Program-made: the position numbers and the translations under genes
The notes under the pieces: generated by a model
Told to the model about the DNA's origin: nothing
Databases searched by the model: none
Seen by the model: only the letters and a program-made list of their open reading frames with translations
Shown here: positions 1-64,000 of the stretch, one piece after another
Layout: each line of letters opens with the position of its first letter
Position numbering within the stretch: the first letter of the stretch is position 1
From: Terracidiphilus sp.
GTDB taxonomy: Bacteria > Acidobacteriota > Terriglobia > Terriglobales > Acidobacteriaceae
Assembly (NCBI GenBank): GCA_049522255.1
Contig: JBEKOA010000001.1
Coordinates: 4,216 to 68,215, forward strand
Direction: 5' to 3'
DNA length: 64,000 bases

Positions 1-151
1 CCTGCTCCATGTGCTGCACGTACTCCGGAAATTCGTGAACACGGCGCAGCACCAATTGGACTCCGGGAACTTCCTGAACACCTTCGCAGACAGCCTTTGC
101 AAGCGTCTGAACGTGTCCATAGATTGAGTGATAGACAACCAGAATCTTCAT
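1..151 (-). CDS. wrbA: WrbA-family NAD(P)H:quinone oxidoreductase (N-terminus only, runs off the window edge)
   Basis: Manual translation MKILVVYHSIYGHVQTLAKAVCEGVQEVPG matches the flavodoxin/WrbA N-terminal YxSxYGH motif; GAAGGAG RBS upstream. Confidence 0.7.
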   Translation of the reverse strand, partial: MKILVVYHSIYGHVQTLAKAVCEGVQEVPGVQLVLRRVHEFPEYVQHMEQ

Positions 152-294
152 CGTTCATTCTCCTTCATGCGGATGGTAGTCGCGATCCACCGGCTGTGCT
201 TCGAGATGGAACGCAGTTTTACGGATGGGAATAGCTGGTCTGTCGATTTGCTCAACTGGCCGGCGAGATACACACGGTCGGATTTTTCTGCTCT

Positions 295-1680
295 TTAAAC
301 CAGCGGAGCAGCCATGTCGTGCGTGCGCACCAACTTTTTGTTCACAAACTCCTGGATACCCATGTCGCCGAGTTCGCGTCCATAGCCGGAGTACTTGATT
401 CCCCCGAATGGCAGTTCGGCATCCAACCAGTCGATGTTGTTGATGAACATCATGCCCGTTTCTACACGGCTGGCCACACGCTGTCCGCGCGCAACGTCCT
501 TGGTAAAGACGGAGCCACCCAATCCGAAGTCGGAGTTATTGGCAAGCGCGATTGCTTCATTCTCGTCTTTCACGCGGAAGAACATCGCGACCGGCCCGAA
601 GAACTCGTCGCGGAAGGCTGGGTTGTCAGGCTCGACATCCGTTAGGATTGTCGTCTGCATGAAGGACCCCGGCCGATCGATGCGTTTGCCGCCGAGCACA
701 ATTTTGGCGCCTTTGGCGACCGCTCCATCGACTTGCTCCAACAGCTGCACCAGCGCAGACTCTGTGGACAAGGGACCATGCGTCGTTTTCTCGTCCATCG
801 GGTCGCCCGGCTTTAAGGCGTTAAGCGCCGTCTTGAACTTCTCCAGGAATTTGTCTGCGATTTCCTCGACTACGATAAAGCGCTTCGCTGCACAACAGGT
901 TTGTCCCGCGTTATACATTCGGCCCCAGACTGCCCACGCAATTGTCTTTTCCAGGTCGGCATCCTCCAGCACAATGAATGCGTCGCTTCCCCCAAGTTCC
1001 ATCGACGAAACCTTGAGATTCTGTCCCGCCCTGGCTGCGATGCTTCTGCCCGCAGCCACACTGCCGGTCAACGCTACGCCTTTAATTCGCGCATCATCGA
1101 TCATCTTGTCCGACTGGTCGTGCGAGATCAACAGATTGGTATAGAGTCCAACCGGCGCGCCTGCATCTATCCAGAGCTGCTCAAAGGCGATCGCACACTG
1201 CGGCACGCAGCCTGCGTGCTTCACCATCACGACATTGCCCGCCATCATGTGCGGACCGGCGACCCGAGCCAGTTGATAGAAAGGAAAGTTCCAGGGCTCG
1301 ACGCAGAAGATCACGCCGATCGGGCTGCTCTCCATATGAGCGGTTCCGACCTTAGGATGAAGTGATTCAGGGGCCAGGAATCGTTCGGCATTTTTGGCAT
1401 AGTAGGCCAGAATGTCGGCACTGAACTTCACCTCGCCGCGGGCTTCATTGATGAGCTTTCCCATCTCGAGCGAAGCCAGATGCGCGAACTTGTCAACCTG
1501 TGCATGCATGAGCTCGGCCGCTTTCGCCACGATCACCGCACGCTTCGCATAGGAGGTCATCTTCCAGGTCTCGTAGGTCTTTGCGGCAGTGTCAACCTTC
1601 TTTTCGAGCTGCTCATCGCTCAGTTCGTCGAATTTGGTGAGGGTCTTCCCGTTGTACGGATTAGTGCTTTCATAAGCCAT
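295..1680 (-). CDS. NAD(P)-dependent succinate-semialdehyde dehydrogenase-like aldehyde dehydrogenase
   Basis: PWNFP, FTGS-like LTGS, MELGGSD, GQTCC catalytic Cys, EFFGP, PFGGIKYSGYGRE. Confidence 0.9.
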   Translation of the reverse strand: MAYESTNPYNGKTLTKFDELSDEQLEKKVDTAAKTYETWKMTSYAKRAVIVAKAAELMHAQVDKFAHLASLEMGKLINEARGEVKFSADILAYYAKNAERFLAPESLHPKVGTAHMESSPIGVIFCVEPWNFPFYQLARVAGPHMMAGNVVMVKHAGCVPQCAIAFEQLWIDAGAPVGLYTNLLISHDQSDKMIDDARIKGVALTGSVAAGRSIAARAGQNLKVSSMELGGSDAFIVLEDADLEKTIAWAVWGRMYNAGQTCCAAKRFIVVEEIADKFLEKFKTALNALKPGDPMDEKTTHGPLSTESALVQLLEQVDGAVAKGAKIVLGGKRIDRPGSFMQTTILTDVEPDNPAFRDEFFGPVAMFFRVKDENEAIALANNSDFGLGGSVFTKDVARGQRVASRVETGMMFINNIDWLDAELPFGGIKYSGYGRELGDMGIQEFVNKKLVRTHDMAAPLV

Positions 1681-1938
1681 GAATGATCTCCTCTTTCTCT
1701 CACTTTTGGAAGCGGTATTGTCTGCGCGGTTGGCAAATCTCGATGATCGCGTAAGATCGAGGACCTTTGCGGTTGTCGAATTACCGTCCCAGGAAGACTA
1801 TGAAGCAAACTTCACAGTCCCAATCTGACAGCATGACAGCGCACGAATGGAAAGACTGATTTGTTTTGCTCTAAGACGACTTTCAAGGTTGAGTGAGGAT
1901 CCCGTGGTCATCGATAACCGTCATTGCATCCCAAATTC

Positions 1939-3489
1939 TCACCACGAAGGGGGCTTTTCCTGCGCCGTCTCCCGCGTGAGCCGAAAGGCTTCCGGTATAC
2001 CTTGAAGTAAATCCGTCGCTACCAGTGAATACTCTCCCACAGTCTCGCGCATCACATCTCCAGCAAGCCCGTGTAGATGCACTGCTGCAAGTACAGCCCC
2101 CTGAGTGTTATCCGGGTGCTGTGCCATCAAGCCGGCAATCATTCCTGTCAATAGATCTCCCGTACCGCCGGTCGCCATGCCGGCATTTCCCGTCGTATTT
2201 ACCCAGGCTTCGCCGTCCGGTCGAATCACCAACGTACGATGCCCCTTGAGCACAACGATCAGGTCGTGCTCCTGCGCGAACTTTCGGGCCACTCCCAGTC
2301 GGTCTTTCTGAACCTGGGAAACGCTAGACCCCACCAGCCGCGCCATTTCTCCGGGATGGGGAGTGATCACCAGAGTTTGGCCTCTACCATTCAATTCCTC
2401 CGTGCGGTCCTCAAACGCATTAAGGCCGTCAGCATCCACAACCATGGGAAGTTTCAGTCTTGCCACCAGTATCCTCACCAACTCCGCGGTCTGCTGATCG
2501 CGCGAAATGCCGGGACCAATCGCAAGCACCTTCCTTCCTTTCGCCAATTCTGCGATCTGATCCAACGCTTCGGTCGAGATAGTGCCCGCATTTGTCTCTG
2601 GCAAAGGTTCAGTCATCAACTCGGGATAAAACCCCGCCACGGTCATCAATGCGGATCTCGGTGTGGCCACGGTAGAGAGTCCAGCGCCAACTCGGAGAAG
2701 GGCCATCCCAGCCATCGCCGCCGATCCCGCTTTTCCCAGCGAACCTCCAACTACCAGCACGCTGCCGTAACTGCCTTTGTTCGATACCGGTAGTCGCGGC
2801 TCAATTAAGGGAACGATCTCGCGCGCGGTAATCACATTGAGTTGAAGAGCTGAAACAACCGCGTCCTCAGGCGACCCGATGTCAGCAACTAACGTAGTTC
2901 CCGTTGTCAGCAAACCGAACACATGCGCTAGACGTGGCGCGGTAAAGGTAACGATAGCGTCGGCTCGGGCAATGACCCCGGTCTGTGCGTTCATACCGTC
3001 GGCATCGGCACCAGATGGAATATCGACAGCAATCACGGGAACCCGGCTCGCGTTCAAAATCGCAATCGCGTCCGCATAGAGCCCCTGCACGGGAGGCTTG
3101 AACCCCGTGCCCAGAATGGCATCCAGATACAAGTCCGCAGTCAAGGGGAGATTCTTTAATTCGTCGCTGGACTGCACGACGATCGCCGGGTCCGGCAGTT
3201 TTTCAAACATGTATGCCGCATCGCCCCTCAGCTCGCTGGGACTTGCCAGCAGGATCACCTGAACCTTACGGCCTTCCCGGTGCAACTGCCGCGCGGCGAC
3301 AAAACCGTCGCCGCCATTATTCCCTTTGCCGCAGAAAACGACGATACTATGAGCAGCTGGGTGACACCTCAAAACATAATCCGCAACGGCGGAACCGGCA
3401 TTCTCCATCAGCGTAAAGGAAGGAATGCCGAAGCGTTCGGCGCTGACGCGGTCAATTGAGCGCATTTCCTCTGTCGAAACGATCTTCAT
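1939..3489 (-). CDS. nnr: Bifunctional NAD(P)HX epimerase/dehydratase (YjeF)
   Basis: LMENAG, GKGNNGGDG, DAILGTG, DIPSG, TPHPGEM, GNAGMATGGTGDLLTG. Confidence 0.93.
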   Translation of the reverse strand: MKIVSTEEMRSIDRVSAERFGIPSFTLMENAGSAVADYVLRCHPAAHSIVVFCGKGNNGGDGFVAARQLHREGRKVQVILLASPSELRGDAAYMFEKLPDPAIVVQSSDELKNLPLTADLYLDAILGTGFKPPVQGLYADAIAILNASRVPVIAVDIPSGADADGMNAQTGVIARADAIVTFTAPRLAHVFGLLTTGTTLVADIGSPEDAVVSALQLNVITAREIVPLIEPRLPVSNKGSYGSVLVVGGSLGKAGSAAMAGMALLRVGAGLSTVATPRSALMTVAGFYPELMTEPLPETNAGTISTEALDQIAELAKGRKVLAIGPGISRDQQTAELVRILVARLKLPMVVDADGLNAFEDRTEELNGRGQTLVITPHPGEMARLVGSSVSQVQKDRLGVARKFAQEHDLIVVLKGHRTLVIRPDGEAWVNTTGNAGMATGGTGDLLTGMIAGLMAQHPDNTQGAVLAAVHLHGLAGDVMRETVGEYSLVATDLLQGIPEAFRLTRETAQEKPPSW

Positions 3490-3712
3490 GACTGTGAGCG
3501 CGTGTTCACTATGCCTTCACGCCTTTCTTGGGATTGAGGAGGGTATCGTAAACACACTCTCCGGAAACTAAGTCAGCATCGCACTCGTGGCGGCAACAGG
3601 ATGGTCCGTTCTGCTCATCGCTGGCATCAACCTGCAAGTAGATTCAAAATTGCGGCGAAGTCCTCATTCGGTTTGACCGATCCGCGCCAAGAATCTTCGG
3701 AGAACAAAGATA

Positions 3713-4705
3713 ATGAAAGCGGCTGTTTTCTCTTCAACTCACACTACGCCCCAAGCGTTTCTCCGTGTCGAAGATGTTCCGCGGCCGCAACTCGAAGCAG
3801 GACATGTGTTATTGCGGGTCGTCGCTTGCGGAGTCTGTCGGACAGATCTTCACATTGTCGAAGGAGATCTTTACCCAATTCGACCGAGCCTTATTCCCGG
3901 CCATCAAATCGTGGGCGAAGTAATCGAAGGCGCGACCCAGGAGCTGCCGCTGGGAACGCGTGTCGGTGTTTCCTGGATGGGCGGCGTCGATGGCGACTGC
4001 TGGTACTGCCATCACGGCATGGAAAACCTCTGCGATAAGCCGGTCTTTACCGGATACACCGTGGATGGCGGCTATGCCGAATATGTTCTAGCCCGCGCTG
4101 ACTTCACTTTTCCGCTTCCCCCTGGCCTGGATGACGCGCATGTGGCTCCGTTACTGTGCGCCGGCATCATCGGCTTTCGCAGCTTGCGAGTGGCGGGGGT
4201 TGAGAAGGGAGAGCGAGTCGGACTCTTTGGTTTTGGCAGCTCTGCAAGTTTGGCGATCGCCATTCTGCAATCGTGGAAATGCGAGGTTTATGTCGTAACC
4301 CGAGGTGAATCTCATCGGAAACTTGCGACTTCGCTTGGCGCAACATGGGTTGGCAAAGAAGATGAAAAGCCGGCCGTGATGCTCGACCGTGCGATCACAT
4401 TCGCGCCCAGCGGAAAAGTGGTAGTCAGCGCCCTTGCGTGTCTGCGGAAGGGTGGCGTGGTTGCCATCAACGCCATTCATCTCGATCATGTGCCGGCCTT
4501 CGACTACGACACTTTGCTCTGGGGTGAGCGGCAGATCCGCAGCGTTGCCAATATGACCCGGCAGGATGCAAGCGACTTTCTCAAGATTGCTCATGACCTC
4601 CGCATCCGTCCGAATGTTACGGAATTCGCACTCGACGACGCGAATAAGGCGCTCATAGCAGTCAAAGAAGAGACTGAACATGGATCAGCAGTGATTGTTC
4701 CCTAA
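3713..4705 (+). CDS. Zinc-binding alcohol dehydrogenase (MDR family)
   Basis: CGVCRTD, PGHQIVG, CWYC..ENLC, LCAGIIG, GLFGFG. Confidence 0.9.
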   Translation: MKAAVFSSTHTTPQAFLRVEDVPRPQLEAGHVLLRVVACGVCRTDLHIVEGDLYPIRPSLIPGHQIVGEVIEGATQELPLGTRVGVSWMGGVDGDCWYCHHGMENLCDKPVFTGYTVDGGYAEYVLARADFTFPLPPGLDDAHVAPLLCAGIIGFRSLRVAGVEKGERVGLFGFGSSASLAIAILQSWKCEVYVVTRGESHRKLATSLGATWVGKEDEKPAVMLDRAITFAPSGKVVVSALACLRKGGVVAINAIHLDHVPAFDYDTLLWGERQIRSVANMTRQDASDFLKIAHDLRIRPNVTEFALDDANKALIAVKEETEHGSAVIVP

Positions 4706-4767
4706 TGCAACTTTTACTGGATCGCTCTTTGGCGCGGGGATAATTCAAAGTCCACGAGGACGCTGGT

Positions 4768-6306
4768 CTAGGACCAGAACGCGGACGCATCGCGGAAACC
4801 CTTCAGCGCAGGCTTGAGACTCAGCAGGGCTTTGTGGCCCCGCTGCTTGCTCCATCGCGAAAGTGCGCTCGCCGGTATCGCCAAATCCGGTCGACTGGCA
4901 CTGACAAGCGAGAGAGCAAGACGCTTCGTCACTACAGCGTCGTTGGCCAGTCCGAGGATTTCTTGCAGCGCCTTGCATCGGCTGCGGTAGATCTTCACCG
5001 CTCGATGGCCATAGAGCCCGGCAAGGGATTCGACATCGAAGCACAGTTTCTTGAGCGATTTGCGCAATGCGTGGCGCTTAGTCACCGAAAGGCTATCGGC
5101 GTGACGACCGCGTTGCTTCGCCTTGTAGGCGGCGCGGCGCAGCAACGACGGCGCAAGGGTGCCGAGGCGCTTGCTCATACCGTTGTCGCACAGGGTCGAG
5201 AGATGGGTCGCTCCCCCTTCTGACCAGATCGCCAAGCCCAGCACCAATGCGGTGAACTCGTGCCCGCGCAGGGTGTCCGCCAAAACCGCGTGGGCAAACT
5301 GGCGCGCGACCTCGGCGACGACGTTAAGATCCTCCAGTCGCTCCGTCGGCAAATCCGCCTTCGCTGCCGACAAGGCTTCAAGGCAGAATACGTCCCAGTC
5401 ACGTGCCGCTCCAAGGATCTCTCCAAGGCGACGCAACCTTGTGTTGAAGCGCTCCGCACCAGCTGCGTCGAGGTGATGCTCGAACAACTGCAATACGGCG
5501 CGGGACTCGCGAACGGCGCTGCGGATCTGGTGAAGCGCCTCGGGGTCACCATGCAGGGTCGCCGCAATATTGGCCACCAAATGGCCCAGTGCGCCACCGA
5601 GAATCTCGCGAAACCCCAACGCGGCTTGGGTGGATCTCTCCAGTTTCGGCATCTGCCCGAGCTGTCCGCCTTCCGTCTGACCTGTGCGTAGATGCCAGCC
5701 GCGCGCCGCCTTACTCTCCGCCGAAATCCACATGGGCGCCAGGGCTTGTAGTTCGGCGGCAAGCTGGTACACCGGTAGAATGCTGCCTCTCTTGAGTTCC
5801 AATTCCAGTTCACTGACCGGCTCGCGTGCGGAACCTGCTTCGATGCTCCCTTCATCGATGGCCAATTCCACGACCGTGTTGTCGTCGAGGTGCAGAAGCC
5901 GAACGGTCCGCCGAATATCCGTGACAAATACCGGCTGGAGTCTATCCTTGATGGCCTCGGCGGCCTTCGCGAGCGCTCGGGTTGTCGCAAGCCGGCCTAC
6001 ATCCGGCTTGTTCTGGCCGATCCGCCATTCCCATTCGTTGCGGTCGGTCGAAATCCCACGGCCGGTCGGTCGGGACTTTACTGTCTGAGTATGCACGTTG
6101 CCATTTCGCCGCACCCGAAGCGTCAGCCCGGTCCGGTCCAGCAAATACTCGGCCGTATCGAAATATGTCGTCACTAGATGATGTCGTTTTGATTCAACGG
6201 CGGCAAGCGCGGGACTGGCTTCGAGCGCGACTCGGCTTCCGGGTGGGAGGTAAAACTTCAGCTCGATCTCGCGCGAATTTTCGAATTTGCCCAATCGAGG
6301 TCTCAT
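4768..6306 (-). CDS. CYTH plus CHAD domain protein (YgiF-like inorganic triphosphatase)
   Basis: EIELKF, YFDT, LRVR, ELELELK (CYTH); LHQIR..R and LG.ARDWDV, H.LR..LKKL (CHAD). Confidence 0.88.
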   Translation of the reverse strand: MRPRLGKFENSREIELKFYLPPGSRVALEASPALAAVESKRHHLVTTYFDTAEYLLDRTGLTLRVRRNGNVHTQTVKSRPTGRGISTDRNEWEWRIGQNKPDVGRLATTRALAKAAEAIKDRLQPVFVTDIRRTVRLLHLDDNTVVELAIDEGSIEAGSAREPVSELELELKRGSILPVYQLAAELQALAPMWISAESKAARGWHLRTGQTEGGQLGQMPKLERSTQAALGFREILGGALGHLVANIAATLHGDPEALHQIRSAVRESRAVLQLFEHHLDAAGAERFNTRLRRLGEILGAARDWDVFCLEALSAAKADLPTERLEDLNVVAEVARQFAHAVLADTLRGHEFTALVLGLAIWSEGGATHLSTLCDNGMSKRLGTLAPSLLRRAAYKAKQRGRHADSLSVTKRHALRKSLKKLCFDVESLAGLYGHRAVKIYRSRCKALQEILGLANDAVVTKRLALSLVSASRPDLAIPASALSRWSKQRGHKALLSLKPALKGFRDASAFWS

Positions 6307-6542
6307 ATTGCATGTGCATGCCGATTGCGAGTAATTCTTGCGCTCGCTCTCTTGTTAACTCGTTCAATACGGTTCCGAGTCAAAGCATCCTCTCGGCCAG
6401 ACATTGCAAAGAACTATCAACTGGTCAGTATCGGCGGGCCATCGACACTGTTGGTGATCTTCATATAAGGAGCAGCTGATCAGCTGTTCAATTGGATACC
6501 CTGGTAGCCAGTTGCCCCCGGCGATGCAGATCTTGCGAGTTA

Positions 6543-7388
6543 TCATCTTTGGGACACTTGCGGACGTCGCAGCGAGTAGATCGGTAAAAACGGAATGAGG
6601 ATCGGCACTCTTCGTGAGTAAGCCTCGAAAGCGGCGCTGGAGCCGTAATTCTTGCTTTGCTTCAACTCCAGGCGGCGGCTGGCGCCGATCATCACGAGTA
6701 CGATGAACAGAAATCCAAGGCTCCCGAGCGCCCAGGCGGGCAGACTCCGATAGGTCGACATGGCCGAAACCCAGAAACCGAGCCAAAACACAATCTCGCC
6801 AAAGTAGTTCGGAAAGCGCACGACGCTGTAGAGACCTACATCGCAGAAGCGGGACGGATTTTGCTTCTTAAACCGGGACTTCTGCCAATCTGCGCAAGCC
6901 TCGATGCCAAGGCCTGCCAACATCAGCAAAATGCCCAGGGGAGCCGACGCCAATTCCATTCCGCCTGCCTGCGCTGACATCGTGAGCAGTGCTGGCAAGA
7001 AAAGAAGAACGTAAAAAAACGATACACCGACCCAGATTGCAACCTTCATCGGGCCGCCAACTTTGATGCCTCGAGCTGTGCTTTCCGCTTGCCGCTTCTG
7101 AAAGGAGAGAACGCGCTCTCGAAGGGCGAGAAATATCCCCAGCCTCAAACCGTACGCAAGGAGTAGTGCAGATTGGAGCAACGCAAGATCATTGAGTGTG
7201 TTCCGGTAAAGGAACGAAAAAGCAATCGACTGTGCGGCGACCGATGCCGCGTAACCAAGGCTGACGAAATACTCAACTCGTTTAAACCCCAGTGCCGAGA
7301 AAGTCAGGCAAAGGGCCAGTCCAAGGACCAGAAACTGCCATGGCAACCCAAGCAACTCATGGGACAAATGAGACGCTGAGAACGGCAT
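6543..7388 (-). CDS. DUF1295 / steroid 5-alpha-reductase-like membrane protein
   Basis: Multiple TM segments; ADWQK..FK, GLYSVVRFPNYFGE motif. Confidence 0.8.
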   Translation of the reverse strand: MPFSASHLSHELLGLPWQFLVLGLALCLTFSALGFKRVEYFVSLGYAASVAAQSIAFSFLYRNTLNDLALLQSALLLAYGLRLGIFLALRERVLSFQKRQAESTARGIKVGGPMKVAIWVGVSFFYVLLFLPALLTMSAQAGGMELASAPLGILLMLAGLGIEACADWQKSRFKKQNPSRFCDVGLYSVVRFPNYFGEIVFWLGFWVSAMSTYRSLPAWALGSLGFLFIVLVMIGASRRLELKQSKNYGSSAAFEAYSRRVPILIPFLPIYSLRRPQVSQR

Positions 7389-7399
7389 CGTGTTTTCCT

Positions 7400-8449
7400 T
7401 TATTTGATTACTGCGCTAACTTGTACCACCAGTTTTCCAAAGTTCTTTCCCTGAAGCAATCCGATGAAGGCATCGGGAGCATGTTCGAGCCCATCCACAA
7501 TATCCTCTCTGCATTTGATCTTTCCGGCAACGAACCATTCCGACATCTGTTTTTGAAAATCGCCGAAGTGCGTCCCGTAGTCGTCAAAGATGATGAATCC
7601 CTGCACACGTATGCGGCGCTTCAGGAAGGTCCCCATCACTTGAGCGGTGCGATCTATCCCTTGAGGAGCCTCACGGTCGTTGTAATGCGCGATCAGACCG
7701 CAGAGGGGAATACGCGCCCGTGTATTGAGAAGGGGAAGAACAGCCTCAAACACCGCTCCCCCTACGTTTTCGAAGTAGATGTCAATTCCCTTAGGGCAGG
7801 CCTTTGCGAGCAGGTCCTTCAACGCGGGATCTTGATGGTCAACGCAAGCATCAAGGCCTAGTTCTTCAACAGCAGATCGGCATTTCCTCTCGCCTCCGGC
7901 GATGCCCACCACATGGCATCCTTTGAGTTTTGCAATCTGGCCGACGACGGATCCAACTGCGCCTGTGGCGGCCGCAACGACAACGGTTTCCCCTGCTACT
8001 GGCTGACCAATCTCCAGCAAGCCCATATAAGCTGTGAACCCAGGCATCCCGAGCACTCCGAGAGCATACGAAGGATGCTTCATCTGTGCGTCGAGACGGA
8101 AGACTCCCTTTCCATAGGAAACGGCATAGTCCTGCCAACCGTTTTGGCTCAGCACCAGGTCGCCGACTGCAAAGTCGGGATGATGAGAGATCTCGACTTG
8201 ACTGACAGTTGATCCGACCATGACATCGCCAATTGCTACAGGAGGTGCGTACGAAGGAGCGTCGCTCATTCTGCCGCGCATGTAGGGGTCAAGCGAGAGG
8301 TAGATAGTTCGGAGAAGAATCTGACCTTGGACCGGGACAGGAATGAGCTGTGCCTCGAACCTGAAATCGTTGGGAGTGGGCGCTCCGATTGGTCTGGAAG
8401 CCAGGACGATGCGCCGATTTTCGGAATTGCTCATTCTGAGAATCTCCAT
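7400..8449 (-). CDS. NADP-dependent oxidoreductase (CurA/YncB, prostaglandin-reductase-like MDR); start may be 8434
   Basis: YLSLDPYMRGRM, LGMPGFTAY, AAATGAVGS, YFENVGG, GKNFGK. Confidence 0.9.
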   Translation of the reverse strand: MEILRMSNSENRRIVLASRPIGAPTPNDFRFEAQLIPVPVQGQILLRTIYLSLDPYMRGRMSDAPSYAPPVAIGDVMVGSTVSQVEISHHPDFAVGDLVLSQNGWQDYAVSYGKGVFRLDAQMKHPSYALGVLGMPGFTAYMGLLEIGQPVAGETVVVAAATGAVGSVVGQIAKLKGCHVVGIAGGERKCRSAVEELGLDACVDHQDPALKDLLAKACPKGIDIYFENVGGAVFEAVLPLLNTRARIPLCGLIAHYNDREAPQGIDRTAQVMGTFLKRRIRVQGFIIFDDYGTHFGDFQKQMSEWFVAGKIKCREDIVDGLEHAPDAFIGLLQGKNFGKLVVQVSAVIK

Positions 8450-8550
8450 TCGACTTTCTTCTTGAATTCCCCGGAAGGGCAGGGGTGTTTCGCGAGTTAC
8501 ATGAACCGCAAGTACTTACTCCTCAGATATCGCCAAAGCTACCACACGAG

Positions 8551-9327
8551 CTAAGTCCTCGACCTGATCAGACTCAGGCAAAACAGAAGAGCTGCAACCA
8601 TGACAATTGTGGGTGCAAGGCTGAGGCTCGGAAATACATAGGTATTGACCAGGAAGCCCATGCCTACAGCCAACACGCTGGCAAGCGAGGAAGCAAGCAG
8701 GAAAGCCCCGATACTATTGGCCATGCGTCGGCCGGTTGCGGCCGGGATGATGATCAAGGCTCCAGCGAGCAACGCCCCCATGAATCGAAGTCCTATTAGC
8801 ACGGTCAGGCTAAAGGCAAGCAGAAAGAGGAGGTTCAGTCGATTGAGTTTGATGCCAGTTGCTGCCGCCAGTTCGGGCGAGAACAAATTCAAGATCAGAG
8901 CGCTCTTGCATCTGAAGATAAAGTAGACAATCAGGACAACGGCCAGAACGCCGATGACAAAGGTGAAGCCAGAAATCCGCTCGAACTTGCCGAAGAATGC
9001 ATCTACAAGATCCTCTTTGGGTGTCAGTGCCGCTCCAATCGCAACTGAGCCTGCGAACACCACACCAATCGCTACCTCAGTGGAGAAGCTCTCATTCTTC
9101 TGCAATTGCCAAATCAGCAGCGTCCCAAGGAAGAGTGTTGCTCCGCCTCCGAGTAAGGGATTGAAGTGCCACAAAAAGGCTAAGCCAAGGCCTGGCAGTG
9201 CAACATGAGAGATGACATCGGCAGCAAGGATCATTCGCTTCATCAGGGCGAAACTCCCCACCAAGCCGGCAGCCACGGCAAACAAGAACGCCAGGATAAT
9301 GCTATAGACGGTTCCGGCCTCAGTCAT
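8551..9327 (-). CDS. Zn/Mn-type metal ABC transporter permease (ZnuB-like)
   Basis: DVISHVALPG motif, ~8 TM helices, GALLAGALIIIPAA. Confidence 0.85.
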   Translation of the reverse strand: MTEAGTVYSIILAFLFAVAAGLVGSFALMKRMILAADVISHVALPGLGLAFLWHFNPLLGGGATLFLGTLLIWQLQKNESFSTEVAIGVVFAGSVAIGAALTPKEDLVDAFFGKFERISGFTFVIGVLAVVLIVYFIFRCKSALILNLFSPELAAATGIKLNRLNLLFLLAFSLTVLIGLRFMGALLAGALIIIPAATGRRMANSIGAFLLASSLASVLAVGMGFLVNTYVFPSLSLAPTIVMVAALLFCLSLIRSRT

Positions 9328-10171
9328 GCTCAGCCGCCTTGCGTGGCGGCTTCAGTTCTTCACCGTGCCGGTGTAGGAAGAACTGCGGCGGTGCTGAGTA
9401 CATGGCTTCGAGTGTCGCAGGGGTCAATACTTTCTGCGGAGGACCGAAGCAGACCGTGTCTTTGCTGACGCATAGTACCTTGTTCGCGGCGCGATAAACA
9501 ATGCTGAGTTCGTGCGAGACCATAAGCACCGTGAGATGCTGTTCACTTTGTAAACGCTCCACTAGCTCGTAGACTCTCTCTTCCGCCAGTTCATCGAGAC
9601 TCGCTGTCGGTTCGTCAAATAGCAGCACATTGGGTTCGCCGAGTAATGCAAATGCGATTAGGACTTTCTGGAACTGCCCGCCAGAAATAACGCCGATGCT
9701 CGCGTTCAAGACTTCCGGTGTCAAACCGACCAAAGTGGCCACAGCATCTATGCTCCTGGGATGCAACTTCAGAACATGCGCCTTTGCAGCGAGTAGATCA
9801 TGAACGCGAATAGGCATTTGACGGTCTGCAGCCACCTTCTGGGGAACGTAGCCTAGTCTCACGCCAGGCGACCAGCGGATCTCGCCTTGGTAGGGCAGCA
9901 AACCAAGTAGCGCCTTTAGCAGAACGGTTTTACCCGCGCCGTTAGGCCCGATGATCGCCACGTTATCACCCGCATCCACGTCGAAACTGAGGTTGTGGAT
10001 GACACTGCGATCATCGAACTGAATCCTCAGCGCCTGCACCGAAAGAATGATGCCGGTCGTCAATATGTTTCCATCCTCTTCTCCGCATCGGTCGGCAACT
10101 GTGCTTCCAACTTCTCCGCGCCAGTCATTGTGCCCAGGGCAAAATGGCGGCTGATCCATTCTCCGCTTCAT
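9320..10171 (-). CDS. Metal ABC transporter ATP-binding protein (ZnuC-like); true start probably near TTG 10063
   Basis: Walker A GPNGAGKT, YVPQ, ISGGQFQK, LLFDEPT, SHEL. Confidence 0.88.
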   Translation of the reverse strand: MKRRMDQPPFCPGHNDWRGEVGSTVADRCGEEDGNILTTGIILSVQALRIQFDDRSVIHNLSFDVDAGDNVAIIGPNGAGKTVLLKALLGLLPYQGEIRWSPGVRLGYVPQKVAADRQMPIRVHDLLAAKAHVLKLHPRSIDAVATLVGLTPEVLNASIGVISGGQFQKVLIAFALLGEPNVLLFDEPTASLDELAEERVYELVERLQSEQHLTVLMVSHELSIVYRAANKVLCVSKDTVCFGPPQKVLTPATLEAMYSAPPQFFLHRHGEELKPPRKAAEHD

Positions 10172-10292
10172 CCTTCACAGCCATCAGTGCTTGGTTGGCC
10201 TGATCCATTAAAAAGATAGTGACGCGCGGTTTAATGTTGGGATCGAGCGCGATGAACTCGCGCGTGTCTAGTCGCGTCGGGTTCGCAACGCT
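10125..10292 (-). pseudogene. C-terminal remnant of a Zn-ADH paralogous to 3713..4705
   Basis: SVANPTRLDTREFIALDPNIKPRVTIFLMDQANQALMAVKDEAENGSAAILP aligns with SVANMTRQDASDFLKIAHDLRIRPNVTEFALDDANKALIAVKEETEHGSAVIVP; no N-terminal ADH sequence upstream. Confidence 0.75.
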
Positions 10293-10693
10293 GGCTGTCG
10301 ACACGCTGTCTATGCGTACCGTCCTCTCCCTGAAGTCTGACACCCGCTCCCTGCTACCGCTGAGCAATCGGACACTACGTTGTGTCTTGCATCGCCCGGG
10401 ACGGGACAATCACCTCTCTTCAGCTTCAACTGAGTGAGGGTGTTCATTGGGATCAATCAGTGGGGCGTTGTGACTTCGCCGGCTCGCCGGTCACAGATGA
10501 CAACTATCCACGAGGCGAACGGCATGCCAGCCAGGCCGATCTCAATTAGTTGTGCAATTAGGAACAACAATCTGAGTCGACAATGCCCAGACTGGATTCT
10601 GTGTTCCTTCGCGGCATGAAGTTGTCCAATTCTCGCCGTTTTTGTCAAAAACGCTCCAAAGCAAGAAGCAATTGATATCCAGGAGGCAACCTC

Positions 10694-10939
10694 ATGAAGG
10701 CTAGTACACGGCAACTCGAAGCGGTACCGGAGACATCTGAAGAGCAAAAGAATAGAGCTGACGTCGCTCACATCCTGGAAGAAGACGAGATCAAGCAAAT
10801 CTACCGGGACAGGAGTGCGGAAGACGCTCTCGACGAAGCAGAGGATAATGAAGCCGCAGTAGAAGAGGAAGTCGATGAGTTGGAAGAAGAAGATGACGTA
10901 GTCCGGGCCGCGCAAGGAAGCCGGAATTTGACTCCCTGA
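10694..10939 (+). CDS. Small, very acidic hypothetical protein
   Basis: AGGAGG RBS; E/D-rich 81 aa. Confidence 0.6.
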   Translation: MKASTRQLEAVPETSEEQKNRADVAHILEEDEIKQIYRDRSAEDALDEAEDNEAAVEEEVDELEEEDDVVRAAQGSRNLTP

Positions 10940-10987
10940 TCCTATCGGTGAGCAAGGCCTGAAACAGGAGGGGCAAGAGAAGTCACG

Positions 10988-11182
10988 ATGACAAAGCTTA
11001 CGTATGAGGAGCGGAAGGAACTGCCCGAAGGGGAGTTTGTCTTTCCGAAGACGCGGCGCTACCCGATTGAGGACGCCGGGCACGCGCGAGATGCGCTGGC
11101 CCGGTCCAGCGGAAAGCCGGAACACACGACGGTGGTGGCGGCGGTCAAACGAAAGTATCCAGAGATCGATGTAGAGAAATGA
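10988..11182 (+). CDS. Small protein resembling the DUF6582 family (assignment from memory)
   Basis: ERKELP..EFVFP..RRYPI.D..HAR.AL pattern; CAGGAGG upstream. Confidence 0.65.
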   Translation: MTKLTYEERKELPEGEFVFPKTRRYPIEDAGHARDALARSSGKPEHTTVVAAVKRKYPEIDVEK

Positions 11183-11374
11183 GGAGCGGACTGCTACGGA
11201 GACGCTGGCCGGGCATCGTGGCTCGGGTCCCGTTCCAGATGACCGGCAAAGCCGTCCGTGTCTTTACAGGCTTGGCCCGATCCACGCGCAAGATCTCAGA
11301 CTTGCTTGGATAGCTGCAGCAAATTGAGTTGGGGCTGATTCCACACGATCAGCCCGTTGGCCACTTGGTTTGTG

Positions 11375-11399
11375 TTTTGCCCGCATTTTGCCCGCAAAT
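11375..11399 (+). repeat. Tandem direct repeat, integrase arm-type-like (TTTTGCCCGC x2 + AAAT)
   Basis: 10-mer at 11375 and 11386, 11-nt period, upstream of the tRNA-Ala fragment. Confidence 0.6.
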
Positions 11400-11475
11400 A
11401 GCGCCCAGTGGGCCGTTTTTGCCGGTTATGCCGGTTAGTAAGTACTGTGCCGTCTGTACTTTGCGGTTTGAACTG

Positions 11476-11519
11476 CTCCATGGCATGGAAGGCATCCGTT
11501 CGAATCCTACCAAGTCACC
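11476..11519 (+). pseudogene. Degenerate tRNA-Ala(GGC) 3' fragment (old att core)
   Basis: CTCC-ATGGCAT-GGAAG anticodon arm, GTTCGAATCC T-loop, then ..CCAAGTCACC; no 5' half. Confidence 0.5.
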
Positions 11520-11623
11520 CGCATGCTTGCTCAGATGCGGTTGGAAGGCCGTACTTAGGAAGAAGTCTCGGGCTGAACCTGCACATTCAGCCCACTAGCC
11601 CCACTGCGTTGATTGGTTGGAAA

Positions 11624-11648
11624 ATTTGGTAGCAATTTGGTAGCAAAT
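11624..11648 (+). repeat. Tandem direct repeat, integrase arm-type-like (ATTTGGTAGC x2 + AAAT)
   Basis: 10-mer at 11624 and 11635; related copy ATTTGGTGGCAAAT at 11808-11821. Confidence 0.7.
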
Positions 11649-11723
11649 GGCGCCGATTATGCCAGTTTTGCCGACTCATCCGGTTTATAACTCCTTTGCC
11701 GTCAACAAATCGTCCTACGGTTG

Positions 11724-11773
11724 CCACCTTCACACGGTGGAAGTCGCAGGTTCGAATCCTGCAGCGCCCACCA
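11724..11773 (+). mobile_element. tRNA-Val(CAC) 3' half = att core of an integrative element (not a complete tRNA)
   Basis: CCACC-TTCACAC-GGTGG anticodon arm, AAGTC, GCAGG-TTCGAAT-CCTGC T-arm, AGCGCCC-A-CCA; the upstream 25 nt lack GGGCGCT and a D-arm. Confidence 0.85.
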
Positions 11774-11776
11774 TAA

Positions 11777-11789
11777 AATCAATAACTTA
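11777..11789 (+). promoter_or_regulatory. IHF-binding consensus site next to the att core
   Basis: AATCAATAACTTA matches WATCAANNNNTTR exactly. Confidence 0.6.
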
Positions 11790-12111
11790 CGTCATTTCCG
11801 CAGAGCGATTTGGTGGCAAATGTTGAGAGCCCTTGCACAGCTCAGCCTGCGTCGGCCCCATTGCATTGACGGAACCGACCACCAGCTTCACACTTTCCGG
11901 CAGATTCGTTGGCCGCGGTCTCGGTCTACCTGCACGCCTGCGCCTCGGTCAGCGAGGCCAGAACTTCCATAGGACGCTCCTGGGACTTCTGCAACTTCAT
12001 TCCTCCGGACTCAAGCCTGAAAGCGCTCACGCCCGATCAGCGATCGCTCAGCCGACCGCCAGAGTCCATGGCGGCCTGAAAGCAAAAGCTGTCCGAAGTA
12101 CCGGGACCTCC

Positions 12112-13395
12112 TCAATCTCCCGCTGATTCTGTGTCATATGCAAGAACAGCCTCAGGGGTCTTCCCTTGACGAGTATTGCGATAGCTGAAAACCTGAGCAC
12201 GGCTCAGGGCAGCGGCTGTCCAGGTGAACTTCCAGTGCACGCCAAACTCCAGCAGTAACGCTACGCTGCCGAGCATCAGTCCGGCAAAACACATCAGGCC
12301 GGTCCCATAGCTTCCGAAGATGTCCTTGAGAGCGCCAAGAGCCGACGGAAGAAAGAATCCTCCCAGGCCGCCCGCTGCGCCAACAATGCCGGTGATCAGT
12401 TCAATGTCTGCCGGGAATCGTTGCGGCGCCATCTGAAAGACAGCTCCATTGCCCATACCCAGCATCCCCATGGAGACAAAGAGCATGGGCACCACGACCA
12501 CAATGGGCGGAAGACCACTGACAACCATGAGACAAACTGATATGCAGGCAAAGAGCGCGAGAAGCAATCTGTAACCTCCAATTCTATCGGCAAGCCATCC
12601 TCCGACAGGGCGCAGAAAACTTCCAGAGAGAACAACGATCGTGGTGAAGTCACCTGCCTGCACCTTAGTCAGGTGGTACTGATCGTGAAAGAAGACTGAG
12701 AGAAAGCTTGCCAAGCCCACAAAACCGCCGAATGTGAGGCTATAGAGGAAGCAGAGCCGCCATGTATCGCCCTGCCCAAGCAGTTGTGCGTATTGTCCCA
12801 AGGTTTTTGGTTTTGATTTCGTCGGACTGTTTTTGGCCAGGATCGAAAAGGCTGCTAGCACGAGCAAAACTGGAAGCAGTGCCAGCCCGAAGACAAAATG
12901 CCAACCAAAATGCTGCGCCAGTCGCGGTCCAAAGAAAGTTGCCAGAAGCGTCCCCGAGTTGCCTGCGCCTGCGATGCCCATGGCCAGTCCCTGATGCTCG
13001 GCGGGATACCATCGGCCCGCAAGGGGAAGTGCGACGGCGAAGCTTGCGCCAGCAATGCCCAGCAAGAATCCAATTGCATAGAACTGCCATAGCGCAGTGG
13101 CATAGTGCCAGCCAAGTACGAGGGGAACCAGCGTAAGTGTGAGACCAGTGAGACCAGCACGGCGGCCGCCGATGCGGTCGGCGAGTAACCCAAGAATGGG
13201 CCGGAAAAAAGAACCGCCCAGCAGTGGAATGGCGGTAAGCAATCCCTTTTGAGTTGCGGTCAAATGCATTTGATCAGCAATGAAAGGGGTCATGGGTCCA
13301 AAGAGAACCCACACCATAAAGCTGACGTCGAAGTAGAGAAATGCGGAAACAAGCGTGGGCAAGTGGCCGCTGGAAGCGAAAGATTTCTTGTCCAT
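12112..13395 (-). CDS. narK: NarK/NRT2-family nitrate/nitrite MFS transporter
   Basis: GSFFRPILG, GIAGASFAV, GAGNSG, TFGGFVG, GSFLRPVGGWLADR, GMGNGAVFQ nitrate signatures. Confidence 0.9.
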   Translation of the reverse strand: MDKKSFASSGHLPTLVSAFLYFDVSFMVWVLFGPMTPFIADQMHLTATQKGLLTAIPLLGGSFFRPILGLLADRIGGRRAGLTGLTLTLVPLVLGWHYATALWQFYAIGFLLGIAGASFAVALPLAGRWYPAEHQGLAMGIAGAGNSGTLLATFFGPRLAQHFGWHFVFGLALLPVLLVLAAFSILAKNSPTKSKPKTLGQYAQLLGQGDTWRLCFLYSLTFGGFVGLASFLSVFFHDQYHLTKVQAGDFTTIVVLSGSFLRPVGGWLADRIGGYRLLLALFACISVCLMVVSGLPPIVVVVPMLFVSMGMLGMGNGAVFQMAPQRFPADIELITGIVGAAGGLGGFFLPSALGALKDIFGSYGTGLMCFAGLMLGSVALLLEFGVHWKFTWTAAALSRAQVFSYRNTRQGKTPEAVLAYDTESAGD

Positions 13396-13436
13396 GTGCG
13401 ATCCTCCTGGGGCATTGATTTTGCGAATGAACTAGG

Positions 13437-15650
13437 TTATGAAGTCGGCGCTGCTTTGATGGGAGTGCGTTCGACGCGCACTGCGCATTGCTTGAAGTTG
13501 GGTTCGCGCGAAATGGGATCGAACGCGCTTTGCGTAATCTGATTGGCGTTGCTCTCGACAAAGTGAAAAGGAAGAAAGACCTGTCCTGGAGCAACGATCT
13601 CGGTAATGCGCAACTCAACCTTGCTGACCCGGCCACGCGCAGAGAGCACATCCACGCGATCGTGGGGACGCAAGCCCAGACGCTTCGCGTCCACCGGATT
13701 CATCTCCAGCCATGCGCGCGGAGAAAGGCGCTGCAAAATGTCGATGCCTCCGGTCTTGGTGCGGGTATGCCAGTGTTCTACGGTGCGCCCGGTATTGAGC
13801 ACAAAGGGATATTCTTTGTTGGGTTGCTCTGGAAAAGGAGCCCAGACGGTGGGAATCAGCCTGGCGCGTCCGTCTTCGGTCTGATACTGGCCATCGGTGT
13901 ATAGTCGCCGCGGCACAGTCGGGTCCAAAAAGGCTCCTTGCGGGTAGGGCCACTGGATTCCACCGTTGGACTCGATGGCATCGTAAGTCATGCCGGAGTA
14001 GTCGCAGAGCCTTCCTGCCGAGACGCGGCGCCACTCTTCAAATGCGTCGGTAGGCGTATTCCAGCCGGGGAATAGCTCTTCGCGGCAACCCAATCGTTCG
14101 GCGACAGCAAGAAAGATTTCGAAGTCGCTGCGTGCCTCGGCGGGTGGAGCGACAGCGGCATTGGCTTTGCTGGCGCGGCGTTCTGAGTTGGTGTAGGTCC
14201 CTTCTTTTTCTCCCCAAATGGCAGCAGGCAATACAAGATTGGCTAACTCGGTGGTGGGGGTTGGATGAAATCCATCCTGCACCACAAGAAAGTCCAGATT
14301 ACTCAGCGCATGTTTAAGTACATCGATATTTGGAAAGGAGACCAGGGGATTGGTGCCAATGATCCATAGCGCGCGAATCCTTCCCGCGACAGCAGCTTCG
14401 ATAATGTCAGGATAAGCAAGGCCACGTTGGGTGGGAATGCGCTCGATGGGAATGTTCCATAGGCGAGCCAGTTCTTTGCGGTCCACTTCAGATTCAAATT
14501 TCCGATACCCTGGGAGACCCGAAGCAAAGCCAGCCTCACGAGTGCCCATGGCGTTGCATTGTCCAGTGATGGAGAAAGGCGAAGCCCCGGCGCGCCCGAT
14601 GTTACCAGTAATCAGGGCAAGGTTGTTGATGGCATTAACGGTCTCGGTGCCCTTGGTGCTGTGATTCACCCCCATCGTCCATCCGATGAATGCAGCCTTG
14701 GCATTGCCGTAAAGTAGTGCCGTCCTATGAATCAGTTCCGGCGTGAGACCTGTGATCTTGGCTGCATGCTCCAGCGTGCAGGATTCGAGTGACGCGCGCA
14801 ATTCTTCAAATCCCGTAGTGTAATGCTCGACATATTGCTTGTCATAGAGATCCTCGTTGATGATGATGCGTAGCATGGCATTGATAAGTGCGAGGTCCGA
14901 TCGCGGCTTCAGGGGGAGATATACATCGGCCATCATCGCCGTTTTGGTAACGCGCGGATCGGCCACTATCATCGTTTTGCCGCGATTGCCTTCCAGGCGC
15001 GTACAGAGAATCGGATGATTCTCCGCAACATTGGCTCCGATGAGCAGAATGACATCCGCGGTCTCCAGATCGGCATAGGCGCCGGGCGGTCCATCGCTTC
15101 CAAAAGAACGCTTGTAGCCGGAGACTGCGGTGGACATACAAAGCGTGGTGTTACCGTCATAGTTGCGCGTGCCCAATCCCAGTTGCACCAGCTTGCCCAG
15201 CGCATAGAACTCTTCCGTAAGCAACTGGCCGGTACTGATGACGCCAACCGAATCAGGGCCATATTTGATTTGCGCGGCGCGAAAGCGCTCCACCATAGTT
15301 TCCACCGCTTCGTCCCAACCAACGCGTACTAGCTCATTGTTTTTTCGCAGCAACGGATACCTGGCGCGATCCTTAGCCTCGATTGTGTAGTGCTCTGACA
15401 AGCCTTTTGGACAAAGCTTGCCAAGGTTGACCGGGTGATCGCGATCCCCGCGAACGCTGACAACTTTTCCCTTGCTTACACCTAACTCCATTCCGCAACC
15501 TACAGAGCAGTATCCGCAGGTGCTTTTCACCCACGTTTCCGCATGTTTGCGGGTCGAGGTGAAGCCGAGCACCGGGTCAATCCCGTAACTGTATTTAGCG
15601 GAGAGGTTGTCCAGCCCGCTTTTGCGTAATACCCAGTCCAGCACACTCAT
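13437..15650 (-). CDS. nasA: Cytoplasmic Mo-bisPGD nitrate reductase catalytic subunit (NasA/NarB-type)
   Basis: CGYCSVGC..LCPKG [4Fe-4S]; NTTLCM Mo-Cys; GQCNAMGTRE; EKEGTYTNSERR; ATGA overlap with the upstream gene fixes the start at 15650; no Tat motif. Confidence 0.88.
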   Translation of the reverse strand: MSVLDWVLRKSGLDNLSAKYSYGIDPVLGFTSTRKHAETWVKSTCGYCSVGCGMELGVSKGKVVSVRGDRDHPVNLGKLCPKGLSEHYTIEAKDRARYPLLRKNNELVRVGWDEAVETMVERFRAAQIKYGPDSVGVISTGQLLTEEFYALGKLVQLGLGTRNYDGNTTLCMSTAVSGYKRSFGSDGPPGAYADLETADVILLIGANVAENHPILCTRLEGNRGKTMIVADPRVTKTAMMADVYLPLKPRSDLALINAMLRIIINEDLYDKQYVEHYTTGFEELRASLESCTLEHAAKITGLTPELIHRTALLYGNAKAAFIGWTMGVNHSTKGTETVNAINNLALITGNIGRAGASPFSITGQCNAMGTREAGFASGLPGYRKFESEVDRKELARLWNIPIERIPTQRGLAYPDIIEAAVAGRIRALWIIGTNPLVSFPNIDVLKHALSNLDFLVVQDGFHPTPTTELANLVLPAAIWGEKEGTYTNSERRASKANAAVAPPAEARSDFEIFLAVAERLGCREELFPGWNTPTDAFEEWRRVSAGRLCDYSGMTYDAIESNGGIQWPYPQGAFLDPTVPRRLYTDGQYQTEDGRARLIPTVWAPFPEQPNKEYPFVLNTGRTVEHWHTRTKTGGIDILQRLSPRAWLEMNPVDAKRLGLRPHDRVDVLSARGRVSKVELRITEIVAPGQVFLPFHFVESNANQITQSAFDPISREPNFKQCAVRVERTPIKAAPTS

Positions 15651-17284
15651 GCAGACTCCATGGAGAGATATTCGGTTGCAATGTTGCTGGGAACGACACT
15701 GACAAAGAAGAGATAGCGGCTCACGAATTCGCCGGCAATCAGAAGAAGTGCAACGGGAACAGCCATCCACCGAGTCTGCGCAAAAGGTACAAGCAACAGG
15801 CCCGCGCTGAGCAAAAGGAGGCGCAGCATCAAGAGATTCGAGAGTACGGTGAAAAGCAGGATGAAGACTCCGCGACGCTCATGCGCAGAGGAGCGGGCCA
15901 GCCAAACCATTTTCATGCCGGCGGCAAGAATCGTCGCGATACCGGTAACGATTACCGCCCGTTGCGTAAACGTGGCTGTTCCACTGAGAATGTTGGCGCC
16001 CGCAGAGCCGAGCAGCATGGCGGTCAGAAAGAACTCCACAATAGTGAATGGGGAGTTCCACCCTGGGCGTCCCGGCGCCAAATACAATCGTGCGCTGCAG
16101 CCGACGCCGGCTATGCCAAAGATGACAGTCAATCCACCTAAGACTGTAACTGTATGAGCAGGCAGCATCGCATTGATCTCGCGAAGAAGCAGAACGAGAG
16201 AGGTAGTGAGTTTTTGGAAGACGGCCATGTGTCTAAGATCGAAGCCACCGGGCAAGGTGATCCACAGCGCCGCGGAATACGCAGCCGCGGCGTTGGCAAA
16301 GAGAGTAAACATCAAGACTTCCCGGCTGAGCCATGATCGACGCCACATCTTCAAAGCGCGCACGGCATGAATCGGTCGCCCCAGATGCAGCGTTGAGGCT
16401 CCGAGCGCTACGGTTGCGATCATCAGCGCAACGAGTGCAGCCACGCAGTGCAGGTGAGCACCAAAGATCTGCATCAGCCATATGGAAGAAAATGCGCCTA
16501 CCGAAAGCTGTGTCAGAACGGTCATTACCACCAGCGGCCAATGAGCATGCTCGGGACGAAGACGGTTGAGATCCACTTTGGCGGAATCGCGTGGCATGCG
16601 ATTGGGCAGGGTGATACGCGTTGTGGATAGACTGTCGTCTGCCGAGGGCATCCCTGGCGCGTTTGCGTCGGTGCGATATTGTTCACGCCATTCCGCAGTG
16701 CGCACAATTTCAATGCGAATGGCGCCTTCCGGACAGGCAGAGACGCAGGCTGGATTTTGCCCCTCGGTCAGACGCCCGTAGCACATATCGCATTTACCGA
16801 CGACGCCGCGCTCCGGGTTGTACTGGGGCACGCCGTAAGAACAGTTCCAGGTGCAATATTGGCAACCAATGCAGATATCCGCGTTGTGGCGCACGATTCC
16901 AGTGGGGCCGTCTTTTGAGTAAGCGTCGACCGGGCAGCCCGTCATGCAAGTCGGCTCCAGACAGTGATTGCAGCCGATAGAGAGATAGTTGCGCTGGGTA
17001 TCCGGATAAGTGCCGCCTTCGATTTCGCCGACCCGCCGCCACAGAATGTCGGCAGGATTTCCGTTCTGCTCGTTGCAAGCCACCACGCAACACTTGCAGC
17101 CGATGCACTTGGTCATGTCGAAATGAAAACGATATTGTTCGCCCGGTCCCGGTGGAGGCGGAAGAGGAACATCGACTCCGCTGCCGCACAACTGAACCAA
17201 CCCCTGCCCGGAATTTTGGGCAGAGGTCGTCAGGTTGAAGGCATCGTCGCCGGCCTTGACCCGTTCGAGTAAGGGAAGTTCCAT
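15647..17284 (-). CDS. Fused 4x[4Fe-4S] DmsB/NrfC-type subunit and DmsC/YnfH membrane anchor
   Basis: CIGCKCCVVAC, CNHC..TC..GCP, CIGCQYCTWNC, CDMC..PACVSACP, then ~8 TM with HWPLV.MTVLTQ and S.LHLGRP..A.RA...WRRSWLSRE; GGAG RBS before ATG 17284. Confidence 0.85.
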   Translation of the reverse strand: MELPLLERVKAGDDAFNLTTSAQNSGQGLVQLCGSGVDVPLPPPPGPGEQYRFHFDMTKCIGCKCCVVACNEQNGNPADILWRRVGEIEGGTYPDTQRNYLSIGCNHCLEPTCMTGCPVDAYSKDGPTGIVRHNADICIGCQYCTWNCSYGVPQYNPERGVVGKCDMCYGRLTEGQNPACVSACPEGAIRIEIVRTAEWREQYRTDANAPGMPSADDSLSTTRITLPNRMPRDSAKVDLNRLRPEHAHWPLVVMTVLTQLSVGAFSSIWLMQIFGAHLHCVAALVALMIATVALGASTLHLGRPIHAVRALKMWRRSWLSREVLMFTLFANAAAAYSAALWITLPGGFDLRHMAVFQKLTTSLVLLLREINAMLPAHTVTVLGGLTVIFGIAGVGCSARLYLAPGRPGWNSPFTIVEFFLTAMLLGSAGANILSGTATFTQRAVIVTGIATILAAGMKMVWLARSSAHERRGVFILLFTVLSNLLMLRLLLLSAGLLLVPFAQTRWMAVPVALLLIAGEFVSRYLFFVSVVPSNIATEYLSMESA

Positions 17285-17931
17285 CGATAGCTCCATCGTG
17301 TGCGGCACGCGCAATGTGCGAAGAGGACTGGTGTCAGGGACACGCCGCCCTCGACCGATGACGGTTGCTCTCAGACGTTCGAGCCCCTGTAATTTGTTGG
17401 TGGTTTGGCGATCAGGCCAGGCTCTTCGCGGAGCCAACTGGAAATCACTTCAGCTTGGGGAAGCATCCGGCACACTGGGCCAGACCTTCGCGGTGTGAGC
17501 TCTCTCAAAAGAGTCTCATTCCGCGTGGAGTGATTGCGTTGAGCATAGCGTCAAATAAGAATCAATGCAAGTAGATTCTGGTTTTGAACAATCTGTGCAG
17601 AAATCTCATTCAATATGCGTGGAAAAGCACCTTCCACTCTTGTATTCCCGATTGGATGCGTGTTAAAGCGAAGTCGGAGAGTTTCCCCATTCACCTTGCC
17701 CCGGGCATTCTTCGGGAGGTGATGATTGGGTCATTGCTTCTCTTCAGGCTTCTATCGAGTGTGACCAACGGACTATGTTTTTGCCGATCTTTAATCATGC
17801 GATACTGGAGTTGAAGATTGCTTCGAGTCCGCTGGATTCATGCGGAAATGGAGCGACGCAACTTTGCGCTGCCCGCTCTTCGTATCTTCCATCTGTGTCC
17901 ATTTCTTCTAACCCAGCACACGGAGAGACCC

Positions 17932-19611
17932 ATGCCAGGGGCGAATTTTGAAGGTCTACGGGTTCTGAGTCTGGAAGCACGCCGCGCGAATGAAGTTGCC
18001 AAGCTGATTCACACCTATGGTGGCGAGCCGCTTACGGCGCCGGCGATGCGGGAGATTCCTCTCGAAGAAAATCATCCGGTGATTGAATTCGCTCAGGCCC
18101 TGATGCGGGGAGCCTATGATCTGGTGATCTTCACAACCGGGGTGGGCGTCCGTTCTCTGGTCAAGATCGTCTCCGAGCGTCTGGATCGCGAGCAGTTTCT
18201 TGCTGCCCTGCGCGGCGTGAAGATTGCCGCCCGCGGTCCCAAGTCCTCCAGCGCGTTGCGGGAGTTGCAGATCCCCATCACGGTAGTTTCTCCAGAGCCA
18301 TTCACGTGGCGTGCTCTGATGCCGGCGCTTGAAGAGAAGCTGGGCCCAGAGATGGATGGCATGAACATCGCCGTGCAGGAGTACGGAACATCAAATCCAG
18401 AGTTGCTGACAGCGCTGGCAGAGAAGAGCATTTCAATTACCCGTCTTCTTGTCTATCAATGGGCATTGCCGGAAGACATTCAGCCCTTACGTGAAGCCGT
18501 GCTTGCTCTTGCGCATGGACACGTCGATATCGTGCTCTTCATGAATGCCGGGCAGGTCATGCATCTGTTTCTCATGGCCGAACGCATGGGCTACACAGAG
18601 GCGCTGCATGAAGGACTCCGCTCTACGCTGATCGCTTCGATTGGTCCCAGCACGACCGAAGGAATGTCTGCCTACGGACTGCACCCAGATTTTGAGCCAA
18701 CGCAATCGAAGATGGGCTTCCTGATCAACGAGCTGGCGCAACATGGGCGGTCTCTTTTGAATAAAAAACGCTCCGATGCAGCGTTACATGTTACCAGCAC
18801 TCCACCACCTCCCGTCAGTCCGCTGCTGCAGAGCGGCGCCCAGCCTATTGCAACGGTAGAGCCTGCCATCCCCTCGCCAGTCGATTTTCTGCACGAGATA
18901 GGCAGCCGCATGGCAGCCTCAGACCCGCTGCACACGGTGCTTGATCGCATAGTTGACTTTGCCTGTACAGTCATCAACTGCGATTCTTGTTTTGTCTACG
19001 TGCTGGAAGACAATCAGCTGGTTTTGCGCGCATCCAAAACCCCCCATGCGGATCTGGTGGACCATCTGGGAATCTGGCTTGGCCAAGGCATTACCGGGTG
19101 GGTTGGATGGCATCGCGAGCCGGTTGCGATCTCAGCGAATGCACTGCAGGATCCACGCTTCAAGCGCTTTCCAAATGTGCCGGAAGATGCGTTTGAGGCG
19201 TTTCTTTCCGTTCCAATTCTTTGTCGCGGGAAGCTGGTCGGAGTCATTAATTTGCAGCATCGCAGGCCCTATCAGCATGCAGAAAATGAAGTCCGGCTGC
19301 TGACGACGATCGGCCATCTGGTGGGCGCGGAGTTGGAGCGGGCGCGCCTGGAAACCGAAAACGTCCAACTCTCAGATCGCCTGGAATCGCGCAAACACAT
19401 TGAACGCGCCAAGGGAGTATTGCAGCGCGATTTCGCCCTGGATGAAGAGGCTGCCTACAAGGCCATGCAGCGGGAGAGCCGTCAGCGTCGCAAATCGATG
19501 CGCGAGATTGCCGAGGCAATTATTCTCAACGAAGATCTGCGCAAGAGCCGTTTGGGAGAAGCAAATAGACCGGCAGCGCATGAAGATGGTATAAGGAAAG
19601 CCAAGAATTGA
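17932..19611 (+). CDS. HemD(uroporphyrinogen-III synthase)-like, GAF and ANTAR three-domain fusion
   Basis: N-terminal HemD pattern (IFTTGVGV, ARGPK, VQEYG, SIGPST); GAF (DSCFVYV..LVLRAS..GITGWV..AFLSVPI..GVINL); ANTAR (RKHIERAKGVL..EEAAY..MQRESR); GGAG RBS. Confidence 0.88.
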   Translation: MPGANFEGLRVLSLEARRANEVAKLIHTYGGEPLTAPAMREIPLEENHPVIEFAQALMRGAYDLVIFTTGVGVRSLVKIVSERLDREQFLAALRGVKIAARGPKSSSALRELQIPITVVSPEPFTWRALMPALEEKLGPEMDGMNIAVQEYGTSNPELLTALAEKSISITRLLVYQWALPEDIQPLREAVLALAHGHVDIVLFMNAGQVMHLFLMAERMGYTEALHEGLRSTLIASIGPSTTEGMSAYGLHPDFEPTQSKMGFLINELAQHGRSLLNKKRSDAALHVTSTPPPPVSPLLQSGAQPIATVEPAIPSPVDFLHEIGSRMAASDPLHTVLDRIVDFACTVINCDSCFVYVLEDNQLVLRASKTPHADLVDHLGIWLGQGITGWVGWHREPVAISANALQDPRFKRFPNVPEDAFEAFLSVPILCRGKLVGVINLQHRRPYQHAENEVRLLTTIGHLVGAELERARLETENVQLSDRLESRKHIERAKGVLQRDFALDEEAAYKAMQRESRQRRKSMREIAEAIILNEDLRKSRLGEANRPAAHEDGIRKAKN

Positions 19612-19622
19612 TCGCAACTTGC

Positions 19623-19718
19623 TTGTGATCTCTATCGAGTTGCGCTAGTCTAACCCTAAGAGTGAGACAAGGCTGTCTCCTCGGGTTCTCTCTTCCCCGC
19701 ACCACGCCGTGCCTGGGG
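19623..19718 (+). promoter_or_regulatory. Putative sigma70 promoter and candidate ANTAR-type tandem hairpins in the nirA leader
   Basis: TTGTGA-N17-TAGTCT (19623-19651); GAGAC-AAGGCT-GTCTC (19664-19679); GCAC-CACGCC-GTGC (19699-19712). Confidence 0.5.
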
Positions 19719-19886
19719 CCTTCAGACCACAATCCCTTTACTCCATGCTCCGTGATGAGCCTTGAATTCTCCGCATTGTTTGCGGCATTCATCGGGTCTC
19801 AACGCCGCTTTGCGCACGCGCACACAAGCGCTTTCAACGGGCAGTCCGGTCCTCCTCATGGATGGACTACTGGAAGGAGTGATGGC

Positions 19887-21665
19887 ATGGAAACGCTGGA
19901 TACCCTCAATTCCCAGGATTTCACGGCAGTACAGAAGGAGTATCTTCTCGGCATCTTTTCGACTGCCACGCATCATGGCTTGCGTCCTTTCGCGGGCCAC
20001 ACCGCGACCGGGCTGCTGACCAACGATTCAACTCTTGGCTCGATCAATCTGGCGGAACCGCAAGAGGAGACCTACCACGGAACGCCAGTCTCCGATCTCT
20101 GCCGCGAAGAGCGATGGAAGTATGAGCAGAATCCTCTTGATATCTGGGACAAGCTGCTGGCTCATGCAGATGAAAATCGAACACCGGCAGCGGATGATCT
20201 TTTCCGCTTCAAATTTCACGGGCTATTTTACGTAGCTCCCGCGCAGGACTCCTTCATGCTCAGGCTGCGCGTCCCAGGCGGCATTCTTACCGCTCACCAA
20301 ATGCGCGGCCTGGCGGCGATGGCCTCCGATTGGGGATCGGGCCGCGTGGACATTACGACCCGTGCCAACCTGCAGATTCGCGAATTCCAGCCGAAAGAAA
20401 TTGTTCGCGTGCTCAACAAGCTGCAATCGCTTGGGCTTACCTCGCGCGGTTCAGGCGCAGACAATATTCGTAACATCACGGCTTCGCCGATCACCGGACT
20501 CGATCCCACTGAACTCTGCGATGTGGCGCCGCTGGCCGATGCGCTTCACCATTACATTCTGAATAGCCGCGATCTGTATGGGTTGCCGCGCAAATTCAAC
20601 GTAGCCTTCGACAATGGAGGCGCCATCAGCGTCGTTGCCGATACCAACGATATTGGCTTTGTTGCTGTCCGCGTTGGTGAAGGGCGCAGCCTTCCCACGG
20701 GCGTTTATTTTCGAGTATTGTTGTGCGGCATTACTGGGCACAAACAGTTCGCTACCGATTGCGGCTTGCTGTTACGCGCCGATCAGACCGTGGCTGTTGC
20801 CGCTGCCATGATACGTGTCTTCAGCGAGAACGGCGACCGAACGGATCGCAAAAAAGCGCGCCTGAAATACCTGGTGGATCGCTGGGGCGTCGACAAGTTT
20901 CTGGATGAGACTGAAATGCGTTTGTCCTTCCCGCTGATCCGCGTTCCGATCAATGAGTGCGAGCCGCGCCTGCCGATTGATCGCGCCGGCCACATCGGTG
21001 TTCACGCGCAACGTCAAGACGATCTGCACTATATTGGGATCTCCGTGCCGGTTGGCCGTCTTCCTGCCGCGCAGATGCTGGCCCTGGCTGACATAGCCAG
21101 CAGTTACGGCAGCGGGGAGTTGCGACTCACGGTCTGGCAGAACCTGTTGATCCCAAACATTCCAACCGCTCATCTGGATGCGACGTTGGCTGCGCTTCAA
21201 GCTGTCGGTCTTGATTGCACGGCAGGGACTGTTCTGCGAGGCACTGTTGCCTGCACAGGAAATCGCGGCTGCAAGTATGCATCGACCGACACCAAGACAC
21301 ACGCGGTTGAATTGGCCAGTCTGCTTGATGCACGATTCAAGATTGAACAGCCGGTCAATCTTCATGTGACCGGTTGTCCCCACTCCTGCGCACAACATTA
21401 CATCGGCGATATCGGCCTGCTCGGCATGAAGGTTGGCGGCGCCGAAGGCTATCAAGTGGTAATCGGTGGAGGCTCGGATCTGGACAAAGGCCTGGCGCGC
21501 GAGCTAATCCCTGCTATCGCCTATAGTGATTTGCCCCCCATGATGGAACGGCTCTTTGCCGCCTATATCGAACAGCGGAAGAGAGATGAGTCCTTCCTGG
21601 ATTTCAGCCGTAGACACAGCACTGCGGAGTTGCAATCGTTTTGCGCGGCAAAGGAGCGGAGATAG
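19887..21665 (+). CDS. nirA: Siroheme-[4Fe-4S] nitrite reductase, NirA family
   Basis: FKFHGLF, MLRLRVPGG, ITTRANLQIR, GADNIRN, LPRKFN, ACTG..GC, TGCPHSCAQH; GAAGGAG RBS. Confidence 0.88.
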   Translation: METLDTLNSQDFTAVQKEYLLGIFSTATHHGLRPFAGHTATGLLTNDSTLGSINLAEPQEETYHGTPVSDLCREERWKYEQNPLDIWDKLLAHADENRTPAADDLFRFKFHGLFYVAPAQDSFMLRLRVPGGILTAHQMRGLAAMASDWGSGRVDITTRANLQIREFQPKEIVRVLNKLQSLGLTSRGSGADNIRNITASPITGLDPTELCDVAPLADALHHYILNSRDLYGLPRKFNVAFDNGGAISVVADTNDIGFVAVRVGEGRSLPTGVYFRVLLCGITGHKQFATDCGLLLRADQTVAVAAAMIRVFSENGDRTDRKKARLKYLVDRWGVDKFLDETEMRLSFPLIRVPINECEPRLPIDRAGHIGVHAQRQDDLHYIGISVPVGRLPAAQMLALADIASSYGSGELRLTVWQNLLIPNIPTAHLDATLAALQAVGLDCTAGTVLRGTVACTGNRGCKYASTDTKTHAVELASLLDARFKIEQPVNLHVTGCPHSCAQHYIGDIGLLGMKVGGAEGYQVVIGGGSDLDKGLARELIPAIAYSDLPPMMERLFAAYIEQRKRDESFLDFSRRHSTAELQSFCAAKERR

Positions 21666-21667
21666 CT

Positions 21668-23440
21668 ATGTCCACCAACCCTCCCTATATTCCCGATAAT
21701 GCTCCCTTCACACCAGAACAGCGAGCGTGGCTCAACGGCTTTCTTGCCGGACTGTTTGCAGGCGATGGTCAGCAGGCTGCCGCTGCGGAGTCCAAACCAT
21801 CGCATCGCATTGCGATTCTTTATGCCTCGCAATCCGGCACTGCCGAAGGGCTGGCGCGCAGGCTGGCCAAGGAACTTAAGGCTCAGGGCCATCAGCCAGT
21901 GGTCTCAACATTGGTCGGCTATTCGCCGGCCGCGCTGGCGTCGGAGAAATATGCACTGATCTTTGCCAGCACTTATGGCGATGGTGAAGCTCCCGATGGC
22001 GTTCAGCCATTTTTTGAAGAACTCTGTCTTGAGCACTTTCCTCGCTTCGAGGGATTGTCTTACTCCGTCTTCGCGCTCGGAGATCGCCACTACGAAAACT
22101 TCTGCAAGTTTGGCAACGATCTTGACAGCAAACTGGCTGCATTGGGTGCCAATCGCCTGGCCAATCGTGTCGATTGCGATGTGGATGTCGATGAGCCGTT
22201 AGTGCAATGGAAAGCGGAAGTTCTTCCGCGGCTTAATGAATCGGCGCCAGCACTCAAGCTTTCAAGGGCCGCTTCAACCGCCGTGGCAGTGGCGGAAAGG
22301 CCAGCGCCAAATGCCTCGTTTACGCGCGATAATCCGGTCTTTGCTCCGCTGATTCACAAAAAAGATCTTACGCACAAGACCTCCAGCAAGACGACACTTC
22401 ATCTGGCATTCTCCATTGAGGGAACGGGTATTCAGTATGAATCCGGCGACGCCTGCGGTGTTCTGCCCGCAAACGATTGCAACCTGGTCGCCGAGATCCT
22501 GCAAGCTCTACGCTTCAACGGCAACGAGCGGGTTCAATGCGGTAAGGCAGAAACCATTCCTCTTCACAATGCGTTAACTCACCATCTGCAAATCACCCGC
22601 CTGAATCGCAAGATGGTCACTGAATATGCAAACCTGGGCAAGTGCGCGCTGCTCTCTTCGCTGCTGGAACCCAGGCAGCAGCCGGAACTGGACAGATACC
22701 TCTACGGCCGAGGACTGATTGACCTGTTGATCGAGTATCCTGGCGTGGTGCAGAGCCCGGAAGAACTTGTGGCAATGCTGCCCAAACTTACGCCGCGTCT
22801 CTATTCCATATCCTCCAGCCCCATTGCTCATGCCGGGCAAATTCATACCACAGTGGCCGTGGTGCGCTACAGCGCGCACAACCGTGAGCGCGGAGGAGTG
22901 TGCTCGACGCTCTTTGCCGATCGCGCTTCCGTCTCTGACCGTTTGCCTCTTTACATTCAACCGAACAAGCGGTTCAAATTGCCAAATGATTCCGACGCCC
23001 CCATGATCATGATTGGACCCGGCACGGGCATTGCGCCGTTCCGTGGCTTTCTGCACGAGCGCCGCGCACTGGGGGCCAAGGGAAAAAACTGGCTCTTCTT
23101 TGGTGAGCGCAGCGCAACAACCGATTACCTTTATCGGGACGAGTTGGAGGCCATGCAGGCCGATGGGCATCTGACCCGCTTGGATACTGCTTTCTCGCGC
23201 GATCAGGAAGATAAGATCTACGTGCAGGATCGTATGCTGGAGCAGGCTCCGTTGTTTTGGAGTTGGTTGCAGGATGGGGCTAGTGTTTACGTCTGCGGTG
23301 ACGCGTCACGAATGGCGAAGGATGTGCATGGAGCCTTGCAAACCATTGTTCAAACGCAAGGGGGAATGCCGGCGATTGCTGCGGAGGAATATGTGGAAAC
23401 CCTGAAAGAGCAGCATCGCTACCATCGGGATGTGTACTGA
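21668..23440 (+). CDS. CysJ-like diflavin (FMN/FAD/NADPH) reductase
   Basis: YASQSGTAE, STYGDGEAP, ALGD..Y..FC, PRLYSISSS, MIGPGTGIAPFRGF, YVQD, YVCGDA, YHRDVY. Confidence 0.9.
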   Translation: MSTNPPYIPDNAPFTPEQRAWLNGFLAGLFAGDGQQAAAAESKPSHRIAILYASQSGTAEGLARRLAKELKAQGHQPVVSTLVGYSPAALASEKYALIFASTYGDGEAPDGVQPFFEELCLEHFPRFEGLSYSVFALGDRHYENFCKFGNDLDSKLAALGANRLANRVDCDVDVDEPLVQWKAEVLPRLNESAPALKLSRAASTAVAVAERPAPNASFTRDNPVFAPLIHKKDLTHKTSSKTTLHLAFSIEGTGIQYESGDACGVLPANDCNLVAEILQALRFNGNERVQCGKAETIPLHNALTHHLQITRLNRKMVTEYANLGKCALLSSLLEPRQQPELDRYLYGRGLIDLLIEYPGVVQSPEELVAMLPKLTPRLYSISSSPIAHAGQIHTTVAVVRYSAHNRERGGVCSTLFADRASVSDRLPLYIQPNKRFKLPNDSDAPMIMIGPGTGIAPFRGFLHERRALGAKGKNWLFFGERSATTDYLYRDELEAMQADGHLTRLDTAFSRDQEDKIYVQDRMLEQAPLFWSWLQDGASVYVCGDASRMAKDVHGALQTIVQTQGGMPAIAAEEYVETLKEQHRYHRDVY

Positions 23441-23500
23441 GCCGCAATGGCATCTTTCTTGTATCTGTCATTCCTATTAAAATCAAAACCGGGATGCAGG

Positions 23501-24004
23501 ATGAGAGTCTGCAAGCTATACATTTCGCCAGGGCATAATTTCTTTGGCCACCACGAACAGCCGCCCGGAGAGTATCCGCTGATCGAGTGTGCGGAGCTCC
23601 GTTGTATGGCCGGTCGCGGAGTTGAAGGAGACCGCTTCTTCGACTACAAGGACAACTACAAGGGACAGATCACTTTCTTCTCTTCCGAGGTCTTCGAGGA
23701 ACTCTGTAATCTTCTCGGCGTGCACGACAAGTCTCCGGGGGCAACCCGTCGCAACGTCATCACCGCTGGAGTGGATCTGAATTCCCTGATCGAAAGAGAG
23801 TTTGACGTACAAGGCGTGCGTTTTTCAGGTGTAGCTGAGTGCAGCCCCTGTTATTGGATGGACAAAGCCATCGCACCCGGCGCCGAGGAATTCCTGAAAG
23901 GCCGGGGTGGGTTGCGCGCGCGGATTCTAACGGATGGGGTCCTCGTAGTCGAAGATGAAATTCTCTATCGCCATTCTGCAGATTCTCAGTGTCCCCTACT
24001 TTAA
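23501..24004 (+). CDS. MOSC-domain molybdoprotein (YiiM/mARC-like)
   Basis: GRGVEGDRF, QITFF, TRRNVI..GVDLN, CSPC, GRGGLRARIL..G. Confidence 0.85.
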   Translation: MRVCKLYISPGHNFFGHHEQPPGEYPLIECAELRCMAGRGVEGDRFFDYKDNYKGQITFFSSEVFEELCNLLGVHDKSPGATRRNVITAGVDLNSLIEREFDVQGVRFSGVAECSPCYWMDKAIAPGAEEFLKGRGGLRARILTDGVLVVEDEILYRHSADSQCPLL

Positions 24005-24196
24005 GTTGTTGCATGCGGCTCGAAGCTGCGGAGATTCCTTAACCTCGAAAGCTAATAAGGGACAAGTAACGCCCATCTGCTATCTACAGATCACTTGCGT
24101 TGGCCACTGGTAATGGAACTGCCGGTGAACAGAATGAAGGCACAAGACCCCATGTCGCGGCTTAGCCCCACCCTGGAGTCTGGCGGAGATCAATGC

Positions 24197-24212
24197 AGGG
24201 ACTTTTGTCACT
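24197..24212. promoter_or_regulatory. Copy 1 of a 16-bp CRP/FNR-like operator (AGGGAC-TTTT-GTCACT)
   Basis: Near-identical to 27193 and 31566; centred ~-42 from a TAGACT -10 candidate at 24235. Confidence 0.6.
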
Positions 24213-24380
24213 GAAAGGAGATTGACTGCCGATTTAGACTTGGTGAGTGCGTCCTTCCAGTCGTGTCCTGTTGAGGCACACCGGCCGTTAGGCCTGATAC
24301 AGTTGCCCTTGTGTTGCTTTGTCGGGAGATCTGAACCGCAAGAAGGCTTACACATCAAGTTCTCCCCAGGGGGCGTGTCC

Positions 24381-25616
24381 ATGTCGTTTCGTTCTGTGTT
24401 TGTGGCCGTCGTCATTGCGTTTGCTCTCATACTTTCCGCCTTCCTTGTCAATCGAGCCCGCCCCAAGGTAGAGACCGACCAGCCTACCGCCGACTTTGTT
24501 CGCGCGTCCGGCAAGTGTGCCGAGTGCCATGCCCGGCTTCAATACTCCGTCGTTCACGAATACGAGATGTCCGTACATGCGAAGAAAGGCGTGAATTGCC
24601 TGGACTGTCACGAACCCGGCCCCGGCCAGCAGAAGGTGGATCACCACGGCTTCGTGATCAGTACTCACTTGACGGCAGGCAACTGCCGCTCCTGTCACGA
24701 AGGCATCTATCAGGAGTTTCTGCGCAGCCGTCACGCCGCGCCCAGTTGGGCGGCCGTGCATGGCGAAGCGGGATTGAGTGCGGAGCAGGTTGCCTTCAGC
24801 GAGCAGTTCCAGCCCGGGGGAACGAAGCGTCCGCCCAACCCACTTACGGTTCCTGAGGGGCATCCAGCAATCACTTCGGGTTGCGAACAGTGCCACGCCA
24901 TTGGCAAGCCGAACGACGACGGCACGATTGGCAGTTGCACCGAATGCCACTCGCGCCACAGCAACTCTGTTGCTCTCGCCCGCCTGCCCACCACCTGCGG
25001 CCAGTGCCATATGGGGCCCGACCACTCCCAGGTTGAGATCTATAACGAGTCAAAGCACGGCGTGATGTTCGCCGCCCAAAGCAACCTTCTTCGGCTCGAC
25101 GCCGATCCTCGCACGTTGACGACTCGCGACATGTTCGTGCCAACCTGCGCGACCTGCCATATGAGCGGCATCAACGGCCTGAAGGTTACTCACAATCCGT
25201 CCGATCGACTCGGCTGGTATCTCGCCGACGCTGTCACGACCCATCGTCCAAACTACCTTCAGGCCCAGATCAATATGAAGCAGGTCTGCACCCAATGCCA
25301 CACCCCGGCGCGTATCGACCGAGTCTACGACCAGGGTGAAGAGGTCATCAAGGGCACAAACGCCAAGGTTCTTGCCGCCAAGGACATCATGGATGGATTG
25401 CACAAAGACGGAACCCTGACGGGCCCTCCGTTTAGCCACCCGATTGACTTTACCTACTTCAATCTGTGGCACTACGACGGCCGCACCAGCAAGCACGGAG
25501 CCTTCATGGGAGGCGCCGACTTCGTCCAATGGCACGGCAATTACGAAATGCTGTCGAAGACCGTCGAACTTCAGCACGACGCCGACGAACTACGGAGAGA
25601 GCATGCTCACAAGTAA
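24381..25616 (+). CDS. Membrane-anchored octaheme c-type cytochrome, hydroxylamine-oxidoreductase (HAO) family, reductive type
   Basis: 8 CxxCH (CAECH, CLDCH, CRSCH, CEQCH, CTECH, CGQCH, CATCH, CTQCH); HMGPDHSQ.EIY.ESKHG and DGR..HGAFMGGADFVQWHG HAO signatures; N-terminal TM. Confidence 0.85.
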   Translation: MSFRSVFVAVVIAFALILSAFLVNRARPKVETDQPTADFVRASGKCAECHARLQYSVVHEYEMSVHAKKGVNCLDCHEPGPGQQKVDHHGFVISTHLTAGNCRSCHEGIYQEFLRSRHAAPSWAAVHGEAGLSAEQVAFSEQFQPGGTKRPPNPLTVPEGHPAITSGCEQCHAIGKPNDDGTIGSCTECHSRHSNSVALARLPTTCGQCHMGPDHSQVEIYNESKHGVMFAAQSNLLRLDADPRTLTTRDMFVPTCATCHMSGINGLKVTHNPSDRLGWYLADAVTTHRPNYLQAQINMKQVCTQCHTPARIDRVYDQGEEVIKGTNAKVLAAKDIMDGLHKDGTLTGPPFSHPIDFTYFNLWHYDGRTSKHGAFMGGADFVQWHGNYEMLSKTVELQHDADELRREHAHK

Positions 25617-26547
25617 ACTGCTCCTTCGCATTCAGAAGATCATTCTCGACCCGCGCCTGCTGTGGGTGCACGATCTCACGCTTTGGGTCGAGCTGTTTGT
25701 CACCGTGAATCTGGCGATTCTTGCCGCGGACATTTACCTCGCACATTCGGTGAATCATTTTCAAAAGGCGGCGGAGTATATCCCGCTCTACTTTTCAATG
25801 GGCTCGCCGGTAGTGCTCGCGGCCGTGATCGCCCTGCGCTGGATAGGTCGATTTGAAGCTCCTTGGCGCGACGTAGGCTACCTGGTCGGTGGTCTTTCAG
25901 TGCTGGTCGGGTTAGGCGGAGTGCTTTACCACTTGGAGAGCCGGTTCTTTCTGGATCGCACGTTGAAGAGCCTCACCTACGCAGCGCCTTTTGCCGCGCC
26001 GCTCGCGTATACCGGCCTCGGCTTTCTCCTCTTGATGAATCGCATGGTGGCTGCGCGAAGTGCCGAGTGGGCACGTTGGGTGATCCTCCTGGCGCTGGGC
26101 GGCTTCTTCGGGAACTTCGTTCTGTCGTTGACCGACCACGCATCCAATGGCTTCTTTGCAAGAACCGAATGGATTCCCGTTGTTTCTTCGGCATTTGCTA
26201 CCGGATTCCTGATCGTCCTCCTCATGGCGGTGGTGACGCGCCGATTTCTCGACGCTTGCCTTGTGGTAATGTTCGCGCAGGCCTTCGTCGGTGTTTTGGG
26301 ATTCTGGTTTCATCTGCGCGCGAATCTGTTCGAGCCCGGCAGCAGCGTCTTCGACAAACTCGTCAATGGCGCTCCCCCAATGGCTCCGCTGCTATTTCCG
26401 AATCTCGTTGGACTGGCTCTGATCGGACTGTGGGCTTTGATTCCTCATTTACCGGAAGCGCCATCAAGCCGTTCCTGGCTGGGTGCAACTTACGCGTGGG
26501 TGCATCCCGGAGTGGAAACGGGTGCGTCAGATGGGCACGTTCGCTGA
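25603..26547 (+). CDS. Integral membrane protein with internal duplication and 4 conserved His; probable HAO partner
   Basis: Overlaps the hao stop; two halves each with H..N.F...E.IP, VG..G..(Y/F)HL and AP..AP. Confidence 0.75.
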   Translation: MLTSKLLLRIQKIILDPRLLWVHDLTLWVELFVTVNLAILAADIYLAHSVNHFQKAAEYIPLYFSMGSPVVLAAVIALRWIGRFEAPWRDVGYLVGGLSVLVGLGGVLYHLESRFFLDRTLKSLTYAAPFAAPLAYTGLGFLLLMNRMVAARSAEWARWVILLALGGFFGNFVLSLTDHASNGFFARTEWIPVVSSAFATGFLIVLLMAVVTRRFLDACLVVMFAQAFVGVLGFWFHLRANLFEPGSSVFDKLVNGAPPMAPLLFPNLVGLALIGLWALIPHLPEAPSSRSWLGATYAWVHPGVETGASDGHVR

Positions 26548-26631
26548 TCAGGCATTTCCATTGGCGCTTACTCGCATTCAACTTGCAGCCTGGAGATGTT
26601 CGACGCTGGAGCGTCGTGACCAGGCAGAAAC

Positions 26632-27174
26632 GTGAGAACTAACTTGGCGGTACAAATAGGCGCAAAACCGGACAGCGGATTCGACGATCCAATTGGGATG
26701 CTAGTGGACTGCCACCGCAGGGTCGAAGGCTTTCTTGGGATTTTATGCGCTGTAGTTGAGCGCGCCAAAAACAGAGAATTGACCGATGAAGAGAAGAGCG
26801 CGGTTCAATCGGCTCTTCAGTATTTCCAACTGGGTGGGCAGCGGCATACTGCCGATGAGGAGGAGTCTCTGTTTCCTCGGTTGCGGGGAAAACCAAATCC
26901 AGCAATCGACGCGATTGCCGGGCTGCAATCGGACCATCGCCGCGCCAATCGGTTGCATGATTCGATCGAGAGGATATATCTGACCTGGATCTCCAGCGGA
27001 AGACTGACACCCGAAGAGACAGAACGACTACTGTCTCAGACAGGTGAACTCAAAGAACTCTACTCAGCCCATATATTGATGGAGGAAACCGTCGTGTTCC
27101 CCTACGCAGCGAAGGTATTGGACGGCGAGGTTATTGCCAAAATTGCCGCCGAATTCAAGATGCGGAGAAAATGA
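26632..27174 (+). CDS. Hemerythrin-like (HHE) di-iron protein
   Basis: H..VE, HTADEEESLFP, DHRR, HILMEETVVFP. Confidence 0.85.
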   Translation: MRTNLAVQIGAKPDSGFDDPIGMLVDCHRRVEGFLGILCAVVERAKNRELTDEEKSAVQSALQYFQLGGQRHTADEEESLFPRLRGKPNPAIDAIAGLQSDHRRANRLHDSIERIYLTWISSGRLTPEETERLLSQTGELKELYSAHILMEETVVFPYAAKVLDGEVIAKIAAEFKMRRK

Positions 27175-27192
27175 CGGCGATTCTTCAATTGA

Positions 27193-27208
27193 AGTGACCA
27201 AAGTCGCT
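27193..27208. promoter_or_regulatory. Copy 2 of the 16-bp operator (AGTGAC-CAAA-GTCGCT)
   Basis: Centred -41.5 from a TACGCT -10 candidate at 27230, upstream of ric. Confidence 0.65.
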
Positions 27209-27254
27209 GTGGTTCATAATCCGAAGTCCTACGCTGTGGTTAAAGGAGATCGAA

Positions 27255-27974
27255 ATGACCCCAAACCCACAGACCGTTCGCGAAATCGCCCTGGAACAGC
27301 CATCTTCAATAAGAGTTTTTGAGAGATTTGGAATCGACTATTGCTGCGGGGGCCGCAAGCCTCTCAGCGAAGCGTGTATGGCCGGAAATCTTGAGGTAGA
27401 CATTGTGATCGCCGCGTTGGAAGCGGCTGCAAAGGCGCCGGATTCAGAAGTTGAAAACTGGTCCGGTAAGTCGTTGGAGAGCCTGAGCGCGCATATCGTC
27501 ACCACGCACCATGCCTACGTAAAGCGAGAACTGCCTAGACTCGCCGTGCTCGCCGAGAAGGTTGTGAATCGTCATGGCGCAACAAAGACGGAATTGCCGG
27601 GAATCGCTGGAACACTAGCGCGGCTCGACGGGGAACTCACGCAGCATCTGGCGAAAGAAGAAGCCGTCCTGTTTCCCTACATTGCGGATCTTGAACGGGC
27701 CGTTTCGAATCATGCCGCGAAGCCACGCAGTTGCTTCGGGACGGTTGCCAACCCGATCGCGATGATGACGCAGGAACACGATGCTGCCGGAACGCTCCTC
27801 GCTGAAATTCGTCGTCTCAGCCACAATTTCACCACGCCTGAGGATGCCTGCCCTACCTTTCATGCCTTCTACGGCGGGCTAAAGGAATTTGAACAGGACC
27901 TGCACCAGCACATTCATTTGGAGAACAACATACTGTTTCCGCGTGCAATAGAGATGGAGAAAGCCGCATCCTAA
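27255..27974 (+). CDS. ric: Iron-sulfur cluster repair di-iron protein (RIC/YtfE/ScdA)
   Basis: GIDYCCGG, HH.YVKRELP, HLAKEEAVLFP, EHD..G, HIHLENNILFP. Confidence 0.93.
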   Translation: MTPNPQTVREIALEQPSSIRVFERFGIDYCCGGRKPLSEACMAGNLEVDIVIAALEAAAKAPDSEVENWSGKSLESLSAHIVTTHHAYVKRELPRLAVLAEKVVNRHGATKTELPGIAGTLARLDGELTQHLAKEEAVLFPYIADLERAVSNHAAKPRSCFGTVANPIAMMTQEHDAAGTLLAEIRRLSHNFTTPEDACPTFHAFYGGLKEFEQDLHQHIHLENNILFPRAIEMEKAAS

Positions 27975-28007
27975 TCGATACTGGCCCAACTCAATAGCCA
28001 GGAAGAG

Positions 28008-29807
28008 TTACTCGTCGACTGGGGCTGTCTTCCTCGCCCCGCGGAACGGTGGACGAACGTGCAGGACGCGTTCCCGGCTGCGCTCCTCAGAGAGGTTGCG
28101 GGCGCGCGCACTCAGCATGTCATCGAGCGAAATCATGCCTAAGATTCTGCGTTCTTCGCCGCTATCCACCACCGGCATCCTCGTGAAACCCGTTTCTGCC
28201 ATGCGATAAACTAGAGTTCGCAGCGACTCATCTGCAACCGCCACGACGGGGTCGCGGCGTGCAATGTCGGACAGCAAGGCGCGATCGCTACTGCACTTGG
28301 CCAAATCCTTGCGGGTGATTACACCCCTCAGGCGGTGATTTGCATCGATCACGGGATAAAGGTGCTGCCCGCGAGAAGGATGGCCATTCTTCAACATTCT
28401 CAGTGCATCGTCGAGCGTGCCGCTCCCCTCGAACGCGAGTATTTGTGTACGCATCACTTCGCTAGCGAATAGCACCTCCAGCGGATCCACGCTGTACTCG
28501 CGGCTGAGATGAAAGCCGCGTCGAGCCACCTTCTCAGTCAGGATCGAACGCTTCAACACCAACACCGTGAACGTGTGCGCAATGACGGCGGCTACGATGA
28601 GTGGCAGGATCATGTTCACGTCGTGCGTCAGCTCGATTGCGAATACGATTCCGGTGAATGGCGAACGCATGGTGCCGGCAAGGATCGCTCCCATGCTGAC
28701 AAGTGGCCAGAAGCCGGGTCCGGCCGCGGGAAGAAACAAAGCTTCAAGGCCGCCCAATGCGCCACCCATCATCAGCAACGGGGCAAGAACCCCGCCCGAT
28801 GTTCCCGATCCCAACGATACCGCCCAGATAGTGGACTTCACCAGCAGGATTCCCAGCAGCAGGCCAATGGCGCCGTTGCCCTCAAGGAGAGTGGCAATTG
28901 TGTCGTAACCAACGCCGAGGGCCTGCGGAAAGATCATGCCTCCCAGCCCGATCACCAGGCCTCCGATAGCCGGCCACCACATCCAGTGGATCGGCAGCTT
29001 TGCGAAGGCATCCTCGGCGGCGTAGACGGCGCCGGTAAGCAATGCAGATAACGCACCCGCGAGCAGTCCGCAGACGACGCAGCCCATGAGCCCGCCAGGA
29101 CCAATGAATACAGAATGCGCCGGTGTAGGAAAGAGCGGGCCGAGACCGATCAGGTATCGCCGTGCTGCGCATGCAGTTGCACTGGCCAGCGCCACCGGAA
29201 TCAGACTGCGCGGCTTCCACTCGAAGAGCAGCAACTCGACCGCAAGAAGAATCGCCGAGAGTGGCGCGGCAAATGTGGCCGACATGCCGGCCGCCGCTCC
29301 GGCCACAAGCAAGGTCTTTCGTTCAGCGCTGGTGAGATGAAAAAACTGTGCGATCATCGACCCGAACGCGCCGCCCGTCATGATGATGGGGCCCTCCGCG
29401 CCGAATGGCCCGCCGGTTCCTATTGAAAGCGCTGCCGAGAGCGGCTTCAGAATTGCCAGCTTCGGATGCACCCTGCTGCCGCCGATCAAGATCGATTCGA
29501 TGGCCTCCGGTATGCCATGCCCGCGAATCCGTTCTGATCCGTAGCGTGCCATCAGGCCAATGATCAACCCGCCGGCTACTGGCACCAGAACAGCCCACCA
29601 GCCAAGGTGATTTTCCGCGGGTGAGACCAAGCTGCTTCCGATTCGCTGATAGTAGAAGAGATTGGTGAAGAACCCGATCAGCCGTAGCAGTGCAAGCGCA
29701 ACGTAGGCGCCGATGAGACCGATCACCATCGCCAGGCCGGCGATTGGCAGCACGCGACTCGTAGTTGTGAAATCGCCCAGCTTCTTAAGTTCCGCACAGA
29801 GTTTCAT
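28008..29807 (-). CDS. ClC-family anion channel/antiporter with a CBS pair
   Basis: GHGIP, GAEGP, GSGTSGGVLAP, FAIELT; C-terminal CBS (HLYPVID, RMPVVD). Confidence 0.9.
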   Translation of the reverse strand: MKLCAELKKLGDFTTTSRVLPIAGLAMVIGLIGAYVALALLRLIGFFTNLFYYQRIGSSLVSPAENHLGWWAVLVPVAGGLIIGLMARYGSERIRGHGIPEAIESILIGGSRVHPKLAILKPLSAALSIGTGGPFGAEGPIIMTGGAFGSMIAQFFHLTSAERKTLLVAGAAAGMSATFAAPLSAILLAVELLLFEWKPRSLIPVALASATACAARRYLIGLGPLFPTPAHSVFIGPGGLMGCVVCGLLAGALSALLTGAVYAAEDAFAKLPIHWMWWPAIGGLVIGLGGMIFPQALGVGYDTIATLLEGNGAIGLLLGILLVKSTIWAVSLGSGTSGGVLAPLLMMGGALGGLEALFLPAAGPGFWPLVSMGAILAGTMRSPFTGIVFAIELTHDVNMILPLIVAAVIAHTFTVLVLKRSILTEKVARRGFHLSREYSVDPLEVLFASEVMRTQILAFEGSGTLDDALRMLKNGHPSRGQHLYPVIDANHRLRGVITRKDLAKCSSDRALLSDIARRDPVVAVADESLRTLVYRMAETGFTRMPVVDSGEERRILGMISLDDMLSARARNLSEERSRERVLHVRPPFRGARKTAPVDE

Positions 29808-30229
29808 CCGCCATCCAGTACGCCGCTTAGCGTTTTCATCAGTTCAGGCCCTTTGGCCCGCAATTCTTCATGGTGCGCGAGAGACAACCTTTGCAACAAT
29901 GACTCTCCCTCACTCGTGAGCCGAACAAGCACTTCACGATGATCTGTTTCTGCCGCCACCCGCTCTACCATCCCGTGTTCCGTCATCCTGTTCACCAGTT
30001 CAACAGTGCTGTGATGGCGAATCAGCATCCGCGTCGCCAGCTCGCCGATCGTAGGCTTCACGCCATCCGGCAAGCCCTTGATGGCCAGCAAAAGCTGATG
30101 CTGTTGCGGCTCGATCCCATGAGTGCGTGCCTGATCTTCGCTGAACCGCAAAAACCGGCGGATCTGGTAACGAAATTCGGCCAGGTCTTGAAATTCGCGA
30201 GTCGTGAGCCGAGCTCTTCTTGCTGTCAT
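29804..30229 (-). CDS. MarR-family regulator
   Basis: IEPQQHQLLLAI, IGELA, HHSTVELVNRM..G.V.R...DHREVLVRLT.EG; overlaps the clc start. Confidence 0.88.
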   Translation of the reverse strand: MTARRARLTTREFQDLAEFRYQIRRFLRFSEDQARTHGIEPQQHQLLLAIKGLPDGVKPTIGELATRMLIRHHSTVELVNRMTEHGMVERVAAETDHREVLVRLTSEGESLLQRLSLAHHEELRAKGPELMKTLSGVLDGG

Positions 30230-30264
30230 CTATATATCGTATCACGATATATCGCCACACTCAA
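30230..30264 (-). promoter_or_regulatory. sigma70 promoter (TTGAGT-N17-TACGAT) overlapping a 9-3-9 inverted repeat; probably leaderless
   Basis: ATATATCGT-ATC-ACGATATAT at 30232-30252; -10 ends 6 nt before the ATG. Confidence 0.7.
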
Positions 30265-30419
30265 TTGGCCGCATCAGTTCGAGACCCGGCCAGGTCTGGA
30301 CGGTGCTGAAAACCCCGCTTTTTGAGCATCGGAGTTGACTGGCGAAGTCGCGCTATCGGTGGATGGGAGCCAACGCTAGCTGATCCGAAGCCCCGAATTC
30401 CCTGAAGGGACAGGGCGGA

Positions 30420-31529
30420 TCACATGCCGGGATGGGACAATTCGTTCGCGTGTGGCACGAGACGCAAATAGACTGAGCGCGGGATATTTGTCTGCCAGTG
30501 ATTTGTGGCTCGGGCAAATAGCATCAGTCCGAAAAAGATATACGCGAGAACGGCGGTGACGGCCAGAGGTCCAAGTGTGCGGCGAAACCATCGATGCGAG
30601 GCTGCCGCGCCGCGTCTCGGTGCAAGTGCGAATTGAAGCGCATCCTGCCGTGGGCAAACTGCCACGCATGCCAGGCACGCGTTGCACTCTGCCGACCGGA
30701 TCTGTGTCAGGCGGTCGACCGGCAGGCTTGCCGGACAAGCTCGCGCGCACTTTCCGCAATCGAGGCAGTGCTCTGCGTCTCGGCGAATCTTGACAGGACT
30801 AAGAAGCGAAACGAGCCCCATCAGCGCGCCGTAAGGACAGAGGTAGCGGCACCAGAAGTTCTTGAGCAGCAGGGAGCCGAAAACCAGAATGGCAAGGACG
30901 ATGGCGGCGGTCTGCCCCATATCGCGAAAGAAGTTCAACATCTTCACGTCTGCCACCAGGCCATAAGGAGTGTTCATGAAGCTCTCCAATGCCTCGCCGG
31001 ACATAGCGCCAATGACGAGAACGAAGAATCCGAGCAACAGGTATTTCAGCCCGCGTAAAGGGCTGTCGGCCCAACGGGGAAGTCGCAGATTGCGCCCGAA
31101 GATCCTTCGCCCTATCTTCCACAGATACTCTGAGAGTGTTCCCACTGGGCAAAGCCAGGAGCAGAAGGCCTTCTTCAGCAAAAGACTCATCAGCAGAAAG
31201 GCAATCAACAAAAACATGGCCGCAGGGTGAATGGACGGCACGCGCCCGGTAAATAGAAGGTACTTGAGATTCATCAGACCGGCGATGGGCAGCCAGCCCT
31301 CGGCCCCGGGAGGGCGAGGCACGTAAAATCCCTCACCTCCGTGTTCGAAATAGCGGACCCACAGAATGAACTGAACCCCAAGCCAGCCGTTCAAAGCCAC
31401 AAACAGCAACTGCACAAGGTGCCTGATCCGTTGGGAGTTGTCCGCCACGGGCCGGCGAATTAGCGGCTTCTTCTCGTTGAGGCGAGAAACTCCTTTTGCT
31501 GACTGGGTCTCCATGGCCGATTCTTCCAT
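30420..31529 (-). CDS. YccM/NapH-like membrane polyferredoxin
   Basis: CSWLCP, CRYLCP, CLDCGKCARACP, CNACLACVAVCP; TM helices. Confidence 0.85.
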   Translation of the reverse strand: MEESAMETQSAKGVSRLNEKKPLIRRPVADNSQRIRHLVQLLFVALNGWLGVQFILWVRYFEHGGEGFYVPRPPGAEGWLPIAGLMNLKYLLFTGRVPSIHPAAMFLLIAFLLMSLLLKKAFCSWLCPVGTLSEYLWKIGRRIFGRNLRLPRWADSPLRGLKYLLLGFFVLVIGAMSGEALESFMNTPYGLVADVKMLNFFRDMGQTAAIVLAILVFGSLLLKNFWCRYLCPYGALMGLVSLLSPVKIRRDAEHCLDCGKCARACPASLPVDRLTQIRSAECNACLACVAVCPRQDALQFALAPRRGAAASHRWFRRTLGPLAVTAVLAYIFFGLMLFARATNHWQTNIPRSVYLRLVPHANELSHPGM

Positions 31530-31565
31530 CTCGACCCAAGACTATAGCAAGAGAACAAGACGAAC

Positions 31566-31581
31566 AGCGACTTTTGTCACA
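31566..31581. promoter_or_regulatory. Copy 3 of the 16-bp operator (minus strand TGTGAC-AAAA-GTCGCT)
   Basis: Centred ~-40 from an extended -10 TGcTATAGT (31541-31549, minus). Confidence 0.65.
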
Positions 31582-31775
31582 GCAGTACCCAGAACAAAGC
31601 GGAGACTTCTTTGTACGCGATTTGCTTTCAGGATTCGGCAATCGTCGCATTGCTTGAATTGCCGGCATTCTTATGATCAGCAAGTGGACCGGTTTCAGCA
31701 CTTATCGCGGGTCTGACACCCGCCGCCTCTCTAAAGACCGAGTCCAAGGGCCTACCGCCCTCGAACAGGCCTGCA

Positions 31776-31803
31776 AGAAAGATCCGGCCCCGCGGGGGGC
31801 CGG
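31776..31803 (-). terminator. Rho-independent terminator candidate
   Basis: CCGGCCCC-N4-GGGGCCGG followed by ATCTTTCTT on the minus strand. Confidence 0.55.
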
Positions 31804-31845
31804 CTCGGATGGCTGATCGATCGGATAGTTATCCGACAGGTCTGC

Positions 31846-32402
31846 TTACTTCACGGTGATCGTAAAAGTTTGCGTGCTCTTGCATCCGCTGGTGTTAGTG
31901 TAGGTGGCCACATACAAGTCTGCGCCTACGGTCAACGGAATGCTGTTGATTTGACGCAAGGTCGACGTGTACTTGTTAGGGCCGGTCCAGCTCCATGATC
32001 CGCCGCTGGATGGCTGCGGGCCGAGGTCCACAACCGTTGAGGTGGAACTTGCCGTTGCTCTGGATTCCTCCGTCCAGGTTGCGCCCCCATTGATTGAGAT
32101 GTACGGAGTGATAGTGGTCGGCGTGCAGTTGACCGTCAAGGCAATCGTCGTGCTGGCGGTCAGGCTGGCGGAGGTTCCTTTGACGGTGATCGTAGCCGAG
32201 CCTACCGGGGCCGAACTGCTTGGAGTGAGGGTGAGCATGCTGCTTCCGTTGGTTGGGTTAGAGGCAAAGGTTGCAGCCACGCCGCTGGGCAGGCCGGAGG
32301 CGGCAAGCGTCACGCTGCCGGTGAATCCGTTCTGCCCTGTCACAGTGACGGTAGATTTTCCTGAAGTACCCTGGGCTATGCTCAGCGATGCAGGCGAAGC
32401 GC
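31846..32402 (-). pseudogene. 3' fragment of a secreted Ser/Thr-rich Ig-like repeat protein
   Basis: SPASLSIAQG..TVTVTGQNGFTGSVTL.ASGLPSGV.ATF plus C-terminal LGPQP..GGSWSWTGP domain; no signal peptide or credible start. Confidence 0.65.
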
Positions 32403-32423
32403 CGCCCCTGTTATTCTTGAAGC

Positions 32424-32996
32424 GTGATTCATCACTCAAGACTCCATGGATTTGCCGCGATGAGCCTGCTGTTGGCAGTGACTCTCTTCGCATGCCACAA
32501 GGAAGAGCAGGCTGTGGTGGGCGTGGCCAAGACCGCGGTCAACGCCGAAAAACAGGCTCGAGCCACGGCTCAAGAGAACGCAACCGAAAGCGACCAGAAC
32601 CGCGCGGCCCTGGCACTGATCCCGCTGCCTACCAAGAGCATGTATGTGGACGTGCACGAGCCCGGCGCGTGGGTCAATCCCTTTCTCTCCGTCGATACCG
32701 ATACCCTCAACCTGCGCATCACGATGGCCGACGCCAACACTAGCTCCGTGGGCCAGGGAACCATGTTGCGGCCCGAGGCCGCCCGCCGCCAGGAGATCCA
32801 GATTCGTCCCGCCGATCTCGCAAAGGCACTGATCGCACTGCCCCCCGGCGCATGGCGATATGGCCGCGTGATCGCCGTGGCCGAGTCGCCCGTAGCCAGC
32901 AAAAAGGACCGCCCCACTGTCCGCCGCAACGTTGAAGCCGCCATCAAGCAGCTCAACGATCTCGGCATTGTTGTCGAGGAGTGGCCCACGCGCTAG
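32424..32996 (+). CDS. Hypothetical lipoprotein
   Basis: Hydrophobic stretch ending LFAC (lipobox-like); high-GC codon pattern. Confidence 0.65.
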   Translation: MIHHSRLHGFAAMSLLLAVTLFACHKEEQAVVGVAKTAVNAEKQARATAQENATESDQNRAALALIPLPTKSMYVDVHEPGAWVNPFLSVDTDTLNLRITMADANTSSVGQGTMLRPEAARRQEIQIRPADLAKALIALPPGAWRYGRVIAVAESPVASKKDRPTVRRNVEAAIKQLNDLGIVVEEWPTR

Positions 32997-33057
32997 CGTT
33001 TTTGCGGTTGACATTGAATTTCGCTGCGGAGCCTCTGGCAGTTCTGCCCAAGACTTA

Positions 33058-33909
33058 TCAATGCAGTAGAGAACCTACCCGTTGCCGCATTTTACCGAGT
33101 GCCAGCAGGATGCCGTGGAGCAGCGCCTCCGGGCGAGGCGGGCATCCGGGGATGTAGACGTCAACCGGAATCACCGCATCCACTCCGCCCAGCGAGGCGT
33201 AGTTGGCGCCGAAGATGCCTCCACTGATGCCGCATGCGCCCACGGCGACCACGATCTTTGGATCAGGCGTCGCGGCCCAGACCTTGCGCAATGCCAGTTC
33301 CATGTTGCGCGTGACCGGGCCGGTGACCAGCAGCATGTCGGCATGACGCGGCGATGCCACGAAGTGAATGCCAAATCGTTCAATGTCATGTACCGGATTA
33401 TTCAACGCAACGATCTCCTGCTCGCAGCCGTTGCACGAGCCTGCATCGACTTGGCGAATCGCAAGCGACCGTCCGAGCAGGTTTTGAATTGCCGCCGCGA
33501 TTCGCTTGCCGGGCTCATCAAGGACCGGGCCACATGTGGACGATTGCAGCGTGGCATGGGTGGCATCGGGATTGAGCGTGTATTTGGCGGTCAGCACGAG
33601 ATCGCGGCGATCGCCGGCCGCAAGCTCGAACTTTCGCGTCATGCGCACTGCACTGTCTGCATTGGCCGCCTCGCATTCGCCGCAAAAAATGCACCGGCCG
33701 TAGTCAACGGTGACCTGTCGCAGGCCGTCGGAGTCGCGGAGGGCGATGGCTCCAGTGGGGCAAGCCTCGGCCGCGGGACGCGCATCGTGCCAAATTTCAA
33801 ACTCAAACTCAGGGCATCCGCGAAACTGCTCGGCCAGGCGCGGTGAAACGTTTGGATAGTCGGCCGTCGCCGTGCCGATGCTGAACGATTTTTGGAGGAT
33901 CTTGAACAT
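33058..33909 (-). CDS. ehrS: Ehr/group-4 small subunit (NuoB/HycG-like) fused to an N-terminal ferredoxin (NuoI/HycF-like)
   Basis: DAGSCNGCE, SPRHAD, GACG.SGG, PGCPP; N-terminal ACPTGAI and CIFCGEC. Confidence 0.85.
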   Translation of the reverse strand: MFKILQKSFSIGTATADYPNVSPRLAEQFRGCPEFEFEIWHDARPAAEACPTGAIALRDSDGLRQVTVDYGRCIFCGECEAANADSAVRMTRKFELAAGDRRDLVLTAKYTLNPDATHATLQSSTCGPVLDEPGKRIAAAIQNLLGRSLAIRQVDAGSCNGCEQEIVALNNPVHDIERFGIHFVASPRHADMLLVTGPVTRNMELALRKVWAATPDPKIVVAVGACGISGGIFGANYASLGGVDAVIPVDVYIPGCPPRPEALLHGILLALGKMRQRVGSLLH

Positions 33910-33913
33910 CGTG

Positions 33914-35491
33914 TTACCGATCCGTTCCCGAGTAGGACAAGTTGAAACTCTTGTTGATCACCGGAAAATCCGCAATGATGTTGCCCTCGACGGCTTCCAC
34001 GATCCCCGGCCAGTTATTGATGGATGGATCTTTGACCTTGCAACGTTCAATGCGATTGCCTTCGCCGGTGCGGACCCAGTGAATGATTTCGCCGCGCCAG
34101 CCTTCGACGGCACTCATCGCGCAGCGGCCCGGCGGAATGGGCGCGGTTGGTGCGCGATGCGGACCCTCAGGAAGAAGTGAAACCGCCGCGCGGATCATCT
34201 GGATCGACTCGCCCACCTCATCGATGCGAACCAGCATTCGATGGCGCACGTCGCCCACATGATATACAGGGACTTTGAATGGGAGCTGGTTGTAGGCCTC
34301 GTAAGGATGGTCGCGCCGGATATCGCGATCGACGCCGGAGGCGCGCCCTGCCACGCCGACGACTCCAAGTATGGCTGCCTTATCCGGGCGCAGGATTCCA
34401 GTGTGCTCCAGGCGGTCGCGGGTCGAGTCGGAGGATTGAATGATCGCCACCAGATCGCGGAATTCGCGTTCCACTGTTTTAAGCGTTCTTGTGATGGCTT
34501 CGACCTGATCCGGCTGCCAGTCTCGGCGCACGCCGCCAATGGCGACCATTCCGCGCAACACGCGGCTTCCGGTGAGTGTCTCGTTCAAGCCCAGCACATC
34601 CTCTCGAATTCGTCCCGCATGCGCGTTGGCAATGGCAAAACCGACATCGGTGGCGATGGCTCCGACATCGGCGATGTGATTTGAAATGCGTTCGAGCTCA
34701 AGGAGAATGACACGCATGAATTGCGCCCGTGCCGGGACATCGATCTCCGCCGCCCGTTCGACCGCCTGGCAAAATGCTGCGCCGTGAGAAAAGGCCGAGT
34801 CGCCTGAAATGCTCTCAGCAAGAAACACGGCGCGATGAATCGGGAGACTCTCAAAAAGCTTCTCGGTCCCTTTGTGCGTGTAAAACATGCGGAGTTGCAA
34901 GTAGAGGATCGGCTCTCCGGCGACGGCGAAATTGAAGTGACCGGGCTCAATGATGCCGGCATGAACCGGCCCGACGGGAATCTGAAAGACGCCTTCACCG
35001 TACGTCGGCCGGTAGACGTGCTGCTCTCCTGAAAATGTAGGCAGCACGGTGTCGAGCGCGAAGCTTTTGCGCAGCGGATGCACATCGGGCCAGTTATCGT
35101 GGAGCGCGACACGGCGCGGGTTCGGATGGCCCACAGCTTCGAGGCCGAACCAATCCTGAATCTCGCGCTCCTGCCAGTTGATGGCCGGCAACTCCGCGGC
35201 CAGCGATGAGAATGACGGAAATCGCTCGGGGATGGGAGCCTTCAGAATGACCCAGCTTGCCTCGCCCGGCCGGTCGAAGACATAGTAGTTATAAAAGACG
35301 CCTTCCGCACTTACTCGATCCTCGGCAAAGACAGTCACGATCCTCGCCTGGTGTTCGATGAGGAAGTGCCGGACAATCCCTGTGACATTGGGGCTGTTCA
35401 ATAAAACCACAACCTGATCGGGAACGGCTTCTTCCACCGACCGGACAATACCCGGGAATCGATCGTGAAGTTCATCGAAGAATGTTGTCAT
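33914..35491 (-). CDS. ehrL: Ehr large subunit (NuoC+NuoD/HyfG-like) lacking Ni-binding cysteines
   Basis: W.EREI.D.FG, GPVHAG, YTHKGTEK, ESISGDS in place of RxCGxC, EGWRGE, C-terminal DFPVINKSFNLSYSG in place of DPCxxC; ATGA overlap sets the start. Confidence 0.87.
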   Translation of the reverse strand: MTTFFDELHDRFPGIVRSVEEAVPDQVVVLLNSPNVTGIVRHFLIEHQARIVTVFAEDRVSAEGVFYNYYVFDRPGEASWVILKAPIPERFPSFSSLAAELPAINWQEREIQDWFGLEAVGHPNPRRVALHDNWPDVHPLRKSFALDTVLPTFSGEQHVYRPTYGEGVFQIPVGPVHAGIIEPGHFNFAVAGEPILYLQLRMFYTHKGTEKLFESLPIHRAVFLAESISGDSAFSHGAAFCQAVERAAEIDVPARAQFMRVILLELERISNHIADVGAIATDVGFAIANAHAGRIREDVLGLNETLTGSRVLRGMVAIGGVRRDWQPDQVEAITRTLKTVEREFRDLVAIIQSSDSTRDRLEHTGILRPDKAAILGVVGVAGRASGVDRDIRRDHPYEAYNQLPFKVPVYHVGDVRHRMLVRIDEVGESIQMIRAAVSLLPEGPHRAPTAPIPPGRCAMSAVEGWRGEIIHWVRTGEGNRIERCKVKDPSINNWPGIVEAVEGNIIADFPVINKSFNLSYSGTDR

Positions 35492-36975
35492 TGTCCGCTC
35501 ACCACCTTTGCCGCACCACGAATCAGTTCGAGCAGCGGAGCCGGCACCCAGAATCCGATGACCACAAGCACTGTGACTAATGCAAGCAACGAACCATCGC
35601 GCCACGGGCGGCGCGGCGCCACCGGCATATCGCCCTTGGGGCCGAGAATCATGCCGCCGACATGCAGCAGCGCGCCGGCGAAGACGCCCGTTCCGAAGAG
35701 CACAAAGAGCACGCCGGTAAGAAGGTGTCCGCCATCGAAGGCCGCGCGCACAATCAGGAACTCGCTCTGAAAGAGGCTGAAGGGTGGCGTGCCGATGATG
35801 GCCAGCATGGCCATGAGAAAGATAACACCCGTGAGCGGCATGACTCGTATGACACTGCCCTTGATCTCGGAGAAGAGGTCGGTCTTGAAGTGCTGCCGCA
35901 CGTTGCCCGCGCAGAGGAAGAGCAGCGATTTCGCAATGGTGTGAAAGGTCATGTGCAGCATCAGACCCAGGGTGCCGAGCGGGCCGCCGAGCCCCAGCGC
36001 CGTGACCATGATACCGGAGTGATCGATGGTGTGATAGGCCAGCAAGCGGCGATAGTTCTTCTGTACCAGGATGAATGGAACGGAGATGCCCATCGAGAGC
36101 AATCCGAAGAGCAGCAGCAAATGGCTGGGGTATTCCGTGCCGAGAGAACGGCTGGTGAGGATGTAGAAACGGATGAGGCCATAGAGCGCGCAGTTGAGCA
36201 TTGCCGACGAAAGAATCGCGGCGGATGGCACCGGGGCTTCGCTATATGCGTCCGGCTTCCAGGTGTGCATCGGCGCAAGGCCAGCCTTGGTTCCATAGCC
36301 CATGAGGATCAGCACAAAGGCCAAGCGCATCGACGTCTTGTCGAGCAGCTCGGCGTGCTGCGCCAGCACCGACCAATTCAATCCGGCGAGCGCATCAGAG
36401 CCGGCCAGGCGGTGGCCGGCGTAGTAAGTCACCAAGGTGCCGAAGAGCGCCATCGACAAACCAACGCCGCCGATGATGGCATACTTCCATGCGGCCTCGA
36501 GCGATGTGACCTTGCCGTAAAAGGTGACAAGGAAAACCGAGACCAGCGTGGTAGCTTCAATCGCTGCCCACATCACGCCCAGATTGTTGGCCACCGCTAC
36601 AAACATCATGGAAAAAACAAACAACGGAGTCAGCGTCGAATACATGCGAAGCTGTGCGATCTGTTCCTCGACTTCTTCTCCGAGTTCGCCGCTCTCTTGG
36701 TCATCGCGCAAATAGCCAATGGAATAAGTTGCGCAGACCAGCGCAACCAATGCGGTAAGAAGGATCACCAGCGCGCTCAACGCGTCGGCATAAAAGAATC
36801 CGTTTGCCAGCGAGACCGTGCCGTGGGCGAGCACCTGTGCGGCCAGAGCGATGGCGATAAGAAACGTCAGGCCAAAACCAGTTAGATTGGCCCGTTCCAT
36901 CTCTTCGCGGCGGCGTGCGAAATAGGACGCGGCGGCGGTGGAAATCGGAATCAGCAATAGAGCGATCAGCAGCAT
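35488..36975 (-). CDS. hyfF: HyfF-like proton-translocating membrane subunit
   Basis: WAAIEATT, EAAWKY, GYGTKAGLAPMHTWKPDA, KSLLFL. Confidence 0.87.
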   Translation of the reverse strand: MLLIALLLIPISTAAASYFARRREEMERANLTGFGLTFLIAIALAAQVLAHGTVSLANGFFYADALSALVILLTALVALVCATYSIGYLRDDQESGELGEEVEEQIAQLRMYSTLTPLFVFSMMFVAVANNLGVMWAAIEATTLVSVFLVTFYGKVTSLEAAWKYAIIGGVGLSMALFGTLVTYYAGHRLAGSDALAGLNWSVLAQHAELLDKTSMRLAFVLILMGYGTKAGLAPMHTWKPDAYSEAPVPSAAILSSAMLNCALYGLIRFYILTSRSLGTEYPSHLLLLFGLLSMGISVPFILVQKNYRRLLAYHTIDHSGIMVTALGLGGPLGTLGLMLHMTFHTIAKSLLFLCAGNVRQHFKTDLFSEIKGSVIRVMPLTGVIFLMAMLAIIGTPPFSLFQSEFLIVRAAFDGGHLLTGVLFVLFGTGVFAGALLHVGGMILGPKGDMPVAPRRPWRDGSLLALVTVLVVIGFWVPAPLLELIRGAAKVVSGQ

Positions 36976-36976
36976 C

Positions 36977-37657
36977 CTATCCTCGCAACCTCCGCAACAG
37001 GCTTACATCCATCGACTCGAAGGATTCGCGAATGCGGTAGACGAGAATGCCCAGTACCATCGCGGCTACCAGCACGTCGAAGAGAATTCCCAATTCCACA
37101 ATCAGCGGCATCCCATAGGTGAGCGAAATGGCCGCGAGAAAGAGGCCGTTTTCCAACGACAACAAGGCCAGCACCTGCGTAAGCGCCTTGCGGCGATTGA
37201 TCATGGTGAAGAAACCGATCAGAAAAAGAGAAATGGCCACCGCAAGCTCGTTGTGGCCCAGGCCCGGCTCGTCCGGCTTATAAAACGATTCGGCCACCAC
37301 GTAGCCCAACAAGGTCAGCCCGCCTGAGATCACTACGGAGAGCGGCACGTTGATGATCGGCTTGATCTCTTCGCGGATGTCCATGCGCACTACAAGGCGT
37401 TCAAAGAGAATGGGCACCAGGATTACCTTCACCACCAGGGTAAGCGCGGCAGCAATATAGATATGGGGCGCGTGATTGAACCAGGCGATCGTCGCGGCAA
37501 TCATGGCGAGAAGAAACGATTGAATGGCGAAGATGCGAATGTGGGTGACGATCCAGCGCTGCGCCACCACGGCAATTTGCAGGACGAGCACCAGCGCCGC
37601 CATCAGTGTGATGATTCGTTCGCCGAATTGCATATCGAGAAACGGTTTCATAAGCAT
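36977..37657 (-). CDS. hyfE: HyfE-like (NuoK-related) membrane subunit
   Basis: RRKALTQVL.LL.LENG, MPLIVELG..FD; TGATG overlap with hyfC. Confidence 0.82.
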   Translation of the reverse strand: MLMKPFLDMQFGERIITLMAALVLVLQIAVVAQRWIVTHIRIFAIQSFLLAMIAATIAWFNHAPHIYIAAALTLVVKVILVPILFERLVVRMDIREEIKPIINVPLSVVISGGLTLLGYVVAESFYKPDEPGLGHNELAVAISLFLIGFFTMINRRKALTQVLALLSLENGLFLAAISLTYGMPLIVELGILFDVLVAAMVLGILVYRIRESFESMDVSLLRRLRG

Positions 37658-38598
37658 CAGAAGAGGAAAGTAGAAACCAGCGCGAGCGAGCCCAATGTAA
37701 ATGCGACGGCGAGCAGTTCCGGCACGCGGAAGAGCCGCATCTTGGCGTTGACGGTTTCGAGTAGAACAATAGCGCAACTCAAAAGAAGCAGCTTGGCAAG
37801 CAGCCAAACGATTCCGATGAGAGCGCCGAAGCCAAACCAGGTTGGTTGCAGTCCAACAGGCCAGAAGCAGTTGATCAACAGCGTCATCAGGACCAGTTGC
37901 TTGATGGAGGCAGCCCATTCAACCAGCGCCAGGTAGGGGCCGGAGTATTCAAGGATCATGGCCTCGTGAATCATCGTAAGTTCGAGATGCGTTGCTGGGT
38001 TGTCGACTGGGATGCGGCCCGTCTCCGCGATGAGCACCACTGCAAGCGCGGCGAATGCGAACATTTGCGCCGGAGCGAGAAATCGCCAGGTTTGCCCGAT
38101 CGCTGCTCCGGCGATTTCAGTGAGGCCCGTCGATCCTGCGCCGATAGCGACCGTAAAGATCGCCAGCATCATCGCTGGTTCGGCCAGGGCTGAGATGGTC
38201 ATCTCGCGGCTGCTGCCGAGGCCCCCGAATGAGCCGCCGGTATCGAGTCCGCTGAGCGCCAGAAAGAATCGTCCCAGGCCAAGAAGATAAATCACCGCCA
38301 GCGCGCCGCCGAACAACCCGAGCGGTGCATCGGCTGCGACCATGGGAATCATCAGGCCAGCCAGAATCGTGCTGAAAAAAACGATCCACGGCGCGGCCGA
38401 GAAGATCCACGATGCGGTTTCCGGAATCACCATGCCCTTGCGAAAGAGCTTCAGGAGATCTCGATACGGCTGAAGAATGCCGGGACCGCGCCGTGTTTGC
38501 AGGCGCGCCTTGAGCGTGCGAATGACACCAGTCACCAGCGGCGCCAGCGCCAGCAGCAAGAGGAGTTGCGATACGGATTCGAGGATTCGTTCCGTCAT
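37657..38598 (-). CDS. hyfC: HyfC/NuoH-like membrane subunit
   Basis: RRGPGILQPYRDLLKL, GGLGSSRE, AETGRIPVD, HLELTMIHEAMILEYSG. Confidence 0.88.
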   Translation of the reverse strand: MTERILESVSQLLLLLALAPLVTGVIRTLKARLQTRRGPGILQPYRDLLKLFRKGMVIPETASWIFSAAPWIVFFSTILAGLMIPMVAADAPLGLFGGALAVIYLLGLGRFFLALSGLDTGGSFGGLGSSREMTISALAEPAMMLAIFTVAIGAGSTGLTEIAGAAIGQTWRFLAPAQMFAFAALAVVLIAETGRIPVDNPATHLELTMIHEAMILEYSGPYLALVEWAASIKQLVLMTLLINCFWPVGLQPTWFGFGALIGIVWLLAKLLLLSCAIVLLETVNAKMRLFRVPELLAVAFTLGSLALVSTFLF

Positions 38599-40625
38599 GG
38601 GCGCACCGCAAACAGCAGCAACAGGATCAGCGTGATAAAGATGTAGGCGAGATAGGCATTGATGCTGCCGGCCTGAATCGCTCTCATGCGCTCTGCCGCG
38701 GCCATGATCCTATGGCGCAGCGGCTCGTAGAGATGTTTTTCAAATGTTGGCTCGATCTCGCTCTCGAAGCGGATCGCGCTCGGGTAGTAAGGCGAGACTT
38801 CGTACTCCGCTTGGATCTCACGGCGCGGGCGATAGAGGACAGAGAAGATCATGCGCAGCGGTTTTGAAAATGCCGTGGCAGTGTATTCGTTGTCTGCGGT
38901 CAAACCTGGCAGGCCGCAATCCCACGCCGGCCCTTTGACGATGCGACGGCGCAAGCGCAGAGCGAGCGGCAACGCAAAGGCCGCTCCGGCAAGCAAGAAG
39001 AGCAATGCCATTCCGGCTGTCGAAATCGTGCCGCCATGAGCTGTTCCCGGCGAGAGCGCCATGCCGTGAGCCACAACCATCGCCGAACTAGCGCTTACGC
39101 CCAGCGTCTGTTGCGTGATCGGATCGAAAATCCGCACAAGCCACGTTGCGCCCAGGCCAAGCGCGACGCATCCCACCGCCAGCACCGCCATCCCGGCGCG
39201 CATTGTCGGTGAGGCTTCTCGCGCATCCGCGGCTTGCTCACTGCGCGGCAACGCGAGAAACGGAATGGCGAATGCTTTCACAAAACAGGTCGCCGCCAGA
39301 GCCGCTGTCAGCGCCAGCAGCGCGCCGGCGATGGGGAACATCAAACGTGTGAGACTCTGTGTGGTGCCGAAGCCGGCCAGCAGCGCCTGGTAGGTGAGCC
39401 ACTCGCTGACAAATCCATTGAGAGGCGGCAGCCCGGAGATGGCTACAGCGCCGACGAGAAAGCAGACTGCCGTCACAGGCATCAGCCGGATCAGCCCACC
39501 CATCTTCTCCATATTGCGCGTATGCGTTGACTGCACCACAGACCCGGCGCAGAGAAAGAGCAATCCTTTGAACGTGGCGTGGTTGAAGGTGTGATACAGC
39601 CCTGCAATCAGGGCGAGAGCCGCCAAATTCGGCTGGCCTAACGAGCGAAACATCAGCGCCGCGCCAAAGCCCATGAGGATGATGCCGATGTTCTCGATGC
39701 TGTGCCATGCCAGCAGACGCTTCAGGTCGTGCTCCATCAGCGCATAGAGTACTCCGAGCAATGCGGATATGACGCCCAGCGCCAGCACAACGGTTCCCAT
39801 CCAAAGAGGCGGCGGCCCATAGAAATCGAAGAAAACCCTGGCCATGCCGTAGATGCCGGTCTTGATCACGATGCCGGACATCAAAGCCGAGACATTGCTG
39901 GGAGCGACGGGATGAGCCTCCGGAAGCCAGATGTGGACCGGGACCAGACCGGCCTTCACGCCGAAGCCGAAGAGAAAAAGCAGAAAGACCGCGCCCTGCC
40001 GAAACGGCGAAAGACTCGAAGCCAACTCATGAAAACTGGCAAAATCCAGACTGCCAAATGCGGATGTGAGGATCATAAACGCAATCAGCAGCAGGCCCGT
40101 GCCCGCGTGCGACATGACCAGGAAGAGCACCCCGGCATTGCGCGCTTCTTTCTTTTCGTGTTCGAAGCTCACCAAACAAAATGCTGAAAGCGCCATCACC
40201 TCCCACGCCACCAGGAAGAAGAAGACATTGGATGCGGTAAAGACCAGCGCCAGGCTCATCAGCAGCAGATTGAAAAAGAATCCAAAGGCACCCAGGTTCC
40301 GGCTTCCTTCCATCTCCTTCAAATATCCGAAAGAGTAGAGCGAAACGGCCGTCGCCAGTACCCCGAGCGTTATGTTGAAGTAGGCCGATAGCGGGTCCAG
40401 CCTGATAGACCAGTAAAAGATTGGGTTACCGAAAGGCAGGTCGATCAGTGCCGAGCTGCTGCTGAAAATCGCCGCAGTCGAGCCAGCCAGATCGAGCAGC
40501 GAACCTGCCAGCGCCGCCCCGCACGCCACTCGGCGAGAGGCAGCCGGTCTGTGCCAAAGAACAAGACTGGCCAGTGCGCCCGCGAGCCAGACGACGATTC
40601 CGCTCAGAAAAATCCCAGAGGTCAT
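38595..40625 (-). CDS. hyfB: HyfB-like antiporter-type membrane subunit
   Basis: AWEVM, KAGLVPVHIWLPEAHPVAPS, HSIENIG, HATFKGLLF, PPLNGFVSEW. Confidence 0.9.
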   Translation of the reverse strand: MTSGIFLSGIVVWLAGALASLVLWHRPAASRRVACGAALAGSLLDLAGSTAAIFSSSSALIDLPFGNPIFYWSIRLDPLSAYFNITLGVLATAVSLYSFGYLKEMEGSRNLGAFGFFFNLLLMSLALVFTASNVFFFLVAWEVMALSAFCLVSFEHEKKEARNAGVLFLVMSHAGTGLLLIAFMILTSAFGSLDFASFHELASSLSPFRQGAVFLLFLFGFGVKAGLVPVHIWLPEAHPVAPSNVSALMSGIVIKTGIYGMARVFFDFYGPPPLWMGTVVLALGVISALLGVLYALMEHDLKRLLAWHSIENIGIILMGFGAALMFRSLGQPNLAALALIAGLYHTFNHATFKGLLFLCAGSVVQSTHTRNMEKMGGLIRLMPVTAVCFLVGAVAISGLPPLNGFVSEWLTYQALLAGFGTTQSLTRLMFPIAGALLALTAALAATCFVKAFAIPFLALPRSEQAADAREASPTMRAGMAVLAVGCVALGLGATWLVRIFDPITQQTLGVSASSAMVVAHGMALSPGTAHGGTISTAGMALLFLLAGAAFALPLALRLRRRIVKGPAWDCGLPGLTADNEYTATAFSKPLRMIFSVLYRPRREIQAEYEVSPYYPSAIRFESEIEPTFEKHLYEPLRHRIMAAAERMRAIQAGSINAYLAYIFITLILLLLFAVRP

Positions 40626-40960
40626 CGGGGAGAGTCCTCAAATTCCACTTCTCCAAGCATCTGAACAGCGTCCGCGAGGCTGGCCTGGAAATACCGGCGC
40701 ATGATGTCGAGAACCTCCACCAGCATCTTATTCCGAATCGAATAAAACACCTGGTTGCCCTCTTTGCGATTTACAACGATCTGGTGGCTCCTCAGGATTG
40801 CCAGATGCTGCGAGAGATTCGCCTGTTCGAGGCCGAGCTTTTCCTGGATGGCCCGTGCGGAGAGTTCCCGGTCGCGCAACAGCTCAAGGATAGCAATGCG
40901 TGTGGGATGGGAGAGCGCGCGAAAGATGCTGGCTTTATATCTGCGCAATGTCTCCTGCAT
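40622..40960 (-). CDS. ArsR/SmtB-family repressor heading the ehr operon
   Basis: FRALSHPTRIAILELL, SQHLAILR, RKEGNQVFYSI. Confidence 0.9.
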   Translation of the reverse strand: MQETLRRYKASIFRALSHPTRIAILELLRDRELSARAIQEKLGLEQANLSQHLAILRSHQIVVNRKEGNQVFYSIRNKMLVEVLDIMRRYFQASLADAVQMLGEVEFEDSPR

Positions 40961-40996
40961 ATGCGTCAGTATATTCGATCATGCGAATATACGCAA
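40961..40996 (-). promoter_or_regulatory. sigma70 promoter (TTGCGT-N17-TATACT) overlapping a 9-6-9 inverted repeat; probably leaderless
   Basis: GTATATTCG-ATCATG-CGAATATAC at 40969-40992; -10 ends 7 nt before the ATG; no SD. Confidence 0.72.
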
Positions 40997-41308
40997 TAAA
41001 CGCGGACATTGGGTGGGTCGGCTTACGAGTTGCGATCCTGCAATCATATCGAGCTGCTCTTACATGGGGTTCTCACCGTCTACGCACGCAGTTATTTCCA
41101 GGATTCAGGTCAAGGCGGAACCATCCCCGCAACAGCCCTTGTTGCCTAATTCTCATTTTTGTAATGAATTGACCAGAAATCGAACGGAATCGTCTCTAGA
41201 ATGCGGGCATTGATCTACTGGAGCCGTTCCTTGCGCGAGGCCGAGATTCATCTCGCTCTCGGCTCCGCGGCAAGTCCACCTTCGTAAACAAGACAACCGG
41301 TCGGAGGA

Positions 41309-42313
41309 GTGAAGGGGGCCATGTCTTTGAAGCCTGCCATGCGAAAGGTCGTGCTCTTCCTAGCGTTCGTGATTTCTGCCTGTCCGCCCGGCCATGCGCA
41401 GGCAGCCCTGCTCATGGAAGAGCCTTACGGCTTCTTTGGCGCCTTGAACCCCACCGGTCACGAAGCTATCTACTTTGCGCGCATCTGCGCCGAAACCCCC
41501 ATCAGATTGCGCCGGTGCGCGGCGGGCGAGCCGGGCTCGGTCTTCACCCGCTACCAGGGAATCGCCGGCTACGACTGGGTAGCCATGCCGCTGATTGCCT
41601 ATCTTTACTCCGTCGAAGATCCATCCGCGGTTCCCGTTCGCGCTGACCGGAAAACTGTGACTCGCCTGCGCGAACAATACCACGAGGCTCATCTGCTCAG
41701 CCTGGGCAAAGACCTGCCCGAGGGTGGCGCCTTCCAGCGAGGGTGGAATCAGTTGGTGGGCGTGGCCTACGAGCGCCGGATGACCGCCTTTCGGTTTACA
41801 ACCACCGAAGAGCAGGACGACGCGCTCATCGTGAAAATGAACAGCGGAGCGAACCACTCTCGCTACAGCCTTGTCTTCTGGAACTGCGCCGATTTTTCCA
41901 GCGCCATTTTGAATTTCTATTTTCCCCGCGCATTCCGGCGCAGCCTGTTTCCCGACGCGGGCATCACCACCCCCATGCAGGTTACCTATGAACTGGTTCG
42001 CTACGCACGCAAACACCCTGGGACCCAGTTGTCGGTGCTTGCGATTCCCCAGGTTCCCGGCTGCCGTGGCCGCAGCAGACCCAACAAGAGCATCGCTCAA
42101 TCGCTCATCGTCCGCGGCTATATCATTCCCCTTGCGGCCGTCTGTCCTGCTTGCGCCGGTGGCCTGCTCGTCGATTGGCTGGCGTGGGGACGCTATTCCC
42201 TCCATATCGAGCATCCGCAGACTCTAACCCCCGCGGATATGACTCCCCTGACATCCCCCGCCCGGACGGTCTTCTCTCAAAGCTCGCAAAAAAGCATCAG
42301 GCTGGCGGACTAG
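41309..42313 (+). CDS. Exported hypothetical protein, possibly a permuted papain-like (His..Cys) enzyme
   Basis: Signal peptide; PTGHEAIYF and YSLVFWNCADF. Confidence 0.65.
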   Translation: MKGAMSLKPAMRKVVLFLAFVISACPPGHAQAALLMEEPYGFFGALNPTGHEAIYFARICAETPIRLRRCAAGEPGSVFTRYQGIAGYDWVAMPLIAYLYSVEDPSAVPVRADRKTVTRLREQYHEAHLLSLGKDLPEGGAFQRGWNQLVGVAYERRMTAFRFTTTEEQDDALIVKMNSGANHSRYSLVFWNCADFSSAILNFYFPRAFRRSLFPDAGITTPMQVTYELVRYARKHPGTQLSVLAIPQVPGCRGRSRPNKSIAQSLIVRGYIIPLAAVCPACAGGLLVDWLAWGRYSLHIEHPQTLTPADMTPLTSPARTVFSQSSQKSIRLAD

Positions 42314-42470
42314 CGTCAGGGGACAACCTAGCAGAATGCAGGAAAGCTCGGTCGGGAGGTAGGCCGGAATCGTCAAGCCTCTACTGTCGGACGCCGTCAG
42401 ATCGCAGCCAATCACGAGAGATTCTCCTAAGCAATGTCACGCGGCCTTCCAAACGCGCTACCATTGCCCC

Positions 42471-45400
42471 GTGGCCACTCCGCCTCTTTCCGTCCTGATG
42501 AACCAGCCGCCGCTGGAGCATGAGCGCTTTGCTGCGCACCGTGAGTTGGAAGCTCTCCTCAAGGCCACACTTCGCGGAGATGTTCGGTTCGACCTGGGCT
42601 CGCGGGCGCTCTACGCGGCCGACTCGTCGAACTACCGCCAGCTTCCGGTGGGCGTCGTTGTGCCCCGCGATGCCGCAGACGTAGAGGCCGCTCTCGCCGC
42701 CTGCCGCGCAACAGGAGCCGCAGTCTTGCCGCGGGGCGCGGGCACCAGCCTGGCCGGCCAATGTGCCAACGTGGCCGTGGTCTTCGACTACTCGAAGTAC
42801 ATGCGCGGCCTGACGTCGATCGATCCCGATGCAAAGTTGGCGCGCGTCGAGCCGGGTCTGGTTCTCGACCGGTTGCGCGAGGCCGCCGAACGGCATCACC
42901 TGACCTACGCTCCCGACCCTGCGACGCATTCGCGCTGCACGCTGGGCGGCATGATCGGTAACAACAGTTGCGGTGTCCACGGATTGCTGGGGGGTAAGGT
43001 CGTGGACAACGTCGAATCACTCGATCTGATCTTGTATGACGGAACGCGAATGACAGTGGGCCGCACCAGCCCCGCAGAGCTTGAGAGATTGATTCGCTCT
43101 GGTGGTCGCGCAGGCCAGATCTATGCAGGTCTCGCACGTCTTCGCGATCGCTACGGAAACCTTGTCCGCGAGAAGTTTCCACGCATTCCACGGCGCGTCT
43201 CCGGCTACAACCTCGATGAATTGCTCGACGAGAATGGCTTCAATGTGGCCCGTGCGCTGGTGGGATCGGAGGGCACCTGCGCTACCGTCGTCTCAGCCAC
43301 GCTGAACCTCATCGCCAGTCCGCCCTTTCGCATACTCACGGCATTGGCCTTTGCCGACGCATTCCAGGCCGCCGACGCCGTGCCGCGCGTGCTTGAACTC
43401 GGGCCCATCGGCCTGGAAGGCTTTGACGCTATGCTCGTCGATTTCATGCGCCGCAAGGGTCTGGCCGTGGACGATGTTGCGCTGCTGCCCCAGGGAGGCG
43501 GGTTCCTGCTGGTCGAAATGGGCGCATGGAACGAGGCTGAGGCGCAGGCAAAAACCGACGCACTCGTCAGTGCGTCCCAAAGCTGGTCGGTCTCACCAGT
43601 AGCCCGCATCTACAACGCTGCCGACGCCGCCCGCATCTGGCATGTGCGCGAATCGGCACTGGGTGCAACCGTCTTCGTCCCCGGCGAGCCCGACGGCTGG
43701 GAAGGCTGGGAAGACGCAGGCATTCCTCCTGCTAGGCTGGGCGCCTACCTGCGCAAGTTGGTCGCGCTGTTGGGTGAGTATGGCTATCGCAGCCCGCTCT
43801 ACGGTCATTACGGACAGGGCTGCGTGCACCTGCGCATCAACTTTGACTTCCGTAGCGAAGAGGGGCTGCGCAAATACCGCGAGTTCATCGAGAGAGCCGC
43901 CGACCTGGTGCTCAGCTTTGGCGGGTCGCTCAGCGGCGAACACGGTGACGGACAGTCTCGCGCCGCTCTCTTGCCCAAGATGTTTGGTCCGGAGCTGATG
44001 CAGGCCTTCCGCGAGTTCAAGGCGCTGTGGGACCCGGAGAACCGCATGAATCCCGGCAAGCTGGTGGATGCGGTGCGCGTCTACGACCCCGTCGAGAATC
44101 TTCTCCACGGCTTGCCCGCAGCGCCGGGTCACGCGCACTCCAAACCGGAGACGCATTTCGTCTTTGCCGCCGATGGTGGATCGCTGCGGCGCGCCACCGA
44201 GCGCTGCGTGGGTGTGGGCGCATGCCGCAAGAGTGAGGGCGGCGTGATGTGTCCCAGTTACCGCGCTACGGGCGAGGAACAGCACTCCACGCGCGGCCGC
44301 GCACGACTGCTCTGGGAGATGCTGGCCGGCGCGCTGCGCGAAGAGGGCTTCAAGAGCCGCGCCGTGCATGAAGCGCTCGATCTCTGCCTCAGTTGCAAAG
44401 CCTGCAAGAGCGAGTGCCCGGTGCAAGTAGACATGGCAGCTTATAAGTCGGAGTTTCTGGCGCAGCACTATGAGGGACGGATGCATCCACTGCATCACTA
44501 CATCTTTGGCTTTGCCGACCGGCTTGCGCGGCTGGGCTCGTTCGCTCCGGCGCTGACCAATGCCATCCTGACCGGTCCGATCACAAGCCCTCTGATCAAG
44601 CACATCGTAGGCATTGCGCAAGAGCGGCAACTGCCTCGATTGGCAGCCAAGAGCTACCAGCAGAGCCGCACCTCAATTCGCGCTCAGCAAAGACTGGGAT
44701 ACGATGAACCCCATCCGGTTACCTCAAGTCTCGATTCTGAGACCTGGGAAACTACGAAACTCAAGCAGGTCTTACTTTGGCCTGACACGTGGAATAACTA
44801 TTATCATCCGCAAACGCTGGCTGCGGCGGAATCCGTTCTCACTTTGGCTGGCTTCCGCGTTGAAGTTCCGCGCGGACATATCTGCTGCGGAAGGCCGCTT
44901 TATGACTTCGGCCTGCTCGACGCAGCCCGCGTGTATCTTGCCAGGGTCCTCAACCGCATGGATTCGCAGATCGAAGCTGGGCTGCCTTTCATTTTTCTCG
45001 AACCCAGTTGCGCCAGTGTCTTCAAGGATGAGTTACTGGAACTATTCCCAAAAGACACGCGCGCGCGGCGCATGAGCGGGCAAGTCTGGCTGCTAGCCGA
45101 CTTTCTCGCCGCCAAGGCTCCGAAGTTCTGGGCCGGTCGACTTACCGGAGCGCAGATTCTGCTTCATGGCCACTGCCACCACAAAGCGGTCTTCGGCGGA
45201 CCAGCCAGTGAAATAGCCCTGCTGCGCAAGGCCGGCGCCACGGTCGAACCCATCCAGGCCGGCTGCTGCGGCATGGCCGGCCCGTTTGGATTTGAGGCGG
45301 ACAAGTTCGAGGTTTCCAAAAAGATTGCCGAAGACAGTCTGCTGCCTGCTGTCCGGTCCGCAGGACCCATGACCATCATCGTCGCCGATGGCTTCAGTTG

Positions 45401-45485
45401 CCGCGAGCAGATCAGTCAGCTCGGAGCTCGCGAGACCATGCACTTCGCAGAAGTCCTGGCCCGCAGTTGTGGCTGCGGAAAATGA
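42471..45485 (+). CDS. FAD-binding and Fe-S oxidoreductase (YdiJ/D-lactate dehydrogenase-like)
   Basis: PRGAGTSLAGQ, GGMIGNNSCG, GSEGT, SGEHGDG, CVGVGAC, CLSCKACKSECP, CCG repeats. Confidence 0.9.
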   Translation: MATPPLSVLMNQPPLEHERFAAHRELEALLKATLRGDVRFDLGSRALYAADSSNYRQLPVGVVVPRDAADVEAALAACRATGAAVLPRGAGTSLAGQCANVAVVFDYSKYMRGLTSIDPDAKLARVEPGLVLDRLREAAERHHLTYAPDPATHSRCTLGGMIGNNSCGVHGLLGGKVVDNVESLDLILYDGTRMTVGRTSPAELERLIRSGGRAGQIYAGLARLRDRYGNLVREKFPRIPRRVSGYNLDELLDENGFNVARALVGSEGTCATVVSATLNLIASPPFRILTALAFADAFQAADAVPRVLELGPIGLEGFDAMLVDFMRRKGLAVDDVALLPQGGGFLLVEMGAWNEAEAQAKTDALVSASQSWSVSPVARIYNAADAARIWHVRESALGATVFVPGEPDGWEGWEDAGIPPARLGAYLRKLVALLGEYGYRSPLYGHYGQGCVHLRINFDFRSEEGLRKYREFIERAADLVLSFGGSLSGEHGDGQSRAALLPKMFGPELMQAFREFKALWDPENRMNPGKLVDAVRVYDPVENLLHGLPAAPGHAHSKPETHFVFAADGGSLRRATERCVGVGACRKSEGGVMCPSYRATGEEQHSTRGRARLLWEMLAGALREEGFKSRAVHEALDLCLSCKACKSECPVQVDMAAYKSEFLAQHYEGRMHPLHHYIFGFADRLARLGSFAPALTNAILTGPITSPLIKHIVGIAQERQLPRLAAKSYQQSRTSIRAQQRLGYDEPHPVTSSLDSETWETTKLKQVLLWPDTWNNYYHPQTLAAAESVLTLAGFRVEVPRGHICCGRPLYDFGLLDAARVYLARVLNRMDSQIEAGLPFIFLEPSCASVFKDELLELFPKDTRARRMSGQVWLLADFLAAKAPKFWAGRLTGAQILLHGHCHHKAVFGGPASEIALLRKAGATVEPIQAGCCGMAGPFGFEADKFEVSKKIAEDSLLPAVRSAGPMTIIVADGFSCREQISQLGARETMHFAEVLARSCGCGK

Positions 45486-45518
45486 GTGACAAGTCCCGCG
45501 GCCCCGAAGAGTGTTGTC

Positions 45519-48353
45519 CTAAAAATTCAACGTAATCTTAGCCGTCAGCGCTCGCGGAGTTACGTAATGCGTGCCGCTGAAGGTGGAGAGGAAGTTATAC
45601 AGCGCGTACTTGTTGGTAACATTGATCGCCGTCAGATCGAGATTCATCTTATAGCGATCTTTGTGGAAGAGATTGTCTTTGCCGATGGAGGCGTCGAAGA
45701 GGTCGCGGGGCGCGATGCGCTGGGGGTTGTGGTCGTTGTCGCCCTTGCCCGGCGCGGGAATGCTGATCAGGTTTGAGGTAAACTGCGAGGCCGGGCAGAC
45801 AGGTTGCAGCCCTTGCGAGGTCATGGTCTCAATCGGATTGCCGGGCGTCGCCTTCACGCCTCCACAGGCGAACCCAGCCTGAAATTCCTGGTCGGCAGTT
45901 AACGGGAGAGCGACACTCGCGCCAGTCACAGGGTTGATGGTTGGGGCTATGTTGGTGTCCACCATTGCTATCGTAGGCTGGCCGCCCGGCGTGATTGAAC
46001 TGTTTGCGCAGGGAGTGTTCGGATCGGTCAGGCCATAGCACGGTGTCGACCCGGCGACCAAGCCCGAGTCATAACGCCAGTTAAAGCCGCCCCAGAGGCC
46101 GTTCAGCGCTTTGCCGCGCGAGAACGTGTATTGCAGGTGGGTGGTCTGATTGAACTTCTCGTCGTGGTCGATGCGGAAAGGCAAGCCTGTCTGGCCGACG
46201 GTAGCACCGGCCCCTGCCACCTGCGGCGGAAAGAAGCGCGCAGCCACCGAAGAGGCGACGAGATAGGCGCTCATGCCATGGAACTGAGGAATATCCGCGC
46301 GCAGGGCATATCCGGGAATCTTCGAGTTATGCCAGTCAATGGGGAAAGTTATCGGCGTGTTACCCAGAACGCTGAAGTCGAAGGCGTTATGGGTGTACTT
46401 CCAAATATATTCGCCGCTCACTACCACTCTCTTGCCGAAGGCCTGTTGAAGGCCTGCATGGAATTCATTCTTGAATCCGGGCTGAAGCGTTCCCGCAACG
46501 CCAGAGGTGCAGTTCAGCAGCGGTGCCAGCACAGCGTTCGAGCAGCCATTGTTCGAGAGCACGAGGTTCTCGTTGAAGGGCGTCTCCAGCGTGCGCGCAT
46601 AAGAGACGCGAAGCACCGTCGTTGTCGGCTTGATGTTATACGCAATGCCAACGCGCGGCTGTGTCTGATTCGCATCGGTCAGGCCGTTGTAAACGTCCTC
46701 GCGCAGTCCCAGATTAAAGAGCCAGTTGCCGACCTTGATCTGGTCTTCCGCAAAGAGGCCCAGTTCCTTTACATCCGTATGGCCCAGGAAGTTATACTCA
46801 CTGCCGCCGCGAGTCAAATCGTAACGCGCGAGAACGGGATTGTAGTTAGGATTCTGGAGCGCTATAACGCCATCGCAAGGCGTCGGACCCGTGGGACCAG
46901 TGTATCCAGCCAGAGGGTTGCCATTTACATCCATGCAGGGAGCGCTGAGCGGATAAGTCGGCTCGACGATGCCCAATTTGTCGTCTTCGTCCAGGAAAGT
47001 TTGCCCGTACTGTGCGCCAGCCTTGAAGTTATGGATTCCCTTTGCATAAGAAATGTCGGAGTGGACGGCGGAGTTGGTCAGAGAGCGATCCTGCGCGATC
47101 GAGGAGGTTTGCAGGTCGGCAGGTCCAAGATCGGCCAGAGGATTGCCGCTGGGATAATAGTTATACTCGTCCCGTCGAACAAAGCCACCGAGATTGAAGA
47201 CGGTGTTATTGCCTATAACTCGCGTGTAAGTGGGCGAAACGTTGATAGTTCCGATCTTGGAGTGCTGGTCGGCATTGCCCACGTTGCCAAAGACCGGGCC
47301 GGCGCTCGCGCCGCCGCTGACTACATTTTGAACATTCAGATTATCGAATGAGTTAGGTGTCTGGAACCACGAGCGGGAGTAATTCACGTCCAGATGGATC
47401 GAATCGACCGGGGTAAAGCTATAGTCCACGCGATCAAAGACATTTTGCTCGTTGCCCTTGTCGTGGAACACCGAGAACTCCGGCGGATCGAGAAAGCGGC
47501 CGGAGTTGAGGCCGTCGGCCTCGATGAAATCTCCCCACTTGCTGCCGCCATAGGCCAGATCGAAACCGGCAGATGCCGATCCGAAGGCGCCATAGGAGGT
47601 ATTGATGCTGCCTGTCGGTTTCGTGACACCCTGACCTGAGCGCGTGGTGGCCACGATCACCAGGCTGGTTTTGCCGCCGTATTCGGCCGGGGGCGCGCCG
47701 CTGATCACCTCGATGGATTGGATCGAGTTAGAGGGAATCTGGTTGGAGAAGACTTTGCTTTGCTGATCGGTGATCGACTGGCCGTCTACGGAAAATGAAT
47801 TGGATGCGTGATCCCCCAGTCCGTGGAAGAGACCGTTGGAGTCGGCCGAAACGCCGGGCGTGGAAAGAGTGACCAGGGAACTGAGGCCGGACGATTCGCT
47901 TTCCAGCGGCACCTTGACGAACATCTCGCGATCCACATCGGTGTGGAAGGTGGGATCGGTCTCGACCAGGTCGCCGGACGACTCCACCGTAACCGTTTGA
48001 GAGCCGCCGGCAATCTCGAGAACCAGGTTCAGCGTGTTTCCCACCACCGAACGAATTTCAAAACCGCGGCTCAAGGAGTTGAATCCGCTGGCTGAGACAG
48101 TGATCCGGTAAGGGTTGAAAGGGATGTTGGCAAAGAGAAACTGGCCGGTCGCGTCTGTGGAGACAATGCGGTCGAGCCCACTGACCTCGTTGGTCAGATG
48201 CACCGTTGCACCGGGAATCACGGCCCCGGATGGGTCTGTGACGGTGCCGCGCACCGAGCCCGAGTTGCTGCCCTCGGCAAGCACATAGAGCGAGGCAAAG
48301 ATCAAGATAAGGATAGAAATTATGCGAAGTGTAGGGCCGTGATGGAACGGCAT
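45519..48353 (-). CDS. TonB-dependent receptor with an N-terminal carboxypeptidase-regulatory-like domain
   Basis: Signal peptide; G.VTDPSGAVIPGATV; plug PAEYGGK; C-terminal aromatic ..KITLNF. Confidence 0.9.
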   Translation of the reverse strand: MPFHHGPTLRIISILILIFASLYVLAEGSNSGSVRGTVTDPSGAVIPGATVHLTNEVSGLDRIVSTDATGQFLFANIPFNPYRITVSASGFNSLSRGFEIRSVVGNTLNLVLEIAGGSQTVTVESSGDLVETDPTFHTDVDREMFVKVPLESESSGLSSLVTLSTPGVSADSNGLFHGLGDHASNSFSVDGQSITDQQSKVFSNQIPSNSIQSIEVISGAPPAEYGGKTSLVIVATTRSGQGVTKPTGSINTSYGAFGSASAGFDLAYGGSKWGDFIEADGLNSGRFLDPPEFSVFHDKGNEQNVFDRVDYSFTPVDSIHLDVNYSRSWFQTPNSFDNLNVQNVVSGGASAGPVFGNVGNADQHSKIGTINVSPTYTRVIGNNTVFNLGGFVRRDEYNYYPSGNPLADLGPADLQTSSIAQDRSLTNSAVHSDISYAKGIHNFKAGAQYGQTFLDEDDKLGIVEPTYPLSAPCMDVNGNPLAGYTGPTGPTPCDGVIALQNPNYNPVLARYDLTRGGSEYNFLGHTDVKELGLFAEDQIKVGNWLFNLGLREDVYNGLTDANQTQPRVGIAYNIKPTTTVLRVSYARTLETPFNENLVLSNNGCSNAVLAPLLNCTSGVAGTLQPGFKNEFHAGLQQAFGKRVVVSGEYIWKYTHNAFDFSVLGNTPITFPIDWHNSKIPGYALRADIPQFHGMSAYLVASSVAARFFPPQVAGAGATVGQTGLPFRIDHDEKFNQTTHLQYTFSRGKALNGLWGGFNWRYDSGLVAGSTPCYGLTDPNTPCANSSITPGGQPTIAMVDTNIAPTINPVTGASVALPLTADQEFQAGFACGGVKATPGNPIETMTSQGLQPVCPASQFTSNLISIPAPGKGDNDHNPQRIAPRDLFDASIGKDNLFHKDRYKMNLDLTAINVTNKYALYNFLSTFSGTHYVTPRALTAKITLNF

Positions 48354-48541
48354 TTCGAACCTCCTGGCGAGATCTGCATATGTGCAAAGCAGGCCGTGGC
48401 AGCAACCGCCGCGGCATCCTCTGTGCGAAGAGTCATCGATCCGATTCCAGAGTCAGTTTGAGGGGAAACGCCGGAGAAGCGCCCGCAATAGGATCATTGA
48501 GCGACCGGTCGAAGACTGAGACGGGAGATCGGGAAGAGGCT

Positions 48542-48856
48542 CTAGCAGAAGTCAGGCGGGGGACGCGTAAAGAGTTTGGGGTGCCAATGCCGGATAACGG
48601 CGCGCGCCTCGTAGACCTGAGCAGCGGCCTGTATCCGGATCAGGACAACCACGGCTGCAACGGCTGCAACCGGCGCAGCCGAGTGCATCGCGATGCAGAG
48701 CTGACAATGGTCCGCATCGCTTTCGATCGCGTGGAAGTGGGCCACTTGCACCACGACCAGCAGAGCCAGCAGGGCCAGACACAATAGAGCTCCTGCCCCG
48801 AAAGCGCTTGGCTTCGGGCGGCGATCTTCGCTCATATGGGCCTGAAATTTTGTCAA
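48542..48856 (-). CDS. DUF2946 (CruR/CutF-like) small protein with CxxC and C-terminal RPPP
   Basis: TM segment, HFH..DHCQLC..MH, ends FTRPPPDFC; directly upstream of the TonB receptor. Confidence 0.75.
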   Translation of the reverse strand: MTKFQAHMSEDRRPKPSAFGAGALLCLALLALLVVVQVAHFHAIESDADHCQLCIAMHSAAPVAAVAAVVVLIRIQAAAQVYEARAVIRHWHPKLFTRPPPDFC

Positions 48857-49004
48857 TCGACCATCCTAAACTAAAGGATACACAGTATTGGACGTCGCTG
48901 CTGCGGTCTGGGATGCTCCTTTCTAACCTGAATTTCTCCAAATTGTGCCCGCCAATGGACAGCTAAGCCGTCTAAACTGTTCAGTTATGAACTGTTTTTG
49001 TTCA

Positions 49005-50051
49005 ATGCGTTGTGCGGCAAAGGCTGCCTTGGCGCTCCTGCTGGCGGTGGCCGCAGCCGGCGCCGCCCAGAATCAGGTCCAACCCCAACCCCAGCCTCAA
49101 TCGCAGAAGCCATTGGCGCTCAAGCCCGACCTGCCCGGAATGGCTACCAATCATCGCCTCATTCTGAAGGACGGAAGTTATCAGATCGTTCGCAGGTATG
49201 AGATTGTGGGCGACCGCGTGCGCTACATCTCCATGGAGCGCGGCGGCGATTGGGAAGAGCTGCCCGTGGATCTCGTTGACTGGGATGCCACGCGGAAGTG
49301 GGAACGGGATCATGCCAGCCAGCCCGAGGAAGAGGCCTCTCCGGCAATGAAAGAAGCTGCCAATATCGACAAGGAAGAGGCCGCCGAGCGCGCCGAGCAA
49401 CTGGCGCGGCGGCCCGAAGTCGCCAAGGGGCTCGAGCTGCCCGATGAGGACGGCGTCTTTGCCCTGGATACATTTCAAGGCTCGCCGGAGTTGGTGGAAC
49501 TGCTGCCGGTCGACCTGGCGCTGAATGCGAAGAACAGACACGGGCTGAGTACGTTGAATCCGCTGGCCGGCGCAAAAGCCAGCCTGGAGTTGGACGGCCA
49601 GCACGCCAAGATTCATCTTCACGTGAACGATCCGGCGATCTATCTGGCGCTGGCCGCGAGCGACAACTCTGAGAAGGTGCTCTCACACGCCCTGACGGTG
49701 GAGACCAAAGGCGCGAAAGAGGTAGCCAACCGCAAGCACGGCGCTCATTCGACTGCTTCAGGGTTTGCCATTGTCCGCGCGGATGAGCGCAAGGCGGTGC
49801 GGATCGTCGGCGCCATTCACATGAGCCCCAGCGGCTCTGTCACCCAGGACGAGAATGTGATTCCCGCCAAGGTCGAGGTGGTGGCCGGCAAGCACTGGCT
49901 CAAGATCACTCCCAACGATCCACTTGCCATTGGAGAATATGCGCTGGTAGAGATCATCTCCGCCTCCGACATCAATCAAACGGTGTGGGATTTCCGCGTT
50001 GACCCGCAGTTGGGAGACAACGAGGGGTCGTTGGGGCCGATCTTCAAATAG
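49005..50051 (+). CDS. Exported hypothetical protein
   Basis: Signal peptide and Q/P linker; long high-GC ORF. Confidence 0.7.
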   Translation: MRCAAKAALALLLAVAAAGAAQNQVQPQPQPQSQKPLALKPDLPGMATNHRLILKDGSYQIVRRYEIVGDRVRYISMERGGDWEELPVDLVDWDATRKWERDHASQPEEEASPAMKEAANIDKEEAAERAEQLARRPEVAKGLELPDEDGVFALDTFQGSPELVELLPVDLALNAKNRHGLSTLNPLAGAKASLELDGQHAKIHLHVNDPAIYLALAASDNSEKVLSHALTVETKGAKEVANRKHGAHSTASGFAIVRADERKAVRIVGAIHMSPSGSVTQDENVIPAKVEVVAGKHWLKITPNDPLAIGEYALVEIISASDINQTVWDFRVDPQLGDNEGSLGPIFK

Positions 50052-50551
50052 AGGGACTGGCGCCGGCTATGCTGAATGGGCTAAAGAGGTTGAACACACC
50101 CCGCGCGACCGCCGTGACTCCTCTCGAAAGCGCGCTTTCAGAGCATCAAAAAAGCTCCTGATCCTCCCTTGTCTGTTCTGGTTCCCAGGAGTATATTCCC
50201 TTGAGTGCGGACGCCCCATCGCGACCGTGTACCGCAGAAAGCTTCCGGCTCCGTGCGCCGGGGTAGAATTTCCGGCACGCGCGGCCTATCCGGAATGAAT
50301 GCTTGCAAGCGGTGTTTTGAAGCACTTCCGCTTGCATGCGACTTCTCCAACTTTGTACCAGCGATCTGATTTGCCTGCGCGCGGCTCCGGCAGCTCCGGG
50401 GCGCAAACGCGGGGCGTGAACCATGCCCTTCCCCCGGCATGGAGCGCAGCGGACACGCGAGAGACCACGGCTCGGAATTTGTTCCTCGCTGCCGGCCGAA
50501 CTTCGTCTGGCGCAACCTCCACGGGATACCCCATCGGAGAAGGAGTCAGCT

Positions 50552-52144
50552 ATGTCAAATTCCAAAAGAGTTGCCCTTAAGGGCAGTGAACGCGTCCCGC
50601 TGCCGGGAGCGCGCGCGATCGGTCCTACCGATCCCCATCAACTCATTGAAATCTCTCTAGTGCTCAAGCACCGCCAGCCTCTTGAGACGGCCCACCACTC
50701 CGGCAAATTCATCACTCACAGTGAGTTTGCCGTGAAGTATGGCGCCGATCCAACCCATGTGGACATCGTCAGGAAGTTTGCTGAATTCAATAAACTGCAA
50801 GTGCTGGAACGGGGCGACGAGGTCATGCGGCGCACCGTCACCCTGGCCGGAACAGCCTCAAAGATGGAGAAGGCCTTTGGCATCGAGCTGATCGATTACG
50901 ACCATCCGGACGGAAACTACCGCGGACGCACGGGCGCGATTCAGCTCCCAGAGGAGATTGCTCCGTTTGTGAAGGGCGTCTTTGGACTGGACGACCGGCC
51001 GGTGGCCAAACCGCACTTCCGCTACCGTAGCAACAATCGCGCCTTTGGCGTCCGCGCAACCAATAAGTCGTTTTCTCCAACGGAAGTGTCGAAGCTCTAT
51101 GACTTTCCGCAGGATGTGAACGGGACAGGTCAGGTGATCGGTCTCGTCGAACTGGGCGGCGGCTATCGCCCGGCCGACATTCAGGACTACTTCAAGTCGA
51201 TAGGACTTCCGGCGCCGCAGGTCAAAACCTCGTCAGTAGACCAGGCGAAGAACCGCCCCTCCACGGCAAACAGCGCCGATGGCGAGGTGATGCTCGACAT
51301 TGAGATAGCAGGGGCGGTCGCCCCTGGGGCGATGATCGTTGCCTACTTTTGCCCCAATACTTCACGCGGATTTCAGGATGCGCTCAGCATGGCGGTTCAC
51401 GACCAGCTCCGCAAGCCGACCGTGATCTCGATCAGTTGGGGAGGGCCGGAGTCGGGTTGGACCGGCCAGTCAATGCAGAACTTTGACGATGTGGCCCAGG
51501 AGGCCGGCTTGCTGGGTATCGCCATTACCGTGGCGGCCGGCGATGACGGTTCGAGCGACGGACTGAACGACGGCCAGAATCACGTGGACTTCCCGGCTTC
51601 GAGCCCGCATGTGCTGGCAGCGGGCGGCACGCGGTTGATTGCGTCGCAGAGCGTCATCGCCAGCGAGACCGTGTGGAACGACGGCGCGCAAGGCGGGGCC
51701 ACCGGTGGAGGATTCAGCACCTTCTTTGCGCGGCCCGACTGGCAGGCCAACGAGGGAGCGCAGCCCAACCGCGGAGTGCCCGATGTGGCCGGCAACGCCG
51801 ATCCAGAGACCGGTTACAACGTGCTTGTGGATGGGCAGCAGATGGTGGTTGGCGGCACCAGCGCGGTTGCGCCGCTTTGGGCGGGACTCATCGCCTTGCT
51901 CGGCCAGAAGCTCCAATCCCGCATTGGGTTCATCAACCCGGCCCTCTACAGCACCGATGAATCGACCTGCTTCCGGGATATTACTTCGGGCAACAATGGC
52001 GCATTTTCCGCCGGCCCCGGCTGGGATCCAACGACTGGGCTGGGATCGCCGGTGGGAATCCAAATCATGCACTCGATGCAGGGAGTCACCGCACAAACCC
52101 ATGCCGAAAAGGGGGCTCGCGTGCACTCGTCGCCTTCGCATTAA
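50552..52144 (+). CDS. S53 (sedolisin/kumamolisin) peptidase with pro-domain
   Basis: EVMLD, AAGDDG, GGTSAVAP, Ca-site DIT.GNNG..GWDPTTGLGSP; AAGGAG RBS. Confidence 0.92.
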   Translation: MSNSKRVALKGSERVPLPGARAIGPTDPHQLIEISLVLKHRQPLETAHHSGKFITHSEFAVKYGADPTHVDIVRKFAEFNKLQVLERGDEVMRRTVTLAGTASKMEKAFGIELIDYDHPDGNYRGRTGAIQLPEEIAPFVKGVFGLDDRPVAKPHFRYRSNNRAFGVRATNKSFSPTEVSKLYDFPQDVNGTGQVIGLVELGGGYRPADIQDYFKSIGLPAPQVKTSSVDQAKNRPSTANSADGEVMLDIEIAGAVAPGAMIVAYFCPNTSRGFQDALSMAVHDQLRKPTVISISWGGPESGWTGQSMQNFDDVAQEAGLLGIAITVAAGDDGSSDGLNDGQNHVDFPASSPHVLAAGGTRLIASQSVIASETVWNDGAQGGATGGGFSTFFARPDWQANEGAQPNRGVPDVAGNADPETGYNVLVDGQQMVVGGTSAVAPLWAGLIALLGQKLQSRIGFINPALYSTDESTCFRDITSGNNGAFSAGPGWDPTTGLGSPVGIQIMHSMQGVTAQTHAEKGARVHSSPSH

Positions 52145-52166
52145 GCGCGGCTTGGAATTGTTCTAA

Positions 52167-52212
52167 GGCGTCCCACCCTCGCGCCAGAAAAAAGGCGCAA
52201 GGGTGGGACGCC
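52167..52212. repeat. REP-like palindrome / bidirectional terminator
   Basis: GGCGTCCCACCCT-CGCGCC-AGAAAAAA-GGCGC-A-AGGGTGGGACGCC between convergent genes. Confidence 0.55.
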
Positions 52213-52265
52213 CAGCCGATTCTGATTCCCTTTCATAAGACCAGAAGAGTCAAATTGCAGCGCGA

Positions 52266-53054
52266 TCAATTCGTCTGCCGTTGCACTCTAGGCTGATCAC
52301 TGCTTGCGTTGTCAGAGTCGTTGATTCCGGCTCGCACGCTTCGAGCGGATCGATTAGCCACATCTCCACCTATCACTTTTAGGCTAGTGAGAACTCTCCG
52401 CTCGGTCTCGGGGGACATACCGCCTCCGTCACCCCCGCCAGCGAGCTCGCATATTCCCTTTTGATCCTTTGGTGGAAACCTCGTCAGCGTCGTGACAAAT
52501 TCCTTTGGATTGCGCTCCAGCGACTCGCCGTAGAAGTCGCCAAGTATCTCGGCAAGTGCTCCATCGCTATAGCGCCAGCCCTCCAGAAGCGGGCGCAGAA
52601 TTCCCTTATGTCCTTGTTTGCGAAGCTTGATCAATAGGTCGGCTGTGTCCTCGTTGCAGCTGTGGCCGAAGTCATTGGTTACGCAGCCGCGCCAGACCGT
52701 CAGCAACTCTTCTAGGTTGAGCTCGTAATCGTGACCAAGCGTTGCCAGAAAATAATTGGCTAGTTGCTTTCTGTCCAAGTCAGTTTCATTGCGCTTGACA
52801 GATTTCAGCAATCGAATCGCCCGCGCCTTCTCGAGAGGTTTCAATTTCAGCGAACTGGCGGGTACGCCGTCCGGGGCCAACTCTTCAAGGATACCTTTGG
52901 GTTCGATTACGCCAATTCCTTCGGTCTGTGCAGGTGCTGTTAGTCCAGAAACTGCGGCGCAGCTAGCCATAAACACCATAGAAACCAGCGTGAATTTGAA
53001 AGAGCAAGAACGGAAAACCACAAATCTACCTCCGGCGTTTGCAGACCCAACCAC
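52266..53054 (-). CDS. Exported hypothetical protein (start uncertain)
   Basis: Signal-like N-terminus; 262-aa ORF. Confidence 0.55.
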   Translation of the reverse strand: MVGSANAGGRFVVFRSCSFKFTLVSMVFMASCAAVSGLTAPAQTEGIGVIEPKGILEELAPDGVPASSLKLKPLEKARAIRLLKSVKRNETDLDRKQLANYFLATLGHDYELNLEELLTVWRGCVTNDFGHSCNEDTADLLIKLRKQGHKGILRPLLEGWRYSDGALAEILGDFYGESLERNPKEFVTTLTRFPPKDQKGICELAGGGDGGGMSPETERRVLTSLKVIGGDVANRSARSVRAGINDSDNASSDQPRVQRQTN

Positions 53055-53151
53055 CCGAAACGTCCCGCTCGCGGGCCGAACGAGTCGCGAATCGGAACCG
53101 AGAACCGGAATCTCGTTTCGTCAACTTCCACTTGCGGTAGATGTGGCTCCG

Positions 53152-53688
53152 CTACGGCACCACATCGGGTGCCGGCAACACTTTCAAATGAGCGTCAGCG
53201 AGAGGCAAGTTCTCGTCAACATTCGTAAATTCAAGATCCAGAACATATGCCTCTCCTTTCTTTGCCTGAAAACCGCCAAGAAAGAAATCCATTTGCGTCC
53301 CATCCCAGCGGCGGCAAGCGCTTTGTTCACGGTAGGATTTCTCGTTCGGTCCTTGAGCGACAACCTGCGCGCCATCCCACAGCGTCCAACTCGCCTGGAT
53401 GCGATGACTTGGATTGCTGGTGCACGCGGGATAAGAAGATCCATTATCCCCGTCAGCCTTGATCAGGCAGCACCATTCGAAATGGGGAAGGTCAGTCCTG
53501 ACAATTACATCGATTAAATACGGACGTTTCTTGATGCTGAAGGCCGGGGTCCTAATATGCCCATTCGTGAGCTGGAACGGCATGTCAATTCCTGTCTTCT
53601 CGTGCTGCGCCAGCGCCGGGTGCGAAGACCATGCCATTGTGAGAAAGACACCCAGTAGGATCTCTCTTCTGATCGGAGTCCTATTCAT
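53152..53688 (-). CDS. Exported hypothetical protein
   Basis: MNRTPIRREILLGVFL..ALAQ signal peptide. Confidence 0.6.
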   Translation of the reverse strand: MNRTPIRREILLGVFLTMAWSSHPALAQHEKTGIDMPFQLTNGHIRTPAFSIKKRPYLIDVIVRTDLPHFEWCCLIKADGDNGSSYPACTSNPSHRIQASWTLWDGAQVVAQGPNEKSYREQSACRRWDGTQMDFFLGGFQAKKGEAYVLDLEFTNVDENLPLADAHLKVLPAPDVVP

Positions 53689-53780
53689 CGTTCATGGCTC
53701 CCTTCGGTTGATCGTTCAGTTCCATCACCAGGGGGACTTGGATCTCGATTCTGAAATGCGAAGTTTACCTCGTTGGATCG

Positions 53781-55136
53781 TTATTCGCGCACGCTGATGC
53801 CTAGCGTCTTCATCTTGCGGTAGAGGTGGCTGCGCTCTAAGCCTAACAGCTCGGCGGCGCGGCTGACGTTGTTGCGGGCTTCTTCGACTTTCTTGAGGAT
53901 GAATTCGCGCTCGTAAGCGTCGCGGGCCTGTTGCAGCGTCGAAAACTCCTCTGTCGAGCGCGTGCCGGCCTTGTGGGTCAGCGGCGGCAGATGCTTGCGC
54001 TCGATGCGCAGGGTGCGGGGATTGAGGATGAGAACCCGCTCGACGACATTCTTCAATTCGCGCACATTGCCGGGCCAGTGGTACTGCGCCAGCGCGTCCA
54101 GGGCCTCGTCGCCGATCTCCATGCGCGGTCGGCCATACTGGCGGCCGAATTCTGCGAGAAACTCGCGCGCCAGCGGCGGAATATCCTGCTTGCGCTCGCG
54201 CAGCGGCGGCACAAAGAACGGGACCACATTCAGACGGTAAAAAAGGTCCTCGCGGAAGTTGCCCTTGGCGATCTCCTCTTCGAGATCCTTGTTGGTAGAG
54301 GCGATCAGCCGCGCGTCGATTCGAATCGGCTGTGTGCCCCCTACCGGCGTGAACTGCTGATCGTCGAGCGCCGAGAGCACCTTGGATTGCGTCTTGAGGC
54401 TCATGTCGCCGACTTCGTCGAGGAAGAGCGTACCACCGTCGGCTCTCTCCAGCGTGCCGCGCTGCTCGGGAAGGCCTCCGGGTTGCGCTCCGTGCCGGTA
54501 GCCGAAGAGCTCGGCCTCGATGTGCGCCTCGGGGATGGCGGCGCAGTTCAGCTCGACAAAAATCTGATCTTTGCGCAGGCTCTCGGCGTGAATGGCGCGG
54601 GCGATCAGTTCCTTGCCTGTGCCCGATTCGCCATAGATGAGCACGCGGCCGTTGGTCGGCGCCATGAGACGAATCTGCTGTCGCAAGGCTTTGACGGGCA
54701 CGCTCTCCCCGGTTATCACCGAGCCCACGCTGAACTGGCGCTTGAATTCCTGATTCTCGGTGCGCAGCCGGCGCGCTTCAACTGCATTTTTCAAGACGAT
54801 CAGCGTGCGGTCCAGCGAGAGTGGCTTCTCAAGAAAGTCATAGGCGCCCAGCTTGGTGGCCTTCACGGCGGTCTCGATCGAGCCGTGGCCGCTGATGATG
54901 ACAACCTCGGGGCGCGTCGCGGCACCCTGGCGGTGAATGTCGCTGAGCACATCGAGGCCGTCGCGATCGGGCAGCCAGATATCGAGCAGGACCACGTCGT
55001 AGGCGGCATCCTCCAGCAGCACCTGCGCCTCGGCCGCGGTGGCCGCGCTGGCCACGCCGTAACCCTCCTCGCGCAAGATGTCTTCGAGAGAGGTGCGAAT
55101 CTCCGCCTCGTCGTCCACCACCAGAATGTGATTCAT
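53781..55136 (-). CDS. ntrX: NtrX-like REC-AAA+-Fis response regulator
   Basis: LVVDDE, LLDIWLP, GESGTGKE, FLDEVG, WPGNVREL, C-terminal HTH. Confidence 0.88.
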   Translation of the reverse strand: MNHILVVDDEAEIRTSLEDILREEGYGVASAATAAEAQVLLEDAAYDVVLLDIWLPDRDGLDVLSDIHRQGAATRPEVVIISGHGSIETAVKATKLGAYDFLEKPLSLDRTLIVLKNAVEARRLRTENQEFKRQFSVGSVITGESVPVKALRQQIRLMAPTNGRVLIYGESGTGKELIARAIHAESLRKDQIFVELNCAAIPEAHIEAELFGYRHGAQPGGLPEQRGTLERADGGTLFLDEVGDMSLKTQSKVLSALDDQQFTPVGGTQPIRIDARLIASTNKDLEEEIAKGNFREDLFYRLNVVPFFVPPLRERKQDIPPLAREFLAEFGRQYGRPRMEIGDEALDALAQYHWPGNVRELKNVVERVLILNPRTLRIERKHLPPLTHKAGTRSTEEFSTLQQARDAYEREFILKKVEEARNNVSRAAELLGLERSHLYRKMKTLGISVRE

Positions 55137-57436
55137 TCGTGCAGCCCTCCGGGCGGCGCGTCAGAGTTGGAAAGCGCGGCCGCGCTTGCCTGCGGCAACG
55201 GCTCCGGCAATGGGTCCAGCAGGGGCAGCCGCAGCAGAAAGCGCGCCCCCTTGGGGCTGTTGGACTCGGCGCTCAGCGATCCGCCATGCTCCTGAACGAT
55301 CTTGGCTGCGATCGAGAGCCCCAGCCCCGTGCCGCGTTGTTTGGTCGAGTAGAAGGGCAGAAAGAGCCGTTCGCGAATCTCATCGGTAAGGCCGTGCCCG
55401 GTGTCTGAGACCTGGAGCTCGACCGACGCGTTGTCTTCGCTGAGCGAGCTCGAAATGCCGAGCACACGCAGTAAACTGCCCTGCATGGCCTCGGCCGCGT
55501 TGTCGATGAGATTGGCCAGGGCGCGGCGGATGGCTTCGGGGTCGGCCAGCACCGGAGGTAATCCAGGCTCGAGATCACGCTGAATTGTGATGCCGTCGAG
55601 CCGGCCGGCAAAGAGCGTCAGCGCCTCTTCGGCTACCTTATTCATGTCGCAGGCGCGGGGTTGCGGCGCGGGAAACTCAGCCAGCGCCGAGAACTGATCC
55701 ACCAGCGTGCGCAGTGTCGCCACGCAGCCCAGAATTACCTCGCTGCACTTGCGGATAACAGCAGGCGAGTCGGGCTGGCCGCGGTCCAGATGACGGGCAA
55801 TCCGCTCGGCGGAGAGCGCGATAGGCGTCAGCGGATTCTTGATTTCGTGGGCCACGCGCTGGGCCACCTCTTTCCACGCCAACTGCCGCTGCGCGCGCAG
55901 CAGCTCGGTCGTGTCCTCGACCACCAGCACAGTTCCCGGCCGGCCGTGAGTCAGCTCAAAGCGCGCGCTGGTAATCGCCAGGTGCATGGTGCGGCCCGCG
56001 GTGTGGAGCTCGATCTCAGTGAAGGCGGCGCCCATGCGGCGGCTGCGGCGAATGACGCCGGACAGATCTTCGGCGCACTCGGCAGGAAAGAGCGTCTCAA
56101 TCTTCTCCCCCCCCAGGCCAATATCCACGCGCCGGCCCATCAGCGCGGCAAAGGCGCGATTCGATTGCAGGATCGTGCCCGCGCCATCCAGCGTGACGAC
56201 GCCGGAGGGGATGGTCTCGACGATCGTTTCCAGCTCGCGGCGGCGCTCTTCAATGGCCAGGTTGGCTGCGGTCAATTGTGCTGAAGAACTCTCGGCCAAC
56301 TGCCGGCTGGTGTCAAGATCGGCCGCCATGTGGTTGAAGGCCCGCACCAGCTCGCCCATCTCTCCCGTGGCGGCAAGCGCCACGCGATGGTCGTACTTGC
56401 CGGCCGCGATCTCGGCCATCGCCACGCCCAACCCCTCCACCGGGCGGGTGATCTGGTTCGACAGAAACCGCGCCATCCACACGCTCAGAAAGAAGACAAA
56501 GACGGTAATCAGCAGCAAGAGAAGGAAAAACATGGTGCGAATGCGATTGCGCGCGCGGAAGAGCTCAGAGTAAGTGGCCGAGCCGGAGCGAATGCGCTTG
56601 GCAGTCTGGCTCAGTCCCTGGGGCATGGGAAGCGCCGTCACAACCACTTTGCCCGAAACGGTAGCCGATATGCCGAGCGCGTACTCCGCGCCCGCCACGC
56701 TGATCACCGGCTCGTCGCTGCGCCGCGCCGCGGAAAGCAGACTCGCCGAGAGCGGCCCATGCAGCAATACAGATTTTTCCTGCTCTCCTTCGTCCAGCCA
56801 AGGCAGCAGGCTGGCGGGGCTCGTCTCCGGCGGCGCCTGAAAGCTGGTGATGACGCGCCCGTCCTTGCCGTAGACGATGGCAAACCCGCCATCCAGCGTG
56901 GTGCGACGCGAACTCAACACATCCTGAAGCTCCGGCAGACTCTTCTCCGCCGCGCCAGAAGCCGCTACGGATTCTGCCTCTCCGCGCGCATTGCTGGTGA
57001 CGTACTGCGCCAGTTCCTGGACGACGCGGGTCGAGTCCTCGCGCAACTGAGAGGTATTCGGAGAAAACCATCGGTCCAGCGATCGGTTCATCAACTGATA
57101 GCTGAAGAGAAACATGAAGACCGCGGGCGTGAGCGCAATCAACACCGCGCCCAGCACCATTCGTGAGCGCAGCCGCGCGCCCAGGCCGCTGCTGCCCTGG
57201 CCGGCATAGATCTTGAGAATGTTTCTCAACAGCAGCATCAGCAACAACAGCAGCAGCAGGAAGACGAGCCCGGTCAGGCCGGTGAAGATCAGAGTCTCGC
57301 CCGCCGTCTCAGGGTTAAGAAAGTGAACATTCGAGGTATTGAACGCCTGAAGCGCCCCGAGCAAGGCGAAAAACAACAGCACTCCGCCGGCATAAAAGGC
57401 AACCAGCCGCCGCCGAGGATCGCCGCTGAAGAGCAT
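55133..57436 (-). CDS. ntrY: NtrY-like HAMP-PAS histidine kinase
   Basis: TM/periplasmic region, HAMP, PAS, AHEIKNPLTPI, NLIDNA, DTG.G, F.STK..GTGLGL. Confidence 0.88.
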   Translation of the reverse strand: MLFSGDPRRRLVAFYAGGVLLFFALLGALQAFNTSNVHFLNPETAGETLIFTGLTGLVFLLLLLLLMLLLRNILKIYAGQGSSGLGARLRSRMVLGAVLIALTPAVFMFLFSYQLMNRSLDRWFSPNTSQLREDSTRVVQELAQYVTSNARGEAESVAASGAAEKSLPELQDVLSSRRTTLDGGFAIVYGKDGRVITSFQAPPETSPASLLPWLDEGEQEKSVLLHGPLSASLLSAARRSDEPVISVAGAEYALGISATVSGKVVVTALPMPQGLSQTAKRIRSGSATYSELFRARNRIRTMFFLLLLLITVFVFFLSVWMARFLSNQITRPVEGLGVAMAEIAAGKYDHRVALAATGEMGELVRAFNHMAADLDTSRQLAESSSAQLTAANLAIEERRRELETIVETIPSGVVTLDGAGTILQSNRAFAALMGRRVDIGLGGEKIETLFPAECAEDLSGVIRRSRRMGAAFTEIELHTAGRTMHLAITSARFELTHGRPGTVLVVEDTTELLRAQRQLAWKEVAQRVAHEIKNPLTPIALSAERIARHLDRGQPDSPAVIRKCSEVILGCVATLRTLVDQFSALAEFPAPQPRACDMNKVAEEALTLFAGRLDGITIQRDLEPGLPPVLADPEAIRRALANLIDNAAEAMQGSLLRVLGISSSLSEDNASVELQVSDTGHGLTDEIRERLFLPFYSTKQRGTGLGLSIAAKIVQEHGGSLSAESNSPKGARFLLRLPLLDPLPEPLPQASAAALSNSDAPPGGLHE

Positions 57437-57509
57437 GGGGCGATTATAGAACTGCCGGTCGGCATGGGACAGGAATCAGATGGAAGCGTAGCGGGCTACG
57501 CGGCATGGC

Positions 57510-58280
57510 TTACCTCCAGACCAGGAACTTCAGCCATCCCTCCCACACGTCGGTCCACGCATGGACGACGATGTTTGCGCGAACATTCCCGCGCCATGCA
57601 GCCAGTGCGCCATACAGGATGCCGAGGACGCTGATGACGGCAACGTTCCTCCAGCCCTGGTAGCTGTGAAAGAGGCCAAAGATCACGCCCTGCGCCAGCA
57701 CTGCCACCACGATGCTCCCACTCAGCGCATGGAACTGGCGCTGCACGAAGCCGCGAAACACCATCTCCTCGCAAACGCCCGCGGTAACGCACATCGCGAT
57801 CCAAACGAGTACCTCATGCAGACTCTGCGGCAACAGGCTGTCGACCGTCTTCGCGCTGCCCGACCCCAGCAGTCGAGGGTCCAGCAGCCAATGAACGCCG
57901 TAGGCCGCGCCCTCCCACAACAGCCAGAACGGCAAAGCGATTCCAAGGTCAACCACGACGCTTTTCCACGAGGTCCATCGTCCGCCCGACAATGTTCTCA
58001 GGTTGCCATCGTGATGGTGCACGGCGGCCCAGCAGTAATAAAGCAGAGCCCAGTCCATGAAGATTGCCATCAGGTAAATTGGAATGGCCTTGTTGTGGCT
58101 GGCAAACTCGCCGGGCGCCGCTCCGCCGCCTCCGGCAGGTGCATGTTGAGCCAGGAAGCCGAATGCAACTACACCAACCCCAATCAGCAGAAAGCCAACC
58201 AGCCTGCCCCATGAAGCGATCTGCTCCGGCCTTTGACGTTGATTTGAATTCCCTGACGCAGCCATTTCATCTCCCTGCAT
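57510..58280 (-). CDS. CPBP (Abi/CAAX type II) intramembrane metalloprotease
   Basis: CEEMVFRG, FGLFHSYQG, H..TD. Confidence 0.85.
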   Translation of the reverse strand: MQGDEMAASGNSNQRQRPEQIASWGRLVGFLLIGVGVVAFGFLAQHAPAGGGGAAPGEFASHNKAIPIYLMAIFMDWALLYYCWAAVHHHDGNLRTLSGGRWTSWKSVVVDLGIALPFWLLWEGAAYGVHWLLDPRLLGSGSAKTVDSLLPQSLHEVLVWIAMCVTAGVCEEMVFRGFVQRQFHALSGSIVVAVLAQGVIFGLFHSYQGWRNVAVISVLGILYGALAAWRGNVRANIVVHAWTDVWEGWLKFLVWR

Positions 58281-58869
58281 GCTTTTTCTCTTTCTTTGTC
58301 TCTGAAAGACTTCGCTGCTTTTTCGCGATCTTGCGCAACTCGTCCAGCGTTTCTTCGCCCCAGCGCAGGTGCGACTTCACTTCCAACAGTCCGAAACGCA
58401 GCGCCATCATCCAGTAGGGGGAATCGGGGTACTCTTTGTTTTTGGCGAGTTGTTCCTCTATCTGCTTGAACCCGCGAAGAGCCCCGCTCTCGTTCTCCAC
58501 CATGCGCTCCACGTGTTGAATCGCAATCTCCGCAGAGGCCTGCGCAGAGAAGAAGAGCTTCAACAGCAGTTCGTTGCGGGGAATCTCCGGCTGCGGCTTG
58601 ACCGCCAGCCACGCCACCAGTCGCTCCCGGCCCTTCTTCGTGATGGAGTAGATGTGCCGGTCCGGCTTGCCCTTCTGACGCTCCTTCTCCGACTTCACAA
58701 ACCCTCCGGCCTCCAGCGCTTTCAGGTTGGGATAAATCTGCCCATAGCTCTCATTCCAGAAATGACCGACTGAGCCGCGGATGGTCTGCCCCAGGTCGTA
58801 GCCCGACATGGGCGCGACCGTCAACAGGCCGAGAAGAACTTCCATGCTGGAGCTTGATCGCTTTGCCAT
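58267..58869 (-). CDS. PadR-family regulator with Vir_act_alpha_C tail
   Basis: SGYDL, W..SYGQIYP.L..LE..G, Y.IT.KGRE, NELLLKLFF. Confidence 0.88.
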   Translation of the reverse strand: MAKRSSSSMEVLLGLLTVAPMSGYDLGQTIRGSVGHFWNESYGQIYPNLKALEAGGFVKSEKERQKGKPDRHIYSITKKGRERLVAWLAVKPQPEIPRNELLLKLFFSAQASAEIAIQHVERMVENESGALRGFKQIEEQLAKNKEYPDSPYWMMALRFGLLEVKSHLRWGEETLDELRKIAKKQRSLSETKKEKKHAGR

Positions 58870-58987
58870 ATGACTAATAGATATATTTCTGTCAGATATT
58901 AGTGTCAATGGAATTCTTTCCATAGTCTTTTTGCACCTGGTTGCGGGCGAGCGCCCCATTCTGCGATCATGGCCCCCGGAGGAAGCG

Positions 58988-59353
58988 ATGAAGAGATCCA
59001 TCTTGGTAATACTGCTCCTGGTGTCCGCGACGGCCTGGGCGGAGAAGGTCAAGCCGAATCCGGCGGACTACACCGTTGCCGTCCATGTCCGCTCCTCGCA
59101 CCTGTTGGATGATTGCAACAACGATAGAGTATTTTTCCAATGCCCTGGAATTCAGCACCTGATCGTAGTGATCGACGCAAAAACTTACGAGCTCGCAGGA
59201 GCGCCGGAGCATGCTGAAGTATTGCGGATCGGCGACTACAAAGCGAAGATTGTCCAGGATGGAAAGCCGCAAGACTACGAGTATCGCCGCATTTACGAGT
59301 TTCTGTTTCCAGATGGAACGACGAGGCGGTTCTGGGTTGTAGGCGAAGAGTAG
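58988..59353 (+). CDS. Small exported hypothetical protein
   Basis: MKRSILVILLLVSATAWA signal peptide; GGAGG RBS. Confidence 0.7.
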   Translation: MKRSILVILLLVSATAWAEKVKPNPADYTVAVHVRSSHLLDDCNNDRVFFQCPGIQHLIVVIDAKTYELAGAPEHAEVLRIGDYKAKIVQDGKPQDYEYRRIYEFLFPDGTTRRFWVVGEE

Positions 59354-59393
59354 TGGCCAACGGCTGGAAGCATTGAGGTCTCACAGCCAGGCT

Positions 59394-60509
59394 TCACGCA
59401 ATCAAGCCAGTCGCAGGCGTCCACGGCCGCAGTTGGCTCTCGGCCACGCCACGGCAGGTGAGCTTGCCCAGCCAGGTGTTCAACCCCTCTGACAGGCCAG
59501 CATCCTGTCGCAGGGCCTCGCGCACCCCAAGATTCGCCATGCGCAGAAGATACTGAAATGTCGCATTGGTCAGGGCGAGCGTGGACGTATTCGGCACCGC
59601 GCCGGGCATGTTGGTGACGCAGTAGTGCACCACGCCATCGACAACGTAACTCGGGTTGGAGTGCGAGGTGGGCCGCGCCGTCTCCACGCAGCCGCCCTGG
59701 TCGATGGCTACGTCCACAATGACCGCGCCCTTCTTCATCTGGGCTACCATGGCGCGGGTCACGAGCCGGGGCGCGGTCGCGCCGGGAATCAGCACCGCGC
59801 CAATGACCAGATCTGCCTCGCGGGTGGCATGGGCGAGGTTGTAGCTGTTCGAGGCAAGCGTCGAGAGCCGCCCGCCGAAGTGGTCGTCCAGCTCACGGAG
59901 GCGATTGAGGTTGACGTCGACGATGGTTGTCTTGGCGCCAAGCCCAACGGCGATCCTTGCCGCATTCGTGCCCACCACCCCGCCGCCGATGATGGTGACA
60001 TGCGCCGGAGGGACACCCGGCACGCCGCCCAGCAGAATGCCGCGTCCGCCGCGTTCTCTTTCAAGATATGCGGCTCCCACCTGCACGCTCATGCGGCCCG
60101 CGACTTCGCTCATGGGAGTCAGCAGCGGCAAGGTGCCCTGGCGGTCGCGGACAGTCTCGTAGGCAATGCCGATGACCTTCGATTCGAGCAGTGTGCCGGT
60201 CAGCATGGGCTGCGGCGCAAGGTGCAGGTAAGTGAACAGGACCAGGCCTTCGCGAAAGAACGCATACTCTTTCTCGATGGGCTCTTTGACTTTGACTATG
60301 ATTGCGGCCTTTCCCCAGACATAGCCTGCCTCGCCGACGATCTCCGCCCCGGCATTCTGGTACTCCTCGTCGGGAAAGCCGGATTGCGCGCCGGCCTGCG
60401 TCTCGACGAGCACCGAGTGGCCCGCCTCGGCCAGCGCCTTGACGCCCGCCGGGGTCACGCCGACCCGGGCTTCGCTGTCCTTGACCTCTCTTGGAACGCC
60501 TATAATCAT
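59394..60509 (-). CDS. ald: Alanine dehydrogenase
   Basis: [58 protein letters not shown]. Confidence 0.95.
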
Positions 60510-60739
60510 TTGGCTTGCTCCTAACCTCCCTTAGCCCCGTTCAATTGGATGCGAGGGCCGGGAAAGGGCTTCGGGCATTGGCAGAAAGCCGGTATGTTCC
60601 GAGGATGTCGCCGGCCGCATCCACTCTTCGGCTCCGGCAGGTGACCTTGGATGAGCCTGGCGCAAGTTTAGGGTTTTCACGGACGGCAATTTGTGCTGCA
60701 ATTTGATTAACTCCAACGATCAGGAAGAGGGGGTGGCTG

Positions 60740-62056
60740 ATGGACGAGGATGCACGGTTTCCCAATCGAAAAAAGAGACAAGATTGGGACATATCGGCTC
60801 TCGACAAGCCTGTCGGGGCTGACCCGCTCGCTTCTGGCGGCGAGCAAGCCGAAGATGCCCCGCTGCCTGTCAATGTCTACCGTGTCGTTGAATCAGCCGG
60901 GAAGAGCCCAGAAGAGGAACGCAAGGAGCGTGAGGAGCTTTATTCCTTTCGAGAGTCCATTCCAGAAGCTCATCGAGCGAGCGTGGAGGCTCCGGTCTTT
61001 CTGCCCATCGCTGAAGCTCCCGCTTTCTATCAACCGCTTCATCAAGCCAAGGAGCCACCTCGTCACGGATTGAGGGAACGGATTCGGAAGTTCGCCGAGA
61101 GCCAGACGAGAGTCTATGCCGCGATCGGCCTGGGCCTGGGAATCCTGCTTGGCGTGATCGTCGCCAGCGTTACCTGGCTTACGGGCGCCCCGAATGGGCG
61201 GTACGACCTGGGGCCGGTCAGTTCCAGCGCGGCCGGCTTGAAGGGCCATCTATTCGTCGAATGGGACAAGAGTCTCAATTACCGGTTGACGGTCGAACCC
61301 GACGATCAAGAACGGCTTGCGGCCTTTGCGCTGGCAGTCGCCAATTCGCCGCACCCTCTATCGGTTGAGATCCATCTTCAGGATTCTCAGGGCTTTGTGT
61401 TGTGCTCCAAGGAAATCCTGCTGAAGTTTGATGCTGCAAACGCCGGAAATCTTGCCGTGCCAAGTCCGGATGCCCAGAGCGGGAAGACGGATGGGTCAAC
61501 GGCCACCAGCGACCAGCCGGCGCCAGGAGGCGATGCTGCGCAAGCGGAAGATCAGGAAGCTGCGCGTGAGAAGGGAAAAGACATCTTCAAGAATCAAGTC
61601 GGGCCAGACGGGCAGATCACTGGCCTCAGCGCGCAAGGCGGAATCCCGTGCCCGGCGAAATCCTATGAAAAAGCCGTTGCCTGGAGTTTCTCGTCTACGC
61701 TTCCAACCATTGCCGAACAGGATGAGATGCTGGATCACCACAAGGAGCAGGCCAACGGAGGGCGCTCAGCCGCTCAGACATCCGCCGCCCGCAATAAAGT
61801 GGTCGCAAAGCCCGTGCAGAAGCTCTTGACCTTTTCCAGCGAAGGTGACGATACCATTGTCGACTTCGATGGCTCTCGCGGAATCATCGAAACCGGCGCG
61901 GGAAAGGTCTTCTTCATCGACCAGGCAGGAGGGGCCGTCTCTGACCCCAGATGGCAGGACTACCCTGTCGAGGTTCACTACCGGTGCGACCGGAGCTCGG
62001 AATGCATCCTCATGCACTCCGGCGCGGGCGCCCTGCATGTGAGACTGCGTCGATAG
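60740..62056 (+). CDS. Single-TM hypothetical protein
   Basis: GAGGGGG RBS; charged N-terminus, one TM (AAIGLGLGILLGVIVASV), large C-terminal domain. Confidence 0.7.
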   Translation: MDEDARFPNRKKRQDWDISALDKPVGADPLASGGEQAEDAPLPVNVYRVVESAGKSPEEERKEREELYSFRESIPEAHRASVEAPVFLPIAEAPAFYQPLHQAKEPPRHGLRERIRKFAESQTRVYAAIGLGLGILLGVIVASVTWLTGAPNGRYDLGPVSSSAAGLKGHLFVEWDKSLNYRLTVEPDDQERLAAFALAVANSPHPLSVEIHLQDSQGFVLCSKEILLKFDAANAGNLAVPSPDAQSGKTDGSTATSDQPAPGGDAAQAEDQEAAREKGKDIFKNQVGPDGQITGLSAQGGIPCPAKSYEKAVAWSFSSTLPTIAEQDEMLDHHKEQANGGRSAAQTSAARNKVVAKPVQKLLTFSSEGDDTIVDFDGSRGIIETGAGKVFFIDQAGGAVSDPRWQDYPVEVHYRCDRSSECILMHSGAGALHVRLRR

Positions 62057-62263
62057 ATCAGGGCCTTCCATATCGAAAACAAGCAACCAGGTCGGCGCCG
62101 CGCTTTGGATGGGGACGATTGTCTTCTTGATTTTGGTTGAATGACAGCTATTTATAGCATTTTCGGAAATGTAGACCGAATCCATGACCTCAAGTTGGCG
62201 CGACCAGCAGGGAGCGACAACCCATGATGAAGTAATTAAGTTCACACAATTTCCGCAAATGCT

Positions 62264-62758
62264 CTAAACCCGATTCTCGTGAATGCCGGTGATGAGCAGC
62301 CACGCTGCTGAAATAAAGAAAGCGAAGGAAAGCACCATAGCTGCCGAGGCCACGTAGAGTCCGGCAACATATCCCGAAATAAGCAAGACAGAACCTATGA
62401 TCTGAGCTACGTAACAGGCTGTGCCCACGATGAAGCGGCCGATGCTGAGACCTACGGAGCTTCTGCCTATTTTTGTGGCCTGGACGTAGACTCGAATGTA
62501 AGTAATCGTCGGGACGAGTGTAACAACCAGCCATTCAACGCCGATCCATTGATAGTTTTGATTTCCAATAAGGGCGAATGCACAGATCATGAAGACGGCA
62601 GTGAAGCCCGTCAACGTTGCTACGGCGCGATTCTTATGGGTTGCATCCCGAGTGATGATCGAAAGATTCATCGACATGGCTATAAACACCAGGCCCGCGA
62701 GAGCCGCCGCTCCGCCTCCAACCATAAGGAAGAAATTGTTCCATTGGTCTATGTTCAT
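62264..62758 (-). CDS. Hypothetical 5-TM membrane protein
   Basis: W.NFF..VGG.AAAL.GL.F.A.S.N pattern. Confidence 0.65.
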   Translation of the reverse strand: MNIDQWNNFFLMVGGGAAALAGLVFIAMSMNLSIITRDATHKNRAVATLTGFTAVFMICAFALIGNQNYQWIGVEWLVVTLVPTITYIRVYVQATKIGRSSVGLSIGRFIVGTACYVAQIIGSVLLISGYVAGLYVASAAMVLSFAFFISAAWLLITGIHENRV

Positions 62759-62965
62759 TACAGCTTATGATACTCGAGAGAAAATAAATCGGCCAGGTTT
62801 TTCGTTCTGTGAGCCTTTTATTTCTATTGAATTTGGCATAACTACCGGCAACTGAGCAAGGCCGCACGGCGCACTCTGAGCCGCATGCGCCGCTGTTCCC
62901 ATTTGATCGCCTACTTCTGGAAGCAGGCTTCTGGATGGACAGAATAACTCTGAATTATGCGGGAT

Positions 62966-63895
62966 TCAATAAGTTGCGGGTTGCAGACTCTGAACGCATT
63001 CGATCCGGTTTCGGCCATTCTGTTTGGCTTTATAGAGCGCCTCATCGGCTTGGTGAAGCAGTTCGTCGCGCTGTTCCACCGAGACAGGAGAGGCGGTATT
63101 GACCCCGATGCTCAGCGTGACCACGATTTCATTGTCCCGTGCGATGATCGGATGGTCGGCCACCCCCAGACGTATGCGATCGGCTACTTCGCAGACCGTT
63201 TCCGGATCGCATCCTGGAACGAGGACGAGAAACTCTTCTCCGCCGTATCGTCCGAGGAAATCGTAGGGGCGCAATGAGGCCTGCATCCGCCGGGCGATGT
63301 CGCGCAGCGCAATGTCGCCGCAGACGTGGCCGAATTGATCGTTGATGATCTTGAAGTGATCGACGTCGGCGATGAGAATCCCGATCACCGATTTTTCCCG
63401 CGCCGCCTTGGCGCACTCGCGAGAGAACAGATCCAGGATGGCGGGCCGGTTCCAGATTTCGGTCAGAGAGTCATGCGTAGCCTGGTATTTTTGCGTCTCA
63501 TAGGCGATATGGAGTTTGTTTTGCAGGTCGATGATACGCTGTCCGGAACGCAAACGGGCCTGCAACTCCGGCGTGTTGACCGGCTTGGTCATGTAGTCGT
63601 CGGCGCCGGCGTCGAGGCCGCTCAGCAGATCCTGCTGATTTGTCCTTGCGGTCAGTAGAACGACGTAGGTATAGGGCCGGTCCTTGAGAGTGCGGATGTG
63701 CTTGCAGAGAACCGTCCCATCCATGCCCGGCATCATCCAGTCCAGCAGCACCAGCGGCGGGGCGTCGTCGGCCTGCAGGATTCTCCACGCCTCCTCGCCG
63801 TCCTCGGCGACCAGCGTTTCGTATCCCCAAGAGGAGATGCAGCGCGTCAGGTACAAGCGTTGCATAGGATCGTCATCGGCGATCAGCACGCGCAT
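62966..63895 (-). CDS. REC plus GGDEF diguanylate cyclase
   Basis: LIADDD, LDWMMP, GADDY; DVDHFK.INDQFGH..GD, RYGGEEF, ADEALYKAK..GRN. Confidence 0.92.
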   Translation of the reverse strand: MRVLIADDDPMQRLYLTRCISSWGYETLVAEDGEEAWRILQADDAPPLVLLDWMMPGMDGTVLCKHIRTLKDRPYTYVVLLTARTNQQDLLSGLDAGADDYMTKPVNTPELQARLRSGQRIIDLQNKLHIAYETQKYQATHDSLTEIWNRPAILDLFSRECAKAAREKSVIGILIADVDHFKIINDQFGHVCGDIALRDIARRMQASLRPYDFLGRYGGEEFLVLVPGCDPETVCEVADRIRLGVADHPIIARDNEIVVTLSIGVNTASPVSVEQRDELLHQADEALYKAKQNGRNRIECVQSLQPATY

Positions 63896-63998
63896 GGGTC
63901 TCCTTTCCCAATTCGGCGACAGCGGCGCTGAACTCGCATAGATGCTTCTCCATGAGAGCTAGAACTTCTTGAGCTTGCGCCAGGCCGTAATTGAGCGC
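63873..63998 (-). CDS. C-terminal end of an upstream CDS (helical, possibly HPt/kinase tail), partial
   Basis: Open frame ALNYGLAQAQEVLALMEKHLCEFSAAVAEL.. overlapping the DGC start. Confidence 0.3.
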   Translation of the reverse strand, partial: ALNYGLAQAQEVLALMEKHLCEFSAAVAELGKETHARADRR

Positions 63999-64000
63999 CA

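Follow-up and report, generated by a model that had tools for sequence, protein, structure and literature searches.

A very probable dead junction of tRNA-Val- and tRNA-Ala-targeting integrative elements beside a nitrate transporter gene in a peat-soil Acidobacterium

Lambda-type tyrosine integrases, as known from phage lambda, HP1 and mycobacteriophage L5, act on an attP that consists of a P arm, the core, an H' site for IHF and a P' arm. In the ICESt family of Streptococcus, ICEs and CIMEs accrete in tandem at tRNA genes. For islands in tRNA genes (tDNA islands), an attP of ~250 bp with a tDNA fragment, commonly centred on the anticodon, has been described, and tandem arrays and damaged fragments are known (PMC4383910). 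The locus described here lies in a 64-kb stretch of DNA from a peat-soil Acidobacterium (this whole stretch is referred to as the window), in a 930-nt non-coding gap between two ordinary genes. It spans positions 11332-11945 and contains two homologous units of ~240 nt each, arranged head to tail. We consider it very probable that integrative elements of Acidobacteriaceae (ICEs and mobilisable elements) left this segment behind as a dead junction, and that these elements inserted at the anticodon-loop region of tRNA genes by means of lambda-type tyrosine integrases. The relic is a familiar kind of genomic fossil, not a new system. Its features and the two bordering genes are as follows.

10988-11182, plus strand: small DUF6582 gene, left border of the gap
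11332..11355, plus strand: hairpin 1, GGGCTGAT-N8-ATCAGCCC, outer boundary of the Ala-type P arm
11375..11396, plus strand: arm-type direct repeats of unit 1, TTTTGCCCGCA twice, period 11
11397..11475, plus strand: P-arm spacer of unit 1, with AAAT-AGCGCC, three 9-nt GCCGNTTNT repeats and TAAGTACTGTGCCGTC
11476..11523, plus strand: core and decayed tRNA-Ala(GGC) 3' part of unit 1
11570..11593, plus strand: hairpin 2, GGGCTGAA-N8-TTCAGCCC, outer boundary of the Val-type P arm
11624..11645, plus strand: arm-type direct repeats of unit 2 (P arm), ATTTGGTAGCA twice, period 11
11646..11721, plus strand: P-arm spacer of unit 2, homologous to 11397-11475
11722..11773, plus strand: tRNA-Val(CAC) 3' part from ~position 25/26 to CCA, core and identity block
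11774..11790, plus strand: 17-nt trailer TAAAATCAATAACTTAC, part of the attB/attP identity block
11808..11819, plus strand: P' arm-type repeat ATTTGGTGGCAA, of which one copy is left (two in relatives)
11808..11945 (end approximate), minus strand: 3' remnant of a tyrosine integrase gene, about 45 codons
12112-13395, minus strand: nitrate/nitrite MFS transporter gene, right border of the gap

Both units share one layout, namely a hairpin, two 11-nt direct repeats, a conserved spacer and the 3' part of a tRNA, with ~20-30 nt between the hairpin and the repeat pair. The repeat pairs are followed by AAAT-RGCGCC, TTTTGCCG and CCGGTT, and the order within the spacers is the same, running from AAAT-RGCGCC through the three 9-nt GCCGNTTNT repeats to a conserved TAA..GCCGTC block. 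These 9-nt repeats are candidate sites for an excisionase or an accessory protein. The joint motif GCGCC-N6-GCC-N2-TTTTGCCG-N6-CCGGTT was found exactly twice in the 64 kb, as compared with 0.00 occurrences expected from 100 shuffles, and the three exact occurrences of ATTTGGTRGCAA (0.41 expected) all fall within the relic. In an alignment across ~200 nt, the two units showed a mean column identity of 76%. The original prediction had described two stacked att scars at 11375-11773, made of repeats, motifs and tRNA parts that are indeed all present where it had placed them; the extent given was too small, however, and the hairpins, a third repeat at 11808-11819 and the integrase remnant reaching ~11945 have to be added. 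A 661-nt region was recovered with 100% identity in six independent metagenome assemblies that span it, and with 99.7-99.8% identity in two more. The identity of the sequence across independent assemblies indicates that the relic is not an assembly artefact.

The tRNA-Val(CAC) part of unit 2 is intact in its anticodon arm (stem-loop at 11724-11740, anticodon at 11731-11733), its T arm, the 3' strand of its acceptor and CCA. The Rfam tRNA model gave 23.9 bits (E 0.02), a score below the gathering score because the 5' third of the tRNA is missing, and positions 11722-11773 are identical to 38 full tRNA-Val genes, which bears out the Val(CAC) origin assigned to this unit in the original prediction. 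In metatranscriptome contigs, tRNA-Val transcripts with the real 5' half, GGGCGCTTAACTCAGCGGTAGAGTG, join the window sequence at 11722-11725. The trailer contains AATCAATAACTTA (11777-11789), the sole match in the window to the IHF consensus WATCAANNNNTTR, and this match is conserved in the units and in attB. Further downstream, one P' repeat is left, and an alignment to a related locus (L056) showed an 11-nt loss in the window at this repeat. From position 11808, the repeat is overlapped by the reading frame of the 3' end of the integrase gene. The remnant corresponds to residues 358-389 of the integrase (tblastn, 72% over 32 aa, E 4e-6) plus a few more codons, and an 11-nt deletion within it takes out the codons of the catalytic tyrosine (ANEYMQE). 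Between 11774 and ~11945, the DNA is 75-82% identical to the attL-integrase regions of L056 and a second related locus, L075; beyond ~11945, no similarity to an integrase was found. Since a P arm, a core, a P' arm and an integrase stump are thus combined, unit 2 has the configuration of an attP and not that of a plain attR. The term att scar therefore holds in that both units are attachment relics, but not in the sense of a simple attR scar for unit 2.

The resemblance of this arrangement to a lambda-type attP extends to several details. Paired arm repeats at helical spacing flank the core on both sides, and in the relic one motif is present at 11624-11645 and again, as a single copy, at 11808-11819. 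The candidate IHF site separates the core from the P' repeats, in the position that H' takes in lambda, and short repeated motifs occupy the stretch from the P-arm repeats to the core, the place of the excisionase sites in lambda-type attP. In related elements, a gene of excisionase-like type ahead of the integrase gene is a further point in common.

In unit 1, the P arm and the anticodon stem-loop are kept, and the trailer, the P' arm and any trace of an integrase are absent. No damage is seen in the anticodon loop ATGGCAT (11480-11486) or in the GGAAG strand. The T arm and the acceptor have decayed and can no longer pair, and decay is much heavier in the remainder of the tRNA than in the P arm. 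Neither ARAGORN nor Rfam called a tRNA in this part. Nine Ala-type units in other Acidobacteriaceae genomes, in contrast, end in an intact tRNA-Ala(GGC) 3' part, with the ATGGCAT loop, an AGGTC variable region, a GTCGG-TTCGATC-CCGAC T arm and the acceptor CAGGTCC-A-CCA (U at position 70, A73-CCA). Because the homologous position carries an intact tRNA-Ala(GGC) 3' part in these relatives, the proposed Ala(GGC) identity of unit 1 is right, judging from the related loci, yet unprovable from the window copy alone. Unit 1 was 91.5% identical over 188 nt to one of the Ala-type units (L024), and unit 2 was 90% identical to a Val-type unit (L016). Each unit is thus ~90% identical to its own type as compared with ~76% to its neighbour, suggesting that the divergence of the Ala and Val types is old. 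The TTTTGCCCGCA repeats of unit 1 are identical in seven other genomes. The position of hairpin 1 is kept in all Ala-type units, and the homology among the loci begins there.

A genome scan, using one genome per species and a strict 22-base spacer motif that diverged extra copies would escape, gave 19 matches. Six of them (L012, L013, L021, L025, L028 and L029) were false positives in coding repeats or unrelated taxa. The family comprises 13 loci holding 14 units, all in Acidobacteriaceae/Terracidiphilus MAGs, and the genomes sampled each have at most one Ala-type and at most one Val-type match to the strict motif. Homology between the loci covers only about -75 to +145 nt around the motif start, and the flanks are unrelated. 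Three units end in a tRNA-Val(CAC) part. Across the loci, the arm repeats keep a constant skeleton, TTTG-NNN-GCA, with a variable middle (CCC, GTA, TC or GCGT). Conservation is lacking in the 5' strand of the Ala anticodon stem, indicating that identity with the tRNA begins at the loop, and a compensatory change in the T stem was seen in two Ala-type units, L018 and L024. Mixed arrangements also occur: L027 has a stack in the reverse order, Val then Ala; in L015, an Ala core is joined to TTGGTAGCA P' repeats; and in L022, the P and P' repeats are of different kinds, with metagenome assemblies breaking at the tRNA. Neither Pfam searches of the ORFs closest to the units nor tblastn over L011-L030 (E<=10) detected an integrase. 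A regular expression for catalytic motifs near the units also returned nothing, this expression being blind to the real family, which has LRR and not HxLRH. Viral contigs held no true unit, no Ala or Val 3' half and no relative of the integrase, the single viral match (L030) being a Gly/Pro-rich coding repeat, and a plasmid collection gave no DNA match and integrases that were only about 25% identical.

The attachment sites themselves became visible in metagenomes, where a scan for the full tRNA-Val(CAC) gene with its trailer returned 36 loci. About 22 of these consist of tRNA-Val, the trailer TAAAATCAAYAACTTAC, ~20 nt, a double repeat and then an integrase gene or its remnant on the opposite strand. 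The double repeat is mostly CCTTGGTAGCATTTGGTAGCAAAC, with the variants TTGTGGCG, TTGATGCCA and TTGGCAGC, and the P' arm consists of two copies of TTGGTAGCA in 12 attL loci. The repeats have a period of 11 in the P arm of unit 2 and a period of 10 in the P' arm beside intact integrase genes. Another 11 tRNA-Val loci have the trailer only and represent empty attB sites; the presence of the trailer at unoccupied sites indicates that it belongs to the attB/attP identity block. One metatranscriptome contig carries a full tRNA-Val, the trailer of the window and then CCTTGGTAGCATTT. On the Ala side, contigs of peat metagenomes (depth 18-48) join the end of tRNA-Ala and the trailer, over ~19 nt, to TTTGCCCGCATTTTGCCCGCAAAT, and the TTTTGCCCGCA repeats also lie downstream of tRNA-Ala and the trailer in peat metagenome contigs. 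In metagenome contigs, the real 5' half of tRNA-Ala turned up as a loose end, joined where the anticodon stem begins.

The same motif thus occurs on both sides of the core, in the Val attL loci as well as in the Ala metagenome contigs, indicating that the tandem 11-nt repeats are arm-type sites, as had been supposed. When the Ala-type arm repeat TTTGCCCGCA is set against the Val-type TTGGTAGCA, the sister att sites show the same hairpin, spacer, trailer and repeat layout, and differ in the core and in three central bases of the repeat. The homologous arms of the two units indicate that one family of elements uses both targets. The view that the units are attachment-site remains of tyrosine-integrase elements is upheld by the repeat motif and the trailer beside intact integrases at real tRNA-Val genes. 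A search for full tRNA genes and integrases, which had been put forward as a check, found none in the 64 kb, but did find tRNA-Val together with the integrase in related metagenome contigs.

The integrase at the tRNA-Val loci is a protein of ~400 aa with matches to PF00589 (2.8e-13), PF22022 and PF14659 in Pfam, and its family includes 1159 proteins at E<=1e-10. For all integrases of the family that were looked up, the gene is convergent with a full tRNA-Val(CAC) gene; wherever such a locus reaches upstream of the integrase gene, an HTH_17 (excisionase-like) gene is found there. The element of L075 encodes a relaxase and a NikA-like protein, and those of L080-L085 encode TrbI, a lytic transglycosylase, an AAA ATPase and an AbiE pair. 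This gene content suggests that they are mobilisable or conjugative integrative elements. An identical integrase was found next to two distinct host flanks, which appears to be a sign of recent movement. In contrast to lambda-type systems, the N-terminal domain of the Acidobacteriaceae integrase has no Pfam match to an arm-binding domain (residues 1-85 gave no match at all), and its contacts with DNA are predicted ones. An AF2 model, poor as a whole (mean pLDDT 46), has three strands and a helix in residues 9-65 (pLDDT 66-85), which is the topology of known arm-binding domains. In the N-terminal 45 aa, the ratio of identities between repeat types was 0.88, as compared with 0.95-0.98 in the other domains, in a comparison that ignores relatedness; the N-terminus thus varies more with repeat type than the rest of the protein, and its covariation with the repeats is weak. 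A second difference from lambda-type sites is that the integrase ORFs as called run across the P' repeats, with tails such as LLPNATK, and stop inside the trailer. A search with a peptide deduced from loose ends of metagenome contigs recovered no Ala-type integrase. No attR was present in the upstream flanks of seven integrase loci (1.5-10 kb, which did not reach the far end of the element), and no contig with both attL and attR of one element was obtained. The shared repeats and identity blocks suggest that the P-arm units are the far ends of the same elements.

We compared the relic with the tDNA islands of Islander/TIGER that have an anticodon-centred ('A') sublocation. As in these islands, a displaced 3' fragment of a tRNA lies in the orientation of the gene and matches it from within to its 3' end (Val in the window, Ala in the homologous units), the identity block starts from the anticodon stem, the integrase converges on the tRNA, and the attP has a length of ~250 bp. 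The window differs from them in having neither a cognate full tRNA gene in the same orientation nor any other full tRNA gene in its 64 kb, and in lacking an intact integrase. Beside unit 2, tblastn detected only the ~45-codon remnant, whereas an intact PF00589 gene is found at the homologous attL of related contigs. The window further differs in stacking relics of two tRNAs away from any tRNA gene. Among the large ORFs scanned in window positions 1-26 kb, there were no conjugation or mobilisation genes of the kind that are present in the related L075 and L080-L085.

The mechanism that we favor would begin with an integrase whose N-terminal arm-binding domain binds the 9-11-nt arm repeats that flank the core. 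The anticodon stem-loop forms this core, and the element has its own copy of the tRNA from ~position 26 to CCA, together with the 17-nt trailer. Strand exchange probably occurs in the anticodon loop, in which case integration would rebuild the tRNA and push the old 3' part out to the element's far end. The complex may be completed by an IHF-type bend at the trailer and by excisionase bound to sites in the 9-nt repeats; binding of the two proteins is proposed here on the basis of consensus and position. Unit 2 would then represent a Val-type P arm that the tRNA-Val part links to a P' arm and to the 3' end of an integrase gene. Such an attP-configured junction would be expected when a second element enters an existing attR, or between tandem elements. 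A later deletion may have taken the rest of the integrase and of the element, up to the end of the nitrate transporter gene. Unit 1 would be the P arm and core of a sister site of the Ala(GGC) type, in which the remainder of the tRNA has decayed. Neither unit is able to act in cis any more, and either could be a substrate for an integrase supplied in trans.

These steps recall the accretion of ICESt-type elements, in which the entry of an element into another's att site, with deletion thereafter, likewise gives rise to internal att junctions and to integrase-less remnants bounded by att sites. Those arrays, however, stand at one tRNA or gene target, whereas the window adjoins two tRNA modules, and its remnant is only ~600 bp long. 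The homologous arms on the Ala and Val sites show that the family has changed its target. Retargeting of an integrase had been read from the stack in the original prediction, and the family does use two tRNA targets; that the locus itself records the switch, or an island captured inside another, does not follow from the stack, the Ala/Val divergence being old.

The relic itself is of no use to the cell, and its value is that of a pointer. It led to a large family of ICEs and mobilisable elements that target tRNA-Val(CAC) and tRNA-Ala(GGC) in peat Acidobacteriaceae, with >1100 integrase homologues, of which we found no description in the literature searched. The anatomy of their att sites can be read from the sequence, and they provide natural material on how tyrosine integrases change their target and arm specificity, as well as a basis for integration vectors in a phylum with few genetic tools.

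Several other explanations of the two units were considered. A local tandem duplication of one att scar of ~240 nt, followed by divergence, would agree with the head-to-tail order at a period of 238-257 nt and with some similarity even upstream of the hairpins. The tRNA parts of the two units derive from different tRNAs, however, and each unit is closer to its own type elsewhere (91.5% for unit 1 and L024, 90% for unit 2 and L016) than to its neighbour (only ~76%), so that duplication in situ was rejected as hardly credible. The tRNA-like ends also raise the idea that the units are not recombination sites but structured RNA genes with a tRNA-like 3' domain, or halves of split tRNAs. The number of matches per genome (at most one per type), the 85-94% identity across species between unalignable flanks, the compensatory T-stem change in two loci and the presence of the Ala-type unit in metatranscriptome contigs at depth 3-6 are all in keeping with this. 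The tRNA, however, has 10-50 times that depth, and the contigs extend into the flanks. The Ala anticodon stem lacks a conserved 5' strand and the acceptor 3' strand lacks a partner, no consensus structure emerged beyond the hairpin and the tRNA arms (z-scores of only -1 to -1.9), and no promoter or terminator match and no Rfam family was found. As these repeats and the trailer also adjoin real tRNAs that have an integrase next to them, we regard an RNA gene as very improbable. Less easily dismissed is a large resident island that runs on past the left edge of the window and has its tRNA gene and integrase >11.7 kb away, and for which unit 1, possibly also unit 2, would be the working attR. The relic is oriented as would be expected for an island to its left, unit 1 has a well-kept P arm and anticodon stem-loop (~91%) and its decayed parts are those dispensable for excision, the DUF6582 gene just upstream is a phage-related small gene (PHROG match, E 9.6e-13), and synteny with relatives breaks exactly on the other side of the relic. 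Against this, the integrase belonging to unit 2 is truncated, the composition shows no step, and the 11 kb upstream hold ordinary metabolic and repair genes without mobility genes. Since this upstream DNA resembles housekeeping sequence (aldehyde dehydrogenase, YjeF, ABC transporter), the relic does not visibly terminate an island anchored in its own tRNA, and a resident island on that side appears unlikely.

A different history of the stack has a somewhat better claim, although we hold it to be doubtful. An Ala-targeting element may have gained, beside its old attP, a cassette of the Val type made up of hairpin, P arm, core, P' arm and integrase, after which the old core and P' arm decayed, so that the stack inside the element would record a target switch. 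In keeping with this, stacks of mixed type recur (L027), mixed junctions are found in L015 and L022, and the intact unit in the window is the one nearest to the integrase remnant. Adjacent tRNA-Ala and tRNA-Val genes were rejected as a cause of the stacking: the tRNA-Val loci looked up hold no other tRNA, and with tRNA-Ala and tRNA-Val not being neighbours there, two insertions at adjacent tRNAs would not explain it. However, no live element with two attP modules has been seen, serial insertion into old att sites would account just as well for the hybrid junctions, and with the two units far closer to their own types elsewhere than to each other, nothing dates the switch to this locus. By the same uncertain reasoning, ICEs and mobilisable elements of this family might swap whole integration cassettes in general, keeping superseded P arms stacked by the active attP. 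If this were true, the stacks in the window (Ala then Val) and in L027 (Val then Ala) would be readable histories of natural integrase retargeting, and arm-repeat and core specificity would assort independently, as the mixed junctions of L015 and L022 hint. Returning to the dead junction that we prefer, serial insertion into old att sites and a cassette swap within an element each fit the Ala/Val stack, and the hybrid junctions of L015 and L022, taken as they read, would fit a tandem or serial-insertion origin.

On the right of the relic, relatives with 75-88% identical DNA have the nitrate cluster in common with the window as far as the stop codon of the transporter gene, beyond which they differ, indicating that the relic lies at a synteny break. 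This break adjoins the nitrate-assimilation cluster.

In-place decay of tRNA-Val-targeting elements is common: an intact tRNA-Val is followed directly by a truncated integrase stump or by decayed P' arm repeats in the metagenome loci L038, L043, L066, L045, L062 and L033. Many of the loci carrying a full tRNA-Val(CAC) gene (L031-L066) keep the motif CTCTAACCYAYGGGATGCCCCGCTGGCGC 30-60 nt 5' of that gene, which is possibly a promoter or leader element. Where a looked-up locus continues beyond the tRNA, the host-side neighbour is in most cases an ECF-type sigma-factor gene.

On the integrase side, the P' arm repeats are read through by the integrase open reading frames (L056, L063 and others; proteins P0001-P0120). 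Since the frames cross the repeats, the repeat type is legible in the protein tail, and the tails read LLPNATK, MPQNATNFIQ or LPQKAAN according to the P' repeat. The integrase stop codon is a TGA that lies in the 17-nt trailer at a distance of 5 nt from the end of the tRNA, and a few of the called integrase frames continue antisense across the tRNA (..GFEPTTSTV).

Stacked att modules were also found in other genomes. In locus L027, the stack is as follows.

About 5140-6260, minus strand: a decayed unit of the Val type, 230 nt, and next a truncated one of the Ala type.

Some 200 nt beyond the Ala-type unit of this locus lies GTGGAAGTTCGATCCCCACTAGCCGCCCCA, which by eye resembles a third tRNA fragment, made up of T-arm and acceptor; Rfam gave no support for it. 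On the minus strand of L019, CGCAAATAGCGCCC begins 3 nt past the CCA of the Val fragment, after which homology ends. It comprises an Ala-type repeat end and the start of the spacer, and is a further truncated stacked module. The NN and duplicated cgatcccg inside the Ala fragment of another locus (L026, about 160-175) look like a scaffolding artefact of that metagenome-assembled genome.

Decay within unit 1, the tRNA-Ala(GGC)-type module of the relic, is uneven. The P arm and anticodon stem-loop (window 11332-11491) show about 91% identity to other genomes, and the T-arm and acceptor part (window 11492-11523) carries about 10 changes in 33 nt, with a T-loop that is now Val-like in sequence (GTTCGAATCCT).

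The surroundings of the relic include the following features.

Window 10988-11182, plus strand: DUF6582 protein of 64 aa, adjoining the relic on its upstream side.
Window 12112-23440: nitrate-assimilation cluster.

The DUF6582 protein matches the phage family phrog_16160 (E 9.6e-13), and its gene may have been the final piece of cargo in the lost element. No match was obtained for the 81-aa reading frame next to it (window 10694-10939). The nitrate-assimilation cluster encodes an NNP-family nitrate/nitrite transporter, a molybdopterin oxidoreductase and a Fer4/DmsC-like subunit, together with a HemD-GAF-ANTAR regulator, a nitrite/sulfite reductase and a flavodoxin/FAD reductase. Relatives keep this cluster as far as the transporter stop codon, where synteny is lost. 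A weak match to the c-di-GMP-II-GAG riboswitch model at window 43576-43640 on the minus strand (27.5 bits, below the gathering score of 40; E 0.42) is probably due to chance.

Follow-up and report, generated by a model that had tools for sequence, protein, structure and literature searches.

Gene content of the stretch

The window analysed here is a stretch of 64,000 nt from Terracidiphilus sp. (GCA_049522255.1, contig JBEKOA010000001.1, positions 4,216-68,215, forward strand), which an initial annotation had read as carrying an island-borne nitrate-to-ammonium and N-oxide defence module. The full set of genes that it listed was found between 12.1 and 32.5 kb by Pfam and NCBIfam matches (Table 1), which bears out the gene content and supports the functional reading as conversion of nitrate to ammonium together with handling of nitrite, NO, and hydroxylamine. 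Enzyme roles, the link to quinol, and the signals sensed are assigned from family membership and gene order.

Table 1. Genes, RNA elements, and candidate regulatory sites, with positions in the window
Feature	Position	Strand	Family or basis
Decayed tRNA 3'-end-like fragment, older scar	11486-11520	+	TTTGCCG-type repeats before it
tRNA-Val(CAC), 3' ~49 nt	11725-11773	+	anticodon arm, T arm, acceptor 3' strand, CCA; 5' half missing
NarK-like MFS nitrate/nitrite transporter	12112-13395	-	PF07690, 5e-45
NasA-like cytoplasmic Mo-bisMGD (molybdopterin) nitrate reductase	13437-15650	-	PF04879/PF00384/PF01568
DmsB-like 4Fe-4S (four-cluster ferredoxin) and DmsC-like 8-TM anchor fusion	15647-17296	-	PF13247 + PF04976
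HemD-like/GAF/ANTAR regulator	17932-19611	+	PF02602, PF01590, PF03861
Dual hexaloop hairpin RNA element in nirA leader, candidate ANTAR target	19654-19726	+	covariation, model R1
NirA sirohaem/4Fe-4S nitrite reductase	19887-21665	+	NF007126 'NirA family'; PF01077, PF03460
CysJ-like NADPH diflavin reductase (flavodoxin/FAD/NAD)	21668-23440	+	NF004859; PF00258, PF00667, PF00175
Small MOSC-domain (molybdenum cofactor) protein	23501-24004	+	PF03473
Box 1, GTGACAAAAGTCCCTG	24196-24211	-	~170 nt upstream of HAO-like gene
Membrane-anchored periplasmic octahaem HAO-family cytochrome c	24381-25616	+	PF13447
8-TM partner of HAO-like cytochrome	25603-26547	+	no family
Hemerythrin-domain protein	26632-27174	+	PF01814
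Box 2, GTGACCAAAGTCGCTG	27194-27209	+	~50 nt upstream of RIC
RIC/ScdA/YtfE di-iron Fe-S repair protein	27255-27974	+	PF04405 + PF01814
ClC channel/antiporter, two CBS domains	28008-29807	-	PF00654, PF00571
MarR-family regulator	29804-30229	-	PF12802
Perfect palindrome, ATATATCGT-N3-ACGATATAT	about 30233-30253		immediately upstream of marR
NapH/YccM-like membrane polyferredoxin	30420-31529	-	PF12801, TIGR02163
Box 3, GTGACAAAAGTCGCTG	31565-31580	-	~45 nt upstream of yccM-like gene
Probable 5'-truncated secreted Ig-like-repeat protein remnant, marking a rearrangement breakpoint	31846-32493	-	no family

The assimilation genes begin with narK, the final gene of a fesDmsC-nasA-narK operon that is kept in relatives. 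The NasA-like protein scores ~530 bits against the NasA and NasC models, under both cut-offs; its N-terminus carries no RR motif or twin-arginine signal, and it contains LCMSTAVSGY, which we take to be a Nap/Nas-like motif. The start of nasA overlaps by 4 nt the stop of the upstream gene, which encodes a fusion matching DmsB (TIGR02951, 6e-46) with 8 TM helices, and this order recurs in 31 of 80 related loci. Because the loop charges of the fusion are asymmetric (K+R 12 vs 4), its FeS domain is placed in the cytoplasm, and we propose that the fusion both anchors NasA to the membrane and passes electrons to it. Nitrate would be taken up by NarK and reduced by cytoplasmic NasA, translationally coupled to this fusion and probably drawing electrons from the quinol pool. 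The resulting nitrite would be converted to ammonium by NirA (808 bits; NF007126 cut-off, 523), with electrons likely passing from NADPH through the CysJ-like reductase (466 bits; NF004859 cut-off, 432), whose gene has nirA as its neighbour in the majority of the 80 related loci. The MOSC protein shares 60-72% identity with its counterparts from nas clusters of Verrucomicrobiota, and in the closest relatives its gene is followed by moaA-moaC; it may be a molybdoenzyme that clears N-hydroxylated by-products, or may otherwise serve nitrate reductase.

Beyond these genes, the HAO-like cytochrome has 8 CxxCH motifs and a single N-terminal TM helix, and its best solved relative is the octahaem protein of Ignicoccus (4qo5), with HAOs next. 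It has 4045 homologues at E<=1e-10; where the names of the matches listed include a taxon, it is Acidobacteriota, Acidobacteriaceae, Terracidiphilus, or Acidisarcina. The gene for the 8-TM partner overlaps hao by 14 nt, and its product matches nothing in Pfam or NCBIfam, even at E<=5. Alignment and topology reveal four invariant His residues in H-x4-5-F(F) motifs in this family, which comprises 655 representatives at 50% clustering. In relatives, the partner gene invariably follows hao, and the two form a fixed unit that lies in unrelated housekeeping contexts.

Control elements and expression

The HemD-GAF-ANTAR protein has 2694 homologues at E<=1e-20; the three-domain architecture is common to every one of the 120 matches listed, and their taxon-bearing names are Acidobacteriota/Terracidiphilus under the source label 'uroporphyrinogen-III synthase'. 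Its gene adjoins nirA in 9 acidobacterial loci. The dual hairpin is kept across 6 aligned nirA leaders, with 91.7% of cells paired as compared to 33-50% in slid controls and compensatory changes at 7 pairs, and the MFE fold of the leader gives both hairpins; no terminator partner was identified for them. Model R1 recovers the hairpin pair in three loci outside its training set (E-values of about 1.1e-08 to 1.6e-08 in L008, 1.4e-09 in L100, and 1.1e-06 in L102), invariably between the regulator (or upstream region) and nirA. The region upstream of fesDmsC-nasA-narK has no R1-type pair, and therefore the ANTAR control earlier proposed for assimilation, although supported by the conserved hairpins, is a candidate for the nirA operon only. 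The regulator probably binds the double hairpin in response to a signal, allowing transcription or translation.

A different element precedes the N-oxide genes. Within the 64 kb there are exactly three copies of the 16-nt box GTGACMAAAGTCSCTG, one each before the genes for the HAO-like cytochrome, RIC, and the NapH/YccM-like protein, against an expectation of 0.12-0.52, and every copy lies in a promoter region. Among relatives, a matching box stands ~90 nt upstream of hao in L091 and an orthologous one upstream of yccM in L100, where the yccM orthologue (77% nt identity) is placed after the nas-moa cluster; in L102/L103, the box precedes a CRP/FNR-family gene itself. The recognition helix of the relatives' CRP/FNR regulator adjoining the cluster reads R-E-x-x-x-R, which fits the rule that R180/E181 contact G3/A6 of a GTGA-type box (PMC1274295) and gives it the look of the cognate regulator. 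The pairing of regulator and box rests on relatives because the CRP/FNR gene is absent from the 64-kb window. The boxes here, those in relatives, and this regulator agree with the CRP/FNR-type control of N-oxide genes put forward in the initial annotation. Hao and its partner, RIC, and the YccM-like polyferredoxin would form an N-oxide regulon whose box is recognised by a factor from the CRP/FNR family, HcpR/DNR/NssR in type and encoded beyond the window, which would activate them when nitrite or NO builds up. MarR and ClC, preceded by the palindrome, are likely a separate, self-regulated pair.

RNA evidence comes from assembled contigs of one metatranscriptome sample (X30) with low coverage of the organism. 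In it, RIC was the strongest gene of the 52 kb examined (contig depth 55.8), yccM reached 13-20, hao was barely detectable, and there was no nas/nir RNA.

Ends of the stretch and its arrangement in relatives

At the left end, the older scar forms a direct repeat (D3) with 11738-11760, 78% identical. ARAGORN is silent on the tRNA-Val fragment and calls tRNA-Val(cac) after addition of the 5' 26 nt from loose ends of metagenome contigs; read depth over the fragment is 500-870x vs ~20-30x at its neighbours because the sequence is common to real tRNA genes. The 64-kb window holds no intact tRNA by ARAGORN, no other match to the att core anywhere, including the right end, and no integrase or recombinase that we could find. 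Where integrases target tRNA genes, the orientation of an attR-type scar tells on which side the element lay. Both fragments read 5' to 3' on the + strand after non-tRNA repeat-rich DNA, which places the element to the left and the nas genes on the chromosomal side. The att scars noted earlier, at 11.5-11.8 kb, are real remnants of tRNA-Val 3' ends, but the element that they indicate would lie on the opposite side.

At the right end, the earlier call of a truncated gene is plausible: its product has no signal peptide and begins within an Ig-like repeat, residue 31 aligning to residue 307 of a 468-aa homologue, and the 5' end of the gene overlaps a divergent lipoprotein gene. The rise in GC proposed as a boundary is gradual and starts within the module, with no break (0.597 at 28-30 kb, 0.567 at 30-32 kb, and 0.612 at 32-34 kb; window range, 0.53-0.65). 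Tetranucleotide composition of the module correlates with that of the rest of the window at 0.950, as compared to 0.934-0.962 for other 20.6-kb slices, so that by both measures the module resembles its surroundings. About 20 peat metagenome runs each contain both flanks together with the nas and N-oxide parts between them; the left junction is identical in six same-species contigs from different samples, the right junction is spanned by contigs, and none skips the module. No strain differing in its presence was seen among these runs and contigs, and we found no relative near enough to reveal an empty or ancestral site. Occurrence of the sequence in peat and wetland metagenomes supports the acidic habitat suggested earlier.

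The nas/nir core and regulator are kept in loci of 9 acidobacterial species. Throughout Acidobacteriaceae the core is retained, and its structural genes also turn up in other phyla, Verrucomicrobiota among them. In the closest relatives, whose regulator is 86-87% identical, the core lies between mobA/moeA and moaA-D-E-moeB-moaC, with yccM or the CRP/FNR gene directly after nas-moa. HAO, RIC, and ClC are absent from these nas-moa loci, and Moco genes stand where the Terracidiphilus window has the scars and the hao-RIC-ClC block.

Origin and function of the neighbourhood

In our reading, the stretch is ordinary chromosome assembled piecemeal. Probably, it belongs to a vertically inherited peat Acidobacteriaceae chromosome in which independent conserved units lie side by side as two regulons and one self-contained pair. 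The present order would have arisen through several rearrangements, at about 11.8, 24.0, and 32.4 kb and with inversion of yccM, rather than by insertion of a single island. Rearrangement at both ends is real, as the tRNA-Val fragments on the left and the truncated gene on the right attest; these ends, and the Moco genes that relatives carry in place of the scars and the hao-RIC-ClC block, mean that the 24.0-30.3 kb segment may have been transferred within the family. That the whole 20.6 kb was acquired horizontally at tRNA-Val, with assimilation and defence as a package, is highly improbable. The tRNA fragments and repeat-rich arms at 11.3-11.8 kb, the truncated gene at 32.4 kb, and the lack of synteny of both flanks with genus-level relatives would suit such an island, but the window lacks the integrase, intact tRNA, and second att copy expected of one, the scars face the wrong way, composition and strain distribution show no difference, the nas/nir core is a family feature found in many genomes, and the parts are placed separately in relatives. 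Gene content, scars, and the plausible truncation stand from the initial observations without the GC break, and gene functions, both types of control, and habitat stand from its interpretation without the island or the single module. Part of what it had named as evidence against itself was observed, namely sub-modules unlinked elsewhere and no co-expression in X30, the sole available metatranscriptome.

The same unlinking and expression data, together with control elements that differ between sub-modules and the operator that MarR-ClC has to itself, raise the question of whether adjacency means anything, the assimilation cluster and stress genes having become chance neighbours after rearrangement with no integrated system. 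We give this only a modest chance, since linkage of the nas cluster to members of the box regulon recurs, rearranged, in the closest relatives, as boxed yccM or a boxed CRP/FNR gene after nas-moa, and since five N-oxide-related units within 8 kb beside the window's only nitrite-producing pathway exceed, by informal reckoning, random expectation. It is rather unlikely that the HAO-family cytochrome and its partner carry out respiratory, energy-conserving ammonification of nitrite or hydroxylamine (DNRA-like), rather than detoxification, in a neighbourhood for anaerobic respiration. A role as quinol dehydrogenase is conceivable for the partner, given its four conserved His; conservation of the pair in Acidobacteriaceae is strong (77-88% identity for the HAO-like protein among the 120 matches listed), and in vitro reduction of nitrite and hydroxylamine is on record for HAO homologues free of the Tyr cross-link (PMC8042395). 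Against this, hao RNA is scarce where RIC and yccM are high, the neighbourhood has no respiratory nitrate reductase, the cross-link Tyr could not be placed because the C-terminal region does not align, and the partner has no recognisable quinol site, its single-sequence structure model being unusable (pLDDT 51). On our preferred reading of conserved units side by side, the company of nitrate assimilation and NO defence has a precedent in Bradyrhizobium, where such packaging is already known. Less usual here are the HemD-GAF-ANTAR regulator, which goes under the annotation uroporphyrinogen synthase, the coupling of NasA to an FeS-DmsC membrane fusion, and an octahaem cytochrome whose 8-TM, four-His partner carries no annotation.

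Gene content and arrangement in relatives

Pfam and NCBIfam together confirmed every gene that the initial annotation had named between 11.8 and 32.4 kb (table). NirA and the CysJ-like protein pass curated NCBIfam cut-offs, and NasA, the ferredoxin and the cytochrome score below every equivalog cut-off. The block is flanked on the left by housekeeping genes and an ABC-3 transporter and on the right by a group-4-hydrogenase/Mrp-like operon. G+C across the window runs from 0.53 to 0.65. Near word-for-word copies of the sequence are present in ~20 peat, wetland and soil metagenomes, and the nearest genome records are Acidobacteriaceae/Terracidiphilus MAGs.

Table. Genes of the nitrogen block, with window coordinates and strand
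Feature	Position	Strand
NarK-like transporter	12112-13395	minus
NasA-like molybdoenzyme	13437-15650	minus
DmsB-like ferredoxin fused to DmsC-like anchor	15647-17296	minus
HemD/GAF/ANTAR protein	17932-19611	plus
NirA	19887-21665	plus
CysJ-like diflavin reductase	21668-23440	plus
Small MOSC protein	23501-24004	plus
Octahaem HAO-family cytochrome	24381-25616	plus
8-TM protein, no family	25603-26547	plus
Hemerythrin	26632-27174	plus
RIC	27255-27974	plus
ClC	28008-29807	minus
MarR	29804-30229	minus
NapH/YccM-like protein	30420-31529	minus
Gene remnant	31846-32493	minus

The proposal that these genes form one whole module is not supported by comparison with relatives. Among 80 loci collected via the CysJ-like protein, the HemD-GAF-ANTAR regulator adjoins nirA-cysJ in nine acidobacterial loci, mostly with fesDmsC-nasA-narK alongside, where fesDmsC encodes the ferredoxin-anchor fusion. 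The fusion gene itself is present in 31 of the 80, from Acidobacteriota, Verrucomicrobiota and other phyla, and lies immediately upstream of nasA in 30 of them, the other being at a contig end; the MOSC gene is found in 16. HAO, its 8-TM partner, RIC, ClC and YccM are absent from all 80. The hao gene is always followed by the 8-TM gene in three lineages, with an overlap of 14 to 17 nt (14 nt in the window), and the surroundings of the pair are unrelated between lineages, following secG in two of the three.

In the closest relatives, whose regulator is 86-87% identical, the order is a mobA-like gene, moeA, narK-nasA-fesDmsC, an outer-membrane channel gene, regulator-nirA-cysJ-MOSC and moaA-moaD-moaE-moeB-moaC, followed by either a yccM orthologue or a CRP/FNR-family gene. 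In the window the nas core has molybdenum cofactor genes on neither side, and narK has no moeA remnant to its left; the hao-to-marR segment occupies the position of the relatives' moaA-moaC, and yccM is inverted. Because its units are differently placed in relatives, the gene order indicates that the window arrangement is a lineage-specific mosaic. Outer-membrane channel genes (porin-like or Phenol_MetA_deg-like) are inserted in the cluster of several relatives (L001, 5223-7704; L100, L102, 8909-9789), between fesDmsC and the regulator in L100 and L102, and in L001, which also has a formate/nitrite-transporter-like gene, between the regulator and the nirA leader.

We offer one joint reading of the locus, which we hold to be possible but somewhat doubtful. 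Acidobacteriaceae, and for the structural genes many Verrucomicrobiota too, would use an uncharacterised route of nitrate assimilation in which a Nas subunit is tied to the quinol pool by a cytoplasm-facing FeS-DmsC fusion and switched by a riboregulator composed of an NnaR-type HemD domain, GAF and ANTAR. Separately, a family-wide HAO-like cytochrome and a new 8-TM four-histidine protein would constitute a quinol-linked periplasmic reductase of nitrite, NO or hydroxylamine under an NO-type CRP/FNR switch. In acidic peat and forest soils, where Acidobacteriaceae rank among the most abundant bacteria, chemically unstable nitrite is a source of NO and N2O emission. If our inferences hold, these organisms assimilate nitrate with a membrane-tethered enzyme used by no model organism, monitor nitrogen status through a regulator uniformly mislabelled in databases as an enzyme of haem biosynthesis, and hold a dedicated regulon, at least partly expressed in situ, against damage by nitrite, NO and hydroxylamine; metagenomic scoring of nitrate use and N-oxide turnover in peat would then change. 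The value of the locus lies in its parts (the regulator, the membrane-tethered NasA and the HAO partner) and not in the claimed 20-kb island, and it would offer as concrete targets one RNA element, one DNA box and two unannotated membrane partners.

Borders of the block

The initial annotation regarded the block as island-borne, bounded by att scars on the left and by a truncated gene and an apparent G+C rise on the right. The left scars are real: positions 11725-11773 of the plus strand correspond to the anticodon arm, T arm and acceptor 3′ strand of a tRNA-Val(CAC) whose 5′ half is absent, and ARAGORN, which finds no intact tRNA in the window, calls tRNA-Val once the 5′ 26 nt are prefixed from metagenome loose ends. 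A decayed second tRNA fragment lies 250 nt upstream, on the same side of the block, and in front of each copy are short repeats like those of integrase arm sites. An orphan 3′ copy left by a tRNA-targeting integrase sits at the element's distal end, downstream as the tRNA is read. By its orientation, the orphan here therefore puts the lost element left of 11.7 kb, with the nitrate genes on the side of the chromosome. On the right, a truncated gene is plausible: the minus-strand remnant ORF has no signal peptide, starts inside an Ig-like repeat corresponding to residue ~307 of a 468-aa homologue, and overlaps a divergent lipoprotein gene, making a breakpoint at this border plausible as well. 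The G+C rise does not serve as a boundary, being gradual and already beginning inside the module.

No integrase or recombinase family was detected in window ORFs of at least 150 aa or in the small ORFs at 10.4-11.2 kb, and the att core occurs a single time, with no second copy anywhere in the window even at three mismatches. The expected compositional break is also missing; in tetranucleotide usage 11.8-32.4 kb correlates with the remainder of the window at 0.950, where other 20.6-kb slices give 0.934-0.962, and the G+C of the block (0.55-0.60) is inside the window range. In metagenomes, the left flank, nas part, N-oxide part and right flank come from the same runs with similar word shares, and contigs from four runs contain no joint that skips the block. 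The identical left junction is present in six contigs from different samples, and single contigs span 30.0-33.2 kb. Exact RIC and ABC-3 permease proteins matched same-species contigs only, with the arrangement unchanged, and within the species the block is always together with both flanks. Two sets of apparent alternative junctions were rejected: loose ends at 11.72-11.79 kb traced to genuine tRNA-Val genes and related element arms elsewhere, and those at 32.28-32.33 kb to Ig-like repeats of other genes. At the level of the genus, flank synteny is wholly lost. Relatives reached via CysJ, HAO, NuoB and the regulator share operons but not flanks with the window, and no empty or ancestral site is therefore readable.

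The locus shares with tRNA-integrated genomic islands a tRNA 3′ fragment with repeat-rich arms and a gene remnant at the other proposed border, but it differs in having no integrase, intact tRNA or matching far repeat, in its native composition and in being fixed in the population. Nothing marks the block as foreign or variable, and it is not a member of this class, three of whose four defining features were looked for and not found. The arms at 11330-11790 hold TTTGCCG and TTTGGTAGCAA repeats, and the same peat metagenomes contain related arms in several different surroundings; their recurrence suggests a family of tRNA-Val-targeting elements active in the peat community. The interval between the ABC transporter and the tRNA scar (10694-11182) carries an acidic 81-aa ORF and a 64-aa DUF6582 ORF, both small and conserved, which might be all that is left of the lost element. 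To the right, the NuoB/NuoCD/NuoH/Mrp-like (group-4 hydrogenase-like) operon at 33058-40625 is kept as an operon in Acidobacteriaceae (L095-L099), with an ArsR-type gene in front in relatives and neighbors that change with every lineage.

Nitrate assimilation and a candidate ANTAR switch

Domains, motifs and gene context identify NasA as a cytoplasmic Mo-bisMGD enzyme of the Nap/Nas clade: it has no TAT motif, is encoded with nirA and narK, and shows a C-M rather than (U/C)-H active-site context, which we take to be the Nap/Nas type. Because it scores below the NasA and NasC equivalog cut-offs of NCBIfam, it is not an equivalog of the characterized enzymes. The fesDmsC and nasA genes overlap by 4 nt. 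The fusion has eight helices, with 12 lysines and arginines in the loops on the ferredoxin side versus 4 on the other, and its iron-sulfur domain thus probably faces the cytoplasm. From family knowledge, the most likely course is that nitrate would be imported by NarK and reduced in the cytoplasm by NasA, which the fusion would probably link to quinols, giving a Nar-like function from Nas and Dms parts. Like NarGHI, which is quinol-dependent, the system would reduce nitrate on the cytoplasmic face in a membrane-tied manner, although its catalytic subunit is Nas/Nap-like and not NarG. It shares a DmsB-type four-cluster subunit and a DmsC-type anchor with DmsABC-type enzymes, but here the two are fused and, by the positive-inside rule, predicted to face the cytoplasm. 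Our literature search found no paper on DmsBC-linked Nas enzymes.

The CysJ-like reductase sits in the operon divergent from nasA, and electrons would pass from NADPH through this protein to NirA, as in sulfite reductase. E. coli YcbX reduces N-hydroxylated compounds with CysJ; the small MOSC protein may likewise reduce N-hydroxylated by-products with the CysJ-like reductase, or otherwise serve the molybdoenzyme. NasN, a diflavin-linked nitrate reductase (cited in PMC7816997), is a precedent for diflavin modules in nitrate assimilation. NasN and the window system share a CysJ-like diflavin module tied to nitrate assimilation, but the window reductase is a separate protein next to NirA. Copies of MOSC from verrucomicrobial nas clusters (L038, L042, L045, L064 and others) are 60-72% identical to the window protein, and the NirA, CysJ and NasA proteins beside those copies are only 36-49% identical to theirs in the window, a difference that points to unusually strong constraint on MOSC or to its separate transfer. 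A search by sequence found no solved structure related to MOSC.

Control of assimilation by an ANTAR protein, as the initial annotation had it, is supported by an ANTAR domain and a conserved dual hairpin in the nirA leader, but no second hairpin pair was found in 11-33 kb with the filters off. The ANTAR domain (PF03861, 2.3e-16) occupies residues 517-569, at the C terminus of the long ORF. The HemD part matches NF005568 (5.5e-34, 118 bits versus a cut-off of 273), which we take to be the NnaR family model, and all 120 homologues listed share the HemD-GAF-ANTAR domain set and are named "uroporphyrinogen-III synthase" by their sources. The 275-nt spacer between the regulator gene and nirA contains two small hairpins with six-base loops (19654-19726), which a thermodynamic fold recovers unaided and which align across six species. 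A covariance model built from these six matches three further loci, always in the nirA leader (L008, 1.6e-08; L100, 1.4e-09; L102, 1.1e-06). Across the resulting nine sequences, 91.7% of cells are paired versus 33-50% for slid partners, and seven pairs have changed on both sides, counts that lean towards structure since the alignment was fitted to the model. The ANTAR target rule asks each loop to have A in its first position (A1) and G in its fourth (G4) (PMC3369931). G4 is present in 8/9 first loops and 9/9 second loops; A1 is present in 4/9 first loops, including that of the window, and all nine second loops start with C. No terminator-like site was identified at 19.7-19.9 kb, and only weak U-rich tails follow hairpin 2 in some relatives; the terminator scan as a whole did not exceed chance expectation. 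The window has no Rfam match at gathering thresholds.

The regulator shares a C-terminal ANTAR domain with NasR, NasT, EutV and AmiR (Ramesh et al. 2012, PMC3369931), and its candidate target shares two small hairpins with six-base loops, G at position 4 and a location in a nitrite reductase operon leader. It differs in its input, which is HemD-like plus GAF rather than a NIT or receiver domain, and in its target, where loop 2 starts with C and not A and no overlapping intrinsic terminator was identified. The candidate switch fits the ANTAR paradigm only in part. With NnaR of mycobacteria and Streptomyces, which is needed for nitrate/nitrite assimilation, the regulator has in common a HemD-like domain joined to a regulatory output (PMC6277429); NnaR has a DNA-binding output and acts with GlnR, whereas the window protein has an RNA-binding ANTAR output and an intervening GAF domain. 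Because the HemD-like domain of NnaR is reported to be without uroporphyrinogen synthase activity in Streptomyces (PMC6277429), a sensory role for this domain in the window regulator is a reasonable inference by analogy. No paper on HemD-GAF-ANTAR proteins was found. The fesDmsC leader (17297-17560, minus) contains a conserved promoter-like stretch, CTTGCA ... TATGCT, and a pair of conserved hairpins, CYGGC-7 nt-GCCRG and GGCTC-CGCGAA-GAGCC, which are separated by 32 nt and each show one compensatory pair; these were rejected as an ANTAR site, their layout differing from that of the nirA-leader element and being insufficient for a call.

In Bradyrhizobium japonicum it is already established that nitrate assimilation and NO defence are packaged together and governed by an ANTAR regulator, with narK-bjgb-flp-nasC and nirA controlled by NasS-NasT (PMC4724949). 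That system (Cabrera et al. 2016, PMC4724949) and the window locus both combine assimilation and NO detoxification with an ANTAR antiterminator and a clustered flavoprotein donor. In B. japonicum the detoxifier is a single-domain haemoglobin within the same operon (PMC4724949), whereas the N-oxide genes of the window (hao, its partner, RIC and yccM-like) are separate units, associated with a CRP/FNR-type box and, in relatives, not linked to nas; a HemD-like/GAF fusion stands in the place of NasS as sensor, and the reductase partner is an FeS-DmsC membrane fusion. The predicted window system would work like that of B. japonicum in outline, with every component different and a second, separate switch added. 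An NtrY/NtrX-like pair of histidine kinase and sigma-54 activator, at 53781-57436 and 21 kb right of the module, may be relevant to nitrogen control.

The HAO-like cytochrome, its partner and the CRP/FNR-type box

The HAO-like protein has eight CxxCH motifs, matches PF13447 above cut-off (4.6e-24) and has 4045 homologues, of which the 120 listed are 77-88% identical to it. Its PDB matches are 4qo5, 1fgj and 4n4j, the nearest being 4qo5, the Ignicoccus octahaem protein IhOCC. The alignment to 1fgj stops at query residue 354 (chain residue 411), leaving the C-terminal cross-link tyrosine region of 1fgj unaligned, and the window protein is ~78 aa shorter there. HAO homologues without the tyrosine cross-link reduce nitrite, NO and hydroxylamine (PMC8042395). 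We propose that the cytochrome and its four-histidine partner would draw electrons from the membrane to reduce nitrite, NO or hydroxylamine in the periplasm, and that RIC would repair damaged iron centres. Eight CxxCH motifs, the PF13447 fold signature and a short C terminus are shared with epsilon-Hao, Kuenenia HAOr and IhOCC (PMC8042395; PDB 4qo5). The window protein differs from these in having an N-terminal membrane anchor, putative control through the CRP/FNR-type box, and an obligatory 8-TM four-histidine partner in place of a NapC/NrfH-type or dihaem cytochrome. We found no paper on acidobacterial HAO-like proteins.

The partner belongs to no Pfam or NCBIfam family, and its single-sequence structure model has a pLDDT of 51. 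The invariant histidines H48, H110, H179 and H237 each belong to an H-x4-5-F(F) motif, and the four motifs lie at matching ends of helices 1, 3, 5 and 7, an arrangement that resembles a four-fold internal repeat. A library of 1.84 billion proteins contains 655 representatives of the partner when clustered at 50%.

CRP/FNR-type control of the N-oxide genes, proposed by the initial annotation, is supported by three boxes, by the same box in relatives and by a matching recognition helix, but the window itself contains no regulator gene: the best tblastn E-value is 0.84 and the ORFs scanned have no cNMP_binding or HTH_Crp domain. Three copies of the 16-nt box GTGACMAAAGTCSCTG are present in the 64 kb, preceding the HAO-like gene by ~170 nt, RIC by ~50 nt and the yccM-like gene by ~45 nt, against an expectation of 0.12 (two mismatches) or 0.52 (looser core) in a post hoc test whose pattern was derived from the same three sites. 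Relatives carry the box too: it precedes hao in L091, where that gene has a different genomic location, yccM in L100, and, in L102 and L103, the CRP/FNR-family gene itself, which is next to the cluster. The L102/L103 regulator lacks an FNR-type N-terminal cysteine cluster. In the CRP/FNR family, R180/E181 correlates with G3/A6 of the box (PMC1274295), and the L103 recognition helix VRELISR, an R-E-x-x-x-R sequence, therefore fits the box, which has G3 and A6.

A common core links GTGACMAAAGTCSCTG to the HcpR box TTGACnnnnGTCAA. The predicted window regulon shares with HcpR, DNR, NnrR and NssR (Rodionov et al. 2005, PMC1274295) a 5-N4-5 palindrome (TTGACnnnnGTCAA for HcpR), nitrosative-stress genes, a regulator gene preceded by the box and an R180/E181 rule that fits G at position 3. 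It differs in its box, GTGAC-N4-GTCRC, in its members, which are the HAO-like cytochrome, RIC and a NapH/YccM-like protein and not hcp, nor or nir, and in a putative regulator encoded outside the window. The predicted regulon fits the CRP/FNR paradigm only in part, the regulator gene being absent from the locus.

RNA evidence comes from one metatranscriptome, the only one among the runs examined with a usable level of RNA from this organism. Assembled transcripts give a depth of 55.8 for RIC, 13-20 for yccM-like and 5.6 for MarR; the hemerythrin gene is partly covered, and HAO and its partner are below 1. No transcripts were seen on 12.1-24.0 kb or most flank genes, a zero that at this low coverage is no proof of silence. 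Coverage of RIC and yccM while nas/nir and most flanks are blank argues against contaminating DNA as the source of the signal and shows that expression of box-controlled genes in situ is independent of that of the assimilation genes, and the co-expression of sub-modules expected by the initial annotation is not seen in this data set. Directly upstream of the MarR gene, the perfect palindrome ATATATCGT-ATC-ACGATATAT (30233-30253) is likely the auto-operator of the MarR-ClC pair. The ClC protein carries the motif GHGIPE; that of the E. coli chloride/proton antiporter is GSGIPE. This replacement suggests that its ion selectivity may differ, nitrate or nitrite being conceivable as the ion.

Follow-up and report, generated by a model that had tools for sequence, protein, structure and literature searches.

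The window, a 64,000-nucleotide stretch of DNA from a peat acidobacterium, contains an operon that we read as encoding a membrane-anchored, cytoplasm-facing and non-electrogenic (mena)quinol:nitrate oxidoreductase system serving assimilation. We put the probability of this reading at roughly 0.65; no activity, localisation or genetic data are available for any member of the family. The system comprises a fusion protein (FUS), a Nas-like catalytic subunit (CAT) and a NarK-family transporter. If the reading is correct, bacteria with FUS and CAT draw on the respiratory quinone pool, and not on NADH or ferredoxin, when they reduce nitrate for assimilation.

Table 1. Features of the operon and its surroundings, in window coordinates.
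Feature	Position	Strand	Details and basis
FUS, DmsB-type 4x[4Fe-4S] domain plus DmsC/NrfD-type 8-helix anchor	15647..17284	minus	545 aa; Pfam/NCBIfam, profile alignment, AF2, Foldseek
Four-cluster ferredoxin domain of FUS, residues 50-195	16700..17137	minus	16 cluster-binding Cys; translation of coordinates confirmed
DmsC/NrfD-like membrane domain of FUS, residues 248-531	15692..16543	minus	8 TM helices; hydropathy, AF2 helices, PF04976, PsrC match
Predicted quinol-site loop of FUS, STLHLGRPIHAVRALKMWRRSWLSRE (S297, H300, S317, E322)	16319..16396	minus	TM2-TM3, Fe-S (cytoplasmic) side; alignment to DmsC
ATGA stop/start overlap, FUS/CAT	15647..15650	minus	Sequence read directly
CAT, Mo-bisPGD subunit, Nas-like	13437..15650	minus	737 aa; Pfam/NCBIfam, PDB alignments to NapA and Fdh, relatives, NJ tree
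FS0 [4Fe-4S] motif of CAT, C45-x2-C48-x3-C52 ... C80	15402..15518	minus	Molybdop_Fe4S4; kept in all homologues; coordinates confirmed
Active-site motif of CAT, NTTLCMSTAVSGY	15114..15152	minus	Cys171 (15138-15140) predicted Mo ligand, then Met172; aligns to NapA Cys-Met
SITGQCNAMGTRE motif of CAT, nitrate-reductase type	14535..14573	minus	Cys in place of Pro, a clade signature
NarK-family nitrate/nitrite MFS transporter, third operon gene	12112..13395	minus	TIGR00886; 41-nt gap from CAT
Divergent intergenic control region, FUS-CAT-NarK operon/regulator-nirA operon	17285..17817		Position only
HemD (uroporphyrinogen-III synthase) + GAF + ANTAR fusion	17818..19611	plus	Pfam HEM4, GAF, ANTAR; start codon uncertain
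NirA-family sirohaem nitrite/sulfite reductase	19662..21665	plus	PRK09567 807 bits vs cut-off 523; Pfam NIR_SIR
CysJ-like diflavin NADPH reductase	21641..23440	plus	TIGR01931 601 bits; PRK06214 466 bits vs cut-off 432; flavodoxin + FAD + NAD domains

The FUS, CAT and NarK genes are confirmed as real features rather than chance by their long open reading frames, very strong profile matches and conserved synteny. The sequence-only reading had described CAT as translationally coupled to FUS through ATGA and followed by NarK, and each of these elements is indeed in place: in GCATGAGTG, the TGA stop of FUS overlaps the ATG of CAT. An alternative FUS start, an ATG at 17296, would extend the protein to 549 aa, and public databases hold a 549-aa FUS protein of 100% identity. 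The transporter has TIGR00886 as its top NCBIfam match, with 276.8 bits, below the cut-off of 311.7. Metatranscriptome contigs from peat and wetlands match sections of FUS at 99-100% identity, and sections of CAT, NirA and the CysJ-like gene are covered as well; this RNA evidence is thin, as the contigs are short and of low depth, and DNA carry-over is possible.

FUS combines two domains that are separate subunits in E. coli. Pfam recognised Fer4_11 at residues 99-191 (E 1.7e-20) and DmsC further on (E 2.8e-14, 53.7 bits with a cut-off of 22.3), and the top NCBIfam match was DMSO_dmsB (156 bits, below the cut-off of 214). The 16 cysteines of the four cluster motifs (C60/63/66/70, C105/108/113/117, C138/141/144/148 and C165/168/180/184) are invariant across 32 diverse family members. 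The AF2 model (pLDDT 85, pTM 0.86), searched with Foldseek, resembled FdnH, ArrB and PsrB in its N-terminal half and ActC and PsrC in its C-terminal half, with a TM-score of 0.74 between PsrC (2vpw_C) and the membrane domain. The FUS family profile aligned with E. coli DmsB plus DmsC as a single colinear domain of 275 bits. The proposal of a fused DmsB-DmsC subunit thus holds, and the fusion keeps the DmsC quinol-site residues.

These residues, S297, H300, S317 and E322, align with S62, H65, S82 and E87 of E. coli DmsC, which are listed as its quinone site and among which replacement of H65 blocks quinol oxidation (PMC8076601). The anchor appears to be inserted in the opposite sense. In 32 of 32 members, positive charge is biased to the Fe-S side (family mean K+R of 8.4 on Fe-S-side loops vs 2.7 on trans-side loops; 7 vs 4 in the FUS of the window), the opposite of E. 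coli DmsC (2 vs 6), in which the Fe-S side faces the periplasm. No twin-arginine signal was found in the fusion proteins. From this positive-inside bias and the lack of export signals in either protein, and without a measured topology, the Fe-S domain and quinol site of FUS are predicted to face the cytoplasm. The earlier suggestion of a quinol-driven cytoplasmic nitrate reductase is therefore supported as far as sequence can test it, by the quinol-site residues, the charge bias and the absent export signals; quinol as the donor is itself inferred, from homology to DmsC and the four conserved residues only.

CAT contains Molybdop_Fe4S4, Molybdopterin and Molydop_binding domains. The sequence-only reading had noted Nas/Nap signatures and neither a Tat signal nor a C-terminal BFD domain, and our analysis agrees on all points. 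The Pfam/NCBIfam scan found no BFD/2Fe-2S tail and no domain beyond residue 723; the 44 residues preceding the first cluster cysteine lack both a twin-arginine motif and a hydrophobic stretch, and a twin-arginine signal is likewise absent upstream of FS0 in about 75 homologues. The nitrate-reductase-type motifs are N167-TTLCMSTAVSGY and S360-ITGQCNAMGTRE. Where NasA has TGQPNAMG, NapA TGQPSACG and formate dehydrogenase (Fdh) RGQNNVQG, all FUS-linked enzymes carry TGQCNAMG. In a neighbour-joining (NJ) tree, one of the checks suggested with the sequence-only reading, these enzymes branch as a separate clade next to classical NasA; the tree is crude and includes few reference sequences.

All NCBIfam equivalog scores of CAT lie below their cut-offs (NasC 527/1100, NasA 531/1000, Fdh-alpha 580/666), as do those to the NapA models (417-430 bits, cut-offs 904-930) and NarG (33 bits, cut-off 1084), and the function of a named family would not be automatically transferable to FUS or CAT on such profile scores. 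Nitrate as the substrate of CAT is an inference. CAT might instead act on chlorate or another oxyanion, or oxidise formate towards quinone, in which case the nitrate context would be coincidental. The idea of another substrate can point to the Fdh-alpha model as the top NCBIfam score, to an F420-dependent formate dehydrogenase as the top PDB match, and to the failure of every nitrate-reductase equivalog to reach its cut-off. We consider another substrate highly improbable: the Fdh determinants (Sec/Cys-His at the active site and RGQNNVQG) are replaced by Cys-Met and TGQxNAMG in every member, assimilatory nitrate reductases are the nearest annotated relatives of CAT (36-41% identity, against 31-34% for FdhF and about 30% for NapA), and nitrate transporter and nitrite reductase genes are neighbours.

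FUS and CAT occur together in hundreds of bacteria from soils and aquatic habitats. Relatives of FUS are encoded by at least 580 representative genomes, from Acidobacteriota, Planctomycetota (including L079, a locus of Lacipirellulaceae), Myxococcota, Verrucomicrobiota, Acidimicrobiia and Poribacteria. In all 69 loci that offered sufficient sequence, the gene directly downstream of FUS, in the same orientation, encodes a CAT homologue. FUS and CAT divide into the same two subfamilies. Synteny, also put forward earlier as a check, thus reveals a conserved two-gene module within nitrate-assimilation clusters of several phyla. In the window, the divergent operon includes the HemD-GAF-ANTAR gene, a candidate for a combined antiterminator-type regulator and siroheme-branch enzyme as judged from its domains; a 91%-identical orthologue occupies the same position in a related locus (L001). 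The intergenic region gave no Rfam match, and promoter-like sites in it were not commoner than chance. The CysJ-like protein is probably the electron donor of NirA. ScdA/RIC, hemerythrin and multihaem cytochrome genes, of nitrosative-stress type, also lie near the operon. The CysJ-like NADPH reductase in the window, or NirB at other loci, is encoded close by and could in principle supply electrons.

A different electron source is conceivable. The FUS clusters may be fed by a soluble donor linked to NAD(P)H (CysJ-like or NirB) or by a soluble ferredoxin, with the DmsC-like domain as a plain anchor; this would make the system an ordinary Nas, dependent on NAD(P)H or ferredoxin, that happens to be located at the membrane. 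Such a passive anchor hardly explains the invariance of H300, S317 and E322 among family members only 30-45% identical to one another, and an eight-helix NrfD-type domain would be a costly tether. The CysJ-like gene is only 4 kb away in the window, and most loci have NirA and CysJ or NirBD beside the module. Yet NirA and a CysJ-like gene occur together in only 11 of 43 related loci, the CysJ-like gene being absent from most and always adjoining NirA rather than FUS-CAT, whereas FUS is present in all. The domain layout of CAT is also that of the ferredoxin-dependent NarB, and classical NasC draws electrons from a NirB-type subunit. On balance, we regard a merely tethered ferredoxin as unlikely and retain quinol as the donor.

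Assimilation as the physiological role is inferred from the gene context. Of the 43 loci whose context was available, 42 encode NirA or NirBD and/or NarK or NrtBC within 7 kb of the module, a count whose search did not include nar, nap and nrf accessory genes. These assimilatory-type neighbours speak against a mainly dissimilatory or redox-balancing function, in which a quinol-oxidising nitrate reductase would be a low-oxygen electron sink, possibly ion-coupled through the NrfD-type domain, with assimilation as a by-product. An ANTAR-type regulator, such as the domain found in the window suggests, is moreover typical of assimilatory nas operons. A redox loop would not be expected to build a proton gradient, as the quinol site and the active site would face the same side. 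Ion conduction has been proposed for NrfD-like subunits, but the ion half-channels are poorly conserved in the DmsC/SoeC subgroup (PMC8076601). In favour of the electron sink, the window comes from water-logged peat, the ScdA/RIC, hemerythrin and cytochrome genes are nearby, and Lacipirellula parvula PX69, which shares this operon, gave a positive nitrate-reduction result on API 20NE; its describers treated the operon under anaerobic respiration. We regard this possibility as unlikely. The API-strip result in this related strain, scored as 'dissimilatory nitrate reduction', indicates that the role of FUS-CAT may not be purely assimilatory.

In the preferred, quinol-driven assimilatory reading, NarK would bring nitrate into the cell. 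Quinol, most likely menaquinol, would be oxidised at the DmsC-type site on the cytoplasmic face of the eight-helix domain, and the electrons would be relayed by the four [4Fe-4S] clusters of the covalently attached DmsB-type domain to FS0 of CAT, on which the Fe-S domain is inferred to dock. From FS0 they would reach the Mo-bisPGD centre, liganded by Cys171, where nitrate would be reduced to nitrite. The divergently encoded NirA, with the CysJ-like NADPH flavoprotein, would complete the reduction to ammonium.

The sequence-only reading would have failed had the arrangement already been described biochemically; our literature search found no biochemical study of it. The arrangement is not wholly unnoticed, since one genome paper annotates the PX69 operon in a single sentence, calling the subunit NapA, and does not examine its topology, quinone site, distribution or biochemistry (PMC6995999).

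CAT was also said to be neither Nar, Nap nor classical Nas, and it does miss the defining features of Nar, Nap and NADH-/BFD-linked Nas. Similar to FUS-CAT as predicted, NarGHI is a quinol-driven nitrate reductase with a cytoplasmic active site and a four-cluster electron-transfer subunit; however, the NarH match reaches only 45 bits (cut-off 524). NarG has an Asp ligand, absent from the CAT system, and its anchor NarI, a dihaem cytochrome b, generates a proton gradient because it takes quinol electrons at the periplasmic face, which would not be the case for FUS. CAT is related to NapA (shared Cys-Met motif), and Nap systems use the four-cluster ferredoxin NapG and the membrane protein NapH as a link to quinol. 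Unlike Nap, CAT lacks a Tat signal, is predicted to be cytoplasmic and has an assimilatory context; no NapB, NapC, NapD or NapH match was found among the window genes scanned.

The classical NasA/NasC/NarB enzymes of Klebsiella, Paracoccus, Bacillus and cyanobacteria share with CAT a cytoplasmic Mo-bisPGD centre, an N-terminal [4Fe-4S] cluster, Cys-Met and TGQxNAMG, and their genes likewise accompany those for nitrate transporters and sirohaem nitrite reductases. Their electrons come either from NADH, by way of a module of the flavoprotein, BFD or Rieske type, or from ferredoxin or flavodoxin in soluble form, the only two donor classes named for them in PMC7816997, and four-cluster or anchor subunits are stated not to go with their clade (PMC7331816). 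CAT differs in lacking a BFD tail, in its obligate fused DmsB-DmsC partner and separate clade, in TGQ-C-NAMG rather than TGQ-P-NAMG, and in an N-terminal extension of ~40 aa.

With E. coli DmsB followed by DmsC, FUS shares colinearity, the same 16 cysteines, eight helices and the quinol-site residues. In contrast to DmsABC, FUS is one polypeptide with inverted charge bias, predicted to face the cytoplasm and not the periplasm, and its partner is of Nas rather than DmsA type, with no Tat-exported DmsA. SoeABC of Allochromatium vinosum and Aquifex aeolicus, also a three-module molybdoenzyme, oxidises sulfite and reduces quinone, belongs to another catalytic branch and keeps B and C separate (no Soe sequences were compared). 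Its peripheral subunits are thought to lie on the N-side, with an inverted NrfD/DmsC-type anchor and a cytoplasmic quinone site (PMC8076601), the same membrane geometry as that predicted for FUS-CAT.

In the window, the gene for the fusion protein, which unites a DmsB-type domain with four [4Fe-4S] clusters and a DmsC/NrfD-type membrane anchor in one polypeptide, is followed by genes for a Nas-like Mo-bisPGD catalytic subunit and an MFS transporter (see table). The ATG of the catalytic gene overlaps the TGA of the upstream fusion gene within GCATGAGTG, and 41 nt separate the catalytic gene from the transporter gene. An alternative ATG at 17296 would give a 549-aa fusion protein, which has a 100%-identical match in public data. 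Pfam and NCBIfam place a 4Fe-4S dicluster domain (top model DMSO_dmsB, 156 bits; DmsB equivalog cut-off 214) ahead of a DmsC anchor (PF04976, above its cut-off) in the fusion protein. The catalytic subunit contains the Pfam domains Molybdop_Fe4S4, Molybdopterin and Molydop_binding, and a Pfam/NCBIfam scan found no domain beyond these three and hence no BFD domain. The sequence-only reading had described the fusion, the ATGA coupling, the Nas/Nap signatures, the lack of a Tat signal and a BFD domain, and the NarK gene; every one of these details was confirmed by ORF, Pfam, NCBIfam and motif analysis.

Features of the nitrate reductase operon and its surroundings (window coordinates)
Feature	Position	Strand	Basis or remark
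Fusion protein ORF, 545 aa	17284 to 15647	-	Pfam + NCBIfam
Catalytic subunit ORF, 737 aa	15650 to 13437	-	Pfam + NCBIfam
N-terminal extension of catalytic subunit	15519-15650	-	conserved, ~40 residues
TGQ-C-NAMG segment of catalytic subunit	14535-14573	-	clade signature
MFS transporter, 427 aa, NarK family	13395 to 12112	-	best match, score under cut-off
Small ORF 3' of NarK gene	11721-12126		no Pfam match
Small ORF 3' of NarK gene	10125-10409		no Pfam match
Transposase (rve/IS3-like) C-terminal remnant	~11950-12050	+	decayed; manual translation
HemD + GAF + ANTAR fusion, one ORF	17818-19611	+	divergent from nitrate reductase operon
MOSC-domain protein	23447-24004	+	after CysJ-like gene
Multihaem cytochrome c	24222-25616	+	adjoins assimilation genes
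Hemerythrin	26632-27174	+	adjoins assimilation genes
ScdA/RIC iron-centre repair protein	27255-27974	+	adjoins assimilation genes
CurA-like NADPH-dependent reductase	7400-8449	-	570 bits; apparently unrelated neighbour
ZnuBC-like metal ABC transporter	8551-10171	-	apparently unrelated neighbour

The catalytic subunit scored below the cut-offs of all NCBIfam models compared: 580 bits for the formate dehydrogenase alpha subunit, 531 for haloarchaeal NasA (cut-off 1000), 527 for NasC (1100) and 417-430 for the NapA models (904-930). Alignment to NasA, NapA and formate dehydrogenase references identified its N-terminal [4Fe-4S] motif as C45/48/52/80, the molybdenum ligand position as Cys171-Met172 within NTTLCMSTAVSGY, and the second active-site segment as SITGQCNAMGTRE (S360-ITGQCNAMG). 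These motifs agree with those of NasA and NapA (LCMSSAV; TGQPNAMG or TGQPSACG), whereas formate dehydrogenases carry Cys/Sec-His and RGQNNVQG at the equivalent positions. A reading as formate dehydrogenase, which the highest-scoring NCBIfam and PDB matches had suggested, was rejected on these active-site motifs. In tblastn searches of annotated plasmids and chromids, the top matches were assimilatory nitrate reductases from Hymenobacter (41% identity), Burkholderia (38%), Sinorhizobium pSymB (37.8%) and Ralstonia (nasA, 36-37%), followed by FdhF (31-34%) and NapA (~30%). A substrate other than nitrate remains a rival reading, to be weighed with the sub-cut-off model scores on one side and the Nas-like motifs and relatives on the other.

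Throughout the fusion-linked catalytic subunits, the second active-site segment reads TGQ-C-NAMG, with Cys replacing Pro. About 75 homologues also share the conserved N-terminal extension before the subunit's own [4Fe-4S] cluster (FS0). Its consensus differs between two subclades, and it may be a docking element for the Fe-S domain. No twin-arginine motif and no hydrophobic core were found in the 44 residues upstream of FS0, or in the corresponding segment of these homologues. In a neighbour-joining tree, the fusion-linked catalytic subunits form a single group of two subclades beside classical NasA/NasC, with NapA outside. A Halostella plasmid sequence included in the tree as a 'NasA' reference was discounted; it has formate dehydrogenase-type motifs (CH, RGQNNVQG) and groups near FdhF.

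The fusion protein is widely distributed. It was matched by 818 clusters at 50% identity (exhaustive search, E<=1e-30) and by ~5,000 clusters at 90% identity (E<=1e-10), and its loci number at least 580 among species representatives (one genome per species). The best 80 of these at least 580 loci belong to Acidobacteriota (including a Terracidiphilus MAG, 90% identical), Planctomycetota, Myxococcota (including complete Sorangium genomes), Verrucomicrobiota, Acidimicrobiales, Poribacteria and Omnitrophota. Of the loci, 69 extend 2.5 kb or more downstream; in every one of them, a catalytic subunit homologue is encoded directly after the fusion gene on the same strand. Assimilatory genes (NirA in 14, NirB in 29, and/or NarK or NrtBC) occur within 7 kb in 42 of the 43 loci for which both flanks were available. 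The fusion protein splits into the same two subclades as the catalytic subunit (CNEQNG/CNHC versus CHSLNG/CHHC); this shared split, together with the presence of TGQ-C-NAMG throughout, indicates that the two behave as a single co-inherited module. A mainly dissimilatory role as an electron sink is a rival to the assimilatory role suggested by this gene context; it has some support in the positive nitrate reduction test of Lacipirellula parvula PX69, and the two roles do not exclude each other. In a Verrucomicrobiae MAG (L064), a single fusion gene is followed by two tandem paralogues of the catalytic gene (8825-10795 and 11807-13921).

A profile of the fusion family aligns to concatenated E. 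coli DmsB and DmsC as a single colinear domain (275 bits), and all 16 cluster cysteines are invariant in the alignment of 32 full-length members, which are 30-45% identical to the window protein. The quinone-site residues of DmsC are S62, H65, S82 and E87, and replacement of H65 blocks quinol oxidation (PMC8076601). They align with S297, H300, S317 and E322 of the fusion protein, the last three being invariant across the family. An AlphaFold2 model built with the 32-member alignment (pLDDT 85, pTM 0.86) has eight membrane helices; a Foldseek search with it matched FdnH, ArrB and PsrB to the N-terminal half and ActC and PsrC to the C-terminal half. As a rival to quinol oxidation, the fusion protein could act as a tethered ferredoxin supplied by NAD(P)H enzymes, a reading that has to be set against the conserved quinol-site residues; a soluble ferredoxin as donor to the catalytic subunit cannot be excluded by sequence either. 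In the family alignment (A1, columns 1-130), a conserved N-terminal segment (..QQxLTAVExFSxxH..YxxLIP..) precedes the first cluster in most members; it belongs to the Planctomycetota/Verrucomicrobiota/Myxococcota subclade and is missing from that of the window protein.

Neither the fusion protein nor the catalytic subunit carries an export signal. To our knowledge, a cluster-loaded Fe-S domain can cross the membrane only via Tat. Counting Lys and Arg in the anchor loops, we obtained family means of 8.4 on the Fe-S side and 2.7 on the opposite side; each of the 32 sequences has the higher count on the Fe-S side, whereas E. coli DmsC has 2 on its periplasm-facing Fe-S side and 6 on the other. 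By the positive-inside rule, this bias indicates that the anchor sits in the membrane the other way round from DmsC. The Fe-S domain, the predicted quinol site and the catalytic subunit would thus all be cytoplasmic, an inference from charge bias and absent signals alone. SoeABC provides a published precedent for this N-side-facing geometry with an inverted NrfD-type anchor (PMC8076601).

We consider it very probable that the pair forms a cytoplasmic nitrate reductase that is anchored in the membrane and belongs to assimilation clusters. In the full model, the DmsC-type domain would oxidise quinol at its cytoplasmic face, the electrons would pass through the four [4Fe-4S] clusters to FS0 and on to the molybdenum centre, and the nitrite produced would be handed to NirA. 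No proton gradient is expected, because protons would be released and taken up on the same side of the membrane. The phyla that carry the fusion are known as users of menaquinone, and E. coli DmsABC is specific for menaquinol; by analogy, menaquinol would be the likely donor here. We assign the full model, in which quinol oxidation is inferred, a probability of roughly 0.65. The sequence-only reading, a quinol-driven cytoplasmic NasA-type enzyme, is supported by motifs, fused anchor, topology and synteny as far as an analysis of this kind reaches.

Genes for a NirA-family sirohaem reductase (807 bits) and a CysJ-like diflavin reductase are divergent from the operon. In the HemD-GAF-ANTAR ORF, uroporphyrinogen-III synthase, an enzyme of the sirohaem branch, is combined with a regulator of the antiterminator type that carries the RNA-binding ANTAR domain. 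An Rfam search (E<=1) of 17200-17900, which spans the leader at 17285-17817, found no ANTAR target or other RNA element, and promoter and terminator consensus matches in 11900-17900 were no more numerous than in shuffled sequence and are therefore uninformative. The MOSC protein may be part of the nitrate reductase system; a Chthoniobacter MAG has a 63%-identical copy 3' of its catalytic gene (L061, 11702-12154). The multihaem cytochrome c, hemerythrin and ScdA/RIC protein look like a nitrosative-stress set. The transposase remnant reads ARTSIGRSWDFCNFIPPDSSLKALTPDQ, and its 32-nt core (12009-12040) also occurs in several unrelated metatranscriptome contigs with different flanks. The window sequence has near-identical counterparts among the contigs of numerous metagenomes from peat, wetland and soil. 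Metatranscriptomes of such sites include short contigs (depth 2-6) that cover parts of the fusion, catalytic, nirA and cysJ-like genes; as evidence of expression this is positive, though weak.

In textbooks, bacterial nitrate reductases are divided into Nar, Nap and Nas, the last being NADH-dependent or ferredoxin/flavodoxin-dependent. A recent mycobacterial paper repeats this two-donor classification (PMC7816997), phylogenetic surveys class Nas as cytoplasmic assimilatory enzymes (PMC7331816; PMC10100899), and canonical four-cluster or anchor subunits are explicitly said not to accompany the Nas branch (PMC7331816). The module described here contradicts the published rule that the Nas/Nap/Fdh branch never recruited such subunits. 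A prior biochemical description, which would have overturned the initial proposal, did not turn up in full-text literature searches; the only mention found was one genome-annotation sentence in the paper that describes Lacipirellula parvula (PMC6995999), and papers on Limisphaera, Methylacidiphilum, Acididesulfobacillus and Mycobacterium smegmatis do not describe the module. The system is widespread, conserved and essentially unstudied.

Supply of a Nas-type enzyme by the quinone pool would be a third electron-supply route. Electrons at the quinol rather than the NAD(P)H or ferredoxin level would cut the energetic cost of nitrate use, and nitrogen assimilation and the redox state of the respiratory chain would be directly coupled. 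The species carrying the module belong to phyla dominant in soils, peat and aquatic particles, so the identity of the donor matters both for the reading of 'nasA/narB' metagenome counts and for models of how low-oxygen soils retain nitrate. More tentatively, and as a possibility that may well not hold, the module could stand for a class of prokaryotic nitrate reductases that has gone unrecognised, the fourth in all. Such an enzyme would be a menaquinol:nitrate oxidoreductase that combines a Nas-type catalytic subunit with a cytoplasm-facing fused DmsBC-type module; it would be the principal enzyme of nitrate assimilation in the menaquinone-based soil and aquatic phyla Acidobacteriota, Planctomycetota, Verrucomicrobiota and Myxococcota and would double as a low-oxygen electron sink. 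If true, the sink role would explain nitrate-to-nitrite phenotypes in organisms without Nar and Nap, and metagenome genes binned as ferredoxin-dependent 'narB/nasA' would become linked to the respiratory chain.

Compared with known systems, the catalytic subunit shares with classical Nas enzymes (NasA/NasC/NarB) the Mo-bisPGD cofactor, the N-terminal four-Cys [4Fe-4S] motif, a Cys ligand followed by Met, TGQxNAxG, and a cytoplasmic location without a Tat signal; the clustering with a nitrate transporter and assimilatory nitrite reductase is likewise shared (here NarK, NirA and the CysJ-like protein). Classical Nas enzymes, however, receive electrons from an NADH flavoprotein via BFD/2Fe-2S or Rieske centres, or from soluble ferredoxin/flavodoxin, without a dedicated membrane partner, whereas this subunit lacks BFD and has the DmsB-DmsC fusion as its constant operon partner. 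A further non-standard electron-input arrangement, in Bacteroidota, is seen in a classical Nas cluster on a Hymenobacter volaticus plasmid (6980-12026), where a 1171-aa nitrate reductase adjoins a gene for a 496-aa 'rubredoxin'.

Nap relies on a Tat-exported NapA with NapB, NapC or NapD; the catalytic subunit here has no Tat signal, and no Nap accessory proteins were matched among the neighbouring window genes scanned. Nar combines NarG, with an Asp ligand, with NarH and the dihaem NarI, whereas the ligand here is Cys and the anchor is of the NrfD/DmsC type; scores against the Nar models were negligible (narG 33 bits, cut-off 1084; narH 45, cut-off 524). The initial claim of an enzyme that is not Nar, Nap or classical Nas thus holds in that the defining Nar and Nap features are absent, as is the electron-input feature of Nas, while the Nas core and context are kept. 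Like DmsBC-type modules (CISM B and C), the fusion protein has four [4Fe-4S] clusters with 16 Cys and an eight-helix, haem-free anchor with Ser/His/Ser/Glu quinol-site residues; DmsBC, however, is periplasmic, with separate B and C subunits and a Tat-exported A subunit, whereas the fusion is a single polypeptide with inverted Lys/Arg distribution and no Tat signal. In SoeABC-like complexes, which have an inverted NrfD-type anchor, the peripheral subunits and the quinone site face the cytoplasm, a likeness that for our module is only inferred and that would make its anchor the second inverted one of the NrfD/DmsC type after SoeABC. The SoeA-type catalytic subunit oxidises sulfite, whereas the nearest relatives of the subunit here are Nas enzymes. 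The system is not a categorically new machine; what is new is the combination of two known kinds of component, the catalytic core of Nas and a DmsBC module that is fused and inverted.
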